Assembly (NCBI GenBank): GCA_977862235.1
Contig: OZ374557.1
Coordinates: forward strand, 2,170,001-2,234,000
Direction: 5' to 3'
Length of the DNA: 64,000 nt
From: Dudresnaya verticillata
Lineage: Eukaryota
Shown here: positions 1 through 64,000 of the stretch, piece by piece
Layout of the letters: the number at the start of each line of letters is the position of its first letter
How positions within the stretch are numbered: position 1 is the first letter of the stretch
Notes under the pieces: generated by a model
Databases searched by the model: none
The model's input: the letters and a program-made list of their open reading frames with translations, nothing else
What the model was told of the DNA's origin: nothing
Made by a program: the position numbers and the translations under genes

Positions 1-1015
1 AACCGGTTACGAACCGGTGCACGGATACTCGGGAGGAGTCCATCAACGAAGATCGCCTTGAGGCGGTGTTCTGTAAACACCGACCCGCAACGGCGAGCTC
101 TGGCTCTTACTAACTCTGCGAAGTCCCGTTCCGTTTTTCCTTCTGCTTGTCGCAACGAGATTACGTCAGCATAGGCTAGCGCAATAACCTCATCGGTGGC
201 ATAAGTTTCCAAAAGGTAATTAACCACTTCGGGATACGTTGTCAACAAATCTTTCTCATCTTCGGAGTCCACAACCATACTGGTTCTTGTCTGTAGCCTC
301 GCCTGAAGGTTGTCCCTTGCGGTGCCTGTCATAAAGTATTGTAGTAACCAAACGGCAGCTCCCTCATGGACATCATTGTGATTACAGGCATCCTTGAACC
401 TTGCAAGGAAACCTAAGATGTTAATCGGGTCTACACCCGAAAGCCGAGAGGGTGACATCTGAATAGCCATCCTCTTATAGTAGGTATTTACTTTCCGAGA
501 GATTCTCGAAGAGTAAAGCCTTGAGCGGTTGTCTAATCGGTAACTTTGAAAGCTAACCACTCTGGTAAATAGGTCGTTGAGGGGTTTAATCCTCCTCACC
601 CTTGTGGACTTAGACGTCGACCGGCGGCGACGCCGTCGGTCATCATCGGATGAATCATCCGAACTTGAACCATCTGAGGTAACTGACGATGAGTCAGACT
701 CAGATGAGTAATGTTTCTTCTTGTTTTTCTTTTGTTTGTCCTTCTTCTTCTTCTTTTTAGAATTCTTGGACTTCGATCCATGTCGGTTACTCTTACCACC
801 TTCGGAGTCCGACAAGCCCCCTTCGGGTTTCTTGTTTGTATCACCAGTTTCGGTTGGAAGAACGATGCCAGGAGGGACGACATCATCCTCCTTATTTTCC
901 ACTTTGGTTTCCCCTGTGGGTATAGACTTTGGTCCAGTTGAAGGGTCCGCTGCTTGCCCATAGGCCTCGAGAGACTGAGCGACCAACGGGGGAACCATTT
1001 TGGTAAGCATCCCAT
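1..1015 (-). pseudogene. gag: Retrotransposon gag, frameshifted near 595
   Basis: Manual translation gives FDG/LSG-DP-x-I-x-GFL and NYLL-x-TYA blocks shared with the gag ORFs at 30081-31985 and 37634-38989. Confidence 0.75.
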
Positions 1016-1546
1016 AGATTGGGCTACTGTCCGGCTGGGTGGTCCATAACTGGACTACCTTGTCAGTAGCCGTGGCGGCGAACTCCAAGAGTGTCCTTGG
1101 ACCTTGTTCTTCTAGAAAGTGTCCCACTAGTGGTTCAACCGTTCGAGGTAACCGAAGGGTCAACTCACCATGTAGCCAGTTGATCAGACGGGGCATCAGA
1201 TCAGTATTGACCCAATGGTTTTTACGGTCGGAATGTAGCGGGGGTTGCCTTGCGACTTCTTTCGAAGGACCTGCTAAGGGTTTACCTGTTACGGGATTGG
1301 TGGATGCTTGACCAGGCGGTTCCTCTTGTTCTACTCCAGGAGTTCTCGGAGGGTGGAGCAAAGACTCCGGGTCCTCAACTGGGGGGGACCAATGGGGTCT
1401 GCTCCGCCTTCTGACCACGACGGGAACTACTTTGAGAGTGAGTTGACATCTTGGAGTAACAGGGGCCTTGGTGGGTTGATTTTCTTCAGTATCCAATTGC
1501 GTTACGATGTTCGTCGTCCTCTTAACGGCTCACCAACCTTGAAGTT

Positions 1547-1562
1547 CTAGGTCGGGAGACCA
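1547..1562 (-). promoter_or_regulatory. Primer-binding site TGGTCTCCCGACCTAG
   Basis: 2 nt inside the LTR end; the same core occurs at 32594-32606, 33414-33429 and 36012-36026. Confidence 0.85.
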
Positions 1563-1564
1563 GA

Positions 1565-2083
1565 TGTAAGGAAGTGCCTTTTAGGTCTCTTGTGAACTCA
1601 AAGAGTGCACTCAATGAGAAAGCCACAGAGCGGGTACCTGGTAGCGGTGGTAGAGCGGGAGGAACCCAGAGGGTAGACGAGGGCACGTAACCTGATTGGA
1701 AGCACGATACTGAAGGTAGTTCACTGGGCGGGTGGTTAACCGGGCACGGGTGACAAGTGTGCTGCGGTGCCGGTAGCTTGGAGACGTAGTTGGGGCCGGA
1801 ATGTGCTTACCTTTACTGTTCAGTGACCGCTACGGGAGATACCCTTATATGGTACTCCGACTGTCAGGCAGCACCCCTCATACTGGGCTATATACACGCC
1901 CCCTATCCTAAGCTATAATTTCTAAAATAAATAGGCAGATACTAAGCTACTGACCTGCAGGGTGACACTTGGACCAATCATAGACTACCCATCTTGTCCC
2001 TGCTGGCGCCCTATAGGTAACGCTATTTCCGCGCATACACGGGTGCAGAGGGCCCATTTCTGTAAGCCCTTCACTGTATTACA
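1565..2083 (-). repeat. 5' LTR (~520 bp)
   Basis: Starts tgtaag next to the PBS and ends attaca; the outer end is not confirmed by a partner LTR. Confidence 0.65.
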
Positions 2084-3432
2084 CAACTCTGCATTTTTGT
2101 AAATATTGAGGTATAGGCTACTGCGTCGTTGCCAACATAACATCGTAATATTAGTGCATCATCTCTACGACAGCCGTTCGAAGAGCTGTGTTCCGTTAAA
2201 AAATAGTATTTCTTCACTGTACCAAAGGAGTACTAGCTCTTTTCTCCGCTATAGCGGCTTTCAAGTATACTTAACTGCATTCAAAGTATGCCTTGAGATC
2301 CATATTTCCCGTTCCCGGTCGGGTGCAACTGAAGGTCATATTCTCCTTTGCAGCCAGTTTAATCGATCTAAAACCTCTTTTGTGCTCTTGAAAGGGCTTC
2401 CTCCTCGCTACCCCGGTCATTGTAGGGTCGGATTTACGATGCTCCGAAGTCCTCAAGCTCTTCCTGAGACGACGCGCTCGCGATGCGACGCTTCTACCAG
2501 TGCTCGTATTTTTGTCAAGGAAGGAGACTTCCTGCTGACGACATCACCGTATATATGGTGGAGCTAATGCTTGGTTGAATTGAGAACGTTGCGAATGCCC
2601 ATTCCTTCCATTACGCCATGTTATACCACGGTATGGTGGTTGGTTTACATATTCCTTCGCAGTCGTGAATGGGTGAGCTGTAGGGCGATCTTTCCCCCAT
2701 TCTGCCGCTATCCCAGAAGCATACGTGCAGGCAGTCCCGTTCGCGGGACAGATGGGTGCTTTTTGCGGACGGTCTTGCCCTAGCCTCACATAGAACATCT
2801 GTGACGATGGTTATATGTCGTAATGCCCAATATTGGTTAAGTTAATATTGTGTTGGTCCCACAAACAACACTGAATTTTACAGCTTCAGATTGTTCCGAT
2901 TTGAACAGAATCAAAAACACCCCTCGTTTCTTACATACATTCGACAGAGGAGAACGACCTGAGAACAGCGGTGGAAACGGCGTGCTCTAAAGCCGAGCCG
3001 TTCGGAAGTTATAGTCGTCCGCACACAGCTAAATGCGCCCCTAAAATGTCCCGAATTTCCGCTGACATTTTCCGGAAATATTTCCCAGAAATTGCCCCGG
3101 GGCCATGCAAATGGCCCGCGTGCCAGGCCCGACTTGCCGCAATTTGCCACCGGGCCCGGGCCGCCCTTGGACACTGCGAAGTATTCAAGATCCCTGTGCA
3201 CGGCCCATCTGCTCACATCGCAGCTTTCGTGCGTCATTACTGACGACTCCGTACTTTTTATTGTACCTATTTTCGGGTTGAACACCGTCGAGAAAAGGAC
3301 GGGCTGAGTTTGTATTTGAGGTGGTGTTCTCTCACCGCGCAGTGCTGCACTTACCATGGCGAGCGCTCATTTCGAGCGAATACCAGGTTCAACTGTTTTG
3401 CCCGGAAATAATTCTGAAAGCTATGTCGTCTG

Positions 3433-3891
3433 TTGGGGTTAAACGCGACAGGGGAGATCTTGAACATTTCCGCGCTGCAGGCGAGAATGTGTCTACAAGG
3501 TCTGCGGAAACCACCGCGAAAGGCATCTGGTCAGTGCAGGACATGTATGTGTCATCCTGGTGAATCCAATGATGGACTTATTCAGCGCGTTGGTGTGGAT
3601 CCCATAATCACTGCGATGATTGCAGCGGAAGAAGAAGGGAGACATATTGATGGTCTGGAAAAACTCGGATTTACCTTATACGACAGGACGATCTTTCCCA
3701 GTTTTAAGAAGAAGGGTTATGGGGAGGAATACCGTCGCCGGGCCCTGAAAGCTGCCTATTCTGCCGCACAGACCGCCGCAATGAACAGAGACCCTAAAGA
3801 ACCAAGTGCCAGCACTGCAGCTGGGAACTCTTCCAAGGTCTTCAGGAGGTGGCCCCGTTACAGAAGCAATAGAGATAGCTATTTGCCTTAA
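3433..3891 (+). pseudogene. ORF-X fragment, unknown cargo protein
   Basis: PGESNDGLIQRVG...EGRHIDGLEKLGFTLYDRTIFPSF...YGEE aligns with PDESDEDMVLRIG...EGKQFVGLEALGIRLFDWSVFPTF...YGKE at 24423-24893. Confidence 0.6.
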
Positions 3892-6800
3892 TTCCAAGAT
3901 GCCTGGGTACTGCAACTGCTGCCCGCCTGAATGCGAATGTGCCAATTACCTACCGGAACCAACTTTGTAGGTAGCTGTGTAACAGTCCTTGGAGAGTAGC
4001 TTCCGCCGGAAATCTGTTAAACGCAACAGGTGACCCGGCGTCACACCGACTAGTGTCACGTATTCACTTCCAGCTCGTGGTTCTTTCCCTGACACTGCGT
4101 CCCTCAGTAAGCAGTGAAAAGAGTGTATTGCATCATCCATCAGTTGTCCGGCAACCATCCATTGTTCGACATGCATCCGTTCGCGCGACATGCCGTCACA
4201 ATGTCGCACATGACAAGGGATCCTGGTACTGAGCCCAATTCCGGCCTGACCTTACCCGCGACCGGTGTAGTTTCACTTTCATCCTCTTCAGCGCCATCTC
4301 CCCCTTCCGGCCTTGATCTCTTCCGGACAGGGTCCTCGTGATCATCCCTACTTTTTGCAGTACGCGTTTCGCTGCGTCAAGTCTTTCTCTTGCTCCTGCA
4401 TGGTCTGATTTTCCTTTGGCGTCAGTCCTGTACCGGCCGCCCCTGCACTAATTCCATCGACTTTACCTCAACGGACGTTACCATCGGTCTCCTTTGCTGG
4501 AGTGGTTTGCTGTTGCAAAGCTCTTTTCGCCTCACCGAATACTTCTTTCGTCCTCGTAGCTTCGAATTCGTTCTTCGCTAGCCCAATGCATCGTTGGTGG
4601 GCTAGTCGGAAAATGTCAGGATTCTGTTCGATGGACGTACATGAACGCCCGGTCCGTAGCGCTGCAATTTTGTCGTCACGGTATCCCCGTAAGTATCAAG
4701 GACGGACCCTTCTTCCCCACAGAATGTTTCCATCATCTCAGATGTTAAGTTTGGGTTCTTCTACTCCGCGAGGACTGGAGACTTTGTAGAGCGCTTGTGC
4801 AGTTTGTCTTTCGGTACAGGGAATCGGGAAACGACAGCAAAACGGCGGCCTTCTGGGGATAGTATCGGGTTGTAGTTACTAGACAGGTCCGGTTTGAACC
4901 CCTGCGGACGCTTCCCTGAAGCGCTCGCAAAGACAGCAATCTCCACGGATTTTGAGGCATGCTGTTCCCACGGTGTGCTTGCATTGACTTTGTATCTTTC
5001 ATGAAGATGTACGGGTACGCAGGGCACGTGAACGGGTACTTCACAAATGTCTCACGAAACGTCGGAAACAGTAGAAAAGACGTAAATATAACAACTCATC
5101 CCCCGGAACAACAACCCTTCTGGCGAACTCGACAAGGGCCTTGCTCTCCTCATCACTGAGAAAATTGTCATAGTTCTTGCCTGTGCCTGATTGTGAACTC
5201 TTGGTACCGTAGGGGGTCCGTAATCAAAAGGTCGAACGACGTGCTTCCTTCATAGCGGAAGGAGGACTCTTACCTCTGCCACATCATCTGCAGACATGTG
5301 GTTTTCATTTGCTCCAGGTAGTCGATTCGCGCGACACTTCCGTTTTCGTCTCCTGTCTTTCCAGTATTCAGTCGTTTTGACTGCAGTGTTGATTCAGATG
5401 CGGCGGCTGCAGTTGCAGCATACATGCGACCACCAACACCCCCCGTCGCACCCTCCTCAGTACATGCATCAGCCTCTGATGCTGTATTCGGGTCTGTGCC
5501 TTCTAGTACTACTGGTGTATCAATAGAACCCACATGATCTGCTGTTGCAGCAAGACACGGATTCATTTCGTTTCCTACTCCGAGATCACCACTCTGATCA
5601 CCTTCTTGACGAACTGAATTCTGTTCCTTTTCTGAAGGTTATTCAGCACTTTCTGGGGCAGAGTGTTCCACCACGGTTTCCGTTCGCTGAGATACCTGAG
5701 CCGAAATGACGATGTTGTAAAGATACTTCTTGAGCTTCAGCGGAGCCTCTTGAGGGCAGGTGTCCCTGTACATCTGCAATACAGATTTCAACAGCTCATG
5801 ATCGTTTCCCCTGTTCATGGATATCTCAACATCCAGTTTCGCGCCTCCTTCGCATATTTGACCGTATATCTTCATGTACGGTGGTAATTCCTTTTGCTCG
5901 CGGACAAATTCAAACTTGCGCACCTCTCGAATCGCTGCACTGGACTTCTCGAATTGCTCGGTCGTAAACCTGTGCCCTATTGGTTTGAAATGATGGATTC
6001 TGGACAGTTCCCGCAGATGGTACAGAGTCCTAATCTGTATTTCTACGCCCTCGTCGGAAATCCCTGCGTTCATGAACGGTCGTGATGGCCGCAAAGTTGA
6101 TATGTGTGCGAAACGCTTGAAGACTCGACAGTCTACAGCTTGCATTACAGTCATCTTATCCACAGGCCTCCCGGAAGCGTGCAGCTGATGACGCGAGGCC
6201 ATCTGTGGTAACTCCTCGTTTATTATCTTCCCGAGCTCTGCGATCGTTCTCGTGTGCAGACGAAGTACCATGCCTGCTGTTCGCTCAATAATACTATCCG
6301 TGAGGTGTTTGCACCCATCGTACACACGTGCGACAGCCACAGCAGTTGAGGCCTTCTCGCTATTTATAGCCGTCAGTCTGTTCGATTCTTCTCTAAGCCC
6401 CCTCATCACGTCGTAAAATGCCGTCTCTATATAGAACGCGGAGTCATGTCTCTTGTTCTGATGTCTGGCCAGTTGCCTAAGCAGTCGAATGTTGGGCCCT
6501 TCTTTCAACACAGTGACCGGAGGTGCGAACTGTTTCCACTTGTGGTAATCTTCCTGGAAAAGTTAGAGTAGGGCCGTAACTCTGTGCAGCCCGTCCACAA
6601 TTCCATACCACTCAGAACGCGCTTCATAAGCCTCCTCCACCTGCTGCTCCGACAGGGTTGAGCCGTCAGGCTCCGAGAGGATTGAGCCGTCAGGATTCTG
6701 TTTGGCTCTGAGATAAGTCATGGTGTAACGACGTAGAGTACCGCAAAACGTCACAAGTATCGGTGCGTCCGATCCAGCTACGAAACTAGTGTTCGAGGAT

Positions 6801-7087
6801 CTCGAATGTGGGTTTGGGTCTCCGCGGAATATGATCTTCAGCCTTTCAACACCAGAACGGACAATTGGCCGTATGTCTGTCAGCGGGATACATGCCTTCA
6901 TATCAACGCGGATGTTGACAGACCCAGCCATCAACTCCGCGAACAGCACCATTGCTGGCTCTGGGACACTAATACCGAGTCGTTAGTCGCCAAGCACTGC
7001 AGTGCTCTTCCTTCTTCTCCCCCTGGCATGTTTGGGTGCGAGGAAGTGCGGGTTCTTGTTGCAGTTAGTTCAGTCCGCCACGAGACG
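3780..7087 (-). pseudogene. ParB-like / beta-class DNA amino-methyltransferase fusion, copy 1 (disrupted)
   Basis: ORF pieces 6563-6952 (WYGIVDGLHRVTAL, ParB-type DGxHR), 5639-6511 and 5270-5566; SFDLLITDP/YG at ~5205-5240 (DPPY broken by a frameshift); CPAYPYIF at 4745-5044; GSVLDTYGDTVTT..IAALRTGRSCTSIE at ~4625-4710. Confidence 0.75.
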
Positions 7088-7966
7088 TACTGGTGTAGAA
7101 TTACAACTGATCACGATGCCGCGTAGTGCAGAAAAGTGCTGAACAATTATGAAGAGAAAATAGGCTGCTGTACGCGCGCCTGAACACCCTAACCAGAACA
7201 AAACGCACATTGATCTGAGTCTGTACAAATTCCTTCATTCGCGATCGACTTGAAATTCGTATGCGAACACGATGCTCTCCTTTGAAGTCGTACAGTGCAT
7301 GTTGTCTGTGCTCGGGGCGCACAACGGTCCGCGGTCGGACTACAGACAGAATCCCGATTCTGAGTAGCTCAAGCATGCGAGAATTCGTGGCGGTATTGGT
7401 GTTAGTTCGCGGAAGGAAGGTTCCGTTTCACAAGAATGTGAAGGGCTGCTGCCCTTGAAGGGCCGCAGAATCTTCGAAGTTCGGATAGTCTGTATCTCTG
7501 CGCCGGGTTTTGCGACAAATTTGGAGTCCGTGTGGACCCAGGAACACTCGGAAAGGCTTCGCTCCCGATCGGAAGCGCAATACGCAATACTGCCAAGAAG
7601 AGAATGAGTTACATCGCACCGCGATGGCCTTTCCATGTCCCTCCAAGGGGCGGTTAGCGATGGCGACATGACGGGAACTGGGCACATGAAGCGGCGAGCT
7701 TGGGGATGCACGTGTGTGGTAGGGCTGTGGGCGCGAGCACTCGATGTCGACGGGTACGAGGCCGCGGAATAGGTTTCAGTTTGCGGTACATGAGAGAACG
7801 CAAAACGCAATACCAGTATTGACTAAGAGGGTTTCGGATCTCTCGAGATCAATATCAGTCTACTAGCAAATAATAATGCGAGATCTGAAAACGTGTATAG
7901 GTTTTCGCCGATGGAAAGTAACCCACTTTGCAAACAGATATCTCCCGTTAACGCACGCCGAAAAAT

Positions 7967-10700
7967 TCATAGGTTTCTATCTGGGCACATCTTTCGGATC
8001 GCGGCTGGCGGCCACGAACGTGTTGGGTGTGTAGGTCCGGTCTGCGGTCGGCCAATCCAGACTAGGTCCTGCGCCCTCCCCGTCCTAAACCTCTTCCTCC
8101 ACCGCGCCCCCGGGCCAGGTTTGTACGTACCTTTCAGCTCAAAGACGTTATCAATGTTCCAGTGGAAAGACTCTTCCCTGTCCATGTACACGTAGTCGCG
8201 CAATGCGCGAATCGATGCCATTTTTGTGGTTGAGTTGATTCGCATATCCTCGGTGCGCAGGCGGTCGTTGACTCTTGTAACGTCAGATGGGCTCCTGGCA
8301 GGCTTGTTTTGTATTTCCCGGATGTCTGGCACAAACAGAATGAACTCTTTCTGTTCCGATATTATGTCCAAAGCAGTGAAGTCATCGGTGCAATTAGCTC
8401 GTACTAAACAACCAGTGGCATAATGGGCGTTGGTAGGCGGGGAGCCAAGCACTCTGTTGAACTTGAAGAATGGGTAGTACGAAAAGGTTTCAACCCTGCC
8501 AATACATTGATCGGACTTGCATAAGCCTGAGAAATTAGCGACGTGCAGTAGTCTGTTCACTACAGGTGGCGGCGTGTATGGCTGTGACAATTCTGTCAAA
8601 AGGTCTTCCATGGTCACAGCCTCATTCCCCCGTAGGCACCTGGACGTGGAGCTAGAGGCTTGGTCAATGTCCACGTGTGTATGCCCTACGGGTACAACAC
8701 TGACGTGCACCTCCTTGAATACACACCACGCCACTAGACGCTCGTAGTAGAACATGAAGAATGTGTTTTTGTTCTCGCGCGAACAGTTGTCCACTTGTAC
8801 GTAGAGCGTGCCTCGCAACTCTGCCTTGTCCCTTTTGATCATGAGCCATCGGTGCCGTACTTCAGCTATGTGGTTTGCACCCGTTTCGAATTCCGCTGTC
8901 ATTGTGTACAGGTACAACTGCTTGCACGGTCCGTGCTCCAGCCCGCCGACAATCTTTGCCTTCAACGCGTGCCCTGTCGTGCTCTTGGTGGTCACTGGGG
9001 AGTGGGGCTGGCCGAAGGCAGACTGGTCTGCCCGGTCAATAATTAGCGAACAGAATTCCGCTGGGTACAGTTCAGCCATCTCGATCTTTTTGGCGTATTC
9101 CATCCTCTCTTTCATAACTAAGTCCAGATGTTTCCTTCGACGGCAGCCCAGCCCCTCAGTCTGTGAATTCCTGGGTTTACCGATGCGGTGGGCAACGCGG
9201 TTTTCTTGACTATGATCGTCCCGACGGCTGTCGGAAGGTTGTAGGAGCGGGCGTGAATGTGGAGCAATGGTCTCTAGCTCAAACGGAAGGTGTTTCGGAA
9301 AATTCAGGTTGAGACTTGAGACGTTCAGGTTGAGATCTGAGAAGTTCAGATCTCGGAAGTAGAGTTCTGCGTTATCGCAGCTTGGCTCGAATACACGCGG
9401 GAAGCTCGCAGCACGTTGGTAGGAGGTCCAGTGCGGTCAGCAAAAGGATAGGGAACAGGCAGACGGACGTCGGAACAGTGAGAGGGCGCTACCTCTCTGC
9501 TCGGTCGGTTCGCCGAGAGAGGGCTGCCTTTATTGTGGACGCTGTTCGCGTCCCGCTACAAAAGACAAGAAATCGGAGCTCTCGCGCAGCGAGAGGCACA
9601 GGGAGAACGACTTGCCGCGTGCTGTGTGGTCAGATCGCCACGCAAGCCGCCGGGTCGTGATGTGTCGGGGAGACACGACGGTGATCTCATTCTGATTGCG
9701 CATCAGGCGCGGCCTGTGAACCAGAAGATTATCACCCGTGTTGGAAATATCCAGGTCACGTGATATTTTTACAACGCCAGCCAAGTGGCTAAACGTGGCA
9801 CCCGGTTGCAGACCTGGCAGTGCTATGTCGCTCAATGGCGCCGTCATTTTCCGCGCAGCGGAACTCGGGTCAGGAGATCAACTACGCAGCCATTGCCGCG
9901 CAGCGGGTCCTGACCTGAATAGCACGTCGTAAATGGTAAGGATCAATTCAGGAGCTCAACGGCGCAGACGTTGCCGCGCAGCGGGTCCTAACCTGAATGG
10001 AACATAGGAGATGATGCTCAGGTGTAACCAGTCTCACTGGAGTTAGTATCAGCGTTTGAAAGGAGGCCACGTATGGTCTCACATTCTGTGCACTCTATGA
10101 ACTTGTGCGCCCTCCGCATCTTGATTCTACGACAGTGTTTCTTCGACGTGTCATAGAAGTAGCTCGGTACTGCTGGAGTCCGTTTTGGATACATCGTTTT
10201 GTCCTCTTCAACATACAAGTCATAAACTGCCTTTTCCTTAAAGTAAGGCATATGCAGCTCTTCAGCGTCTGGCATGCACTCCGCTGTGGATTCTGCCAGC
10301 ATTTCCAGAAATGTAATGACGACATCTCGCTCTTCGAATGGGCACCTCTCGCTCCACCCTCGACACCGCCCATCATAATTCGACGATCATTTGGAGTGCC
10401 CTTCACGCAGGCTTGGAAGTAGTGTAAGAATCAGAATGCACGGCGCAGAAAAGCGAAACACGCTGGCTTCCCGGCGAAATGAAACTTGACTAAGTCTGGC
10501 TTCAGTAGCGCCTCTAGGTACGCACACCGATCGTCAGCACCCATTACCTGCACATGTCGCGCTTCTGCAGGGACAAAAACCGGCTTCATGTCGATAAAGC
10601 AGTGCTCAGTGCCGCATTTCGTCCCCTTAATGTTATGTGCTTGCAGCTGCCGCAGCTGCTTCTTGCGCTAGGCGAGGAGATTGCCCTCGTGTCGCGTTCC
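7967..10700 (-). pseudogene. DDD-type DNA transposase, Sola/DUF7869-like, interrupted by an insertion
   Basis: 7967-9115 has SLIIDRADQ, LYVQVDNCSRENKN and VGHTHVDIDQ motifs; 10018-10302 has KFIECTECET (CxxC); a Cys-rich N-terminal remnant lies at ~10440-10680. Confidence 0.75.
9147..10018. mobile_element. ~870 bp unclassified insertion inside the transposase
   Basis: Flanked by CAG at 9144-9146 and 10019-10021; removing the insert and one CAG restores ETGYT-CRRRKHLDLVMKER in frame; internal repeats ccgcgcagcgggtcct(g/a)acctgaat. Confidence 0.6.
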
Positions 10701-12599
10701 CGTTTTGCGAGTGCAGCGAGTATACTTGCGTTTTCCGGCACGCTGACCAGTTTCTATGCATGCTTCATCATCGGTCTCTGAATTCCGTTCGGCTTCCGAG
10801 GATTCATTAGCTGACGACCGTCCAGCATTATGTTTGTATGTGCATTCTTTTGATGCACCTGAAATGGTCCCCTTGCGCCTCTTTCTATCATGACCACGCT
10901 TCGTGCCACTGTCCTCCGCAGAACCGGAGACAGGTGTTGAAACCCGTCTTCCTCCGCTGCTCGTCCGTTCCCTGACCTCCTTCTTGGGGGAAGGTGTAGG
11001 TGACGCTTCCCGTTCAATGTTACTCTCTGCATCCGAGCTATCGGGGCTATAATCGGATGGTGCCTCACCATCCGAACCATATTATACCGCTGATGAGTCT
11101 TCCCCTTCTCGACGAATGCTACGCGTGACAACTGGAAAGCGGTACACCTTCGGCGGCCGGGGTAAAAGCTGCGGTTTCCTCTCCGGTGTATGAAGCAGAA
11201 CTTCCCCTTCCTCTGTGTCCACAATCACTCTCTTTCCCGCATGGGCATGGCCATCGCTTGCACCGCTAATGTCCCCTGCGCCCGGCTTTTTGCTGGCCTT
11301 ATGAGGCGAGTTGTTCTTGCCGCCTGCCCGTTTCGGCTAGGCCATGGCTCCCCACCGTTGGTTTAGGCATAGCAGTCCTGTTCTGGGTTCGTAAAAGTCT
11401 GGTTTTCGTGCGGGCATTGCGGTCTGACCTGCGTTCGTCCCCAGCTAGTCGCATGCTGTTGGCATCCCAAGCGTGGAAGACGTTTGACAGCTGTCCAAGT
11501 TTTTCGGGAACATCGTCAAGACTTTTGTATATGTAAGGATAACGACCGGACGCAAAGCGCTCATGAATATGTACCTTGCGAATCACCACTAGCAACTCGT
11601 CTCTCTTCTGCTACTCTGACAGTTTGTGATTTTGCAACACCACGCAATACTTGCCGGAACTGTCTGCTCTTTGCGGTGTCGCTGCCTTGAATATGTCAGC
11701 ATGGCCCACTTCCTCGTCCCTCATCAGCAGCACTACCTGATCTTTCTTGGCCCCCTCCGGCATGGCTCACGGGCACAGAAGCATTAATCGAAGTTTTGCA
11801 GTGAAGGCCTATACTGGCGTGATTTCCTCGAGTCGGAGGGTCTTTTGCGACAGATGTGGGGTTTTGCCCGCGCACGACGAAGCCTAAGCGAGACTTCTTT
11901 TGAGAGTGGTGCGGGGTGTTGTGGAAGATGGAGAGGCCCGAGGGATGATAGTGGGCAGCCGTACGCTGCCGAGGACGCGATCACAGCGTTCCAGCTCTTT
12001 CGTGGTAACCGCGAAACAGTTTCGCGTTGCCGTTTCGCGTTGCACTTATTTTGCGGTTTGGAGTTCAATGCGACTGAAACTTGCAGCTGTTTGGCGGTTT
12101 CTCGGCGTGTGTCAGCGAGAAAGTTATGCTGAGTATGTGGAGGGGGAGGGAACTCGGCACCGCGGGTGAGCTTAAACGTGGGCTGTGCACATAGTGCACC
12201 GAGCAGTCTTCTACGCGTTTTTGCAGTGAGGCGAGGTGGCGGTTCCTGCGGGGCTGTTAAGCAGTCTTGTGCTAGACGAGTACTAAACATGGAGTTCCCA
12301 GGTGATTTCCAAGCGAAATATCAGAAAGATTGGCCAAAACGGATTCTGTTCGGAGATACAGAACCCAATATTGGCACAGGAGGGCCCCTCGCAGCTACAC
12401 AGAGTCCGACACGCAGACCCCAGACGATTTGGGAAACGCTTGTAGCGTCAAAATATCCCGGCATTCAACCTGAAATCATCACCTGAAAGCACCACTTGCG
12501 TTACCATCACGTCTTCCCCCCTTCATCCTGCCCCCCGCCTTCACCCTGCTCCCCGCCCGAGTCGAACGCAAAAAGCCGCGACAAGAGTCCATGTCCTTT

Positions 12600-13285
12600 C
12601 AGTGCAGCAGGCCGAATTCACCGCCGCCCCGCCCTCCCTCAGCTCACATGAGTCGCTCAAAATGCTCAGCTTGAAGCAGAACAACCTCAAAGGCCGGCTT
12701 CTGGCCCCCATCTACCCCCTAACCTCACTTGGTTCATACGCACTTCCAATTCGCTCACAAGCCTCTCCTTTGACCTCCCTTTTCTCTGTTCTCGCGCCCG
12801 CAAGCTAATGCTCTCCAACAAATCTCTCACCTCGCTACTACCGTCCTTCGCGTTCGAGAAGACCCATTTGGATCTTCTGCGCCTGTCAATAACAACTTCA
12901 CCACCTTCCCCCGTGAGGTCCTGAAGCTGCCCCGGCTCAAGTGGCTCTCTGTAGCGGGTAACCCAAGCACGCTCACGTCACCGAGCTAAGCTTCCGACCT
13001 ATTATTACACACTCTTGTCGACGTGCTCGCGGAAGCATGCGACGTTGACTGTAGCAATCCGGACGGCACCGGTGCCTCTGAAATAGCCTTTCCGAGTGTG
13101 TATCGCAATTCCGGCAAAGCCGTCGACGTGAAGCGCTTCGCGGCTCTGAAGTGTAGCGACGGTGCTGCCCCGCAGGAGGTTGCTGTCATATTGGCAGTGC
13201 GAGACGTGCCTGTTGTCGTGCATGCCGAGGCGTACAGCGTGGGGACGGACGCGGATGGTGCGCTGCGGTGAGTCGTGCTCGTCAC
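12600..13285 (+). pseudogene. LRR-protein kinase relic truncated by an LTR
   Basis: Frame-switching translation gives LKMLSLKQNNL, RKLMLSNKSLTSL and LKLPRLKWLSVAGNP, then kinase N-lobe-like GTGASE...VDVKRF...SDGAAPQE; ends at the LTR at 13286. Confidence 0.6.
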
Positions 13286-14120
13286 TGTGGCATAGAGGTC
13301 AGATCGAACTGACGTCTAGCACGGCTGGTCTCATAGTCGCACCCAGACCCGTCGAAGGATGGTAGCGGTGGTGGTAGAGCGGTGGTGTCGGCCGCGCGCG
13401 CCGTTGACGGTCGCGGATCAACCGCGTCGAAGCCTGTGCGCGCACGGGGCGGACCGTACGCGGGGGGCAGCGGCCAGATTCCTGCGTCCCCGTCGTGGAG
13501 CGGGACGAAGCGGACGGTAGGGAAGGAAAAGAAAATCCTAGGCGGCTAGGGAAAGAGGGAAGCCGTAGGGCGAAGGACTGGGAAGAAACCCAAAGTAGAA
13601 AGGGGCAAGCCTGGCGTAGGCTGGCTTGCCATGTTTACTCAAGCCCAGAGGGGACTACTAAATAGACTGCAGGGCCTGTGTCGGCACCAACCCGGGAGGT
13701 GCGCCGGCGCGCCCTGACACGCGTCGACGCGTACGGGTAACGGTAACCCAGGGGCGCGCGTGGGCGAGACAGTCCACACGTACTCAACGGCTCGACGCCG
13801 GAGTACGCGCTCGCGTGTCACGCGCTCAACGGTTCTACGCCGGAGTGCTTGCGCACGGCACGCGGGACAGCAGGGCATTCGACCCCCGCTTACATTAGAC
13901 AGTGCTGCACACTACACAAAAATAATCGTAGAAATTACGTGGGAGTTTTAGTGTCACACGCGTACACGTACACGCGCGGGCACCACAGCGCACTTCCTTA
14001 CAGTTCAGCGGTGTTTCGGCGCCAGCGGCTGACAGCGTGCGCACAGTGGTGCACACGTGGCGCAACCGGTCTTACAGCTGCGCGTGCGTGGCACAGCTGG
14101 TCCTACAGCTGCGCCACACA
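13286..14120 (-). repeat. 3' LTR of a minus-strand Ty3/gypsy element
   Basis: tgtggcatag...cacaca followed by a reverse-complement polypurine tract accccccctcaag (14121-14133); diverged homolog of the LTR at 33431-34159. Confidence 0.75.
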
Positions 14121-14447
14121 ACCCCCCCTCAAGCGCGAACGCCTCGGTCGCAACCGTACGACGCGCACGCTGTGGGGTGGCCAAGACGGCGCACGAGATT
14201 GGCCAGCGGGCCCCCCCGGACTTCCGTCGGTGACGCGCGTCGATGCCACGTCGGGTGTGCCCGCGCTGAGCCGCGACGGGCTATTTATGGAGCCGTCTCT
14301 GCGGCTCCGAAGGGGGTGGTCTGGTCATCGCTCACCACGACCACCAATGCCCCCCACGCGTACAGCGGCCTGTTGACCAGTGCCATACGCTCCAAGCTTC
14401 AACGCGCTCAACTTCTTTCTCCCCCCGTGGACAGCGTTGACGTGGCG

Positions 14448-17204
14448 ATGGAGTCACGCGAGCCTATCGCGGGCGGCACCCCTACCGAGGGGGCGCCGGT
14501 CATCAACCCCACCACGTCGACCGAGTCAGTCGCGGTGGGTGGACCTGCCGAGCCGGTGCCAAAGGCGCCGGCGGGCGGGGAGGCGCGGCCTTAGAAGGCC
14601 GCGCCAGCCGCGGAGCGACCTTCGACGGTCGCTGTGGTAGAGGCGCAACCTTCGACGGTTGCGCCAGAAGAAGCGCCCCCATCGACGGGTGTGCTAGACA
14701 AGGCCGGGCGCGCTCCTACGCCGGTTTCTGTTGCCAGGGCGGGTGGCGTCGATGCCAACCCCACCCCAACGCTCGCAGCTGACGTCTGGTCAGAGGCGGT
14801 GGCCCTCGCCGCGGTGCAGGGCAAGAAAGTGAAGGACCTGAGTGGGGCGGCCTCTGCCGCCCCGCACCCAGTAGCGGCGGCTCGGGTCTTTCAGCCGACT
14901 GGCCCGCCTTGCACAGGGCCTATGGCTCATGCGAGCACTCAACCCGCGTCGACGCGAGGAAGCACATCTACGGAGCAGCGGTCGCGCTCCGCGGTGCCAA
15001 CGATGGCAAGGGTGCTCGACCTAAGTCGGTCGAGGTCGCCAGCGCCCTCCCGGTCGGGGAACGTCCCGCAGCGGCGGCAGCCTTCGTGCCGCGCGATTCT
15101 GCTGGCGTGAGGCCGTCAACGGCCCCGACACCGTCTCTCGTGGCCTCTGACAACTCGGAGGGGGAGGCTGCGGGCGTGGGTGAGTCCACCGCTGCGCCCG
15201 TCGTTCCTCTTAGTGGGGTGTCCGTCTCAGTCGGACCACCCCTCAAGGGCCAGACTCCCCCTGGACAACACGCGCCCCCAACCGAGACGGTCTTCGTCTG
15301 GGGGGCGCCGCGCCACTAGATACCACTGGACCAGTGGCGCAGGCGGCAGGAGCCTCGGGCAGACGTCTGGCGGCTCCTGAGGGGGTGGCCCACGCTAGCG
15401 TGGATGGAGGGGCGGCAGCCTAGGTCGCCTTCCTCCCGGCGGACGCCATAGTCTGGCTCACGCCGTTGGGGTGACTCTGCGACATTTCTTACGTCACATC
15501 CCTTCAGGAGCTTCAGCGGGTGGATAGGGCATCCGGTGCCCTCTTCCTGACACCCGACGATGAGTAGGCCCCGCCGCTACCCGCCACCATCCCAGAGATG
15601 CGCACAGTGCCCGTCGACGAGCCCGTGGATCTCGCGCATCGTCTGGCCGATGCCGACTCTGCGCGCCGCCTCTTTGGGGTTTGCTTCGAGGAGCGGGACT
15701 GGGACGTGTGCAAGGCCCGGGCGAAGGACGCCCGTCAAAGAGGTGTAAGTTGCATCCGGTGTTCGACGCCTCCTGGTCCCCGTCGGCGGAGTGGTATTCC
15801 CACCGAGATACGCCATCGGGACTCACTGTCCCGTGAACGACCGTCGACCGGTACTTCCACTACGCGACGACTGGTCGCGTAGCTGCTCATCGTGAGCTCC
15901 TGGCTAGTCGCTCAGATGAATAAACCTTCGAGGCAGGCCGCCGCTACTGCAGCGAGCTCCTCGCTAAGGGGACAGACTGGGTCTTCGATTACCGCTTGAT
16001 TAATTTCCTCGCGGCCGGCTGGTCGAGCGAGAGGCCGTGTTTCCCGGACTTGCTACATCCTTCGGATGGCAAGTCCTTTCGGTTCGGCAAGCTGCTCTAC
16101 GTAGTTCGCCCAGTTGCAGCGGAAACCGAGAAGCACACGCGGAGGCGTCACTTCTCCGCACGCGTCGACGCGTTGGTGTGTGGCTTCATGCCAGAGACAG
16201 GGGCTCTCTATAAGATCCAGTGAACCGCGGCACGCGAGACCGCCGGGAGCGCGTCGAGGGCTCCAGGTTCGCCTCGATGGCCGACATGGCCCGCGCTGAG
16301 CGCACCGGTCGTCGCCGTTGTGGTGTGGGTGCTAAACCCGGGTCAGCCGCAACCGTCATGGCGGCGGAGACCGAGTCCTACATCCCGCTGCCCCCGAGGG
16401 CGTCTGCACGTCGTGCGCCAGCCGCCGCTACGGCAGTCGGGGGACCGGCTGCTGCAGGGCCGTCGACGGCCCGCGCACCTCCGGCGGCTACCGTTGAGGT
16501 GTACCAGCCCCCGTTGGCCCCGTCTGGGTCGCCGGCGGTGGATTATGTCCCACGCCCGCCAGTGGTCGACCCACTGGACGAGGAGGCGAGTGCCGCAGTC
16601 TGGGCCGATCCGACTGTACGCAACGCGGCCTCCTTGGTGCGCGTTGGGCAAGGCGTGCCGACACGCATGCCGCTGGAGGCCCTGGCGTCGAGCGCAGTGG
16701 CGCTGCAAGAGGACGTCAATGCCTCCAATGCCGTCGCGTTTCGATACCGCGATGAGCGGGACGGCTTTTCACGCGAGGTGCAGAGGCTCCGCGGGGAATT
16801 CCAGCGCATGTCTCATGCGACGGCAAGAGGCTTCGTGAGGAGTACCAACCACCCCCGACGGGGTATGCGTCGATGCAGCCTATGCAGTCGTACGCGCCGG
16901 GCCCCTCTGGACAGGTTGCCCCTCGGCAAGGCGCCGGGAAACTTATCTACCCAGGCGCTCAGGACGGCGCAGGCGCGCCGCCCATTGCTGCAGGCATCGT
17001 GCCGCTGCAAGCGGTTCTTCCGCAAGTGAGGGTCCCGTTGATGGGCCCTTACCACCCTGCAGCTCCCATCGGTGGGCCGCAGTGGCATACGGAGGCTCGG
17101 CGCCTCCGCTTCCCGCCGTGAGTCCCCCACCAGCGCCGGTGGCAACCACAACTGTGGTTGAGGGCTACGTGCCCGCGGCACCCGGGGCAGCGGGCTCTGC
17201 CCCC
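14448..17204 (+). pseudogene. Antisense accessory ORF of a gypsy element (degenerate; last codons at 26950-26995)
   Basis: Ala/Pro-rich N-terminus, LTPLG*LCDISYVTSLQEL core like 56958-57030, coiled-coil-like 16690-16810; the frame continues across the 17205-26949 insertion to PAFSGVGPGGEAAV*. Confidence 0.6.
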
Positions 17205-17892
17205 AACACCCATTTAAGCCATTCCAGAATCTGACTTTGAAAACAGACTGAAGTCAAGTAGCTATTTTCTGATCTCGTTGGAAAGGGAAGCGTGTCCTGA
17301 GTACGATGGTGGAATCCGATTGGCCAACGGACCATTTGTTCCAAAGTTATGGAGGTTTGCGTGCTTTTACACAAAAGTTTCCTAAGGTTTCCGAAATTTA
17401 ATTTCCTTGCGTCGATTTGACCCGTCCGGACCAATATGTGGTCCGCATTGGGCCAGATTGGTCCGCTCGGTCCCCACCTGCCCCACGCGCTCGGCCCCAC
17501 ACCCCGATGCCACGACACGACCCCCCCCCATGGCACACAATGCCCCGACTGTGCCGTACCGCCCCGCGCAAAGCCGCGCAGTTGCGTGCGCGGCCCTGTT
17601 TCCACAGCCCCTACTCTGCCGCACCACGCCTTCTCAGCGCACCTTCTGTACTTTCCTTTGCACGTCCATACGGAACAGCACAGATCACCGTCACCGCGTT
17701 CTCAAGCTGCGCAGATGGGCGCCTGAACCAACAACCGCCTCCAAATCTAGCTCAGTACCTGCGCGACTACTCCTGCAGCTTCAGTGATTTCCACTGCTTA
17801 GCAGTCTGCATCAGCGCAACGGTAGTGCGAAGTGTGATTTCCTTGGTAAGCGCACAGTGAGGAAAGGTGGTGAAGTGCTAATGGTCACGACT
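17205..17892 (+). repeat. Left terminal inverted repeat
   Basis: Inverted match to 26255-26949, roughly 85-90% by eye; mirror ORFs 17165-17605(-) and 26552-26995(+) translate nearly alike. Confidence 0.92.
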
Positions 17893-18991
17893 ATAGCCTC
17901 GGAGGAGACTGCTTGCTTCGCGCTCACCGGTGCAAGCGTGTGCGTGATTGAGACGAGTTGCTTGGGGCGCGGAGCGCCTTTACATCAAATCGCTAGCAAC
18001 CTCAATACTACGAGAAGGATTCATGCCCCCACCATATGCAACCAGTGCATGCATGGCTGCTCCATAAACCGCATTGCCGTAGACACTAACCGCAACTTCG
18101 TTGATCAACGAAGTTGCGGTTTCGAAGCTCTTCAAGTCCATTAGCCACTTATTCAAATCGCCTCCCCGAGAAGATAGAATTTCTTCAGCCGCAAGCGACT
18201 ACGTTCTGAATCCTGAATATCTTCTAGCATTCGTTCGGACTCTGGAACAAGGTAAGCAGACCTCTCTCGGCACTTCGCATTTCTTGATTCGTTTGCATCC
18301 ATCATACTCGCCGTTTGCTGAATAGCTTCATCGGCGTCGGCGGGCTATGTTGCTGTGCACAATTCTTCAGCGCCAGTAGGAGTAGCTTTCGCCATGATTT
18401 TCTTCCCTTTATCTTGATTCTGAGTTTTTCTGGGACAGAACATAGGGGGTTCACGTTGAGCGGAAGTCCACAAATGTCCCATCTTGTAAGATGGGACTCA
18501 ATGCTTTGGACAGGGGTTGCTGTATATAGCAACCCCTGTCCAAAGCACTGAGATTCGTATCATCTCAGCACCAACAACTCTATCGACGATAAAACAATTC
18601 ACAGCTTCATCACGCGACTCATTGTGTGTGGCCCTCTTACTCTTACTACAACGTAGTGGGTGTTGCCCTGGGTGTGACTGCAATGAAAGTTTGAGTACTG
18701 CAATTACGAACTGCTTGAATTGCAAAGGTAATCCCCCATGATCCAGTAGAATGGCTGTACCTCTGTCGCTGTCTTCCTTCGTCTCATTCTCAGCAAGTAT
18801 TCATGTTGAAAGAGGTCCACATGATGACAACTTCGCGTCGTCCCCTCTCCTCGTCTCAGGCATCCCAGACACTCGCCCCATGGAAACATCGTGATGCTCT
18901 GGTTCTACCTCGACGGTCTTATACAGAAATACAACTTTTTAGACGTCCTTCACTCACAAGATAACCCCTCAGCTTGCTGCACAGTTCGCTA

Positions 18992-19357
18992 TCAGCGTGC
19001 ATCATCTGCTCTGGCAATAACTACAGACAAGACGAGTTCAACCCCATACAGAAAGTTTCGTTTAATACCCCTCACATCCAAACCCACACACGCCTCTGAT
19101 TCAGGATCTTCTACCGTCCAATTCAATGGGATCGCCCAGCCCAGCAACCCTAACACATCCCGAGTTCCCCTCATCACCCCCTCCCCAACCTGCCCGGCTC
19201 TCTCCATCATATCGCGTGCCCATCCCATGAGCTGCTCCCGGAGCCATAACGTTGTATCCAGCTCAGCTAGGGCAACTCCGCGCGTCTCGATGACTTCAGC
19301 ACGGAGAGCCCTGAGTGGTTGTAATAGGCTTTCCGGAGCAGTGTCGGAAGGTAACAT
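18992..19357 (-). pseudogene. Unknown cargo ORF-Z with an inverted paralog at ~25520-25850 (+)
   Basis: NWTVEDPESEACVG vs KWTAVGPESEA*VG; 26/28 nt inverted match between 19082-19109 and 25751-25778. Confidence 0.4.
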
Positions 19358-19649
19358 TTTGTCACTGTGCGGGTCACGTTCGGGTCCGCGATTTCCTTCA
19401 TATATACTTCGACGGCGCCACTGGAAAGCTTAACGAAATTTCGTTACCCTCCGCTCCAACCGTGTCAGTACGCTGACCTGTTGGTCAAAAACCCTCTGCT
19501 CGATTCAACTTCGCAAGCTCTTCTAGGAGGAACAAGATGAGGCGTTTAATAACCTCATTCAACCTTGACGGGGGCTCACATCCTGTCCGCTAGCATCGTG
19601 GTTAACAATAGCGTCCGAAATCCCAGGACCCTGCTCCACTTTCGCTTCA

Positions 19650-22123
19650 GGATTGAGACCATTCTGCATGCGTAATAAACGCTGCATGTATAACCGAAGG
19701 TACGTGGTCAGCAGGACGTGCCAGCATGCCGGTGAGACATTTTTCAGAAGGTGGCGACATTTGGCAGCTTACGACAATGCTTCGTACACCATACACACAG
19801 CCGCAGCTGAATGGGCTCTGTGTCATGCTCGCGTCGTGATGCTTGAATGGGTCTGAATAAAGTTGGCCGGCATAAGATGCTCCGACATCAAGGACCACCA
19901 TCCCAACCGTTCTCTCCTCAGAAACGCGGCGCTGGCATTCGGGAAACTTATTACCGTTCTCACGATATCAATTAAGAGGGCTTGTTATCACAGCGAACTT
20001 CCTTCTCTCGCGACATGGAACGTAGTGGTACGGACTTGACAAGCCGGGGAGAATGATCCCTTCGATAATCCTTTTCGCCTGCCAAATACTGCAATCTCAG
20101 CACCATTTTGCAGCCACCTCCTGCGACTGATCTGAATAAGTTCATAAAACTGCAAAAGATGAAGACCCACCCACCCTCCTTCACTACTCGTCCGCAGAAC
20201 TCACACAACAGTTTGATGTCCTCTTCAGTAAAGTTGTTATCGTATGCAGTACCAACGTCTGACATACCCTTGGGTATCCCGTACGGTGGATCTGCAAGGA
20301 CAAGGTCTAACAAAGGACTGGACTCGTTTCGGATTGACTCGGCGTACTCCTGCCACCGCATCTGATGGGTGGTTACTCCGCACTTGGAGATACCGTCACG
20401 GTCTCCCTCAAGAGACGATGTAATCAACCGCTGCGATTGTCGAGTAGACGCCGCGGAGCGAATAGAGGGCCTGGAAACATTCTCTCCACGCTGATCAACC
20501 TGTTCTGCTGTACCGGTCCCACCATGCTCGCCATCTTCATTGCCATGCACCTTGACCGGCGTGGTCATATCCAGTGTCTGATTCACGACGCCGGTAGGCA
20601 TTTCGAGACTTTCCTGCTCTTCTTCAGGTGCCATCCCGTCCATTCCATCCTTTTCCTCGGCATTGCCGCGATCAACCACACTATCGGGGCCAATATTAGG
20701 ACTGGAAACCGGATGGTTCTCCTTCTGGCCAGTTGCGGGTGTGGATTCCCCCTGGGACTCGACCTCTGTGCGGAACTGGTATCTATACTTCTTTTCTTTC
20801 CGTGGAGCTTCCTGAGGGCATTCTCTTCGATATGCATCCAGCAAAGGTTTTAAAACATCCTGATCGTTGCCGAAGTTCGCGCGTACCTCATGGTCCAACT
20901 TCGTGGAGTTTGAAAGGTTTTGCCTAATGACGTGCATTCCTTCCGGCCACGTTTGGGTCTCCAACAATCGTTCGAATTTTCGCGCTTCCTTCATTGCTTC
21001 CTTCGCTTTCTGAAACTGCTCCAGGGTCTGATAGCTTGTCACAGACCGGAAGTTCTGAAGTCTGTGCACTTCACGGAGTCTGTGCAATGTAGCTATCTGT
21101 ACTTACACCCCGTCCGCCACCTTGCTCGCATTCATGAAAGCGGCTGCAGACTTGAGCGATGTAATATGGATGAATTTCCTGTACACTCGGCAGTCGACGC
21201 TTCGCATTGTCCCATCTTTGTCCATCGAAGTGCCTTCTCTGTCGCATATTATCTTGGCAGCCAGGTCCGGCCTTTCCTCATTCGTAATAATTCCAATTGC
21301 GTCAACAACCTTCTGATCCAGACGCAAGACAGTCTAAGCAGTCTCTTTAATGGTGCTATTGAGATACAGCTTCGAGCCATCATATGCCTCGGCAATTTTG
21401 GGAGCACTGGGTTGCTTCCCTGTCTTGGATTGAAACCTGTCAGCTTCCTGTCGCAAGCCATGGATTAGATCGTAAAAGGTAGTTTCGATGAAACAGCGGT
21501 GTGCATGTTTCTCGTTCTGATCACGGGCAAGCTGCCGTAGTTCACAGACGCTGTGACCACCCTTCAGTAATGTGACAGGCTAAGCAAACGATTGCCACAC
21601 TGTGGGAAATTCCACCATTAATTCCGATATGACACAATTTCGATGTACTCCATCCACAATTCCGAACCACTTGGCACGAGTAGGCACGAGTATTTGCCTT
21701 TACCAACGCATCCTCGTCAGAACACAGCTTTCCACCTTCTGTTCTGGACCTTTTGAAATATGCTACAACCAAACCCCTCAGTGCTCCGTTTTATTCGACA
21801 ACGATTGGGGAGTCGGACCCGGCGACGTAGTCAACAACGCCCTCCTTGACATGAGAAGAACGTAGGTGAAAACGCGCTTTGAGTCGTTCCACACCGGATC
21901 GCACCACAGGCCTTATCTGTGTCAATGGAATGCATGCTCTAGGGTTGATTCGAATGTTGACGGAGCCATCCATGACATCATCAAACAAAGCCTTCCCGCT
22001 ACTAATGGAGGAAGTTATTTCTGCTTCTGCAGCGGAGCTGTCAGCCCCTTTTCCTGTTCTCTTTCTCGACATCTCGGACAATCTCCCCGTCGAACGCGGC
22101 ATCGACTTTCGAAGGTCTTTCAC
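19650..22123 (-). pseudogene. ParB-like / amino-methyltransferase fusion, copy 2 (disrupted, motif I region apparently deleted)
   Basis: GSVNIRINPRACIPLTQIRPVVRSGVERLK matches copy 1; VDCRVYRKFIHI; LDLVLADPPYG...GGWVFIFCSF in 19972-21087; homology breaks shortly after ~20140. Confidence 0.78.
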
Positions 22124-23710
22124 AGTTATCTTGTGTGAGTTTCCGAATTGTAGCAGACCTTATCGCGGAATGCTGAAAGCCTTGATAACCACTTGCGAGT
22201 CACGAGCATATGCTCGTACATGTGGAGAACGTTCTGTTCACTTCGTTACCGTCGAGGCTCAGAGGGCATTCATTTCGGACAGTGGGTGGCGTATTGGTAC
22301 CGCACTGTACATGCCTGCTAACTTGTTGCGTTTCCAGTATCAAAATTGTTTGACCGCCTCGTGCACATTGCACTTTTCAACCCGGGGATACCACCGCCCA
22401 GTGCGCAAAGTGCTGGGTTCAGAATGGGGCGACTATCCGAAAGGGCAGACCTCCCATGCATACATTCTGATTTTATCTCCCTTCCTAATGACGGTCCGCC
22501 TGAATTCGTAGGTGGAGAAAAACAATCATGCAGGTTTTGCCTCCACGTAACAGCTTAACATTCTGCTTCCTCAGAAACAATTGGGTGACATTTCTAACTG
22601 TCGGAAAGTCCAGTGATTCTGATTCACGTCTGCCCTAGAAGCTCAGGGAGGAGAAAAATTGGGCATGCCTATACGGAACGCATCTACAACGTGGAGCCGG
22701 CATTGGAAGTCTAACACTCTTTGCCTGTCAGTGATGTGGACGATTCAGAAGCAACGTTCATTCGTTCTACTTGTATCCATATGAACGTGTCCGTGAGAAA
22801 CAATAGAGATACGTCCCGTTCTTGCCACGGGCTGCAGAGATAGTTTCTGTTAGACACTTGAACCACCGAAACAGACTAGTGATCACCATCGATCTTCAGA
22901 TGGCACAACACACTTAAGTCTGCTGCCCAATTCCAGAACGTATGCAAATGCCATGTAATTAATTATTGCCGCACGTCAGCCCAAGAAAGAGCCTGCACCG
23001 GTATGTCGATGCGATTTCTGTAGATAACGCACGTGAGACCATATAAGAGCCTAAACCGGTGTATCGATGAGATTTCTGTAAATACAGTCCAGAAGATTCC
23101 TAAGAAAAACCTGTCCTCGTTCCAGGAATGCGCACAAACCGTATCCTCCAGAGGTCCGGGTATTCCGATCCACGAATCCACCAAATATCTGGGGGGTGCA
23201 TCCGCGGTGATGCAGGAGTGACCACCAAGTAGAGGGCACATTTCTGAAGCGTCCTTATACTATTGCCTGAATAGGTACTTCAGTACTGTACAGTCGTTCT
23301 GATTGTGGGAATGCGGACGTGTCTAATCAAAGATACAAGGAATTCCTAAGCCTCGTACACAGCAGAAACCGGTGGCTACAACTCGAGGTTAATTCCCGGA
23401 CTGGTATCGGCGGGATAGATTTCGAAATGCACCGAATGGTTCATGGTCGGTGTAGCGTTGGGTGCCGCAGACAGCTGTCGCTAGCTTGCAACCTCTTGTA
23501 AGTCTCAGGTCATTGTTTAGTTTGCAGTTTCGAGACATACTGGAGTTGAATACTCAAGCAGGAGACGTTAGTCAATCGAGGTTAAACGTCAGTCCAGAAT
23601 CGATCTTCGAATCTTATTTTCCTTGTAAAAGCGCGCAATCGGGTACTTCAATTCACAAACCATCTCGACGGTTCTGAGAACGGAGTCGTACCATACACAG
23701 AAAAGAAGGA

Positions 23711-24277
23711 TTGTTCCCAAAGTGTATTCGTAATATTCTGGACATGCTCATTGACCTGCTATCCTTACCGGACAACATACAATCCGGTTTAAGTGCATGT
23801 AATGACCTTATGCGCTGTGACTTGCGCATTGGATTGGGACAGCAGCAGTATCGCCTTGACGGCAACTCTTTGCAATTTTCTGAACGTATAATGCGATCCT
23901 TGGAGCTGAAAGATGAAGAAGGAGGGTTGGAACAGAACCGCGCTCGGGTGTTTGAGGCCGTTATAGGCCAAGACGATCATGACCAGAAAACGCTCACAGT
24001 GGTATACCGTGCGGGTATGAAGAAGCTTGATTATGTGTCGGGGGATGCGTTCTGTGGATCTGAAGCTTATGGAATCGATCCGGTGTTGGTCAAAACGATT
24101 CGTCTCGCAAGTGAGCCAGTACGGGAGCTGGAGGGAATGTGCCGGCTTCTCCTGACATGGCATTTTGCCAAAACTAACGCAGAAGGGACTGTGGAGGTGA
24201 AGGGGGTAGGGGTAGCCCGTGCAGAGCATGACATTCGCGTAATATTCAAGAAGGCGTCCTCATGCAAGTCGGTTTAA
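23711..24277 (+). CDS. Hypothetical cargo ORF in TIR element
   Basis: 188-aa open frame with protein-like composition; no motif recognised. Confidence 0.3.
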   Translation: MFPKCIRNILDMLIDLLSLPDNIQSGLSACNDLMRCDLRIGLGQQQYRLDGNSLQFSERIMRSLELKDEEGGLEQNRARVFEAVIGQDDHDQKTLTVVYRAGMKKLDYVSGDAFCGSEAYGIDPVLVKTIRLASEPVRELEGMCRLLLTWHFAKTNAEGTVEVKGVGVARAEHDIRVIFKKASSCKSV

Positions 24278-24422
24278 TATGGGCCAAGGTCGAATTCGAC
24301 CAATCAATCTGATTCCGAACCAAGGGACAATACTTGGAGAGGCGCGTCGGTTTGGAATAGGCGTGCATATGGCCGTACCTTTCATTTGCGGTAAGGTTAG
24401 CAACGCAAAGGCGTCGACGATT

Positions 24423-25100
24423 TTACTCCTGAAGGGCGACGTAATACGCGTTACGCTCTTGGCGGGTTTTGAATTTCCCATCTCCCCGCGAGAGCACTCC
24501 CAACACAATGGCTGTCCCGGGGTTTGACATCAGCTTCTTTTCCTCCCTCTCGTGAATCTCGAGTAGGAAGGCCTTGAAACCCCCAAGTCGTTCAGCTTGT
24601 CCGTGATTATTTAAATTTTCTTTGCCGTAAACGCGATTCATGAACGTAGGAAATACGGACCAATCAAAAAGTCTGATTCCCAGTGCCTCCAAGCCGACAA
24701 ACTGCTTCCCTTCGGAGATGATGTACTCAATACGTGCAATCAATTTGGCCTCGCCGATGCGAAGAACCATGTCTTCGTCACTTTCATCAGGTCTGCGCAG
24801 GGCGTTAAAACCAAAACAGGACTGGTCGTGGCACATTCCAAGCAGTTCATGTCTGTTATCTGTTGCAGGCTCGACATATAAAAAGTCCGACATGTTCCGA
24901 GGACATACACTCGGAATGGCACAGGGGGTAGTATCTCAGCAGATGATGTCGGCAGCCCGAGCTAGGGCCGCTAATGTTCCGCTGGGCTGCATACCGCGTC
25001 TTATCTGTACTTGTTTTGGATTGGATTCATCATCCCAGCCATATTCAGTGTTCAGACGCGCAACTTTTAAGCCCTACCTTGCGGAAGGCCAGAGAACCAA
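24423..25100 (-). pseudogene. ORF-X, unknown cargo protein (copy 2)
   Basis: 156-aa ORF plus an upstream stop-interrupted extension; homologous to 3433-3891. Confidence 0.6.
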
Positions 25101-26254
25101 ATTGATTTGTGCTTCGACACGTGTTCACGGCAAATAACAATACATGCGTTGCTCTCGACGCTTGATTCAATACATGTGAAAGACCTGTACAGTTTCATAG
25201 GAGTGGAGTATGCCCCGGGGCAAATACAACTCTCGTTAATAGCATCAGAATGGCCTTTCTGGGTCCAAGTCTTTATTTCCGCGCCTTGGGCGTCGGTGCA
25301 ATCTTCAGTGCAGTCTTCAGAGCATGTATCTCTACAATTGACGTCATTCCACCGAGTATATGCTGGATGTCACGAGATGAATACCCACAGGCATTCTGCT
25401 GTGGCAGCCCGGGTGATGGAAAAGAAATCACACACAAACGTTGGTTTCATCGTGCAGGGCTCGATGTTACAGATACCTGTTGAACTGAGGGACTGAACCT
25501 GCTCGAGCTGGAGACAGGGAAGTGTGCGGGATATCCGTAATGATTTGTTCCCTGTCAAACGCAAACTGAATAGTGTCTGATTACAATTGTTTTTAATGTA
25601 TCCATTTGAAGTCACTGGCCGCTGGTGTTTTGAGGCCAATCCAGCTACCGTCTGCGCAATACAATCCGAATAACAATTGACTCTTGTCGGAGGAATCAGG
25701 CTCCAAGCCCCCCAAGTTGGCCAGAGTAGCAGTTCCAAGTGGACAGCAGTAGGTCCTGAATCAGAGGCGTGAGTGGGTTCTGGATGGAAAAAGGTAAAGC
25801 AAAATTGCAGCTCACGAAGCAATTTCAAAAAGGCTAGCAAGTGAGACCAAGTTCGCAAGCACGCCCCATTCACCAGCACGTCCAGCACACCGAGCACCTT
25901 CGGTTGTACTCGCAGCGGGTATTGACCAGGCAGAATGTTCTGAACCCTGGCGCGCGCGTCTGGGAAGCGGGGCCGTGACAGTTTGGACACGGTTTGAAAT
26001 ACAAACCCTAAACTCTCTGTAGTGCTGCCAACACAGTCGTTTGCGTGCAATTAGTCCGATACTCAACCATTTTTAACTCACATCCTGTTCCAGACGCGGG
26101 CTTCGTTTGCTAAGGGCGATCTGAAATGTAACGGCGTTTTCAGGACATGGTGTGCGAGGTAGAGACAGAGCATCACGACATGCCTATGCTGCGAGCGCCT
26201 TGGGTGCGTGGTACGAGGGCACACGACGATCTGAAGTTGTCATCATGTCTGTGC

Positions 26255-26949
26255 AGTCGTGCCCATTAGCCCTTCACCGCCTTTCCTCGCTGTGCGCTTA
26301 CCAAGGAAACCACACTTCGCACTACCGTTGCGCTGCTGCCGACTGCTAGGCCGTGGAAAGCAATAAAGCAATGAAGCTGCAGGAGTAGTCGCGCAGGTAC
26401 TGAGCTAGATTTGGAGGCGGTTGTTGGTTCAGGCGCCCATCTGCACAGCTTTAGAACGCGGTGACGGTGATCTGTATGCGTTCCTGTACGGACGCGCACA
26501 GGACAGTACAGCAGGTGCGGTGAGAAGGCGTGTCGCGGCAGAGTAGGGTATGTGGAAACAGGGTCGCGCACGCATCTGCGCGGCTTTGAGCGGGGCGGTA
26601 CGGTACAGTCGGGGCATTGTGTGCCATGGGGGGCGTGCCGTGGCATCGGGGTGTGGGGGGCGAGCGCGTGGGGCAGGTGGGGACCGGGGGGACCAATTTG
26701 GCCCAGTGCGGACCACAGATTGGTCCGGGCGGGACAAATCGACGCAAGGAAATTATATTTCGGAAAACCTAGAAATATTTTGTGTAAAATCACGCAAACC
26801 GCAATAACTTTGGAACAAATGGTCCGTTGGCCAATCGGATTTCACCATCGCACTCAGGGGACGCTTACCTTTCCAAGGATGCCACAATATAGCTTCTTGA
26901 CTTCAGTCTGTTTTCAGAGTCAGATTCTGGAATGGCTTAAATGGGTGTT
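26255..26949 (-). repeat. Right terminal inverted repeat
   Basis: Reverse complement of 17205-17892. Confidence 0.92.
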
Positions 26950-28079
26950 ACCCGCATTTTCCGGCGTGGGTCCTGGGGGCGAGGCCGCCGTGTAGTTATG
27001 CCGTAGTGGGTTATGCTGTAGAAGCATCCTAGTTCGGGGCGGTCGATCGCTTCGCTAGTTTTAAGACCGCCTCTGCGTGTCTGGGTCATTAAAGGGCAAG
27101 GGGTGGGTCGACGCGTTTCCAACAGCTGCGACCTCTACCGCGCGGCGGCGTGCGAGCTATGCTCGCTTTAGCAGGTGGTGGGGTTTCGACGCCCCACCCC
27201 CTATGGGTGCCATTGCTCCTGACCCACGTCGAAGTGGGTGGCGGTCCGCAATGCTGGCGTTGATGACACACAGGGGACTGCCTGCGCGCGCAGCGTCGCG
27301 TCGATGCGGGGCGCTAGCGCGGTGCGAGTGCCCCTAGTGGTGGCGTCGCGGTGCTTTGCGCGCCGGGGGTGACCGCTTCGACGCGGTCCCCTCCCATGGA
27401 GTAGCTAAACGCGTGGCGGCGTCTGCCGAGGGGCTCATCTTGCCGGCTGGCGCCGCCTTCGTGCCAAACCCGTCGACGGGCTGGGTGGGACGTTAGCCCC
27501 ATGGCGGCGGTTTGCGCAGCCAACCCCGTGCCAGGGGCGTTGCTGCCCCTGGGTGAGTGAGCAGAGGCCCAGGGGTGTCGCACCCCATTGGACGTTCCCA
27601 ATTATTTGTGTTTTGGCTACAGTAGACACTGTAACCTGAACACAAATCCGCACCTCTGTGCTTGTGGGGTGCACACGTCCCAAATGTGGGTAAGCGCGCG
27701 CCCGCGGGGCTGTATTTGGAAGGGGTCAGTCGTCTGCCGTGGTGCCCTCTGCCTTCCCACCGTGGAGGTGATTGTGCCGCTCACGCGGCGAAGCGCTGCG
27801 GTGCAACTCGAAGGACGCCGGCCTTCTTGGCTCTGGTGCCCCACATCGACATGGGGGCTGTGCACAATGGCGCCGCGCCCGGTTAGACGCCAGGGTGGTG
27901 GATGTTGGCCGCCGATTGCGCGCGACGGCGGCGTGACGTTGGTGAAGGAGGCGTCGATGCCTGCCCTTCGCCATCTGCGTGCAGCTGCCACTTGACGTCG
28001 ACGTCAGTGGCGCTTCGACTTGGATGGTTTAGCGGCTTCTCTAGCCGGATCGCGTCGAGCTTCGACGCTCGTTTCACGT

Positions 28080-29378
28080 GCGCATTTTGTCGACCTCATC
28101 CTGTTATGCTTGACGGGCCTTCGGGCCCGACCGAAAAGGTTGCGTAAACACAGGTTTTGAACCTTCTTGAAGATCAATATGGTGTTCGGTAACCTTGATG
28201 GTGCCGCGTTGTCCGTCCCACATACCGGCGAACGGTTTAAGCATTTTGCGCACGCGGCGCCGATCCGAAGTGGACAGGTGTTCCAGCGCGAGTTCATAGA
28301 CCGTAATAGCGGTTGACGCTGATGTCGCAATTTTGATTCCAGGCTTAGAGTCTATATCCGTCTTCAGAGTAGCAGCAAGCCCTGCCCCACTACATCGGAT
28401 AATATTTCGGACGAGGGAAGCGAGTCACTGTCAGGAACATTATTCTCGATGGAGACAGTGTAGACCGGCGTCTGCGTGGGCGCCGGTACAGCCTTGCCAA
28501 GGCTTTGATTCTTGGAAAGCCGTTGAGGACGCGAAGAAACGTTCGCGACCTTGACGTGAAAGAGTCGGTTCTCTTGAATGTTGACGATTCCATTCTTCAA
28601 AACGAATTGTCGGTGCTCGTATAAGCGGGGGAGGAATTCCAGGAAATGTGTTCCTTTGGTAGAACAGGTCACAGGAACCCATGACTCACTGTCGGGCAGT
28701 AAATTAGTAGTTTGTGCGACGCGAATGAGTCGCGAGTTAGGTAACGGGGGAACCTCCAGTGGTTCTTCAGACCTGCCCTCACGAGGTATACCACATCGGC
28801 GGCGTAGAATTGGGTGAATGGATCCGTTGCGAAGAACCATGTTTTGTTGGTGGACGCGCAACCCTTCCACGTGGGTATCGATAAACGTGCAACTCAAAAT
28901 GGCATCTACTGCAAATACCCTTACGACAAAAAAGGTTGTCGAACCGTGTAGGACCCGAGCGTGATTATCAGGGAGACTGTTCCCAGTGTAGTTAGTCATT
29001 GACTTGACGCGGAGATCAAGTTCACAATTGATCGCGTTGTAGAAATCCGTTTCTTGTCTTTCGGTGATAGAACATCCGCGCGGATGATATTAGGGGCTGC
29101 CCCTGTATCCAATACGGAGAGAACACGATTAAGGTCGTGAACAGAAGTCCCGATGGACTCAGATACTTTATAGTTGTAGCGCGACAAAGAGAAAACGGGA
29201 GCCTTACAATACTCATGATATTTCCGTCCAGGGGTAAGCCCATGGGACGCGCTAAGATCTTCTTAGGAAGAGAAGTAACAGATTCACTGACAACCGGTCG
29301 ATCCGTTGAGGAGAAGCTTTCGAAACTGTAGCTCGAGGAGCTGGATTCAACGTACCGATCGGGGGGTTCCGATGCCAC
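28080..29378 (-). pseudogene. pol: pol fragment: aspartic protease and linker
   Basis: RVLSVLDTGAAPNIIR; AVDAILSCTFID; collinear with 39227-40440. Confidence 0.85.
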
Positions 29379-29389
29379 CTGAGATATGT

Positions 29390-31985
29390 GGTGTACCGAA
29401 ACCGGGGCCCCCTCGCTAGTTTTTCGCCCTCATTTCTGGCAACCACGGTAGCGGTGGAGGTGGTGGGAAGGGACCAGATCCTTGGCGTGGTGATCTGGGC
29501 GTTTGCCTCAGAACGTCAATGGGGTGGTTCAGTCGAGGTTTTAATTGAACCTGTCGATTTCCCCCTTGGTTTGCACCCAAAAATTCACGGGGCTCCATCG
29601 GATGCCCTATGGGCGGCCCGGCGGGCACTCGCTCGTCAGCGAACTCCGGTAGTCGGTCACCGGTCGCCAACCACTCTTTTTGCTCGCGTGATAGTTGATG
29701 AAACTGTCTTCTTTTAAAGTCTCAAAAGACTGCTCATCGGTACGAGCCAAATGTGGACAGTTGGGCGTTTTATGGCCAATGCCGTAGCATTCGAAGCAGA
29801 TATCATTGGGTTGGTCTTCAACCGTCATCCACCCAGGGCGTTGAGTCCTGGTTGGCTGTGACCGGGCTGGAAACCTATGATTGTAGTTCTGCAGTACCGC
29901 GTCAACTTCACCGTGATACGGTTGGTCGTAGTAATACTGTCCTGTCTACCACGAGTCCGATTGGGTCGCTGTTGATGGTGGCGCTTCGTTAGCAATTGCG
30001 GCCACGACCGCGTCTTCGCTTTACGCATCAGAGCCACTGCTCTTTGAAGTATCCGAATAGAAGGCGGATGCATCCTTCGCCTAGCGAATAAGGAGTGCCC
30101 GTCCTGACTTGTGAGTACGAATTTTCTTCAAGGTCTTCCTTGGTAGCGTCCTATTCGCTTTTGGCGTTCGTCCGCCACCCACCAGCGCCCAATGGGAATA
30201 TCCCTGTGCAATCGCCAGCGCGACATAATCCGCCAGTCTGGTAGTCCTTGGGTCCAATGACGACGTACTTAAAAGAGGCTTCACCGCTGGTACAAAACCA
30301 CGAATAAACCTGGTTATCAAATCTTGTTCGGTGTATACACCAGCGACTCGACGCGCTTTGTTCTGCAACCTTCTTGAAAAGGTCACCTCGTCCTCATCTG
30401 GCTCCTGTGCCATAGTGTCCATCTCAGAGGCAATCCTCTCAATATAGAAGTCCTTGGCATAAGTCCGAAGGAGGTAATTCACGGCTTCGGGCTATTCGGT
30501 GAAACCGGCATTGTCGTCACCCGCAGCGTCAAAATTCGCTTCAAACATATCCTTCGCATCCTTCTCGAGGAACTCGGGGGTGGCGAGGATAGCGGCACCT
30601 TCGCTGATATGGGCTTGATCAAGCTGCCTCTTCAGCGTGGCTAAGAAGCCAATAATTGACACAGGGTCACTTCCGTCAAAACGGCGACTCCGCGTAACGG
30701 ACTTGACGCGTTTGACTTTCTTCGTTTTCCCCTCGGTCACCTCGGGCCCGCGGTAATCATCCAGGTTCAATAACCTACATATTCTGTAGGACAGTACCTG
30801 TATGAAGTCGGGATTCCTAGGAGTCAGCTCCTTCACACCGGCACGTCGGGGACCCTTCCACGAAGACCGTGAAGGTCTAGAATGCGAACGGGAACCCGGT
30901 CCTTCTTCATCCGATGGACCTGGACTAGGGTGAGACCCTGACCGATGATTCTCTTCGTGGCGATGACTTGAATATCGGTTACGATAAGAATCCACTTGGT
31001 CACGGTGCGCAGAAGACCCAATTGGTCTGTTGCATTTGCAACCAGATTGGCAACGGCCTCCATCTCCTTCACCTGGGGACCCACTGTACGACCCCCTATG
31101 GGGTAGCCTCCTACGCCTGTCGCGCGTGCCGCGAGGTACCGGTGACCGACGTCTCATGACTTCAGGGATAGTATCCCTTTCGCGGATTACGCGCCGCATC
31201 TTCAATTCCAGAAAAGCGACACGACGCTTCTCCTCATCGAGGTCTTTCCGTAGGACCTCGATGGCTCTGTCCTGTTCAACGCACCGTGCGTTGTCTACGT
31301 TGAATGGAACGTCCGCAATAGCCATTACGGATTCTGTCCTGGAAAGGTGGGCAGCCTTCGAGGCTTCATCTAATTCAAGGTGAACCGATTCCAATTGGTC
31401 CCCCAGTGAGTCCACTTGGGCTTGAAGGGTCTCGACCCTTTCCTCTTCTAAACCCCTCAAGGGGCGTTGTTGGCAACGAGAAGTGACCATCTCTTGGCAC
31501 TTAGCCAGTAGCTGGTCGTCTCGACGAGCGGTGTCGTCGTCGAAATAGCGTTTTACCCGGGTGAGGGTTTCGTCCGCCTCGCTTCCAGGTAGCGCCAATA
31601 CGCTAGTTCCGAGAGCATTTTCGATGCCGGTCTCAACCAAATGACCAATCTCACGCTCCGTGAAGCACCGTTGGTCGGTTGAGTTTGCCTTTGTTCTCAT
31701 CGGCATTCCGATATCTGGCGGAAGCGATGAAGTCGTTTCTTCTTCTAAGGCCAGTCCGCCTGTATCATGCTGGCTGTAACCAGATTGAAGCATCAGCGGC
31801 GGCAGCATCCTTGGATTCGGGCCCTCATTCGCACCGATGTTGGTGGTGCTGGTGGCTGCAGTCCGGGCCGTGTTTTCTCCTTCAGGGATCTGTCCCTTTC
31901 CACGGGCATATGGATCTTGATCTCCTGGTGCGCCCGCCATTCGGGGCGGGCGTTCCACTTCTCGTACTATAGGACCTCGAGCCAA
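29390..31985 (-). pseudogene. gag: gag (stops/frameshifts)
   Basis: ORFs 30492-31985, 30081-30482 and 29607-29828 are collinear with 36414-38989. Confidence 0.85.
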
Positions 31986-32607
31986 AGCGGCTACACACGG
32001 GTTCTTGCTCCCGTGATCCTCACGGAGGATAACCTGCCTGTACGGCTACCGCCCGGGCTCGTTAAGCCTCGCTGGGTGGTATCACCGCTAGATGGCGGCG
32101 TCTTCTAAACGAGGTTGTTATCGACAACCTTGAAACGTAGGATTCGGTTCTGTGGTTGCACTACTCGTGGAACTTCTCCCTAGGATGGAAACCTTCTCAG
32201 AACCGTAGTTCTCGGGGTTACGGGCGATTCCGTCCACGTGGAACGCCCAGCGTGCGCGCCCGCATAGCCCGTATACAGACATGATTTTGATGACAGGTGT
32301 CACGAGAACCTGCAGGAAGAGTTCCTTGAAGGGGCGTCACTCCACGACCAGGATCGTCTTCCTTTTACACGATTAAAACCGCAGAAACGGTGGCAGTTGC
32401 TTGCCTCGAATTTGACGCAACTTCAAAGCTTGGTGTGAAGCTGAGAGACCGTCGACACTGGGCCGACTATGGTTCCACCCTCAGGAAGTTGTTCCTTAAA
32501 TTCTTGCCCGGGGAATTCCCGTCCCGTGGAAAGTTCCGTACGAAGACTTGAGGATGAGGTATTAAAAAGGGGCCGACCCTAAAAACGATTCGAGGTCGGG
32601 AGACCAC

Positions 32608-33144
32608 TGTAGTAGAATGGCCACGGGGGCAGGTAGAACGGAAACAACCAGAACACCTGTCCTTTGGCCAACACTAGCTTTGGTAGCTCGGCGGAAAAGG
32701 AGAGTTGGTAGAGACTTGGGGAAAAAGGCATAAAGCCTAGGGAAAAAGGGGAAAAGGAACGGCGGCGCTACCCAGCTCGCACAGAGATTCCGTCGTGTGG
32801 AGACAAGGATCGTAGAGCTCCTGAAAGGGGAAAAGGGTACAGTGAGTCCGTGAATTCCAAAAAAGGGCAAAATACCCAAACCCGCCTTAGGGTTCTATTT
32901 AGGAGGCCTCTGCTACTCAGGGGCCTATTACGTATAGCAGAGCCGGAAATGATTACCCCCTAATAGCTATTCTAAGCTATTCTAGCTGTAATTATTAATC
33001 TAATAGTACGGTTGTCAGTTATAAACACGGATTAGTGGTAGTACCGCGTCGGGCCGCATGAGCGGCCACAATGAATTACCCAATGGCAATTCACCATCAA
33101 ATTTGGTGCCAGCAGGGACGCCAGCGGGCGGCATCATCCTTACA
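32608..33144 (-). repeat. 5' LTR
   Basis: tgtagtagaatgg...ccttaca adjacent to the PBS; partial copy at 54058-54374. Confidence 0.75.
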
Positions 33145-33413
33145 GAACACGGCGCTTGTGCGCGCCTTACAGCTTGATGCGCGTGGGCGTGTTACACCTT
33201 AATGCGCACACATGACTTAGAGTGCGCTAGCACTCTGCTGCGGCTCATTCTTCCACAAAGAAGGCGGGTTATCGACGGCCGCGCGTCAGCTCGCCCGTCG
33301 TCCGCACACCGAAATGGCCACTTCACCACATGCGGCAGCGGCTGGATCAGGAGGACTCCACATCCTTCACTTCGATCGCGTCGATGCGGGAAGTACTAGG
33401 GTCTCGACGACTT

Positions 33414-34159
33414 CTAGGTCGGGAGACCAGTGTAGCATAGACGTCGGGTCGATACGAAGTCTGATACTCGCTGGTCCAAAACCGTCACACAGACCCGTTG
33501 ATGGGTAGCTATTGTGTCGTAGAGCGGTGTCGGCCGCGTGCGCCCCGCAGTTGCGAATCGACGGCGTCGATGCTGGAGCGCGCATGGGGCGTACCGTACC
33601 AGGGAAGGCAGTGGCCAGATCCCAGCGTACCTGTCGAAGGGCGGCACGAAACCGATGGAAAGGAAAACGAAAAGCCTAGCGAGGCAAGGGAAAAAGAGAA
33701 CCGCCCTCTGGCGTATAGGAAAAGGGATCGAACCCTAAGAGGATGTGAGCAAGCTTCAATGCGAGCTGTTGGTTCCCCGGTTTAATGAACCGTCGATGGC
33801 AGACGGCCATAAATACCCTACACTATCTACACTACGGCTACTATACAGTGGGGGTACGCCCTGCAACACCAACGCGGGAGGTGTGCGCGCGCGCCCATAC
33901 ACGTGTCGACACGTCCGGATAACGGCTACCCGTTGGCTCGCGCGGGGCGTAACGGACAGCGGCCCTCTCAACGGCTCGATGCCGGAGAGCGCCACTGGGG
34001 CGCGCCGTGTGCGGCACGGCGCGCGGACGCTGATGACAGTAAGGCGATCGACCGCAGCTAAAATCAACGAACAAACTAAAGGCACGTTGCCCAATCACGA
34101 CTTACCAGCTGTGCGTCGTCGGGTGCCTCATTACAGTGCGTAGCTGCGCACCCCTTACA
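33414..34159 (-). repeat. PBS (33414-33429) plus 5' LTR (33431-34159) of another gypsy family
   Basis: ctaggtcgggagacca-g-tgtagcatag...ccccttaca; similar to 13286-14120. Confidence 0.7.
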
Positions 34160-34299
34160 GACGCTGCTCATGGGGTGTTGACCGCTATTCTACACCAACG
34201 TCGGGCCCTTTTGGTAGCGGCTGTGGTGAAGTGCGATTCGGCATCCGAAACGGTGGAAATGCATATAGTGTGGCCTGAACCGTTGTGGGATGTGTGCAC

Positions 34300-34520
34300 G
34301 TGTACCCGTGTCGGTGTTGGGCGCATTGTTGTGTGCTGGCGTACATTTCTGTGCAGCAGTGGAGCGCACCAACCGTAGCGGAGTATTTGTAGTATTTATT
34401 CTCTATTTTTAGTGACCCTGTGTACAGTTTGTAGAGTAGCACGCCAGCCAATGAGAATGCTGCGCATGTCCTTGTCGGAGATTGGGACCAGCAGGGCCGA
34501 TTCCACCATGGATCCAGACC
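34300..34520. repeat. Dispersed repeat (probable LTR fragment), second copy at ~54660-54875
   Basis: Shared ...ccaatgagaatgctgcgcatgtcc...ggagattgggaccagcagggccgattcca...ccagac. Confidence 0.75.
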
Positions 34521-34948
34521 ACTAGGGTCTGGTCCACACGGACCGGACCACTCGGTGCCACCGTGACTGGTATACTGTATCAGGGCGGCACCGCAGCGGC
34601 TCCTAAGGTAAACGGGCAAGCAACCCATGAGCCTCAATCCCACTGTAGTTCTTTCCTTTACGGTTCTCCCCGCGCCGAGCCCGTTTCGGTCTACCACCAC
34701 CACCGTTACGGAGTCCGTCCCGGCACTTGTACCACCCCCTTGTCTGTTGCTTCCCAATATCCGTTTCGGTTAGCCGCTCGCTGTTCTCCCGTCTCGGTGC
34801 GAACTGCTCTATCACCCCGTGGATGCAGTGTCGCTCTCGTCCCGTGTAGGAAAGTCAGGCCAGCTGTCCGTTACGGAGTTCGTGGGTTTTCACTACACCA
34901 CAGCCGCACTGGCGCACTGGTGCCAGATGATCCGTTACGGTAAGTTTG

Positions 34949-36010
34949 TGTGGTACGACGAGCGCTGGGGCGCTGTAAGGAGCCACACGTACACGCGATG
35001 CCTGTAAGGCGTGTGACACCGGAGTGAGATGGCTGCTTGCCATTTGACAATTACCTACGCGAACACTATGCGCGCTGAGTGGTGGATACGCGCCATGATT
35101 TCACGCCTATTTTGTGGGCGGGGTCTTACAGTGACGCGGCACGTACTGAAGCTGTATGACCGCTCATTCCTATTTTTAATCGCTAGTGTAACTGTTAGTG
35201 TACAGTACAAGTCGCACCGCCTTCGGCGGGGGCGGCGCTGCGCGCCGCTAGACCCCGCGCCTTCGGCGCGGGACGGCACTGAGTGCTGGTATGATAATCC
35301 CCGCGCCGAAGGCAGCCGCGGGGTGCAACGCCGGTCGCGCGCACACAAAAGTAAAGGACCAAATTAAGAAATCAGTCGCACAGCAAAGGTGTCGGCTGTA
35401 AGGAGCACCATCCCGCCAATCAATGGTGAGCTTTGCTGCTGCTGCTGCTGCTGCTGATTTTTTTCATTGGCGCTGCGGCCGTGTATTTTCGATATAATTT
35501 CGGATGCGTAGAAACTATTGTAGCGCGACGTGGCAGCATTGGCGCATCGATGTAGAATTTTGTTTAATTTTGCAACCCTACCCTGCCTAATACTACCCTT
35601 TGGGCGGTCATACCCCTACAAATTCTTACTATAAGGTAAATTAGCTCACTGTTAGCATTATAGCTCTAACTGAGCGGGTAGTACCTTTCGGGCTCCCGCC
35701 GTATTTATTAGGCCCCTGAGTAGCAGGGGCCCTGCACTAAACGGGCTGCGGTGTGTGCCATGGGCTTTTACCTTTGTTGAACTCTCACGGTATCAACGCT
35801 ACAACCCCCGTTAGGCGTTTACGAGCCGTGCTACCTACGACGACTGCTCTAAGCAGTACGGTTCGCCTCCCCTTTTCCCCCTCTTTTGCAGGGGTTGCAA
35901 TCCTCTCAAGTCTCTACCACCCCTTTTGAAGCTACCAACCACGCGAGTGGGATCACGCAGCTGTCGTGCTGTGTGGTCGTCTGCTCTGGCTTGAAAGCCA
36001 TTCTACTACA
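34949..36010 (+). repeat. 5' LTR (1062 bp, with ~430 bp absent from the 3' LTR)
   Basis: Matches 48228-48887 except 35207-35640. Confidence 0.9.
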
Positions 36011-36011
36011 G

Positions 36012-36026
36012 TGGTCTCCCGACCTA
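36012..36026 (+). promoter_or_regulatory. Primer-binding site TGGTCTCCCGACCTA
   Basis: 1 nt after LTR end ...ctactaca. Confidence 0.9.
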
Positions 36027-36413
36027 GAACAAGTTCTCTGGGTTGACCCTCTTACTACGTTGCCCTCGACGGGTCGAATCAAGACTCTCAATTCAGGACG
36101 GTTAGTCCGTTGAAGTTTTAAGAAATCTTCCTTTCGAAGGGTGAAACCCTCTTCGTCTCATTGTCGAAGGTTTCTACACTCTATTTCAAGCTCCGGAGTT
36201 ACGTCAAATCTTGTGAGCAAGCAAACTACGTTTACGGTTTTTAACCATCCGTAGAAGTACCTTTCAACGTCGGACTGACGCCCGGGTTGAGCTACTTCAA
36301 CAGGTTTTCCTTGCATCCTGAGAAAAAACGTGTAACGCTACGGTTCCGAACTGTCGAGAAGCCTGGGAAGAAGTCCCCGTTGAATCGTCGACAGAGCCGA
36401 AAATTCCAAGAAG

Positions 36414-39113
36414 ATGCCGACATCTAATGGCGACACTACCCGGTCCAGTTTAACGAGCCGTGGAGCTAGCCGGACTGGCAGTCTTGCATCCGTAAGGACG
36501 ATTGGAGCTCGCACCCGCGCGGTTTCAAGCGCCCTTATAAGAAATCCGGGAACGGATGAGCCGGGACGGCCGCCAAGAAGGACGGGCGCCCCGACTGGAG
36601 AAGAAGTACCTGGACCAGGTGGGTATCAGGTCCCGGAAGGCGAAAATACGGTTAAAACCATCGGAGACATCCCCGCTGACATCGTGGAGAATTTGGGTTC
36701 GAACACTGAAACCATGCCGCCACCCACAGCTTTAGCCAGTCTACAAGCCGAGGGTGGACGAGCCCTAGAAGAAGAAACATCGGCGACTCCGGACGTGGGG
36801 CCGCCGCCAAGAACGAAGTACAAATATTCGGGTGTGCGCTGCTTCACGGAACGTGAAATAGGGCCCTTGGTCGAATTGGGAGTCGAACGGTCATTAACGA
36901 CGAGCGTCGTAGCGCTCCTGGAAAGCCAAGCCGATGATACCTCTTCAAAGGTGAAGAGATATTTCAACGAGGCGTCGGCGCGCCGTGACGACCGCCTGTT
37001 GGCAAGAGATCGAATCTCGATTCCAACAAGGTCCTCTTCAAGAGGATTAGAAGAAGAAGGGGTTGAAACCCTGCAAGCACAGGTTGAATCACTGGGCGAC
37101 CAGTTGGACGCCGTCCATGGAAATCTCCATACGATTACCAAGATTACGGATCTTACTCGAGAGGAAGCCGTAATGGCTATAGAAGACGTTCGTAAAAACG
37201 TAGACGACACAAGGTGTGTCGAACAAGACAGAGCGATCGAGCTCTGAAGACAAGAGCTTGATGCAGAAAAGCGGAAGGTTACATTGCTGGATGCAAAAAT
37301 ACGGCGACTTAGGTGCGAGAGGGATTTAATACCCGAGGTCGAGCGGCAACGCTCCCCTGTGCCCCGTGGTACCAAAGACCGTCGCAGGACATCTCGGAAA
37401 CGAAACTCGGATGGTGAGTCTGGGAATGACGACTTTGGTCGTGGGAGGTCTGAACACCGCCGGTGCGATTGCCGGACAGCTCATGGATCCAACGGATTCC
37501 GCAATCCAAAGGGCTCCCGGCAAGACCGGCTCTCTAGCCGTAGTTTGGTCGAACAACGTCAAAGCCGCTTACATCATACCCCGATGCAATCGGATGAGGA
37601 CGAACCGACGTCTAGAGGCCTTTCCAGACCTGCTTGGAGTTCCTGGCGAGGACCCCGTCGAGCGGGAATCAAAGAGTTAACTCCGCGAAACCCTGCTTTT
37701 ACACAGGTCCTTTCGTACCGGAGATATCGGTTGCTGAACGTCGATTCATATCGAGGGCCCGAGTTGAAGCCACATTGAAGAAGAATAAACGGGTTAAATC
37801 CGTAATGAGGTGTCGAAGATTCGATGGGAGTGACCCTGTTGCTATTGTTGGCTTTCTAGCCACCTTAAAGCGACAGCTTGATCAAGCTCAAGTGAGTGAA
37901 GGTGCGGCCATCCTGGTCATACCCGCGTTCCTTGAAAAGGATTCAAAGGACATGTTGGAGGCGAACTTTGATGTAGCCGGAGACGATAACGGCGGATTAA
38001 ATGAATGGCCGGAAGCCATCAATTATCTTCTGTGTACATACGCCAAAGATGTATACATGGAGAAGATTTCTTCAGAAATGGACATGATGACTCAAGAGTC
38101 GGCCGAGGATGAAGTTTCGTTTTGTAGACGTCTGCAAAACAAGGCGCGAAAGGTCGCTGGAGTTTACACAGAACAGGACTTGATAACGCGTTTTATACGT
38201 GGATTGATACCAGCGGTCAAACCGCTCGTGAGTGCGTCGTCTTTGGATCCTCGCTCTGCGCGATTGGAGGACTATGTGGAGCTGACGACAGCGCAAGGAG
38301 ATTCACACCGCGCCCTAGCGTGTGGTGGACGTCTTCGGAAAGCGAGCTCTGCGCTATCTCACAAAACCCTGGCTCGGGTGTTGATTTACAAGTCCGGACG
38401 CGCCCTCCTCATTCGTCAAAATAGGACTCAACGGTCCTCGGATTTGGACACCTCGAAGAGCAGTAGCTCTGATGCGGACAGTGAAGACGCTGTCGTAGCA
38501 GCCATTGATAGCGAAGCGCCACCCTCTACAGTGACCCAATCAGACACGGGGTCTGGTGTGCCAAGCGACCGGCCGTACTACGGAGAAATCGACGCCGTTC
38601 TTCAGAACTACAATAACAGGCTACCTGCATGGGCACAACCTACGAGGCCTCAGCGTCCGGGATGGGCGACTGTCAAGGACATGCCGAACGACATCTGCTT
38701 TGAGTGTTTTGGCGTAGGTCATAAAAAGCCTAATTACCCATTTTTGGCTCGTACGGATGAACCGTCATTTGAGGCCTTAAAACGCCAGCAGGTTTACCAA
38801 CTGTCTCGTGAACAGAAGGCATGGATAGTTACCATCGGGCGCCTGCCCGAATTTGCAAACGGGAACACCTGCACTGAGCATCACGATTTTGCATCGTCCG
38901 GACGTGGAGCAGGGCCATCGAGAGGGCCTCCCCAAAATTTGGGGCCGGCCCCCAGTAGAAATATCCATGTCCAATTTCAAGGAGGGTAGAACCACCCAGT
39001 GAACGCGCCGCGACAGCAGCCGACGGCGCCACGCTCGCCAAGACCAGGGTTCCGAACCCTTCCACCGCCTCCACCGCTACCGCGGTCTCCTGTTAGTCGA
39101 CCGAAAAACTAGC
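36414..39113 (+). pseudogene. gag: gag (interrupted)
   Basis: ORFs 36414-37247, 37284-37778 and 37634-38989; FDGSDP, NYLLCTYA, degenerate knuckle CFECFGVGHKKPNY. Confidence 0.88.
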
Positions 39114-39226
39114 TAAGGGGAAACCGGTTTCGGTCCCTGGCCGACTCCGGTCGTATCAGCCATATCGGAAGCCCCGATCACTCGGAGAAATGTGACTTCC
39201 TAAGCGCTTCCTCAACCGACCGATCA

Positions 39227-42200
39227 GTGTCATCGAAACTTCCGCCTCTTCTTCAAAAGAAGATATTAGCACGCCCCGTGGGCTTATTCCCCGGGTCTAA
39301 GTATCATGCGTACGTTACGGACCCAATCTGCTCGCTCTCGCGATACAACTATAAGGTTGTCGCGTCCGTTGGGACCTCTGTTGAACATTTAACGCAAGTA
39401 CTCTCCGTCTTGGACACGGGCGCGGGCCCTAATCTCATCCGAGCAGACGTGCTCTCTTTGGAAGATAGGAAGAAAATTTCATCGAACCGATCGATCGCTA
39501 AATTAACATCGGCGTCAAGGCATCGTTTAGTTACCCTGGGGATGATCTCCCTGGTCGTCAGGATTGGCACCAATACGGTTCGTCAACCGTTCGTCGTATT
39601 CAAGGCTCTAGCCGTGGATATGATTTTGGGTTGCACCTATATCGATACCCACGTCGACGGGCTAGGAGTGCGCAAGCAACACGTAGTCCTGCGAGACGGC
39701 TCGGTGCACCCGATTCTACGCCGCCGATTTGAAATCCCGCGAGCTGCAAGCTCTGGAGAATCTATGGAGGTACCTCCTCTGCCTAACTCGCGACTTGTGA
39801 GAGTTGCCCCAACAACTAACTTGCAACCCGGTTCGGAAACCTGGGTCGCCGTCATATGTGCAGCTAAAGGAATTCACTTCCTGGATTCGTTTCAACGGCT
39901 GTCCGACCATCAACAAGTCGTTGTCACGAACGGAATCGTCAAGCTTCAAGAGAACGTTCTGTTCTGCATGAAGATCGCCAACGTTTCGTCTCGCGTGCAG
40001 CGACTCAACAAGCACCAAGTAATTGGTCGAGCTATCCCAGCTCCCATGGCCATGCCAGTTTATTCCGTTTCCATCGACAATTTCCCTGACAACCCGGTCC
40101 CGACGTCAAAATATTCGAGTCCTCATGCATAAACATCCTTCGATGTAGGGGGCATGGCTGGCTGCTGCTCTCGGCGCGACCGATTCGAAACCAGGCGTGA
40201 AAACCGCTACTGAAAACCCAACGGTAGAAGACCTGGCACTAGAACACCTTTCGACGTGTGAGAGACACCGTGTCTGCAAAATGCTACGACCTTGCGCTGA
40301 CATGTAGAGCGGGAAACTTGGGACCATCAAGGTTACAGAGCATCGTATCGAGCTCATGAACGGGTCCAAACCCGTATTTGCGCAACTATATGGGTCAGGA
40401 CCGAAAGCGCGACAAGCGGAACAAGACGAAGTTGATAAGATGCTCAAGGAAGGAGTCATAGAGCCTGCGTACTCGGCATTTGCAAGCCCAGTAGTACTGT
40501 TTAAGAATCCTGACGGATCTCTCCGTTTCTGCGTTGATTACAGGAAACTGAATGCGATCACAATTAAGGATTCATATCCTCTACCTCGAATGGATGAGTG
40601 TTTAGACTTATTGGGCGACGCCCAGTACTTTACAACTCTCGATTGTAATTCGGGTTACTGGCAAATACCCGTAGCAGCGGAAGACGAGGCTAAAACAGCG
40701 TTTACCTGTCATGAAGGTTGTTTCCAGTTCTGCCGAATGCCATTCGGATTGTGTAACGCGCCGGCGACCTTTCAGAGAACCGTTGATATCCTATTAACGG
40801 GTTACCGATGGAAGTCCTTTCTCTTCTACTGGGATGATATCATAATCTTCTCAAAGAGTGTCGACGAACACTTAGGACATGTTCAAGAAATAATCTCAGT
40901 ATTGAATGAAGCGGGAGTATCGCTCAAGCTCAAGAAGTGTAACTTCTTCACAAAAAGGGTGGATTACCTAGGCGATGTGATCCGGCCAGGATTACTGGAA
41001 GTAGATACGAAGAATATTCAAGCCATCGAAGGTTTCAAAGAGCCTAAGACCCAGACACAACTACGATCGTTCATCGGGTTGTGTAACGTCTATAGACGCT
41101 TTGTGCCGAACTTCTCACGAGTCGCATCACCGCATAATAGACGTCTGCAGAAGGATGTGGGATTCGAACTACCTCCATTTGAGACCAACAACGCGAAGCG
41201 TTCGAGTTATTGAAAAAAGCGCTAATAGCGCCACCGATTCTCCGACTCCCGAAAGAAGATAGACCTCTATCGGGATACCGATGCGTGTGACTATCAGATA
41301 GGGTGTGCCCTTATGAAAATGGAACCGAATGGAACACGTCACCCTATCGGGTTTTGGAGCCTAGGTCTGACTCAGGAAGAACGGAATTACTCCGTCGGGG
41401 ATAAGGAATGCCTCGCGGTGGTCTGGGCCACCCAAATTCTCAGACCATATTCAGAAAGGTCGCATTTTGACTTGTACACCGACTACCGGGCACTCAAGTG
41501 GATGATGAGTATGACGGATGCATCCGGTCGACTAGCGCGTTGGCGCTTGCGACTCCTCGAATACGACTTCACGGTTCAATACTGTAAGGGAAAGAAGAAT
41601 CAGATAGCTGATGCCGTCTCTCGACTACATACTTATGTTTTTACCAACTGGGAACCGGATCTGGAGATTCCTTGCTTTGTAATCGCTGACAGCGATCGGA
41701 CTGATCTTCGCAACCTTTCTGCTGAAAGAGATTCGCGAGCGGACGCCCCATCCAGACCCTTGGAGATCTGGAAGGTGGAACCCGAGGATGATTCAATCGA
41801 GTCGCTACTCGAGGATGAACAATTAATAGCCAACGTGACTGAGAAAGAAGTGGCCGAAAAGAGTCTTTCTCTGCTCACCGTGGAGGACATTCTTTGCTCT
41901 CAGCGAACCGATCAATTCTGTATGGGTATCAAACTCGCCATCAAATCCGGAAGGCCAGGCTGCTATCTGGAAGATGAACGAGGACTGCTAGTCCGACGGT
42001 TTTATATAGACAATACACTACAGGTAGTGATACCTAGAGCCCTCCAAGAACGGGTCCTACATCTCGCGCACTACCAAGAGATGGCCGGTCACCCCGGTGG
42101 GACAAAGATGTATCATAATTTGCGCCGACAAGTATTCTGGCCTGGCATGGCTCTCGCGGTATATGCGACAGTTCGAAACTGTGTGAACTGTGCACAGGAA

Positions 42201-43578
42201 CGTGTTCAGCTACGACAACACGCTTCCCATATGAAGTTGTTTCCGGCTACCATGCCTTTAGAGTTCTTGGGGATTGATATCCTAGGGCCGCTACCTCGAT
42301 CGAGTAAGGGCAATGCGTATCTGCTCTACTGTGGCGAAAGCGTTCTGCGAACATTGGATATACACCTACGGGCCTCCCCGTTATGTCCTGTCGGACAATG
42401 GTTCGCAGTTTGCGTCTAAGTTCTTCATAGCCGTCTGCGGCATTCTCAAGATTTGGAATCTGTTTACGTCGATTTATCATCTGCAGACGAACGGACAAAC
42501 CGAAAGGCTTAATATTGGGATGAATTCACGTCTGCTCTGACGTACGCATATAATACGACCGTTCATCGTGCGACGGGTCTCGCGCCCATTGACTTGGGTC
42601 TATCCAACCCGCCGAAGTCCCTTCTAATGTAGAAAGCAGAGACGGTGGACGTTGCGAACGTGCCACCGGTTAATTTCAAGAAGCGGTTAACCGCGTGACT
42701 CGAGAAGCTGATGGAAACAGCGTTGCCACGTCTACGCATGGCACAACAGCGATATGAAGTCAACCTCAACAATCGTATGCGTCTGACTAATCAGAAGTTA
42801 CGCCCGGGTAACTGGGTATTTCACGAGAGAGACGAAAATGAAAGACACCATGGGCGTGGCCCGGGAAGGAAAATTGTTTCCAAAGGCTCTTGGCCCATAC
42901 AAGATCCTCGAAAGAGGAACACACACTGTAGTGTTGGAAAGGAATGGCGAAAGAGAATCAGTCTCTCTGGACCGTGTAACGCTGGGCCCATCACCGGAGG
43001 AAGAGCTTGGAGTTCTAGGGCTAGCCCCACCCATTGTGGAGGCTACTCCTGGACATGTGGAGCCAGCAGGACCAATTATTGAGTCAATACCCACCACTGG
43101 TCCAGGCGTCGTACCATCGCCGAACATTGTAAGAGAGGAGCCGCTGGAAGCGGGCGCGAAACACGCAAGTGCGCAGACTGTCGCCCCTCCGCGGGAAGTG
43201 ATCGAGGATATCGATAATGGCGCTGGCCCGGTTTCTGCCACCGTACCCCTTTTCGATGAGGTTATCATACCGTCTGGTCTGAACGATACAGGGCCAACGG
43301 TCACGCAGGGCCTAAGCCCTCCTCAAGCACATGGCGAGATGATCTCCCCTAATGCAGATGCGGCGACCCCGCGTCGTACGTTTTCGCGCTTCAAGAAAGC
43401 CCCGCCACGGGAGCATGTTTATGACAAATTGGTCGACTACGACTCCGAGTCGAAACAGTACAAGGTGCGCTGGTACCAGTGCCCTGCATCACGGGACACA
43501 TGGGAACCGCGAGAACACCTCCCAGCAAATCTAGCGAAACGGTATCACCGTGCGAAGGGGATTCCCTTCTCGGGATAA
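39227..43578 (+). pseudogene. pol: pol: protease, reverse transcriptase, RNase H, integrase, chromodomain (interrupted)
   Basis: LDTGA; LRFCVDYRKLN, MPFGLCNAPATFQR, YWDD; TDACD/NYSVGDKECLAVVWA; GHPG..CxxC, SDNGSQF, QTNGQTER; YKVRWY...DTWEPREHLP. Confidence 0.93.
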
Positions 43579-43794
43579 GTACTGGTCGACCAGTCTGATG
43601 ATAACTCAAGCGTCATGATTCGGTTCTACACCGCGGCACGCTTGTGTGCCTAACCCTACGCTAGGCAGAATCCTTGTAAGGAAAGCGAATGTAACGTCCG
43701 ATTGCGGATCGCCGAACCTGTCCACGGGATAGCAATGGCTCTGCCCATGTATATTAGTCTAACTGTATGGGGTTGACCCCTTTTGGAAATTGGA

Positions 43795-43956
43795 AATGGA
43801 TAGATGCAAAGAAGGTTGGAAAACTTGGATAGATGTTTGGATAGATGTGGAACGGATGAACTGGAAGTTCAAGAAAATGGATAGATTCACAGAAGGTTAG
43901 AAACCTTGGATAGATCTGGAACGGATGAACAGGAAGTTCAAGAAAATGAATAGATG
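43795..43956. repeat. Short tandem repeat array downstream of pol
   Basis: About two copies of aaatggatagat...gaaggtt...ggaacggatgaac.ggaagttcaaga. Confidence 0.7.
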
Positions 43957-45167
43957 AGTTGGAAACTCAAGGCTTGAAGATGATTATAAGGCTCAGGACC
44001 TAAAGCGAACAATGGCCTAAACCACTACAGTAGTAGCTGTGCATTTCGCGATTGCTATTGAAATGGCTTTATCGACATATCGCCTATAACGCTATAGCGG
44101 GCCGGCATCTTCACCCACGCTTAGAACCGCTAATGGCCATGACCAGATCACCGGAGTCGAAATCAATAGAGCTGATCAGCCCTCCAATAGGGGTAAGCGG
44201 AAGATCGGAAGGTCTCTTAGAAACCCTACCCGGTGAATGAAGTCAAAACGGCTGGCGTGCTATATCCAATGGGGTTAACCAATTGCTCTACAACGAAACG
44301 GATCGCAAGCCGTCGACAGGGAAAGCCGTTTTGGTACATAGCAACCGTGACACGGTATAGGGGATTGCGTGAGAATTCCCGCCCCTTCTTTGAGAAGTAG
44401 GCTGCGAATATGGTCTACCCCACCTCTACGGAAGGACTGAGCCAGAGTAACAACGAAACGAGGGACCTCGCTGGTGCCGCGTCAATCCCCGACCATCCAA
44501 GAGCATGGAAGCGGATTGGACGACGAATCAAAGTCGTTTGCGCAATTCTTCACGAATCAAATTCATCTGAATCCCATCTGAATTCCTAATTCACGAATTA
44601 GAGTTCGTCAAACAAAACACCCCGTGAGTTGGCGCCAAATCGCTCCACCTCCACAGTAACCCTTTCTGCTACTTTAGAGGGGGATGGGTCGTTGCTGGCC
44701 TCTTCTCACTCGCTCTGCTCCCCTGAAGAAGGCGGAATGAGCCACGAATCAAATTCGTCCCAACAACTCGGTACCACGGTGCGCGCTGTGGTGCCAAGCT
44801 ACTTCCAACAGTTGGAACAGTTCTCTGCGTTAACCCATCCAAAGAGCACTATCCATATTTGTGTCAAGGTTCATGGGAGAGCTGCAAGCTCAAGGTGCGA
44901 TGTTGACCCAAACGGTAGTACGCGAATCGGATTTGCGTATCTGAAAAGCGGGGCCTTTGGAGAATCAACCCGTCGACACGCGGCAGCGCTAACGGCAAGG
45001 AAACTAAGGGCGCTGAGATCGGCTCTCAGCCGCACGGGAATAACAACATCAGGACTTTACTTTAGCGGTTAAGCCGCTCTTGCCCAAGGCAGGCGAATTA
45101 CAATGACTTGCAGCCCCGCTATAGCGGATACCAGGAAAACGGTGGTTGCTATAAGCCATCAAACGGC

Positions 45168-47820
45168 TTAATCGGACAACAGGTCGATGACCTCTTCCTC
45201 GCCGAGAGGCGGGTCCGGCTGCGGAGCCGTATGATAAATGAAGACACGACGCACTTCGCGTATTATGCAACGTCCACGTCCCAAGCGGCGGGAACCCCGA
45301 CCAAGCCCGGTCCCCGCTTCCTCATTAGCAACCCCACTGCCAGTCGCTGTTGCATCGATGCCCATAGCGACTAAGCCGCTAGTTAACACATCGCTTGCAG
45401 TGGGCTGCTCTTCGTCTTCCTCCTTGATGACTACTTCAGTATTAACAATTACCTCGTCCGAGGAGGTTGCGACCTTATTCGCTTGAGAGGCGCCATCCTG
45501 CTCGTCGACAGCGAGTTTTGAGACCTCAGCTTCTTTATCCTGTGGCACAGGTACGACTGCGGCAACCCCGGTCAACAGTTCCTCTGTGGCTTGAGAGCCA
45601 CGGTGAGGAAAGTCTGCCCCAAGTAACTCGCCCATGGGGGCGAAGCTGGGTAACCCCGTACTCGGTGCGAGAAGGGTCGAAACCCCCACCGCTGCTATCT
45701 CAGTAGAAGTTGAAACGATCGCCACCGAAGGCGTGGTAACCGACTTAGAAGCTGTAGCTGTGGTCTACAGGGCGATGGCGGACGACTCCTCACGCGGAAT
45801 CGCCGCGGGATCGTCACTTGTGTTAGCTTGAGGATCCTTTTATTCTACTGCAGTCGACTCTTGTTTAATTCGAGGCGCACCAGCGTGGCCAACACCGCGA
45901 CGCAGCTTCACGTCCCCGACCCTCGAACGGTCCGACAGGGGAGGAAGAGCGGCGAAGTGGGCCTGCAGACGCTCCATCTCGTCGGCCGGGCCCGGCATCT
46001 GCAACCAATTGGACTCATAATCCACCATGAACTCCTTCACCCAGTCGGCCAGACTATGTATGTTGAGATGACGCATGTCCCAATGGCAAGCAAGCCGGAT
46101 GGCTAACCCGCGCGTATTGAAGACGTCTCTATTGTGGTCGTGGTCGGCTTTCGAATAGCTCATAGCAGGCGGGGCATGACGTCCTTGTGGCTGCCCACCG
46201 ACTGTCCCGTCGTAAACCGGCACCTACGCAGGGTCTGAGGACCCGAGTCTCTCCAACGGGAACTAACCCAACCAGGAGTAACGCCGGTTATACGAACCCC
46301 CTCATCAAGAACCAGGGGTTGAGCCTCTGACGGTTTCGGCTGAATTAGGTACTATGGTAAGAGTGGATGCCACTTCTGAGGATCAAAATCCACCCAGTCT
46401 CCACGATTGAAGACCGGAGTCAGATGACCGGTATTATCCGGAAGGTATCGTTTCCTCATGTAAATTTCGCTCCAGCGGATGCGCTCTATGAATACAAGTA
46501 GGACTTCTAAGTCCTTGGGTCTTCAGCATCCGCCATAAGAGCCGTCGGGCTCAGAGCCCGAATGGCCATGCGCAATGGTTGGCCTATGAAATACAAAAGG
46601 TTTCGATGAGCCGCATAGACTAGGGTCTGTACGACGAGGACAATCCACTCATGTCGGAAGATACTCCACAGTACACTGTCATCCATGGCCTTAGCCATCA
46701 TTTCTAGACCGAGGTAAGCGACGATAGTTGGAGTTCCAACGGACATTGAGTATGAGATCTCGAGATTCTTATGATCGTCTGGAATCTGGGGGTACTTCCC
46801 GTTATACCACTCCGGCTTAATAGCCGTCACCTCTTGGCAATGGCAAGGGATGAGACACCCGGTCTTATGACGCTGCTTACGCTCGAAGCGGGAGTGTTCT
46901 AACGGCATCACCTTCTGTGGGATATCGAGCGCATACTTAAGATTCGACGACTCGTCCAACCGCACTACGCGGGCCATTTTATAACGGAAGTTATCCCGAC
47001 CCTTACGTACGAGTGGTCGTTCATGCATTATCATTCAAAGATCCCACTGTCCACTCTGATGGATCTCATACAACAGCTCGGCTTGGGAAGTTAACTTCTG
47101 CGTCGGAGTATTGCTCCACGCAATCTCATGCCTGAAGCGCACATGGGCAAGGTCCCATGTGGCTCATTATAGAGTATCTGCATCGCCATCAAGTCGAGGG
47201 AGGAACCGGTTGGTACCGGTCGAGATGCCAACGCGCGTGCGCATGAGGCGATTCCAAACACGGCTTTGAGCCATCCTCCCCCCGATGCGGCGAACCTCCT
47301 CGCGACTAGCTCCCACCCGCATCTTTAGATGTGTTAGGTCGGTAAGAAAGAATGAGTCGCGGCTGAGGGAGATCGCTATCGGAACGCCAGCCGCATCCAC
47401 CTCATGTCCCAAGACATTGGAAATCGAGCCTGCCGCCCCATACGACAAGTGTCGTGGAGCCATTTCGCTATGGCGAACGAATACCCAACGACTTCCAAGC
47501 CGTCCGGGGATCAAATCTCCTAAGGTTCGGAGACCTTTTCCTCGGTTTGTGTCGGCTCCAGAACGGACCCTGCTGGGTAGTGAGCACGACCTGATGACTG
47601 CTACAGCGTGGAAGCTGTTCTTTGGCCTGATTGTCGGCTCCAAAACCGGTTTTACCAGTGAGGGCGACCTGTGAAACCTTTTCCGGCGCGGAAGCCGTTC
47701 TTGAGTCTGACCGTGGGCTCCAAAGCCAAGCCTCGAGGCTAAAGAGCGCGACCTGACAAAGCGGCTGGGAGCCGGGGGAACGCTGAGACCCGTGCAACCT
47801 GGGCAGTGTGTCGACACCTA
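45168..47820 (-). pseudogene. Antisense accessory ORF in the chromovirus 3' region (fragmented)
   Basis: Run of minus-strand protein-like ORFs 47167-47817, 46507-47034, 45840-46223 and 45168-45725 between pol and the PPT. Confidence 0.55.
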
Positions 47821-48227
47821 CGGTGTACCTGACAACGGCTGTGAGCTGTGGCTGACGTCAACGACACAAGCGGAACCCATAGAGAGAAGAGGCCGAGCGT
47901 TTGGGCAAGGGCTGGCGTCGGTGGAGCAGGGGATGTTAGTGTGCTGGGAACAGTGAGAGCTGAGACGGCTGTGAGCCGGCGTTGAAATAGGCACACGCCC
48001 GTCTGGCGCTTCCCGCAATCGTTACCGATCGTGCCGACGGCGACGGCTCAAGTCGCGCTGACTTGGCATTACCGGTGAGACGGTCGGAAGGAGGCGTGTT
48101 CAAACGCGCGGCTATTGGGCCAACGAACGGACCGAGATTTCGAATCGTAATGAACACAGGCTTTTGAGGCAGCATCGCTGTACAGCTCTCTACTGAGCGC
48201 GGTCACTCAGTTTTAAGAAGGGGGCCG

Positions 48228-48887
48228 TGTGGTACAACGAGCGTTGGGACGCTGCAAGGAGCCACGTGTACACGCGGCGCCTGTAAGGCTGGGGACACCG
48301 GAGTGAGGTGGCTGCTTGCCATTGGACAATTAACTACGTGATTATTATGCGCGCTGATCATAGCGCGTTTCTACTACTCAGTGTGTAGTGGGAACGCGCC
48401 ATGATGTCACGCTTATTGTGTGCGTGGCGTTCTTCAGTGATGCGGTACGTACTGAAGCGGTATGACCGCTCATTTATATTATTATTCGATAGTGTAACTG
48501 TTAGTATACAGTATTAGCTCACTGATAGCATTATAGCTGTAACTGAGCTGGTAGTGCCTTTCCGGCCCCCTTATCTATTAGGCCCCTGAATAGCAGGGCT
48601 CCCCACTAAACTCGCAGAGGTGTGTGCCTTGGGTTTTCCCCTTTTGTTGGACTCCCACGGTATCACCGCTACAACCCCCGTTAGGCGTTTACAAGCCGTG
48701 CTACCTACGACGACTGCTATAAGCAGTACGGTTCGCCTTCTTTTTTCCCTCTTTTACAGCGCTTGCAATTCTCTCAAGTCTATACCACCCCTTTTGGAGC
48801 TAACAACCACGCAAGTGGGATCACGCTTTCAGGGCAGCTGTCGTGTTGTGTGGCCGTCTACTCTGCGTTGAAAGCCATTCTACTACA
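48228..48887 (+). repeat. 3' LTR (660 bp)
   Basis: tgtggtacaacgagcg...ctactaca after the PPT. Confidence 0.92.
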
Positions 48888-49310
48888 GTTTGTCGTCGGC
48901 GCGTCGCTTGCAATGCGCCACGCCTCATTCCACCACATACGGACCGTCAGCCTCGGTACTCTCCGATATCGAAATACAGTTTACTTCAACGTTCTTTCAG
49001 GGCGTCTGCGAACTGCTCGGGTTATCGAACGTATTTCCCTCGGCGTACCATCCGCAAACGAAAGGGAAAGTAGAAAGCTACATCTGGACTATCCTTTTAA
49101 TGCCAGGTAACTACGTGACTGATCATCAAAACGATTGGGACCTGTATTTCTCTGCAAAATTACTCGCGAATTACAGGTGGATGTCACGTGTACGGCTTAC
49201 AGCCCCGAGCGGCTTATTCTCCCACAAACTACTCTCTGAACACTCTCTTCGGCTGTGCCTGGCTTGGTCGGCCTTTCAACGGTCCCCGTACGGACATCGT
49301 CGCTTCTGAA
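48888..49310 (+). pseudogene. Old gypsy integrase fragment (target of the chromovirus insertion)
   Basis: YGPSASVLSD..QFTS..FQGVCELLG...SAYHPQTKGKVE; joins RYGKF at 34930-34948 across the TSD. Confidence 0.75.
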
Positions 49311-50059
49311 CGTCTCCTTTACAGTGGTCTTATGCATCCTTACAGAGCGCAGTACTGGCGGACAGCGACCGCGACGGGGTGAATTGATGCCTCTCGTAAT
49401 GCCACGGTGGGCCCAATCAGACCTCTAACATTTGCCGTCGCGTTACAACTACCGCAATTACTCGCCGTGACGTAACGCGTAACGCTCCCTCCCTCACCGC
49501 CGGCGCAGACGTTCCAGACGTTCCGTTGCCACCCACGCGGTCCACATACTCCACTCAACCTGTCCTTCCACTCTTACACTACAGTGGTACACCGTAGAAC
49601 CCATCTGCGCCCAAAACTCCCGCGCAAATGTACCCCTACCATTTCCCACGTTCGAACCGAACCATTGTAACATCACCGCTTGGAACGAGTTCAGCGGACT
49701 GACAGTCGCCGCGAACTGTAGGGTTAAATCGTGAACCTTTTCTTTTTCTCAATTCAAACCTACATCTAGAGTGCAAAGAAAGCTTTTTTTATTATTATTA
49801 CAGGTGCTTCCTGTTCACCCGGGGTGAACTGAACAGTCGCTTCTCAGTGACGGGAAGCTCGTATTCAAGAAATCGATGAAACGGGAACGCGGAGGAGACT
49901 CGAACTTCCATTGTGCATAAAAGCCTTTACCCACAGCCCGGATACGTAGTATGGTTAAACCCAGCATGCTGTAGACGTGGAAAAAATACGCTCACGTGAT
50001 TGTTTGCGCTCTCCCAGCTGACCTCAAAAGATCAATAAGCTTCGACATTTTGACACAGC

Positions 50060-52043
50060 ATGTTGTGGGGTTCCTCATCACGGCGGTTCGTCACAGACCC
50101 AGGCTCGTCAGATTCTGACATATCTGATGTGTCAGAGCTTGAGGACCGCTCGTGGACTGGCTCCAATCGCATCCAGAATATTCTGTCATACTCCAACCGA
50201 CGATATCAGCACAGGAAAAGGAGGTCGCGGAAAGGATGGTTTTTCGGTCTGTTTGAAACCGTCACCCCTATTGCGAAGCGAAGGTCGACGAAGAGTAATA
50301 GGAAAACCGTCAGCCTTCCTTGTCGTCGGCAATTGACTCAGGAATGCGGTTTGGTACGTTGCATTCATTTCTCGCTAGTACGACACAATACGAGAAGTAT
50401 TTATTTGGAGGCGGAAGGCTTACCATGCTTTGGATTGTTGCGAACGTGCGAATATTGGCCAGCTTTTCTTGGCATTCCTGCTATTCATATACCTCGTTGA
50501 TTTCTTCAATCTCTTGTATCGAGAAAAGAACTTTGTCCATGAAGCCAGTACTAAGGTGTCTTCTTTGGCAGGTCATTCCATGTATCAGCGTGACTTGACG
50601 ATGGCGTCACGACAGGAAAGAGCTTCTGCCAATGATACAGCCAGCCAGACCAAACACTTGCCAAAAGAACATTCTGAGTTTGGAACTGTTCAACGGCACT
50701 CGGGACTAGGAAGCCGTGCGGTAATTGAGCGAAAGCAAACCACATCACACATTACGGGCAGACCAATGGAATCAATAGCAGGGATAGACCCTGGAACTGT
50801 CACAAGAACGGACAGTTCGGGAACTTCTGGAGTCGTCCGAGGACAGAAGGGCACGTATTTAGGACACCCTATGAACAGAGATGTGAATGGCTTACAAGTT
50901 CCTGGTAACACGGGGGTGTTATCTGTCGACTTGGTTAAGAGATACTACCGTAGACTGGTAACAACTTACCTTGAGTCTTTCAAGAATGGAATCTACAGAC
51001 AGATGTTCTTTGATGTTTTAAGGCGTCGTACGTACTCCTTGACACCGCCAGGTGCCAACAAAGGCGCACAGACAATACTCTTTCAAATAATTGATAATAG
51101 AGTATTCATGATGGATCCCTACGAAGTCCCTCGGAATTCGAAGCCCTTCTACAGGACTCGTATAAACCAAGTCATTTGGCTACTGTCGAAACTTACAGCA
51201 GAGAGAAGAATCAAAAACACTGAGTTTCTCATGGCGATTCATGACTGTGTGCAGACTGTGGACAAACCTCATGCGTATCGTGGAGCACATTATCAGGAGT
51301 CTAACCCCGTGTTTACCATAGTCTCCTGCAACTTTTCTGATAATATCCCATTCCCAATGTGGGAAGGAAGCAAACATCGTGATGGTGGTTTCTCAGGCTG
51401 GGATGAAACCGTAAAAAAGTACGCCGAGGACGATACTCCATGGGCTCAAAAGCAAGATCGAGCGGTTTTTCGAGGCGGGAATAGGCCAAGTATGTATTTC
51501 AAGAATAAGTCAGAAGCTGATGACCACTGCCATGACGTTGGTAGGACCCGGCTGCAGTTTCTGTCACAGCAGCAGCCGGATGTTCTTGACGTGTCCATTG
51601 GTGGGACGTGTGGTGGAGTCCGCACTTATCTAAATCGTCTTGAGCCTCGAGAACATCACAAGTACAAGTACATTTTATACGCCGAGGGTAACTGCATGTG
51701 GGCTGATCGGACTCGCACGCAACTTTTCGGGCCGTCAGCTATTATCAAGCAAGAAACGCCATGCGGACAGTTTTTTGAGCCTCTGTTGAAACCACATACT
51801 CATTATATCCCAACAGACTTCTTCTTTTCGGACACAGTGGAAAAGGTGCTGTGGGCACGAAAGAATAATGAGAAGGTGCGGGAAATGGTTTCGAATGCCA
51901 ATGAATTTGCATTCAACTTCCTGACATTGAAAGGAATTGAGGCATACGTGGACGTACTTCTCGAAGAATACACGAAACTCCTCGTTGAGCCTGAGGTCAA
52001 ATTAGAGAGCGGCGCCATGGATGTGACTGATAAGAGGGTTTGA
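50060..52043 (+). CDS. Glycosyltransferase family 90 (CAP10/KDELC/POGLUT-like), probable type II membrane protein
   Basis: Open frame 50430-52043 with PWAQKQDRAVFRG, KYKYILYAEGN..WADR and FFEPLLKPHTHYIP; hydrophobic segment ~50425-50510; 5' extension to ATG 50060 needs two 1-nt homopolymer corrections. Confidence 0.85.
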
Positions 52044-53804
52044 GTCGACCACCGCGACAGAGTCGAGTTTTACGCTTTTGCATGTTGTCGGTGTCATAGT
52101 CTGGAAATGCACAGCTGTGTCGAGAGGGGGTGGGCGGAAAACTGAGACTTTCGGTAGGGGGTAGCTTCTATATGTAGCTTTGGTCGCTGGGAACAGGAAG
52201 TCGGGAATTGGTAGAAAGGGTTTCCCCTCAAGGACCTGTCCACACGGTTTCACATCATATCGTAAACAAACACTTATCGGGTTTTATGAGCCGTGTCCTT
52301 GTTCTAGGTTAGCCCCAACTGTACGTCCTTCGCGTGCCCCTTTAGAGTTCTAGAGGTCAAAGAGGGAGGAAACTTCAGAAATGCACATAACATGTTACCG
52401 TCGATAACCGTATCTTGTCCCGAATCCGGCTCTGGGTGTGACCTGCCCGAAAGCCGTGGAATGCTCACTCTCACTCTAGGTGTCTCACTTCTGGAGCTCG
52501 TTTGGCGGGCCACAAACCAAGTACCGGACAGTTAAAGCTACTGTTCATGGGAATGGTAATGCACGAGCCCGTAAGCGAGCCATGAGCGGATACTCCTCAG
52601 AGCAATGGTGATGGTATATTTGTATTATAAGACATCGCCCCCAGAGCGATAGGAACCACCCATTGCAGTAGATCCCAAACAAGTGCACAATGCAGCAAAT
52701 TCTTCACGTCGAAGCGCACTTCTTCCAAACGCTCCGCTCCAGCGAGTCCTGGGACAGGCTTGCGGGTGGCTCAGATGTATCCCCCATCTAGGGCGTTGTC
52801 AGCGAGCTGGGAATTGCGGCGAAGCCCGCAGAGGATGGCGAGCTTGCTGTTTTCGCCTTCCCGGCACTGCTGTATTTTGCTGGTGTGTGAGATGTTTATC
52901 ATAACTGGCATTCAAGCGTCTCTCAAATGGGTTCTGGTGACGAAGATAATGGCGAGGAGGATACAGGCCTCATGCATGCGCCACCTAGATCATGATACAG
53001 GGCTCTTCCTAGTAAACTACGTTAGCTGATACTTCGACGAACTCGCAAATGAGGGCTCGCCGGTAGAGGTTGCGCCACCTGCCCGAACCGTTACTCGCTG
53101 GCCAGCAATGCCCTTACCTACTCTTCCTCGATCCAGGCCTGTCGATGGGTACCTGCTCGAAAGTCGATGCTCGCGTTGAACAGGAGCGAGCCAGTTGACA
53201 ACCCCGGCCGAGCACGGCTCATTGCGTGTCGCCGTGCATGGCACCACTGACTGCTCTACCCACAGTGTGTAGACAGGGCTGGTATGGCAACTGCCGACAG
53301 GCTCGAGGTGCCTCACTCCCCGGACTACATGTAAGAACGCCAATCTTTGAACAAAGACTTATGTACGCCTTATTGCCCATAAGTTATGGTTAATCCTTCC
53401 CGTTGCTGTCGAGAGACGAAAATGAGAAAAAACGCAGGACGACTTTTGCAACTTGACACTACGACCGAACTCCATAGCTTGAACAAGGTCCTCAGCACCG
53501 CTCGTGCATACACGGCACACCCCGCACCCACGGCACCCCGTTGCGTTGACGCGTTGAGCTGGGTCAAGATGTCATATGCAACTGTGGTGGGAGCTGTAGA
53601 GATCCTAAACTTCGTTCAACTTTTTGATCTCTCGACTGCACTGTCATCTTCTCCTCAACACGAATCCTTCCGCGCTCTGTACTTCCCCGCTTAGTTGTGT
53701 TGCGCATGCCCTCAACTCGTTGTATCCAGCGACCTTTCGATTAGTGGAGCAGAACCGGGGTGACCGTCGCACTAAGGATGCTTGGTCTGGAAGCCGCGAT
53801 GCAG

Positions 53805-53923
53805 CCCCTGGTTTCTTGCTAAATTCACGCTCAGAGGTACCCTTCCCCTGGTTTCTTGCTAAATTCACGCTCAGAGGTACCCTTCCGAAGGGTACCTCTG
53901 AGCGTGCTTCGGAAGGGTACCTC
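53805..53923. repeat. 40-bp tandem duplication fused to a perfect 20-bp-arm palindrome
   Basis: cccctggtttcttgctaaattcacgctcagaggtaccctt x2; cacgctcagaggtacccttc-c-gaagggtacctctgagcgtg (53866-53906). Confidence 0.9.
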
Positions 53924-54057
53924 CCCACCACTACAGCTGTGACATCGTGTACCTTGGACGGCTGGCGTGGAATTTATTTCACGGTTACTTTTCGGAGTGA
54001 CCCTAAATCTGTAGCCGCGAGGCGCCGCCGGGGAATCTCAAATGACCTCGACCCCTG

Positions 54058-54374
54058 TGTAGTAGAATGGCCACGGGGCCAAGTAGAACGGAAACAACCA
54101 GGACACCTGCCCTATGGCCAATACTGTACTAGCTTTGGTAGCTCGGGGGAAAAACGGAGTTGGTAGAGACTTGGGAAAAATGCACAAACCCTAGGGAAAA
54201 GGGAAAAAAGAAGGGCGGCGCTACCCAGCTCGCGCAGAGCTTCCGTCGTGCGGAGACAAGGCTCGTAGAGCGCCTGAAAGGAGAAAAAGGTACGGTGATT
54301 CGGTGTATTCCAGAAAAAAGGGCAAAAGACCCAAACCTACCGTAGGGTTCTATTCAGGAGGCCCCTGCTACTCA
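54058..54374 (-). repeat. Partial LTR of the 32608-33144 type
   Basis: tgtagtagaatggccacgggg...gctacccagctcgc...ctgctactca shared. Confidence 0.85.
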
Positions 54375-54875
54375 CCCCCCCGTGCTGGGCCTCGTTGGTC
54401 AATACCCTCATCCAGAGGTTCGTCACCGACGACTTGATTGCCGACGCGCACAACCGACTGACCACCGCCCGGCATCGGGACGCCGAGTCATAACTCGAGT
54501 TCGACTCTCGTCTATAGGGCTACGCAGATGACTGTGCCGGCGTCTACTAAGACAAGAATGTGGTGAAGTGAGCCGTGGCGCGCATGCGGCACGCCGACGG
54601 TGAGCCAACCGTAACGGGTGATGTGGCAATACGCCACGCTGATGATCTGGCAAGGTGTAACCGTGTCGGATGTTGTTCGCATTGTTGTACGCTGGTACTC
54701 ATTGCTGTACAGCACTGTAGCGCACCAACCATACCGGATTAATTGTAGTGTTTATTCTTTATTTTTAGTGAATATCTGTACAGTATGTAGAGTACTGCGC
54801 CATCCAATGAGAATGCTGCGCATGTCCGCGTCGGAGATTGGGACCAGCAGGGCCGATTCCACTATGGGTCCAGAC

Positions 54876-57800
54876 TGTGGTGCAACGCCAAGGGGCCTCC
54901 AAAACGGGCGCAACCGGCCGGGCCAAGTGGCACAGGCAGCCCAATCAGTGTGATATAACGAAGTCCACGGAGACGCGGGGAAGTTCCGTACTGTAAGGAA
55001 TGGCCTCGGAGCCTAACGAATGGCCTCGTAGCCTAACGGAGAAACGAAAAGGGGTCGTAGCGTGGTAGAGCGGAGCGACCAACACGAAGGACCACGGTGT
55101 CAACGTATTCATGTGCGGAAGGGAGAACTCGAGCGATCGATCACCGGGGATGACTCGGGGTGTGCGGGGCTATCGAAAGCGAGGCTCTAACGTATCCGCG
55201 GTCACGAAGACGAAGACACCGAACTCGAAGAAACAGGCGTTTACCGAAGACGCCGAGGTCCGGGCGCTAGTCGCTTGCCGGAAACCCTCGGAGGTTGTGC
55301 CAGACGACTGGCTAAGTAGTACTACGTGAGCACGAATGCGCGTCAACTCGGGAGACGGTTCGTACTCGAATGATTCGTAACGGCCTCGGTGCCATCGAAC
55401 GGTCGCCTCACGTATGGTGGCGGTTTCGAAGTGCGCCAGCGATGCATACGGAGGTGCGCGTGTCTCGTGGGCCCCGGTGCCGTTACGCGCGGGAAACAAC
55501 GGGAAAGTCACGAAGGTGTCAGCGATTTCGTATCGGGTGCGCACTGTAATGCGAATGCCATCGTGGCGCGCGCGATCACGAAGTCGGATCGGGATTCGTC
55601 CGGAGGTGTCAGCGATTTCGTATCACGTGCGCGCTGTAATGCGAATGCCATCGTGGGGTGCGCACCGTATGCATCGCTGTAATACGTTTGCCATCCTGGC
55701 GTGCGCATTCACGGAGTCATTTCGAAATTCGTATTTCTCGATTATTTTCACGTAGGCCACGGAGTCGTTTCACGGATAGTGTCTATACCACACGGCCCCC
55801 CCTCAAGAGCGAACGTCCCGGTCGCGGGTTACGAATTACGAAATAGCGTGGCCCGGTGTCCCTCGGTGGAGCGCGGATAGAGCCATCCGAGTGGCCTGCG
55901 CGGAGATTGCTTCGAGCTCACGTCGTCGCGCAGCGGTGCCTCGGGGCTTACGAATTTGAATTCGGATCACGTGTGCGATGGCGCCTTCGTATTGGGTAAT
56001 CACGAAGATATTTTTGCGTACGTAGAACGGGTTAGGGCTGCGGCGCCGTCCGTCGACGCGTGCGCACGCGGATCACGGAGACGGGGCGCGAGCCGCGTGG
56101 GTTATTTCAACTTCGTGTTGCGCTGGGTCCGAGCCCCTTGCTTCTCCGTTCAACGCGCACACGCACAACTCACTTCAGCTCCTTGGCTTTCGGTCTTCGC
56201 GGTCCGTTTGCTCCTTCGTGTGCGCTGGTGCGTCCTCTCGCGTCTCTTCGCGTAGGCTCGCTCCGCTCCGTGGCGTTCGTGTGGTTGCTTCGTTGGCCTC
56301 GGTGGTTTGCGGTGGTCGGCTGCGGGTCGTGGGTCTCGGTGTTGGGGCAAGTGTTGCGCGTCCTCCGTGGTTTTCGGTGTTTTTCGCGGTGTTTTTCGTG
56401 ACGAGCTTCGCGTAACGATGTCGGACACGGGTCACGAAGAGGGAAACGGGTCCCAGGGAAAACGTGCGGAGGGCGTTCGTCGCCGCCTCGATGGCTAACT
56501 CGCGGCTGCTACGGCGGATCAGTTGGCTCCGAAGCCTTAGGATCCTTCTTCGGATGTCGCGGGCCCTTCGGGTGGTGACTCCGAATACGTACCGCGGACT
56601 CTCGCGATTCCACACGTTGGGGATATCGGGGCCTCGGAGTCAGCTGGGATCACGGATCGCGATAGTCCTTTCGTAAGTTCGGGCGGCTCGAATCCGCAAT
56701 TCGTGAATCGGGGTTGGCAGCCGAGTGCTTCGTTGGGTCCTCCGAAATTCGGGACAAAGGATGAGAATGCTCCGAGGCTGCCGTCTGCGCAGCTGCGCTT
56801 CGCGTGGGACTAGTTCGCGGTCTCCGGAGTTACTCACGAAGAGGTTGCTGCCTACGATGGCCGTCTTCGTCCGGATCTCGCTCGCTTTCGTGCACTGTGC
56901 GAGGGTCGTGATGATAACGGAGCTGGCGTATTTCACGTATTCTGGCCCCGTGGCCCCGTGTATCCGACTCCAATGGGTCTTCCGTGCGACCTCTCCTACG
57001 TGACCACGGTTGACGAGGTCGCTTACGTAGATGCGTGCGCGCACGTGCTCCTGGCACCGGGTGCGGGTATCTCCGTGGACTCTCCGGTGGTTGCGATTAC
57101 TCGCTTTCGTGATTATCCGGAGTTCGAGTCCGCCGCGGGAAACGTATGGCGTCACGTAGACTCGATTTCGCGCATCCTCGGGGTGCACATCGGTGCCGGA
57201 GACTGGGCGCTATTTCGTGGCGCGGGCTCGATGCCTGATCGCGTGGATACGAATTCGCGTCTCGATGACCGAGTGCCTCTGAGCATGTTCCCGAGTTCTT
57301 TCTGGCTCGATGCTTCGTGTATTCGGGCCCCCGCGGGCTTGGTCGTGCCACCTCCGAGGGTGATTCGTTATTTCAGGCTCGTGGTCGACCTGTTCGCGGA
57401 ACCTACGAAGAAGTGCTTCGTGCGTTTCCTGGATTCCGAATATCGCTTCGAGCTTGGTCGCGCGTTGATTTCGGATGTCACGCAGCGTCAATACGTATGG
57501 GTGCTCGATGCTTCGTTGCGTAGTTTCGTTCGTGATCGTTGGTCGAAGTCGTTCTCCGAGGATGGCGGTTATCCGGATCTTTCGCTCCGGGGCTCGGATC
57601 GCGCGATGCCGTTCACGAAGATACTCGCGATTGCCATCGAGGCTGCGGATTGGAGGGAGCTCCAGTCGACTCGTCACGATTTTCCGACGGGACAGTGGTC
57701 CCAAGTGGTCGGACACGACGTGGGCTCCGGGGCCTGGTTCGATTGGCGACATAACCGTCCGTCACGAGGAGGGCGCGGTCCGCGAGCTGATCCGTTTTCG

Positions 57801-59863
57801 CATCCGAGTGCTGCGGTTCGTGCCATCGGAGGCGAGGTTGGTCCGTTGCCGCGCGTTCCTCGTTCTGTAGCTCCGGTTCCTTCGTCTTTGCTGACTCCGG
57901 GGCCATCTCTTGGCACCGGGGCTGTCGCGTTGGTGCCGAGCGCTTCGGGTTCTTCGATCGCGAGTCTCGACATGCGCTGTCCTACGGATATTCGCAGTCT
58001 CGACTCCGTGAGCGATGCGTGTCGCGAAGCGGGCATCACCCCCGATGGGACTCTTCGACAGCTGCTGGACGATCTCGGCGGAAGTTTCCTTCGCGCGGTT
58101 ACGGAGGTGAGTCGCCTTCGTAGGCAGCTTCGTGATCGGGATGCGGAGATAGCGGACCTTCGTCATCGTATTCGCAACCTCGAGTTGAGCGGTGAGCGGT
58201 CGGCGCGAAGATTACGGTTACCCGAGTTACGATGCTCCACGTTACGGGTCTGGCTCCGGAGGCCCTTCGGGCTTCGGACCCAGCGGTGGCGACGGTTACG
58301 ATGGTCACCGCGGACAATCGCAGACATCGGATCCGTATGCGCCGAACTTTCTTCGCGTGACTCGAGATGAAAACGGAAACGATCCTCGTGATAATCCGCC
58401 TTACGACTCTGCAAACCCGTATGGTCGCTCGTAATTGTACGTATTGTTAGCACCGAGGCTTTCTCTTTTTGCTTCGTAGCTGCGTGGTTTCTTGTTTTCG
58501 GTATCGAGCTCCTTGTTCTCGGAGTTCACGGTGGCGGGGTCTCGGTCTCGTGGTACCGTCTCGAGTAAACGTTTTTCTCTTTCTCGACTTTTCTTTTGCC
58601 TCGTAATGATAGTTACGTAGTTGTTGGCGTCGTAGCGTTAGCTTCGTAGCTTCTCGTAAACGAGCTTCGTTCTCAAGTGTGCGAATCTGTAACTTGTGCG
58701 TGGCGCGGCTTCGTTGCTCTCGACTCCGTGGTCTACGTGATGCGTGTTCCCTTCGCGGAGTTGAGTCATCGAGACTTCGTGAGATATGCGTGCACGGCCC
58801 CCTCCTCAATACGAAGGTGTCCGCGCCGACGTGCTTGGGGGGGTTGGTGGCGGATACGTGCTCCTCGGAGAGCTGCGCGGGTGTTGCGATGACAAGTGCG
58901 TGAGCTCCGGGGCTGGCGCGTGCGAGCTCCGAGGCAAGCGGTCATCGGGCGCACGGCGAGGGGTTGAGTCGGCATCTGCGCTGCTCCGAGGCAAGCGATC
59001 GAGCGACGTTGGCGTGATGCGCGGGTTGTGAGGGATGCGAAGGCGAAGTGCGCGTTGCGGGTGGCATCGGCCTCGGAGTATGACGTCAGGCGCGTATGAC
59101 AAATTACGGATAGGGCACCGTGTCCGTCCGTCCGTCGCGGTGTCAGCCCCTGTAATGCGAGTGCCGCGGTGCAACCGGGTGCGCGCGGTGCGCCTTTGCG
59201 TATTTCACGAGGGGCGCTGAGTTGGGGCGGGGGTGGTCGACACCGCCCGACGGCGTGGAGCGCAACTTCGTGAGGGCAAGGGCTTCGTGATCGCGTCTCG
59301 TTGATGCGGTGGCGTGTCGTCTCCGAGGACCTCGGTGTCGTGCGGCGCGCGGCCGAGAGTGGCGCGGCGGGTTGCCGCCGAGGGTTGCGTTGGCGTGCGT
59401 CGCGTGCCATCGAGAGTGCGCAGCTGCGGTAGCGTCATGTGCGAGGTTGCGGCCATCTGCTCCGAGGCATGCGTGTGTGTCGGGGCTGCGGTCGTGCACG
59501 ACGGAGACGCGTCGTGAAATACGAAGTCGAGGATCACGAAGTTGGGCCGCGATGTGCGCTGAGTGGCACTGGGCGATCGGATGCTCCGAGGCAATCGAAA
59601 TGAGCAGCTACGTAGTGAGCGCGTGGCTGGCGAGAGCGGGGTGTGGCTCCGGGGCCTTTCGAGTGATGAGGGCAGTGCGACGTGCAATCCGGATGAGCGG
59701 GAGCGTTAATCGTGCGACGAATTGCGGAACACGAAGTCGGGGCCACGGAACCACTCGGGGTCCCAGTCGGAGAGCCATTCGTGGGCGAGTAGCACGGGAT
59801 CACGCGGGTCCGCTTGGCTTCGAAGCCTTGCGAAGTAGCGCGAAACGAGTTCTTCGGGCACGT
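54876..59863 (-). mobile_element. 3' part of a minus-strand gypsy element: LTR 54876-55792, PPT 55793-55807, antisense-ORF region
   Basis: tgtggtgc...ataccaca then cggccccccctcaag (reverse-complement PPT as at 14121); interrupts the 54660-54875 repeat. Confidence 0.7.
56418..58434 (+). pseudogene. Antisense accessory ORF (core 56958-58370, frameshifted at both ends)
   Basis: 470-aa frame with PTPMGLPCDLSYVTT, coiled-coil-like VSRLRRQLRDRDAEIADLRHRIRNLE, and a G/P/Y/D-rich tail 58192-58434. Confidence 0.65.
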
Positions 59864-60174
59864 AACACTAATTTCGCCGGCTACAGAATTTCCAAAACAG
59901 AACAGAATTTTTTGAGGGTCGTTGAATCCCGGCGTTCGATAGCGCGTTGGAAAGGGGGCGCTACCCTGAGAATAGTGGTGCAAACAGATCGGAGCAAACG
60001 CAAATAGTTTCGGAGTTATGGGCTCCGGTATATGGGGCCCCCCGGGTCGAAAGTTCCCGAAAGTTGTGATTTTTCCGAAAAGTTTCAATTAAAAATTCTC
60101 CAGAAATTGATTCTGGCCCGTCCCGCCGCCCGCGCCCCCACCCCCCGACCGCACACCGCATTCTGGCGACTTCT

Positions 60175-60298
60175 CGCCGCATTCCGACGCGCTCGGACTT
60201 GGCTTCCCACCGCATTCCGACGCGCTCGGACTTGGCTTCCCACCGCATTCCGACGCGCTCGGACTTGGCTTCCCACCGCATTCCGACGCGCGCTCGGC
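60175..60298. repeat. 33-bp subterminal tandem repeat, ~3.5 copies
   Basis: ccgcattccgacgcgctcggacttggcttccca repeated. Confidence 0.9.
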
Positions 60299-60929
60299 CA
60301 CCTCCCCACGTCCGACAGCCACTCCCACCATCACCCTTCCTGGTGCTGCTACTGGCCCACGCATTCCGCATTCTGGCGCGTGCGCACGCGCTCTGCTTCT
60401 GCCTTGCGCGTAATGAGGCGCGCTTTCCCACCCCCTCCCAGACCCGTAGTGCCGCTCCCCGCCCCAGTCCTGCCTGTGACCGCACTCTGTCTCAGGCTCC
60501 CTGCCGTTCACCGACACCTCGCCGTCACCCTTCCCCGTGCTCCTGCGCACCGCGCCCGGCCGCGTTCTGACACGTCCACATCAAGTTGCCGCATTCGGGC
60601 GCACGGTCAGCCCCTCCCAGCAGTCCCCCGACACGCCTCCCTCACCCCGCTCCCGTGCGGCACGGCCACCCGCATTCTGACCCGTCCTCACAACTGGGCC
60701 CACTACCCGTCCGACCTGGTACACTACCAGGTAGCTAAGCCACTTGCGCACCCGCGGTTCGGACTTAACTTGTGGCGTAGACTGACGCTACAGGCGTCGA
60801 TTTCTCTTGCGGTTCTGCACAATGCCAGCCTGACCCCATTGCATTCTGTTGTCTGCGCCGCGTTTATTGCGCTGCAGCTGAGGACCATGTCATACTTCAA
60901 TGGGGCACATCCCCGATTGTAGGCCGCCA

Positions 60930-61900
60930 AATGGAATGAAGCGCATTGCTGTGCTCATGGGAGAAGGCCACCACTTTACTATCTCTAAAGTTAGCAATCG
61001 CTGCTATCATACTTCCGCATATACAGCCCTTCACAACTAGACAGTTCATTGTTCAGGCTCCTCATGATGCACATCCTCACCTCCGGTTTCATTGCGCGGC
61101 TGTTGGACATGTAGAATTTTTTGCAAAGCAGACGCGTGTAGCGGTCCAGTTGATACGTGTTCTCTCCGCCCCTGTGCAGCGTTTCGACGATCGCGAAGTC
61201 TATAGCATGGGCTGCACCGTGTACGTACTTGCCCCTTCCCACGAGAAAGATTTTCTTCAGCAACAACCTGTACAACTTTTCCAAAGCTTTCTGATGGTGG
61301 GAATGCTCCATCATCGTCTTGTCTGCGTAAAATTGCTGTGATGATTCCCAAGCCATTTGGGCACGATCCAGGTCATTGTGGTTGTCCAGAATGTCATCGT
61401 CACTGCTAGGGCTTTGGTGCGTCCATTTTCGTACCTCACGATTAAGATCTTCCTCCATCCGACGTTTAACGGTGTTGTACAGCTTTTCCACATCCAGAAG
61501 CAAGCCATCCATGGTCTCAATACAGCGGTATTCTGGTCACAGCATATTATGGTGGTGAACGAACACTTCGTTTCATCTCAGCTCTCTTTCCGAAATGGCC
61601 GAGGCCTTTAACTGCGATAGGATCACTGCGTGCCTGGACAATACATGGTCCATCTTTCCACGAGCTCACGGGTGTCCATTTCATATGCGTTGGAGACAGC
61701 CCTGGGCGCACTCCGGTACGTAGTCGATCTATCACTTACTGCCAATATGCCGCAACATTGCCAACAACTGCAGCAGTACGGTACATGTGCCACACTCGCG
61801 ACAGCCTTCCGTGACAGATTCTGTTTGGTGGACCAAATATAACCCCCGCGTTCATAGTACGGCACGTGGAAGCACTGGCGTTATTCGAGTAAATGGTGCC
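60930..61900 (-). pseudogene. Unknown cargo ORF-Y (fragmented)
   Basis: Protein-like ORFs 61623-61865, 61547-61735 and 60991-61512 in series. Confidence 0.4.
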
Positions 61901-62020
61901 TGAACGACGTCGAATTCATGGACCGTGGCGGAAGCAAGACGCAAAGACATGTTCAGAATACAAATGCTCGAGAAATGTTCAATTCGGCCTATGACAATAG
62001 TACTGTACTGACTATAATTC

Positions 62021-64000
62021 CTACCCAATCTTCTTCATGTTGCGCAAGTCCCACGAGAACAACAAGCCGTTTAGGCCCTTGAGATTGGCAGGAGGGTCCT
62101 CTACTCCCTTGAATATATACGGATACGAACTTAGCTCATACTCCGCCATGACCTTCAAACTGTACACGACCACAAGATGCTCCCCTGGTTTGGCAGATTC
62201 TGACAGATCGTGGCCGTGCAAGCGTTCATTCCAGTTCCCTCCTGGAGTCTTTTCCGGATGCAACACGGCCTCCCCCACTTCCTTATCATCTGCAAGAAGC
62301 GTGACTCTGTCTCCGGCCTTGGGCATTGCACAAGGTTCAGGTTTTTCCTTCTCCTGCACTTTTCATTCAGCTCCACACTTCCTACAACTATGTCTTCACT
62401 CCTGCCGTGCTTCTCGATACTCTCTTCGGGGTCATCCAATGCGTGCTCGGACGGTGTCGTCAGATGGGACATTTCAGGTCCCTTCCTCGTTACGGAATGG
62501 TTTGTTGGTTGAGCAGAATCTATTATGACAACACTACCTCTTGCTGCCTCACCGATACCATTCAGTTCGTGATGAGCACTTGATTCCAAACGTTTACGAC
62601 CTGTCTTCATTTCATATGCTTCCGTGGCAAGCCTACGTAAACGTTCAGCCCCCAGCTTGAATGTTTCGATCTGTGATTCGATTAGTGTACACCGACGATC
62701 TGTTCTGAGAGCTGCAATCCCAGTCGTCATGGTTCCGCTGTGCATATCCAGAACTGATACGCCCTCCGGACAGAATGTTGTCATTATCTCCACAAGTACT
62801 TCGGGAGACTTCTCTTCGACCAGAACTGGGGACTTGGTGCCTGGGCGTAGCAACTTGTGTTTCGGTGTTGGTAGAGAGGACATGCACGCGAATTTCCGCT
62901 TTTCTGGGGAGGGGATGCAGTGATACTCGCTCCTAAGGTCGAGCGAGAACCCTCCGCCATGCTGACCTGGGGCACGCGCCATGACGGCTATTTCCACACA
63001 GTTCTGGGGCATACCGCTCCCCCGATGTTCCTGCATGGTCTTGGGGTCTTTGGAGAATACGAATGGGTATGCCGGGCACATGAATTGTGCCTTCTTCAGA
63101 GCATCGTGGAATACACTGAAGTTCAGGAATGACGTGAAAACAAACAACCACCCCCTGCTACAAGTACGCGCCTCGAGATCTCAACTATCTTCTTAATGTC
63201 TTCCTCGCTGAGGTAATTATCGAATGACCTCCCCGACTTAGACTGCGATTTCGGTGTACCGTATGGTGGATCTGTGAGGATTAAATCGAATCGTTTGTCA
63301 CCTTCCTTCCTTACGGTACTGTTGTAGCTCTGCCATGTCATCTGAAAGCATGTCAGTTTCATTTCCGCAAGATAATCTATTGGAACAGAAAGCGATCCGT
63401 CCTCCACCGGCACAGCCTTAGTACCCATGTTGAGGCGAACGGACTGCTTTGATAACACAGTTGATATAGTGGGGTCTGTGGGACTCTTTTCCGGCACAGA
63501 ATGGTCTTTGGCTGCACATGCAGCTGTAGGGTCTGCGTTCTGCATGGGTGCCTGTCCAGATTCTGCTGGTTCGCGACCCTCTTCCCTTTTCGAATTGGTT
63601 GATGTTACTAAGTCTGAACCCTCTTCGTCGTTAGAGATTCCGGTAGCGTCCACCTGCGGTGACAACGTGCAGTCCAAATTCTGTTGACCGTCAGAATCTT
63701 TTGCTCCACATTCATTGGAACCCGGGCGGGTCATGATAGCGTCATCACGTCTGCCTTCTGTCGAATCCATCACAGTTTGCATATCTTTGTACTTCTGCAA
63801 CTTCACTGGGGCCTCTTCCGGACAACACTCTCTGTACATCTCAACTATTGTTTTCAACAGTGTACGGTCATTACCTCGATTCATGATGACCTCGACGTCC
63901 AGCTTCGTAGTGTATAACAGGTTTTCTCTTAATTTACTCATGCCTAACGGCCATTCTGTCCCCTCCCTCATTGCTTCAAATTTCCGACTCTCGGAAAGGG
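62021..64000 (-). CDS. Beta-class DNA amino-methyltransferase fusion, copy 3 (C-terminal ~660 aa; two 1-nt homopolymer frameshifts)
   Basis: RFDLILTDPPYG (motif IV), EEKSPEVLVEIMTTFCPEGVSVLDMHSGTMTTGIAALRTDRRCTLIE (motifs X/I/II), C-terminal domain 62021-62359; no in-frame stops once the frames are joined. Confidence 0.8.

Follow-up and report, generated by a model that had tools for sequence, protein, structure and literature searches.

Decayed ParB-like/methyltransferase genes of likely Sola1-type DNA transposons in a repeat-rich eukaryotic genome

The stretch of DNA analysed here, a 64-kb window, contains three minus-strand copies of a gene that joins a ParB-like region to a DNA methyltransferase, each lying behind a terminus that begins AACAC. 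This raises the question of what kind of element carried the gene, and what its product did when it was intact. The reading that we prefer, at a probability of roughly 0.7, is that these are three decayed accessory-gene copies of likely Sola1-type cut-and-paste DNA transposons, presumably mobilised by a DUF7869 transposase, within a eukaryotic genome rich in repeats. The find holds up but is no novelty, as the family is already in print as Sola1-1_Ec32 (PMC12477816, in the passages describing that element). Feature positions are collected in Table 1.

Table 1. Positions of element ends, genes and gene remnants within the 64-kb window
Feature	Position	Strand	Evidence and remarks
Element 1 end, starts AACAC	2867..3037	+	Alignment and nhmmer; sole element 1 end in the window
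Small ORF Y, element 1	3418..3888	+	Homologous to Y of element 2
Copy 1, ParB-like/methyltransferase pseudogene	3946..7087	-	Pieces match family profile positions 32-844
DUF7869 gene in three frames	7970..10667	-	Pfam, tblastn, family profile; adjoins copy 1
Remnant of ~110-aa domain	11302..11766	-	Domain profile; just upstream of DUF7869 gene
Element 2, both ends present, 9745 bp	17205..26949		Inverted arms, flanking bases
Copy 2, ParB-like/methyltransferase pseudogene	19971..22102	-	ORFs, Pfam, family profile; DPPYG retained
Small ORF Y, element 2	24426..24935	-	Homologous to Y of element 1
Element 3 end, starts AACAC	59864..60044	+	Alignment and nhmmer
Copy 3, ParB-like/methyltransferase gene	62024..64000	-	5' part outside the window; DPPYG, SAM-motif region, C-terminal domain

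Homologous ends starting AACAC were located by alignment across the 64-kb window at 2867 (+), 17205 (+), 26949 (-) and 59864 (+), and the three methylase genes lie 0.9-2.4 kb from such an end. The ends were also searched for using nhmmer in a leave-one-out design, each model being built without the element tested. The model without element 1 recovered 2867-3023 (E 1.9e-11), the model without element 3 recovered 59864-60022 (E 7.4e-10), and a model from elements 1 and 3 recovered both ends of element 2 (E 5.7e-10 and 2.1e-5). Up to E 10, the end models returned no further end sites in the whole 64 kb. Homology of the three minus-strand coding regions was established using stop-to-stop ORFs and tblastn; these and the leave-one-out searches agree on the arrangement proposed by the first-pass annotation, namely three homologous genes behind homologous ends.

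The inverted arms of element 2 span 17205-17892 (688 bp) and 26255-26949 (695 bp) and are 89.3% identical over 700 columns (self-blastn, E 0.0, 913 bits), which bears out the earlier claim that this copy is bounded by terminal repeats of ~690 bp. The element is flanked by CCCC before AACAC and by ACCC after GTGTT, a candidate 4-bp target duplication that agrees at 3/4 bases, as would be expected by chance in about 1 in 20 cases or more. Because a family profile search found no DUF7869 homology inside it, element 2 is likely a non-autonomous 9.7-kb derivative. Elements 1 and 3 are partial, and the window as a whole is a dense mixture of transposons. Near the ends of the elements in the window, no arrays of binding-site palindromes were found, only scattered short inverted repeats; a single perfect 34-bp palindrome lies inside element 2 at 18088-18121. 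The small ORFs designated Y in elements 1 and 2 are 36% identical over 58 aa (tblastn, E 1e-9), with no Pfam match, and no relative turned up in the loci and proteins that were retrieved. A further 50 ORFs from these two elements, searched with Pfam, yielded no meaningful match.

The gene copies resemble one another at the protein level only (30-57% amino acid identity), and self-blastn gave no DNA-level match among them at E <= 1e-10. Amino acid identity is 43% between copies 1 and 2 (274 aa), 51-56% between the methylase parts of copies 1 and 3, and 31% between copies 2 and 3 (307 aa). By codon position 1/2/3, identity among the copies was 0.52-0.67, 0.66-0.76 and 0.35-0.38. Synonymous sites are saturated, and since first and second positions are conserved while third positions are near random, past purifying selection is indicated, as had been suggested from the retention of motifs. 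The family is large and old, with synonymous-saturated lineages coexisting within one genome. In a FastTree phylogeny (64 sequences x 290 columns), copies 1 and 2 grouped with the relatives P0003-P0006 and P0008, a placement in which long pseudogene branches may attract each other.

All three copies in the window are pseudogenes, and nothing in the window is functional. Family homology in copy 1 is detectable across 4471-6982 and is interrupted by in-frame TAA codons at 6563, 5639 and 5270 and by several frame changes, with the DPPY codons disrupted by a frame change. In copy 2 there are a TAA at 21103 and two TAG codons, at 21334 and at 21580; its frame also changes near 21700, and little remains of the C-terminal half of the methylase. 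Two frame changes were found in copy 3, one near 63150 within a G run and the other before the C-terminal domain. Two other accounts of the stops were considered and rejected. An alternative genetic code does not fit stops of two kinds that fall at conserved residues and are accompanied by frame shifts, and splice sites at the GTAAG-like stops do not fit homology that continues through the stops in frame.

Word-indexed protein searches with pieces of the window found no relatives; an exhaustive profile search then recovered the family. A profile of the copies matched 688 representative relatives at E <= 0.001, of which 106 were at E <= 1e-30. The Pfam N6_N4_Mtase profile (PF01555, gathering cut-off 26.7 bits) matched over its positions 2-60 in copy 2 and 165-218 in copy 3 (E 5.8e-4 and 4.1e-4); these fragments, halves of a broken gene, scored 20.3 and 20.8 bits and fall below the cut-off. 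Most of the relatives scanned exceed it: PF01555 scored above threshold over nearly the full profile in 15/21 relatives scanned (887-1186 aa; 27.0-60.2 bits), and P0006, for example, matched positions 2-220 of 221 at 60.2 bits. The family profile also matched DpnA (5hek) across the entire domain (E 3e-17), CcrM (6pbd; E 8.4e-9) and M.PvuII (1boo; E 2e-4). Among 185,579 prokaryote genomes, a scan restricted to two family motifs gave 73 pattern matches, none of which was confirmed as a relative.

In beta-class amino-methyltransferases, catalytic motif IV (D/S-P-P-Y/F) stands ahead of SAM motif I. The same order is seen in the window, where DPPYG (copies 2 and 3) precedes the SAM-motif region (copy 3), and the Pfam and DpnA matches uphold what was first read from the sequence, a methyltransferase fold with its motifs in beta-class order. 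Ahead of these motifs come the ParB-like part, a helical part and an acidic linker. The gene product is a protein of ~1000 aa. Its N-terminus has a ParB/sulfiredoxin fold and is followed by a helical region of DNA-binding-like character, then by an acidic linker, a beta-class N6_N4 methyltransferase and a small C-terminal domain. Adenine N6 is the predicted methylation target because of the DPPY motif and because the nearest solved relatives are DpnA and CcrM. Catalysis is not assured, since D-P-P-[YF] is lost in 7/16 aligned relatives (DPPC, DPPS, EPPA, DPAY, EPPH, DPGC and EPPS) and the second glycine of FxGxG is replaced by L or M family-wide (D-x-Y-A-G-T-[LM]-T-T in the family, D-P-F-M-G-S-G-T-T in DpnA).

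These losses, together with G-T-[LM] in place of the motif I glycine pair G-S-G of DpnA, are what one would expect if the accessory protein were mainly a DNA-binding cofactor that binds or bridges the ends and aids transposition or copy retention, with methylation dispensable or lost. We regard this as unlikely, though it is the strongest of the rival explanations. DPP[YF] is kept in the other 9/16 relatives as well as in window copies 2 and 3, the full methylase domain exceeds the Pfam threshold in most of the relatives scanned, and that domain evolved under constraint.

The N-terminal region was examined by structure comparison using an AlphaFold model of the relative P0008 (pLDDT 86.2). Among the Foldseek matches listed in ranks 1-15, 14/14 rows were ParB, Noc or KorB (probability 0.96-0.97; best E 0.037, which is weak). 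VIA-align placed PadC at Z 9.4 (rmsd 2.8, 97 aligned), pNOB8 ParB-N at Z 9.2 (216 aligned), sulfiredoxin at Z 8.2 and KorB at Z 7.8, against a stated background of Z 7-8 that values of 8-9 barely exceed. A DG.HR-type motif is present (WYGIVDGLHR in copy 1, WFGIVDGVHR in copy 2), with D145 and G146 nearly invariant. Pfam ParB_N (PF02195) had no match in the 21 relatives at E <= 0.001 or in the window pieces at E <= 0.01. The ParB-type N-terminus originally proposed is thus supported as a resemblance to ParB/sulfiredoxin at the level of the fold.

A candidate for the mobilising enzyme adjoins copy 1. This DUF7869 gene was recognised by Pfam (E 1.2e-38) and by the family profile, which matched the window pieces at E 1.8e-158, 4.2e-33 and 7.6e-10. 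A stretch of ~800 bp within it, at roughly 9226-10029, is non-homologous, and its 489-aa ORF (7970-9436) retains the motifs DRADQ, VDNCSRENKN and GHTHVDIDQ. By tblastn it is 41% identical to genes that neighbour methylase relatives on two metagenome contigs. On the first of these (L005), an intact 994-aa methylase gene is divergent from a 914-aa DUF7869 gene, and the second (L001) shows the same head-to-head arrangement; element ends could not be defined around the two genes on either contig. Short palindromes were observed close to one end of the L005 contig. Contig records further suggest that P0003 and P0275 (longest contig 8748 each) and P0006 and P0202 (8751 each) lie on common contigs. 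In element 1 the methylase and DUF7869 genes stand in tandem, in contrast to the head-to-head order of the two metagenome contigs, so their adjacency is possibly a secondary juxtaposition. No unit in the window encloses a transposase between two ends, as element 2 has no transposase and element 1 has one end only.

The DUF7869 model (pLDDT 85.9) was compared in the same way. With the same VIA-align background in mind, integrases and Mos1 together scored Z 8.1-8.7, including SIV integrase at Z 8.5 (rmsd 3.0, 133 aligned) and the Mos1 catalytic domain at Z 8.1 (rmsd 3.3, 162 aligned); IstA, Metnase, TnsB, Sleeping Beauty, Tn5 and Hermes were next in rank. Every listed Foldseek row belonged to the RNase H-like superfamily, and across 59 sequences the residues D156, D159, D278 and D280 do not vary. 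As modelled, the protein has a DDE transposase/integrase fold. A full-text literature search for DUF7869 by name returned no paper.

The likely assignment to Sola1 draws on the element Sola1-1_Ec32 of Ectocarpus (Dinatale et al., Genome Biol 2025, PMC12477816). In the passages on it, that element is an autonomous 21.5-kb transposon with AACCG-CGGTT termini, 282-bp ends and a 4-bp target duplication, and carries a 1104-aa gene for a ParB-like + N4C/N6A DNA methyltransferase on the strand opposite the transposase. DUF7869 is likely a Sola1-type transposase because the paper describes the same gene pairing and similar ends, a comparison made by description and not by alignment. As far as that description goes, both are inverted-end DNA transposons with an accessory gene of ~1100 aa by the transposase and ends that begin AAC, and the flanks of element 2 are compatible with the 4-bp duplication (3/4 bases). 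They differ in that here the 9.7-kb element 2 has 688/695-bp AACAC ends and no transposase and is accompanied by two partial elements, and that the three gene copies are dead and 30-57% identical to one another.

A domain of ~110 residues is also common to the methylase and some of the transposases. In copy 3 it forms the C-terminal domain at 62024-62362 (E 1.3e-14). The remnant beside the DUF7869 gene was matched by the domain profile at 11302-11610 (E 1.7e-8) and 11614-11766 (E 0.0067), and is 35% identical to 62018-62221 over 68 aa (tblastx). In the transposases P0275 and P0277 the domain likewise lies upstream of the DUF7869 part. Its occurrence both at the methylase C-terminus and at some transposase N-termini was not found in the published description, in the passages on the element. 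Pfam returned nothing for the domain at E <= 0.001 in the relatives that carry it, and no significant PDB sequence match was obtained (best E 0.24).

A weaker alternative is that the AACAC elements belong to another superfamily or are moved by an unknown mobilising enzyme, and that the DUF7869 gene by copy 1 is an unrelated insertion. Element 2, with both ends and no DUF7869 homology, is compatible with this, as are the tandem gene order of element 1 and the density of mixed transposons in the window. Against it, the two gene families are adjacent in the Ectocarpus element already in print and on each of two independent metagenome contigs, the ~110-aa domain is common to both proteins, and the AACCG ends and 4-bp duplication of Sola1 resemble AACAC with its CCCC/ACCC flanks. 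We consider this alternative improbable.

Fusions of ParB_N with N6_N4_Mtase are common in phages. Like these fusions, DpnA and CcrM, the eukaryotic proteins have the same domain order, with motif IV before motif I; unlike the phage fusions, they are ~2x longer, carry an additional helical region (~250 aa) as well as an acidic linker and a domain at the C-terminus, and are not matched by Pfam ParB_N. An endogenised virus-like element (giant virus, virophage or Polinton-like) with a phage-type ParB-methylase, for which the long inverted ends and the nearest named ESM Atlas clusters (phage ParB_N + N6_N4_Mtase proteins, scores 0.86-0.88, rated leads only) could be cited, is very improbable, as a viral contig scan gave 18 pattern matches with 0 confirmed, in 50,697 phage records tblastn found matches to the methylase domain only (23-28% identity, 0 records covering 80% of the query), capsid, polymerase and packaging genes were absent by Pfam in 32 ORFs of element 2 and 18 others, and the gene linked to the methylase is a DDE transposase. 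Of the two carriers that the first-pass annotation offered, the eukaryotic inverted-end DNA transposon is retained on the strength of the arms and the DUF7869 pairing, and the virus-like one is dropped, with 0 relatives in the viral contig scan and no viral genes in the elements.

Related combinations have been described elsewhere. In the parts of the preprint on Bostrychia red algae (bioRxiv 10.1101/2025.02.11.637652), giant DNA transposons carry PF01555 methylase and ParB-like domains in the Plavaka accessory genes PAG2 and PAG3 (PAG2, methylase + SET; PAG3, ParB + 2OG oxygenase), and the authors proposed self-binding and self-modification by the element. The PAG carriers named there are EnSpm/Plavaka and also Zisupton, Mutator and Fanzor elements. 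The two domains are split between proteins in that system, as presented in those parts, whereas here they are fused and linked to DUF7869. The chlorophyte-type Dam with a ParB-type HTH, in the passages of Iyer, Zhang and Aravind (BioEssays 2016, PMC4738411) that treat it, belongs to eukaryotic adenine-methylase candidates that derive from phage ParB-terminase loci. It is likewise eukaryotic with an N-terminal ParB-type module, but falls in the M.EcoKI/TaqI-Dam group and not in the PF01555 beta class seen here, and a transposon context is absent from those passages.

On the preferred reading of likely Sola1-type transposons, the DUF7869 transposase would cut at the inverted ends and, on reinserting the element, generate a target duplication of 4 bp. 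The accessory protein, when intact, would use its ParB-like part to bind DNA of the element itself and would likely methylate adenine N6 on that DNA. The predicted effect of such self-methylation is that the element stays transcribed or transposable and is not silenced. A broader and more speculative proposal, which we think doubtful, is that a single module of ParB-methylase and Sola1-type transposase is widespread in eukaryotes (at least 688 protein clusters). Its ~110-residue domain would direct both proteins to a shared target or bring them together, 6mA would serve as a "keep open" mark on the element's own DNA against silencing, and about half of the lineages would now be pure binders.

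The window shows the gene retained in a likely non-autonomous derivative, and intact relatives exist, such as the 994-aa ORF of the L005 metagenome contig. An element-borne DNA-modifying enzyme could let transposons set their own epigenetic state, and self-modifying transposons would be relevant to the dispute over what 6mA does in eukaryotes.

Three homologous minus-strand genes, each joining a ParB-like region to a DNA methyltransferase (copies 1, 2 and 3), had been proposed in the first-pass annotation, and their homology was confirmed at the protein level (31-57% identity). It was seen at that level only, and self-blastn of the window gave no DNA match between the copies at E ≤ 1e-10. Copy 1 was 43% identical to copy 2 over 274 aa (47-57% in the N-terminal part) and 51-56% identical to copy 3 in the methylase part, and copies 2 and 3 were 31% identical over 307 aa. 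All three copies are pseudogenes. Copy 1 is interrupted by three TAA stops (6563, 5639 and 5270) and by several frame changes, of which one falls within the DPPY codons. In copy 2 there are a TAA at 21103, two TAG stops (21334, 21580) and a change of frame near 21700, and the C-terminal half of the methylase is mostly gone. Copy 3 carries frame changes near 63150 and ahead of the last domain, and continues past the window edge. Since homology continues across the in-frame stops, introns were ruled out as their explanation, and so was a variant genetic code, as the stops replace conserved residues; they are thus mutations.

Codon positions were compared on ungapped tblastx segments picked by protein similarity, a choice that biases dN downward. 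Identities at positions 1, 2 and 3 were 0.53, 0.67 and 0.35 (copies 1 and 2), 0.67, 0.76 and 0.38 (copies 1 and 3), and 0.52, 0.66 and 0.37 (copies 2 and 3). The proportion of synonymous differences was saturated (0.79-0.86), and dN, subject to this bias, was 0.36-0.53. The proposed past selection on the gene is borne out by the conserved first and second positions; with third positions near-random, these sequence comparisons show, despite the bias, an ancient split of the copy lineages under purifying selection, followed by decay. A FastTree phylogeny (290 columns, 64 sequences), read for topology alone, grouped copies 1 and 2 with the ParB-methylase relatives P0003-P0006 and P0008.

Each gene was said to lie near a homologous AACAC terminus, with TIRs of ~690 bp bounding copy 2. 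These TIRs were recovered at 17205-17892 and 26255-26949 (89.3% alike over 700 columns), both starting AACACCCATTTAAGCC, and homologous ends were located at 2867 (+) and 59864 (+). In leave-one-out nhmmer searches every end was recovered by a model lacking it (E 1.9e-11, 7.4e-10, 5.7e-10 and 2.1e-5), and no further end-like site was found in the whole 64 kb up to E 10. All three copies are oriented toward the nearest end, which lies 0.9-1.1 kb (element 1), ~2.4-2.8 kb (element 2) or 2.2 kb (element 3) from the gene 3' end. The flanks of element 2 (CCCC / ACCC) agree at 3/4 bases, which would fit a 4-bp target duplication, though weakly. Inside the same element, ~200 bp beyond the left inverted end, lies a perfect palindrome of 34 bp (18088-18121), made up of AACCGCAACTTCGTTGA and its complement. 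The stretch separating copy 3 from the end of element 3 holds an intact ATG-initiated ORF of 181 aa (60994-61536, -), which matched no Pfam family and had no relative elsewhere in the window.

Eleven metagenome loci were found to encode ParB-methylase relatives. Locus L005 carries an intact 994-aa methylase gene (4864-7848, +) head-to-head with a 914-aa gene (191-2935, -) for a DUF7869 protein, a likely Sola1-type transposase; L001 has the same layout, and the two DUF7869 proteins are 41% identical. A DUF7869 gene also adjoins copy 1, in tandem rather than head-to-head. Its first two pieces are separated by ~800 bp without homology (9226-10029), possibly intronic or else inserted, and this stretch contains a 78-bp tandem duplication (9870-10013, 82-88% alike). 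The nearest ESM Atlas clusters to this ORF were 100% eukaryotic. The family comprised 507 relatives at E ≤ 0.001, with PF25273 in all of the best 120 of these. A structure model (pLDDT 85.9) resembled retroviral integrases, Mos1, IstA, Metnase, TnsB, Sleeping Beauty, Tn5 and Hermes (Z up to 8.7); every Foldseek row belonged to the RNase H-like superfamily, and the acidic residues in DGADQ and GHTHEDIDQ were invariant. The inverted ends, together with the DUF7869 gene linked in L005, L001 and beside copy 1, uphold a eukaryotic DNA transposon as the carrier. DUF7869 homology was absent from element 2 by profile search, a non-autonomous derivative being the best reading of this element. At one contig end of L005, next to the methylase gene 3' end, three overlapping short inverted repeats on TTGGCCCG...CGGGCCAA (8059-8164) are candidate binding sites.

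When 1.84 billion representatives were searched with a profile (A2) built from the window copies, 688 matched at E ≤ 0.001; 306 of these reached 1e-10 and 106 reached 1e-30. Many of the matches listed, including all 21 scanned with Pfam, were ~850-1190 aa long. N6_N4_Mtase scored above gathering in 15 of these 21, below it in 4, and gave no match in 2. A 60-sequence family profile matched DpnA (E 3e-17, whole domain), CcrM (8.4e-9) and M.PvuII (2e-4) among solved structures, and M.MboIIA and M.RsrI more weakly. These matches show, at the level of sequence, that motif IV precedes motif I, which is the proposed beta-class arrangement. The ParB-type N-terminus stood by fold and failed by profile. 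With an AlphaFold model of P0008 (family alignment as input, pLDDT 86.2), the best Foldseek rows for the N-terminus consisted entirely of ParB, Noc and KorB entries (E 0.04, weak), and an independent all-against-representatives structure search was topped by PadC (Z 9.4) and pNOB8 ParB-N (Z 9.2, 216 residues aligned), then sulfiredoxin (Z 8.2) and KorB (Z 7.8). Pfam ParB_N matched none of the 21 scanned relatives, so the claim holds at the level of the modeled fold. DPPYG is present in copies 2 and 3, D-P-P-[YF] is kept in 9/16 aligned relatives and absent from 7/16, and throughout the family L or M takes the place of the second glycine in FxGxG. Methylase activity may plausibly be predicted for some family members; for the others it is doubtful.

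The window reads as repeat-rich eukaryotic DNA (G+C 47-68% in 2-kb bins, zero N). The inverted gypsy pair (28079-31670 and 36837-40446) is 66-69% alike in DNA and 52-75% identical in protein, and the GT90 frame is possibly a host gene amid repeats. Several direct repeat segments of another dispersed family link 32608-36012 with 48227-48889 and 54058-54875 (77-87% alike), and 13283-13803 is similar to 33428-33987 (73-75%). Between elements 1 and 2, 13000-17200 is G+C-rich (58-68%) with overlapping long + strand ORFs; ORF 56814-58367 shares 28% protein identity with 15675-16214.

Positions of annotated features in the window
Feature	Position	Strand	Remark
Third gag-like ORF	3-1529	-	window start
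DUF7869 gene adjoining copy 1	7970-9436, 10021-10386, 10434-10667	-	three frames
Remnant of ~110-residue domain	11302-11766	-	directly upstream of DUF7869 gene
Diverged inverted partial gypsy copy	28079-32045	-	
Gag-like ORFs inside inverted gypsy pair	~30279-30836 and 37649-38221		
Ty3/gypsy chromovirus	36384-43575	+	gag-like, RT, RNase H, integrase, chromo
Ty3/gypsy domains	40308-43575	+	RT, RNase H, integrase zinc-binding, chromo
GT90 glycosyltransferase open frame	50379-52040	+	554 aa; domain E 5e-26
~110-residue domain in copy 3	62024-62362	-	E 1.3e-14

The fusion may plausibly have come from a phage-type source. The nearest named ESM Atlas clusters were phage ParB_N + N6_N4_Mtase fusions (scores 0.86-0.88, leads only), and in tblastn against phages the matches were confined to the methylase part (23-28% identity). 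Neither viral_contigs nor a motif-limited scan of 185,579 prokaryote genomes yielded a confirmed relative.

A full-text literature search for 'DUF7869' found no paper; adenine methyltransferases have reportedly been described in retrotransposons in a 2026 preprint. In the account of Dinatale et al. (PMC12477816), the 21.5-kb Sola1-1_Ec32 family of Ectocarpus carries a gene for a 1104-aa protein with ParB-like and N4C/N6A DNA methyltransferase domains on the strand opposite the transposase. The inverted ends of that family are 282 bp long with AACCG-CGGTT termini, and its target duplication is 4 bp. Proteins of this type are discussed there as a possible new class of accessory protein binding and modifying its own transposon. 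Matched to that description rather than by transposase alignment, the window elements are decayed members of the kind published in 2025; the first-pass observation is confirmed and its reading was essentially right. The ends differ from those described, being AACAC with inverted ends of 688/695 bp in element 2. As described in a Bostrychia preprint on red algae (10.1101/2025.02.11.637652), ParB-like and methylase domains are found in different accessory proteins encoded by Plavaka and other elements, whereas they form one fused protein here. For chlorophytes and chytrids, Iyer et al. (PMC4738411) describe adenine methylases that are linked to ParB but belong to another group.

Most full-length ParB-methylases end in a domain of ~110 residues, and the same domain is N-terminal in the DUF7869 proteins P0275 (residues 4-109) and P0277 (residues 52-156), 2 among the best 120 of the 507 relatives. 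This sharing hints that methylase and transposase may have a common target or contact each other.

Follow-up and report, generated by a model that had tools for sequence, protein, structure and literature searches.

Three transposons in a 64,000-nt stretch of Dudresnaya verticillata DNA (contig OZ374557.1, positions 2,170,001 to 2,234,000; hereafter the window) begin with an array of short words, and the comparisons described below confirm that this array is a conserved, non-random feature at the transposon ends. The reading that we favor, at a probability of roughly 0.6, is that the array constitutes the outermost ~150 bases of the terminal inverted repeat in three anciently diverged, Sola1-like transposons and likely serves as a binding and assembly platform for the transposase. 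Arrays of this type are ordinary for cut-and-paste transposons, and the general view of transposon-end function is unchanged by the present one, which occurs in a little-studied transposon group. We know of no biochemistry on Sola-type transposons, and a search of the literature on DUF7869 or Sola1 subterminal sequence, which yielded work on insect MITEs and on the fish pogo transposon Passer, found no account of how their ends are built internally. The coordinates of the arrays and of the features that accompany them are collected in Table 1.

Table 1. Positions of the arrays, genes, and repeats of the three elements, counted from the first base of the window
Feature	Position	Strand	Remarks
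Element 1, left terminal array	2867..3016	+	AACAC tip, CAGA, AACAGA, CATTCGACAG, CCTGAG-N6-GGTG, AGTTAT
Element 1, second module	3056..3092	.	TT(C/T)CC(N)G(A/G)AA-like words, among them the palindrome TTTCCGGAAA
Element 1, accessory gene	4561..6982	-	ParB-like N-terminal stretch by eye only; methyltransferase-like C-terminal part
Element 1, transposase gene, in pieces	8120..11739	-	8120-9217, DUF7869 catalytic core; 10027-10940 and 11359-11739, N-terminal part
Element 2 in full, 9745 bp	17205..26949	.	Non-autonomous, without DUF7869 transposase
Element 2, left terminal array	17205..17354	+	Offsets as in element 1
Element 2, accessory gene	19980..22159	-	Sub-threshold N6_N4_Mtase (E 5.8e-4, 20.3 bits; cut-off 26.7); DPPY motif
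Element 2, right terminal array	26800..26949	-	Inverted copy; mismatched to the left arm at 16 of the first 160 nt
Element 3, left terminal array	59864..60023	+	Motifs after AACAGA shifted 10 nt inward
Element 3, GC-rich tandem repeat of 33 nt, 3.7 copies	60170..60291	+	Deeper inside the end
Element 3, accessory gene	62611..64000	-	Continues beyond the window; N6_N4_Mtase matched in two sub-threshold halves; DPPY motif

Conservation of the terminal array

A regular-expression check, with positions counted from the first A of AACAC, places CAGA at +20, AACAGA at +37, C[GA]TT[GC]GA[AC]AG at +71, CCTGAG at +91, GGTG at +103, and AGTTAT at +140 in the left ends of both element 1 (2867) and element 2 (17205). 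The left end of element 3 (59864) carries CAGA and AACAGA at the same two positions, followed by the remaining motifs at +81, +101, +113, and +150, that is, 10 nt deeper, and every offset claimed for these three ends in the original prediction was thereby reproduced. At the right end of element 2, read as the reverse complement and ending at 26949, five of the six words occur at identical offsets, the +71 word (CCTTGGAAAG) being one base off the C[GA]TT[GC]GA[AC]AG consensus.

Such agreement is well beyond what the controls return. The composite pattern AACAGA-N44-62-CCTGAG-N6-GGTG-N28-38-AGTTAT has four matches in the window versus none in 100 shuffles, and the ungapped identity of the left ends of elements 1 and 2 amounts to 84/160 at offset 0, whereas 80 other offsets average 39.5 (sd 5.3) and never exceed 51. 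When all three left ends are compared over 160 nt with the 10 extra bases of element 3 omitted, 64 of 160 columns are identical versus about 10 expected for random DNA, on a sample of three independent ends plus one inverted partner in which one data set supplied both the alignment and the conserved columns. Nearly half of these invariant columns (31 of 64) lie in runs of four or more, a figure reached by 9 of 20,000 column shuffles, and pairwise identity in the columns that remain is 20/96, 23/96, and 20/96 (21-24%), against an expectation, so conditioned, of 20% for unrelated sequences. The sequence between the motifs had been described as poorly conserved, and the motifs are indeed far better conserved than the spacers, the invariant columns being clustered and the spacers standing at random identity. 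The common register of the three left ends spans positions 0-160 and is lost deeper, where the best offsets wander. Where the arms of element 2 differ from each other, the conserved columns are spared only weakly (3/64 versus 13/96 mismatched; Fisher p = 0.10).

Two further readings of the array were considered and rejected. In the +71 word, every third base is variable, and L-S-N is encoded there, with silent changes, by a minus-strand frame; as a coding exon, however, this frame has stops in every copy, and the conserved columns are without 3-base periodicity (19, 24, and 21 by phase; chi-square p = 0.57). A folded RNA or DNA was rejected on the basis of a consensus fold of -2.1 kcal/mol, to which the +73 and +132 words contribute a single compensatory pair, and of ordinary z-scores for the single-strand DNA folds (-1.57, +1.01, and +1.53).

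The +71 and +130 words are similar (GTT-N3-4-AAG) in element 1 (2938-2947 and 2997-3006) and in element 2 (17276-17285 and 17335-17344); their cores in element 2, TTGGAA and TTCCAA, are reverse complements, and element 1 has one compensatory change. The two words could be two sites for one dimeric binder. Inward of the array, counterparts of the second module of element 1 occur at 17388 and 26758 in element 2 and at 60054 and 60072 in element 3. Words of this module are found at +183 to +215 of every end and account for 7 of the 13 matches in the window; their spacing differs between elements, and no palindrome is common to the elements. Inside the elements, the sequence CGTTGGAAAG shows no enrichment (8 matches versus 4.55 expected).

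Searches for more ends returned the known ones. Within the window, nhmmer profiles of 310 and 160 nt find just the four termini described above, and an extra CCTGAG-N6-GGTG at 29378 is without the other words and gives no nhmmer hit. Pattern scans yielded no match in viral contigs, 12 in metagenomes (none of the 12 with AACAC at -37), and 10 in prokaryote genomes, all of which were judged to be chance; nhmmer on the metagenome and prokaryote matches gave at most partial hits, of no more than 6.7 bits, over the selected words.

The three elements and their setting

The four termini had been ascribed to three diverged elements of one family, and this ascription holds, given that the array is shared and that the accessory gene is 42-56% identical in amino acid sequence among the elements over its longer segments. 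Because this shared gene has diverged to such an extent, the elements are, judging by sequence, old and separate lineages of one family, not recent copies.

Element 2 is the only one with both ends in the window, and the blocks are present at both of them, inverted. Its arms (17205-17892 and 26255-26949) have an identity of about 89% over a length of some 690 nt, and it has terminal inverted repeats, as do Sola1 DNA transposons. The array begins exactly where the flanks cease to be alike. The flanking 4-mers of element 2, CCCC and ACCC, which are the only pair testable in the window, agree at three of four positions and are not AWWT, the 4-bp duplication given as a hallmark of Sola1 in the available portion of PMC3845634. 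No clean target-site duplication fixing the exact tip was found at element 2, whose duplication may have decayed, the arms being about 10% diverged. A right end of element 1 was looked for in the window and not found. Element 2 keeps the array despite the absent transposase, without which it would depend on the enzyme of a relative.

The flanks of element 2 (13000-17204 and 26950-28000) have a G+C content of 62-69%, compared with 47-55% inside the elements, a strong difference in composition between the elements and the surrounding DNA. A short frame near the left end of element 1 (3556-3729, + strand) has a 36%-identical counterpart near the right end of element 2 (24618-24791, - strand), both directed inward; since this frame sits at opposite ends, elements 1 and 2 are arranged differently relative to the shared accessory gene.

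The window as a whole is eukaryotic DNA, rich in mobile elements and with its genes in pieces; tRNA and Rfam matches are absent from it. A Ty3/Gypsy chromovirus occupies 36384-43575 (+ strand), with reverse transcriptase, RNase H, an integrase zinc finger, and a chromodomain in the frames at 40308-43575. Two frames in opposite orientation, 30495-32045 (- strand) and 37616-38986 (+ strand), are homologous to each other and form an inverted repeat of 72% identity (I1), and a family-90 glycosyltransferase frame is found at 50.4-52.0 kb. Dispersed direct repeats (families D1, D3-D8, and D11-D14) link 32608-36012 with 48227-48889 and 54058-54875 at 83-91% identity and probably represent fragments of a further repeat family, for instance long terminal repeats. 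At 53805-53884, 40 nt are perfectly duplicated in tandem.

Genes carried by the elements

The transposase of element 1 matches PF25273 (DUF7869) at E 1.2e-38, and among the three elements its catalytic core is present, within the window, in element 1 alone. Residues D134, D216, D256, and D258 are invariant in all 37 aligned homologues; the homologues are unnamed proteins of 857-1182 aa, and the nearest Atlas clusters are 100% eukaryotic. An AlphaFold model of the core (pLDDT 74) is RNase H-like, with foamy-virus integrase as the best VIA match (Z 9.5, rmsd 2.8, 135 residues) and further structural matches to Mos1, Metnase, TnsB, IstA, Sleeping Beauty, Tn5, Hermes, and Mu. A Foldseek search of the core against the PDB produced weak rows only, with none at E <= 0.001, and the transposase profile, when run against the sequences of solved structures, produced rows of E 0.021 or worse, all of them unrelated proteins. 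In viral contigs, a scan with the transposase profile recovered one distant relative (L013, 26% identity), which was of no use for the ends.

Between the catalytic core of element 1 and the adjoining piece of the N-terminal part lies an 810-nt stretch free of homology, which is an intron or else an insertion; it contains, at 9870-10013, a pair of 66-nt direct repeats that are 82% identical and separated by 78 nt. The outermost piece, upstream of the catalytic exons, corresponds to residues 16-138 of homologue P0004, and the same residues match element 3 at 62015-62314 (- strand), just downstream of the methyltransferase-like gene, with no catalytic part there in the window. No Pfam family was found for this N-terminal part, the placement of which suggests a separately kept or rearranged DNA-binding-like module. 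A TnpA-like domain, which had been put forward as a possible binder of the array, has no family match.

The accessory gene is multi-piece, lies on the minus strand, and is found at a similar distance from the left end in all three elements. Its N6_N4_Mtase matches all fall below the Pfam cut-off (20.3, 20.8, and 15.4 bits versus 26.7). The ParB-like domain that had been seen by eye in its N-terminal part was confirmed by neither Pfam (no match even at E 10), Atlas (no hit), homologue search (no homologue), nor fold, the AlphaFold model having a pLDDT of 39 and being unusable.

Spacing of the blocks

Over 150 nt, the left ends of elements 1 and 2 are separated by no indel, and that of element 3 by one 10-nt event. 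Aligned over 696 nt, the arms of element 2 differ by 71 mismatches and 5 indel events, or about one indel per 14 substitutions, and because of this ratio several indels should be carried by spacers that stand at random identity. As 0-1 are found where several are expected, we infer from these three sequences that the distance between blocks has probably been under selection.

The original prediction took the fixed spacing, with its one indel close to a helical turn, as pointing to a phased multi-protein binding or recombination site. The register is indeed kept with a single 10-nt indel, which fits a protein-binding or recombination site; helical phasing, on the other hand, had one indel as its sole basis and gains no support from the periodicity of conservation. 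At 10-10.5 nt, the periodic signal among the conserved columns does not stand out (0.043-0.046 of column shuffles, before any correction for 22 periods), and the strongest period, about 17.5 nt, is marginal, being reached by 235 of 5000 run-preserving shuffles. Blocks at this interval of ~17.5 nt (2867-3026 and counterparts) fall near 2, 21, 39, 75, 93, 105-110, 131, and 143. In element 3, CGTT(G/C)(G)A-like words appear three times, at +56, +69, and +81, around the extra 10 nt. Because the extra bases sit among these words, the indel may equally well be explained by local duplication of a site as by a phase-preserving change of spacer.

Function of the array

The element's transposase would bind the array and assemble there before cutting at the AACAC tip. 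The blocks would act as protein contact points, with catalysis taking place at the tip and the DNA-binding domains of one or several transposase protomers presumably engaging the words further in (two CAGA(A/T)T-like, two GTT-N3-4-AAG-like, and CCTGAG-N6-GGTG). Distances between blocks would be selected because of the fixed geometry of the complex, and a non-autonomous copy such as element 2 could be mobilized because the array has been kept. The blocks are mostly different words and do not show a simple array of one repeated site.

Other proteins or processes might account for the inner blocks. They could be sites for the accessory protein, with its ParB-like and methyltransferase-like parts, which would take up position at the ends and mark or protect the DNA of the element, leaving the transposase in need of the tip only. 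We regard this as unlikely, despite the retention of the accessory gene in all three elements (even the transposase-less element 2), the DPPY motifs of elements 2 and 3, and the TT(C/T)CC(N)G(A/G)AA-like near-palindromes at +183 to +215; in addition, ParB-type accessory proteins of algal elements have been proposed by the authors to bind their own transposon (available portions of PMC12477816 and 10.1101/2025.02.11.637652). The domain is nevertheless confirmed here by no tool, the methyltransferase matches are under the Pfam cut-off, and the palindromic module lies outside the fixed-register array, with variable spacing and without a palindrome that recurs across the elements. Furthermore, classical ParB sites are palindromic, and the six array blocks are not. 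A two-protein switch, wherein the transposase and the element's ParB-like methyltransferase would dock side by side on sites at fixed distances and methylation of the ends would gate transposase assembly, strikes us as decidedly improbable; if true, it would provide a eukaryotic transposon with self-encoded epigenetic control of its own mobility.

It is likewise doubtful that the blocks represent a promoter or transcriptional control region conserved for driving the genes of the element, even though some other transposons house such a region in the inverted repeat. The array is non-coding and lies upstream of inward open frames (e.g., 3418-3888 in element 1), and fixed spacing is typical of core promoters, too. 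Conservation, however, starts at the element's first base and appears in mirror image at the two ends of element 2, which recognition of the ends predicts and a promoter does not require, and elements 1 and 2 differ both in the end at which the nearest shared inward frame is found and in its distance. Least credible of all is the notion that the blocks have no special function and are leftovers of common descent that escaped mutation and indels by chance. The number of independent sequences (three) and the common origin of the alignment and the conserved-column list speak in its favor, but the spacers are fully randomized, yet the 64 columns are invariant and clustered; the register is held over 150 nt and lost immediately inside; and uniform decay at 52% pairwise identity would leave roughly 43 three-way columns, not 64.

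Several uses of the array may be envisaged. The saturated ends, which share about 54 invariant columns above chance, offer a map of candidate protein contacts, and the array itself provides a 150-bp minimal end for binding and excision assays. Lastly, a profile of the array would be a sensitive finder of gene-less, non-autonomous relatives.

Comparison with known systems

The designation Sola1-like is made by analogy: the closest described element, Sola1-1_Ec32, was matched by its description. According to the available text of PMC12477816, Sola1-1_Ec32 is a giant Sola-1 element of Ectocarpus with a 282-bp imperfect inverted repeat, AACCG termini, an accessory gene that combines a ParB-like domain with a DNA methyltransferase, and a 4-bp duplication biased towards ending in A. 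To the extent of that text, Sola1-1_Ec32 and the present elements are alike in being eukaryotic, cut-and-paste, and larger than 9 kb, in having termini that start with AAC (AACCG there, AACAC here), and in bearing a long imperfect inverted repeat (282 bp in Sola1-1_Ec32, about 690 bp in element 2). The accessory gene is described there as ParB-like plus methyltransferase, whereas here the ParB-like part was seen by eye and the methyltransferase is sub-threshold; similarly, the duplication of Sola1-1_Ec32 ends in A, whereas the sole testable pair here is CCCC/ACCC. A conserved inner architecture of the ends is seen in the present elements, and the available text of PMC12477816 makes no mention of one for Sola1-1_Ec32. 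The inverted repeat of insect Sola1 MITEs (Table 1 in the available portion of PMC3845634) contains GAAAGTGGTG, which recalls the GGAAAG and GGTG blocks, although the resemblance may be due to chance.

An element-encoded protein with a putative ParB-like front part and clustered short words near the ends are features that the present elements have in common with ParB-parS sites and with the Plavaka elements of red algae. In the latter, ParB-type accessory proteins adjoin inverted-repeat arrays, as described in the available portion of 10.1101/2025.02.11.637652. Unlike in these two systems, the array blocks here are neither palindromic nor tandem, and the ParB-like domain was identified by eye.

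The array may be set beside the multi-site ends of other cut-and-paste transposons. Examples include the IR/DR of Sleeping Beauty-type Tc1 elements, the inner sites of the P element, the subterminal repeats of Ac/Ds and En/Spm, and the end arrays of Mu and Tn7. In these systems, the conserved sites are mostly copies of one word to which binding has been shown, whereas the words described here are mostly different from one another and known from sequence alone; the transposase, a DUF7869 DDD enzyme, also belongs to a different family. What the array and the known multi-site ends share is a set of short conserved words inside a long inverted repeat, at both ends, with spacing that outweighs the intervening sequence and with words that are kept by non-autonomous copies. 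In the window, the words lie inside the inverted repeat at both ends and are kept across relatives while the spacers vary, and their spacing, as judged from three ends, is constrained.

Follow-up and report, generated by a model that had tools for sequence, protein, structure and literature searches.

A copy of a transposon-borne DNA methyltransferase gene in the red alga Dudresnaya verticillata has two one-base shortfalls and is probably a young pseudogene rather than a whole gene with assembly errors

We report that a stretch of 64,000 nucleotides from Dudresnaya verticillata (contig OZ374557.1, positions 2,170,001 to 2,234,000; hereafter the window) carries at positions 62021-64000 the end of a transposon-borne DNA methyltransferase gene with two one-base shortfalls, and that this third copy of the gene in the window (copy 3) is probably a young pseudogene rather than a gene misread by the assembler. 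The evidence that bears on the origin of the two breaks is indirect and leans towards a recently inactivated copy, with assembly errors as the less probable source. Moreover, the predicted protein is placed by its homology in a poorly described family in which a putative DGQHR/ParB-like part, a methyltransferase and a C-terminal barrel are joined in one polypeptide.

Copy 3 lies on the minus strand (63998-62021) and consists of three open frames, each of which is reached from the previous one by a -1 shift, i.e. at each junction one base is missing or two are extra (Table 1). Translation of the N frame can proceed from 63998 until it meets a stop at 63125-63123; the M frame is open from 63180 (63180-62158) up to its stop at 62157-62155, and the C frame from 62362, directly after the TGA at 62365-62363, to its own stop. 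As assembled, copy 3 thus has no single uninterrupted coding frame because of the two -1 shifts. When the three pieces are joined with an X at each break, the read-through has 659 residues and no stops, in agreement with a preliminary description of this DNA, which had noted about 660 stop-free codons and suggested that the gene may be intact. According to tblastn with the full-length relative P0155, these ~660 codons represent the last two-thirds of a gene of ~1000 codons, and the ~338 N-terminal codons lie beyond base 64000.

Table 1. Features of copy 3 and positions of the two other copies of the gene (window coordinates).
Feature	Position	Strand	Description
N piece	63153..63998	minus	Frame -3, open at the window edge; conserved helical segment (RKFE..WP..M..TTKLD..NRGND..CP..AP), low-complexity linker and first methyltransferase half to VLVAG; from the ORF list, tblastn (P0155 aa 339-610) and the family alignment
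Break 1	63151..63155	minus	G5 (plus-strand C5) between GCA (Ala) and TGG (Trp)
M piece	62362..63150	minus	Frame -2; second half of the beta-class methyltransferase with motif I, then variable linker
Break 2	62338..62362	minus	-1 shift somewhere within ~25 nt; A4 at 62363-62360, A5 at 62346-62342
C piece	62021..62359	minus	Frame -1; conserved C-terminal domain of ~100 aa, stop at 62023-62021
Copy 1	~6955-4471		5 in-frame stops, 4 frame shifts
Copy 2	~22072-20113		4 in-frame stops, frame shift via a 10-nt tandem duplication, second enzyme half lost

Homology firmly shows break 1 to be a homopolymer that is one base short where the family has a conserved GG, because the similarity to P0155 is contiguous across the site and because two residues are present there in all relatives. 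Specifically, tblastn with P0155 passes without a gap from aa 339-610 in the N frame to aa 607-783 in the M frame, and a residue stands at the break-1 X column in 48 of 48 full-length relatives in the family alignment, mostly as part of GG. Five G are found where six bases, i.e. two residues, are expected, the N frame reading VLVAGGGCLF and the M frame SRGWLFVF. One extra G at 63151-63155 had been proposed to give VAGG-WLFVFTSF, to be compared with EGGWVFIFCSF in copy 2, and both the run of five C on the plus strand and the two peptides are as proposed.

Break 2 is located loosely, since it falls in a variable, predicted-disordered linker (P0155 aa 783-902) that offers no homology anchor; its limits are the C-frame TGA upstream and the start of the C-domain homology at ~62338 downstream. 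The linker in the read-through measures ~95 codons, the same length as that of the relative P0168. The earlier suggestion that one extra A at ~62360 yields LNEK-VQEKEKP and joins the C-terminal domain holds if the base is added to the A4 run, but the A5 run or another place in the interval would serve as well. The loss of an A is hence plausible, as is any other -1 event within the ~25 nt. The view that both frameshifts are single-base homopolymer losses therefore stands for break 1, where the G run coincides with the conserved GG, but for break 2 such a loss is one of several events with which the sequence is compatible.

That the three frames are a matter of chance is contradicted by a phmmer search with the M piece against 1.84 billion representatives, in which 223 proteins matched at E<=0.001, 118 of them below 1e-10, and the best match reached 1e-54 at 53% identity. 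The full-length relatives derive from metagenome and run assemblies and are single ORFs of ~850-1050 aa with the M region at ~aa 560-800. P0155, P0162 and P0163 (each 1003 aa), P0168 (999 aa), P0002, P0007, P0012 and P0014 are collinear with copy 3; for P0155 the tblastn segments (aa 339-610, 607-783 and 902-998) follow the order of the three pieces with 55% identity in the M piece (50-55% between copy 3 and the family), and the C piece is also matched by aa 899-998 of P0168. Common to copy 3 and the family are the motifs DPPYGTPK, PGGW and LD.[YF][AG]GT.TT; unlike its relatives, copy 3 is broken twice, is cut by the window edge and has H and V in the cofactor loop. A functional name was found for none of the 20 relatives looked up, and five metagenome loci were retrieved, all of them distant (24-39% identity over short stretches). 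With the N piece and residues 1-200 of the M piece as queries nothing scored in a word-indexed protein collection.

The catalytic part of most relatives is recognised by the Pfam family PF01555 (N6_N4_Mtase, gathering score 26.7 bits). Taken singly, the N and M pieces of the split gene score 15.4 and 20.9 bits, both under this cut-off, while 49 of 55 relatives have a match at the E thresholds applied: 44 reach the cut-off (27-61 bits), five score 20-24 bits and the remaining six are without a match; in the aligned set all 18 relatives are positive. A profile search of PDB sequences returned 5hek at 2.5e-16, and the phage family phrog_67 was matched by the M piece at 1.6e-9 and by P0155 at 2.2e-24. 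In the structure that AF2 predicts for P0155 from 18 sequences, three ordered parts are separated by disordered linkers at 416-531 and 793-896: a confidently modelled N-terminal region with helices (aa 1-415), the beta-class N6/N4 amino-methyltransferase (532-792) and a beta-rich domain (897-1000). The N-terminal region of P0155 contains a literal DGQHR motif, and the profile matches in this region are weak (DndB in two of 18 relatives, best E 5e-4; DGQHR in P0155, E 0.069). The Pfam domains ParB_N (PF02195) and SET (PF00856) as well as 2OG domains were not detected in the 55 relatives scanned, and a Pfam scan of the copy 3 pieces gave no SET or 2OG domain.

For the C-terminal domain of copy 3 the AF2 model (pLDDT 79) predicts a small beta-barrel. 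Comparison of folds by VIA-align gave the best Z score, 4.9, with KOW, and the Tudor, chromo and PWWP barrels followed within one unit; Foldseek with the same model returned no match at E<=0.001 (the best E was at least 0.3), and for the C domain of P0155 the Atlas yielded nothing usable. The domain hence weakly resembles an SH3-like barrel in its predicted fold, which we regard as a lead and not as an assignment.

The order of the catalytic motifs is that of the beta class, with motif IV N-terminal to motif I. Motif IV, DPPY, is intact as had been noted (63272-63261, read-through residues 243-246), and motif I, LDMHSGTMTT, is found at 62748-62722 (read-through residues 418-426). DMHSGTMTT aligns to DPFMGSGTT of M1.HpyAVI (5hek), and the D, the G and the TT are kept. 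This motif had been described as atypical, which does not apply to GT.TT, the normal form in the family, but does apply to the H, which aligns with the motif I phenylalanine of M1.HpyAVI at a place that is occupied by Y or F in 46 of 48 relatives. A second deviation in the cofactor loop is G414V, the G being present in 45 of 48 relatives. Judged from the alignment, H and V at these two near-invariant places cast doubt on activity even if the frame were whole. In many distant family members DPPY has given way to EPPS, LPS or deletions, which makes it probable that some of the family has no catalytic activity.

The window is rich in transposons, and its only clear host gene is an ORF for a GT90 glycosyltransferase at 50430-52043, whose named homologues are from Gracilaria domingensis (66%), followed by Agarophyton, Pyropia, Porphyridium and other red algae; in the protein collection searched the GT90 protein had no match above 83% identity. 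Like the blank searches with the N and M pieces, this suggests that the species, or near copies of the element, are not represented there, and the collection supplied no intact near-identical copy from which to read the original state of the two breaks.

Copies 1 and 2 of the methyltransferase gene are true pseudogenes (Table 1). Inverted repeats of ~690 bp with 91% identity flank copy 2, and near copy 3 no terminal repeat was found in 55-64 kb. The three copies share 31-57% amino-acid identity and copy 3 has no nucleotide similarity to the other two; the idea that they are recent duplicates was rejected on these grounds in favour of old paralogues. Copy 1 also falls short from G6 to G5 at the homologous PGG|W codons, with a TGG-to-TGA change adjoining, and the G run is thus fragile, since the same shortfall occurs in a copy that has certainly decayed. 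Across the three copies four to five of seven frame shifts fit a one-base homopolymer contraction (sites b, d and possibly c in copy 1, and both sites in copy 3); site a in copy 1 is a two-base shortfall in a C run.

The reading of copy 3 as a young pseudogene is supported by this setting, in which decay of the gene is the rule and both other copies are pseudogenes. Not one of the 657 codons scored in the read-through is a stop; this corresponds to a neutral divergence of at most ~3.5-5.2% (95% level), and an inactivation would therefore be recent. Two shifts with no stop, set against nine stops to five shifts in copies 1 and 2 together, are on the unlikely side for a pseudogene. Nevertheless, the zero is unremarkable in itself, because at the natural rate seen in the inverted repeats (4 indels per 62 substitutions) two indels correspond to about 30 substitutions and these to about one expected stop.

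The main alternative is that both breaks are homopolymer contractions made in long-read assembly, in which case the gene is whole over the 660 codons in view and may code for a functional methyltransferase. Among the errors that stay behind in long-read assemblies, one-base contraction of a homopolymer is the most frequent, and polishing is most difficult in repeats. We consider this alternative unlikely but deserving of serious attention. It agrees with the G5 for an expected G6 at break 1, with break 2 as an A4 or A5 that is one base short, with the stop-free read-through and the kept DPPY, and with the fraction of contractions among the shifts in the three copies, which is what a systematic error would give. 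Conservation points the same way: of the 35 columns with a conservation of >=80%, copy 3 agrees with 33 (family median 32, range 23-35, 48 members) and keeps all 12 C-domain columns that are invariant among eight sequences. However, natural slippage prefers the same runs as assembly errors do, as the loss in the pseudogene copy 1 illustrates. Furthermore, two errors within 2 kb would be needed, while the other open and mostly homology-supported ORFs of the window, a set biased by its selection for openness, contain 26 runs of >=5 and 109 runs of >=4 in 10,458 nt and not a single break. For the same reason the error bound derived from that set, 0.29 per kb, is optimistic, and the one independent check of the error rate is the GT90 gene (1.66 kb), with two runs of >=6.

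To weigh the two readings we used a rough model with priors that are our own assumptions, i.e. ages spread evenly up to 30% divergence, and homopolymers accounting for a share of 0.8 among errors and of 0.4 among real indels. With these, the probability that both breaks are errors is 0.2-13% at 0.02-0.1 errors per kb, which speaks against the assembler, and 17-41% at 0.29 errors per kb, a rate at which values of 36-41% in its favour are reached; at least one break is real with a probability of 59-99%. A lower natural indel rate would raise the probability that both are errors.

Two further signs were considered and set aside. The spectrum of homopolymer lengths, in which compression might have left a trace, is geometric up to 9 and without any such sign, and was uninformative. 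An excess of unique substitutions is present in copy 3 (15 of 77, against 2-7 for five relatives; 40 unique changes in the 156 columns where the three nearest relatives agree, against 20-28 for each relative), but as a sign of decay it was rejected, since that much neutral change would give several stops. Copy 3 is an outlier branch with 43% identity to its three nearest relatives, which share 46-53% among themselves, and in the alignment the excess more likely reflects this long branch.

A working enzyme is less likely still than an intact frame, because the first third of the gene is outside the window and because V and H occupy the two near-invariant places in the cofactor loop; both points also weigh against the assembly reading as a whole.

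Very improbable is a third reading, in which the changes of frame belong to normal expression, through a short intron at break 2 or programmed -1 frameshifting at both runs. Around break 2, 26 GT..AG pairs would connect the M frame to the C frame with no stop in between, but their number is as by chance, the candidate acceptors lie in purine-rich sequence and the read-through linker already equals that of P0168 in length. At break 1 the homology is contiguous to the residue, and the 10 GT..AG pairs there would delete conserved residues. With respect to frameshifting, the GAA AAG of the M frame at break 2 contains A_AAG, which is a slippery motif in bacteria, but neither break has the heptamer X XXY YYZ that is the canonical rule for -1 frameshifting, and the relatives encode the protein in uninterrupted single ORFs.

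For a copy 3 that is a young pseudogene we propose the following course. One G was likely lost by slippage in the G6 run that encodes the conserved GG, and the A-rich linker then likely lost a base as well; from the assembled locus only a truncated protein would be made, ending nine codons past break 1, at the N-frame stop. The intact protein, to judge from its closest solved relatives M.BceJIV, CcrM and M1.HpyAVI, would be expected to methylate DNA adenine at N6 with S-adenosylmethionine as the donor, and its ParB/DndB-like N-terminal part and C-terminal barrel may target it to specific DNA or chromatin, probably of the carrier element.

The solved adenine enzymes M.BceJIV (8urk), CcrM (6pbd) and M1.HpyAVI (5hek/5hfj) have the same fold as the P0155 model (Foldseek E from 4e-11, for M.BceJIV, to 1e-9) and, like copy 3, carry motif IV before motif I and a DPPY. 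They differ in being stand-alone bacterial proteins of 200-366 aa with 16-20% identity, to which the copy 3 family adds ~530 aa before and ~200 aa after the catalytic domain. N4CMT of bdelloid rotifers (8s9o, 8s9m; Foldseek E ~8e-9) is likewise a bacterial-type amino-methyltransferase of the beta class that works in a eukaryote, but unlike copy 3 this is a host gene and not transposon cargo, its target is N4 of cytosine and its accessory domains are others. N4CMT is fused to a chromatin-reader domain.

In phages (phrog_67; Atlas clusters that carry both PF01555 and PF02195), a ParB-type N-terminal module is fused to a methylase of the PF01555 type, a build that the family may share; the Atlas feature scores of 0.85-0.86 provide a lead only. 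The family is unlike these fusions in that PF02195 was not detected in 55 relatives, in its eukaryotic host, in its long disordered linkers and in the extra C-terminal barrel.

The gene is of a kind that is already known, that is, DNA methylase cargo borne by transposons in red algae. The available text of a preprint on Bostrychia describes that Plavaka and other red-alga transposons carry accessory genes and that most copies are degenerate, and it lists for Plavaka PAG2, a PF01555 methylase with a SET domain, and PAG3, a ParB-like part with a 2OG oxygenase (bioRxiv 10.1101/2025.02.11.637652). As far as those descriptions go, the copy 3 family shares with PAG2 and PAG3 the setting in red-alga DNA transposons, the PF01555 methylase and a ParB-like module as cargo. 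Compared in the same way, by description, it differs in joining the ParB/DGQHR-like part and the methylase in one polypeptide, and the SET domain that follows PF01555 in PAG2 was seen neither in the copy 3 pieces nor among the 55 relatives scanned. Iyer et al. 2016, in the available part, list for chlorophytes and chytrids adenine methylases that are fused to ParB but belong to a different clade. In the literature found, to the extent of its available text, a build with a DGQHR/ParB-like part, methylase and barrel in one polypeptide was not met.

As assembled, copy 3 is probably another decaying copy of a transposon gene. The GG codons that follow DPPY form a fragile G run, which was broken independently in two diverged copies, and frame breaks in G and A runs of repeat-rich long contigs can be assigned to biology or to the assembler only with reads. 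The family, with its one-polypeptide combination of DGQHR/ParB-like part, methylase and barrel and with its many members lacking DPPY, is poorly described and may merit a study of its own. If whole, copy 3 would be the sole candidate in the window for a red-alga adenine methyltransferase that is active and carried by a transposon. That it is both intact and expressed, and acts as a red-alga transposon 6mA writer with a DGQHR/ParB-like head and a chromatin-reader-like barrel which marks its own element to evade or steer silencing by the host, we regard as a long shot; if true, it would be a transposon-encoded 6mA writer in a eukaryote, and a whole copy 3 would bear on whether such elements mark their own DNA with 6mA.

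The G run that follows DPPY, the catalytic motif IV, is broken independently in two diverged copies of the transposon-borne methyltransferase gene, copies 1 and 3. In copy 1 (5110-5060, minus strand) the run at the PGG/W codons consists of five G instead of the expected six bases; this site is homologous to break 1 of copy 3, i.e. its one-base shortfall, and the run has the same length there (five G). In copy 1 the five-G run is directly followed by TGA, at a codon where the relatives carry Trp. The sole frame shift seen in copy 2 (21700-21650, minus strand) is a 10-nt tandem duplication (ACTCGTGCCT/ACTCGTGCCA), which is a real mutation type and not a homopolymer event.

Features in the window other than the methyltransferase copies
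Feature	Position	Strand	Remarks
Second ORF	3418-3888 and 24426-24935	+ and -, respectively	common to the copy 1 and copy 2 elements
Open frame, 489 codons	7970-9436	-	Pfam DUF7869 match, 1.2e-38
C-terminal barrel domain remnant	11742-11449	-	28-31% identity to the full-length relatives P0155 and P0168
Inverted repeats	17212-17909 and 26241-26938		~690 bp each, 91% identity
Partial second Ty3/gypsy copy	28107-32045	-	inverted relative to 36384-43575
Ty3/gypsy chromovirus-like element	36384-43575	+	gag, RT, RNase H, integrase zinc finger, chromodomain
GT90 glycosyltransferase	50430-52043	+	intact, 537 aa
Tandem repeat	60170-60291		33-bp unit x 3.7, 97% match

The decayed copy 2 lies, together with other ORFs, between two long inverted repeats that differ by 62 substitutions and four indels (1, 4, 2 and 8 nt), and the region as a whole (17212-26938) resembles a ~9.7-kb DNA transposon with long terminal inverted repeats. 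The second ORFs of the copy 1 and copy 2 elements are 33% identical across 73 aa (E 2e-12), their orientation relative to the methyltransferase is not the same in the two elements, and they match no Pfam family and have no counterpart near copy 3. Adjoining copy 1 is the DUF7869 frame, and its product is a candidate DDE-type transposase judging from the look of the DNCSRENKN and GHTHVDIDQ stretches; a literature search found no paper mentioning the name DUF7869.

The more complete Ty3/gypsy element is interrupted by stops and frame changes. In both copies the reading frame changes on passing from the protease-like part to RT, and this point could be a frameshift site that belongs to the element itself. 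GT90 is encoded by the one gene in the window that is clearly of the host, and its named homologues indicate that the window is from a red alga; since none of the homologues in the protein collection exceeds 83% identity, the species seems to be missing from that collection. The 33-bp tandem repeat is located ~1.7 kb downstream of the copy 3 stop, within the GC-rich 56-61 kb.

With respect to other members of the methyltransferase family, the barrel remnant has an in-frame stop and is positioned upstream of copy 1, away from any methyltransferase. Among the distant relatives (P0041-P0137) many lack DPPY and have EPPS, EPPP, LPS or a deletion of 7-15 residues instead, while retaining the region of motif I, the cofactor loop; these family members may be non-catalytic paralogues.
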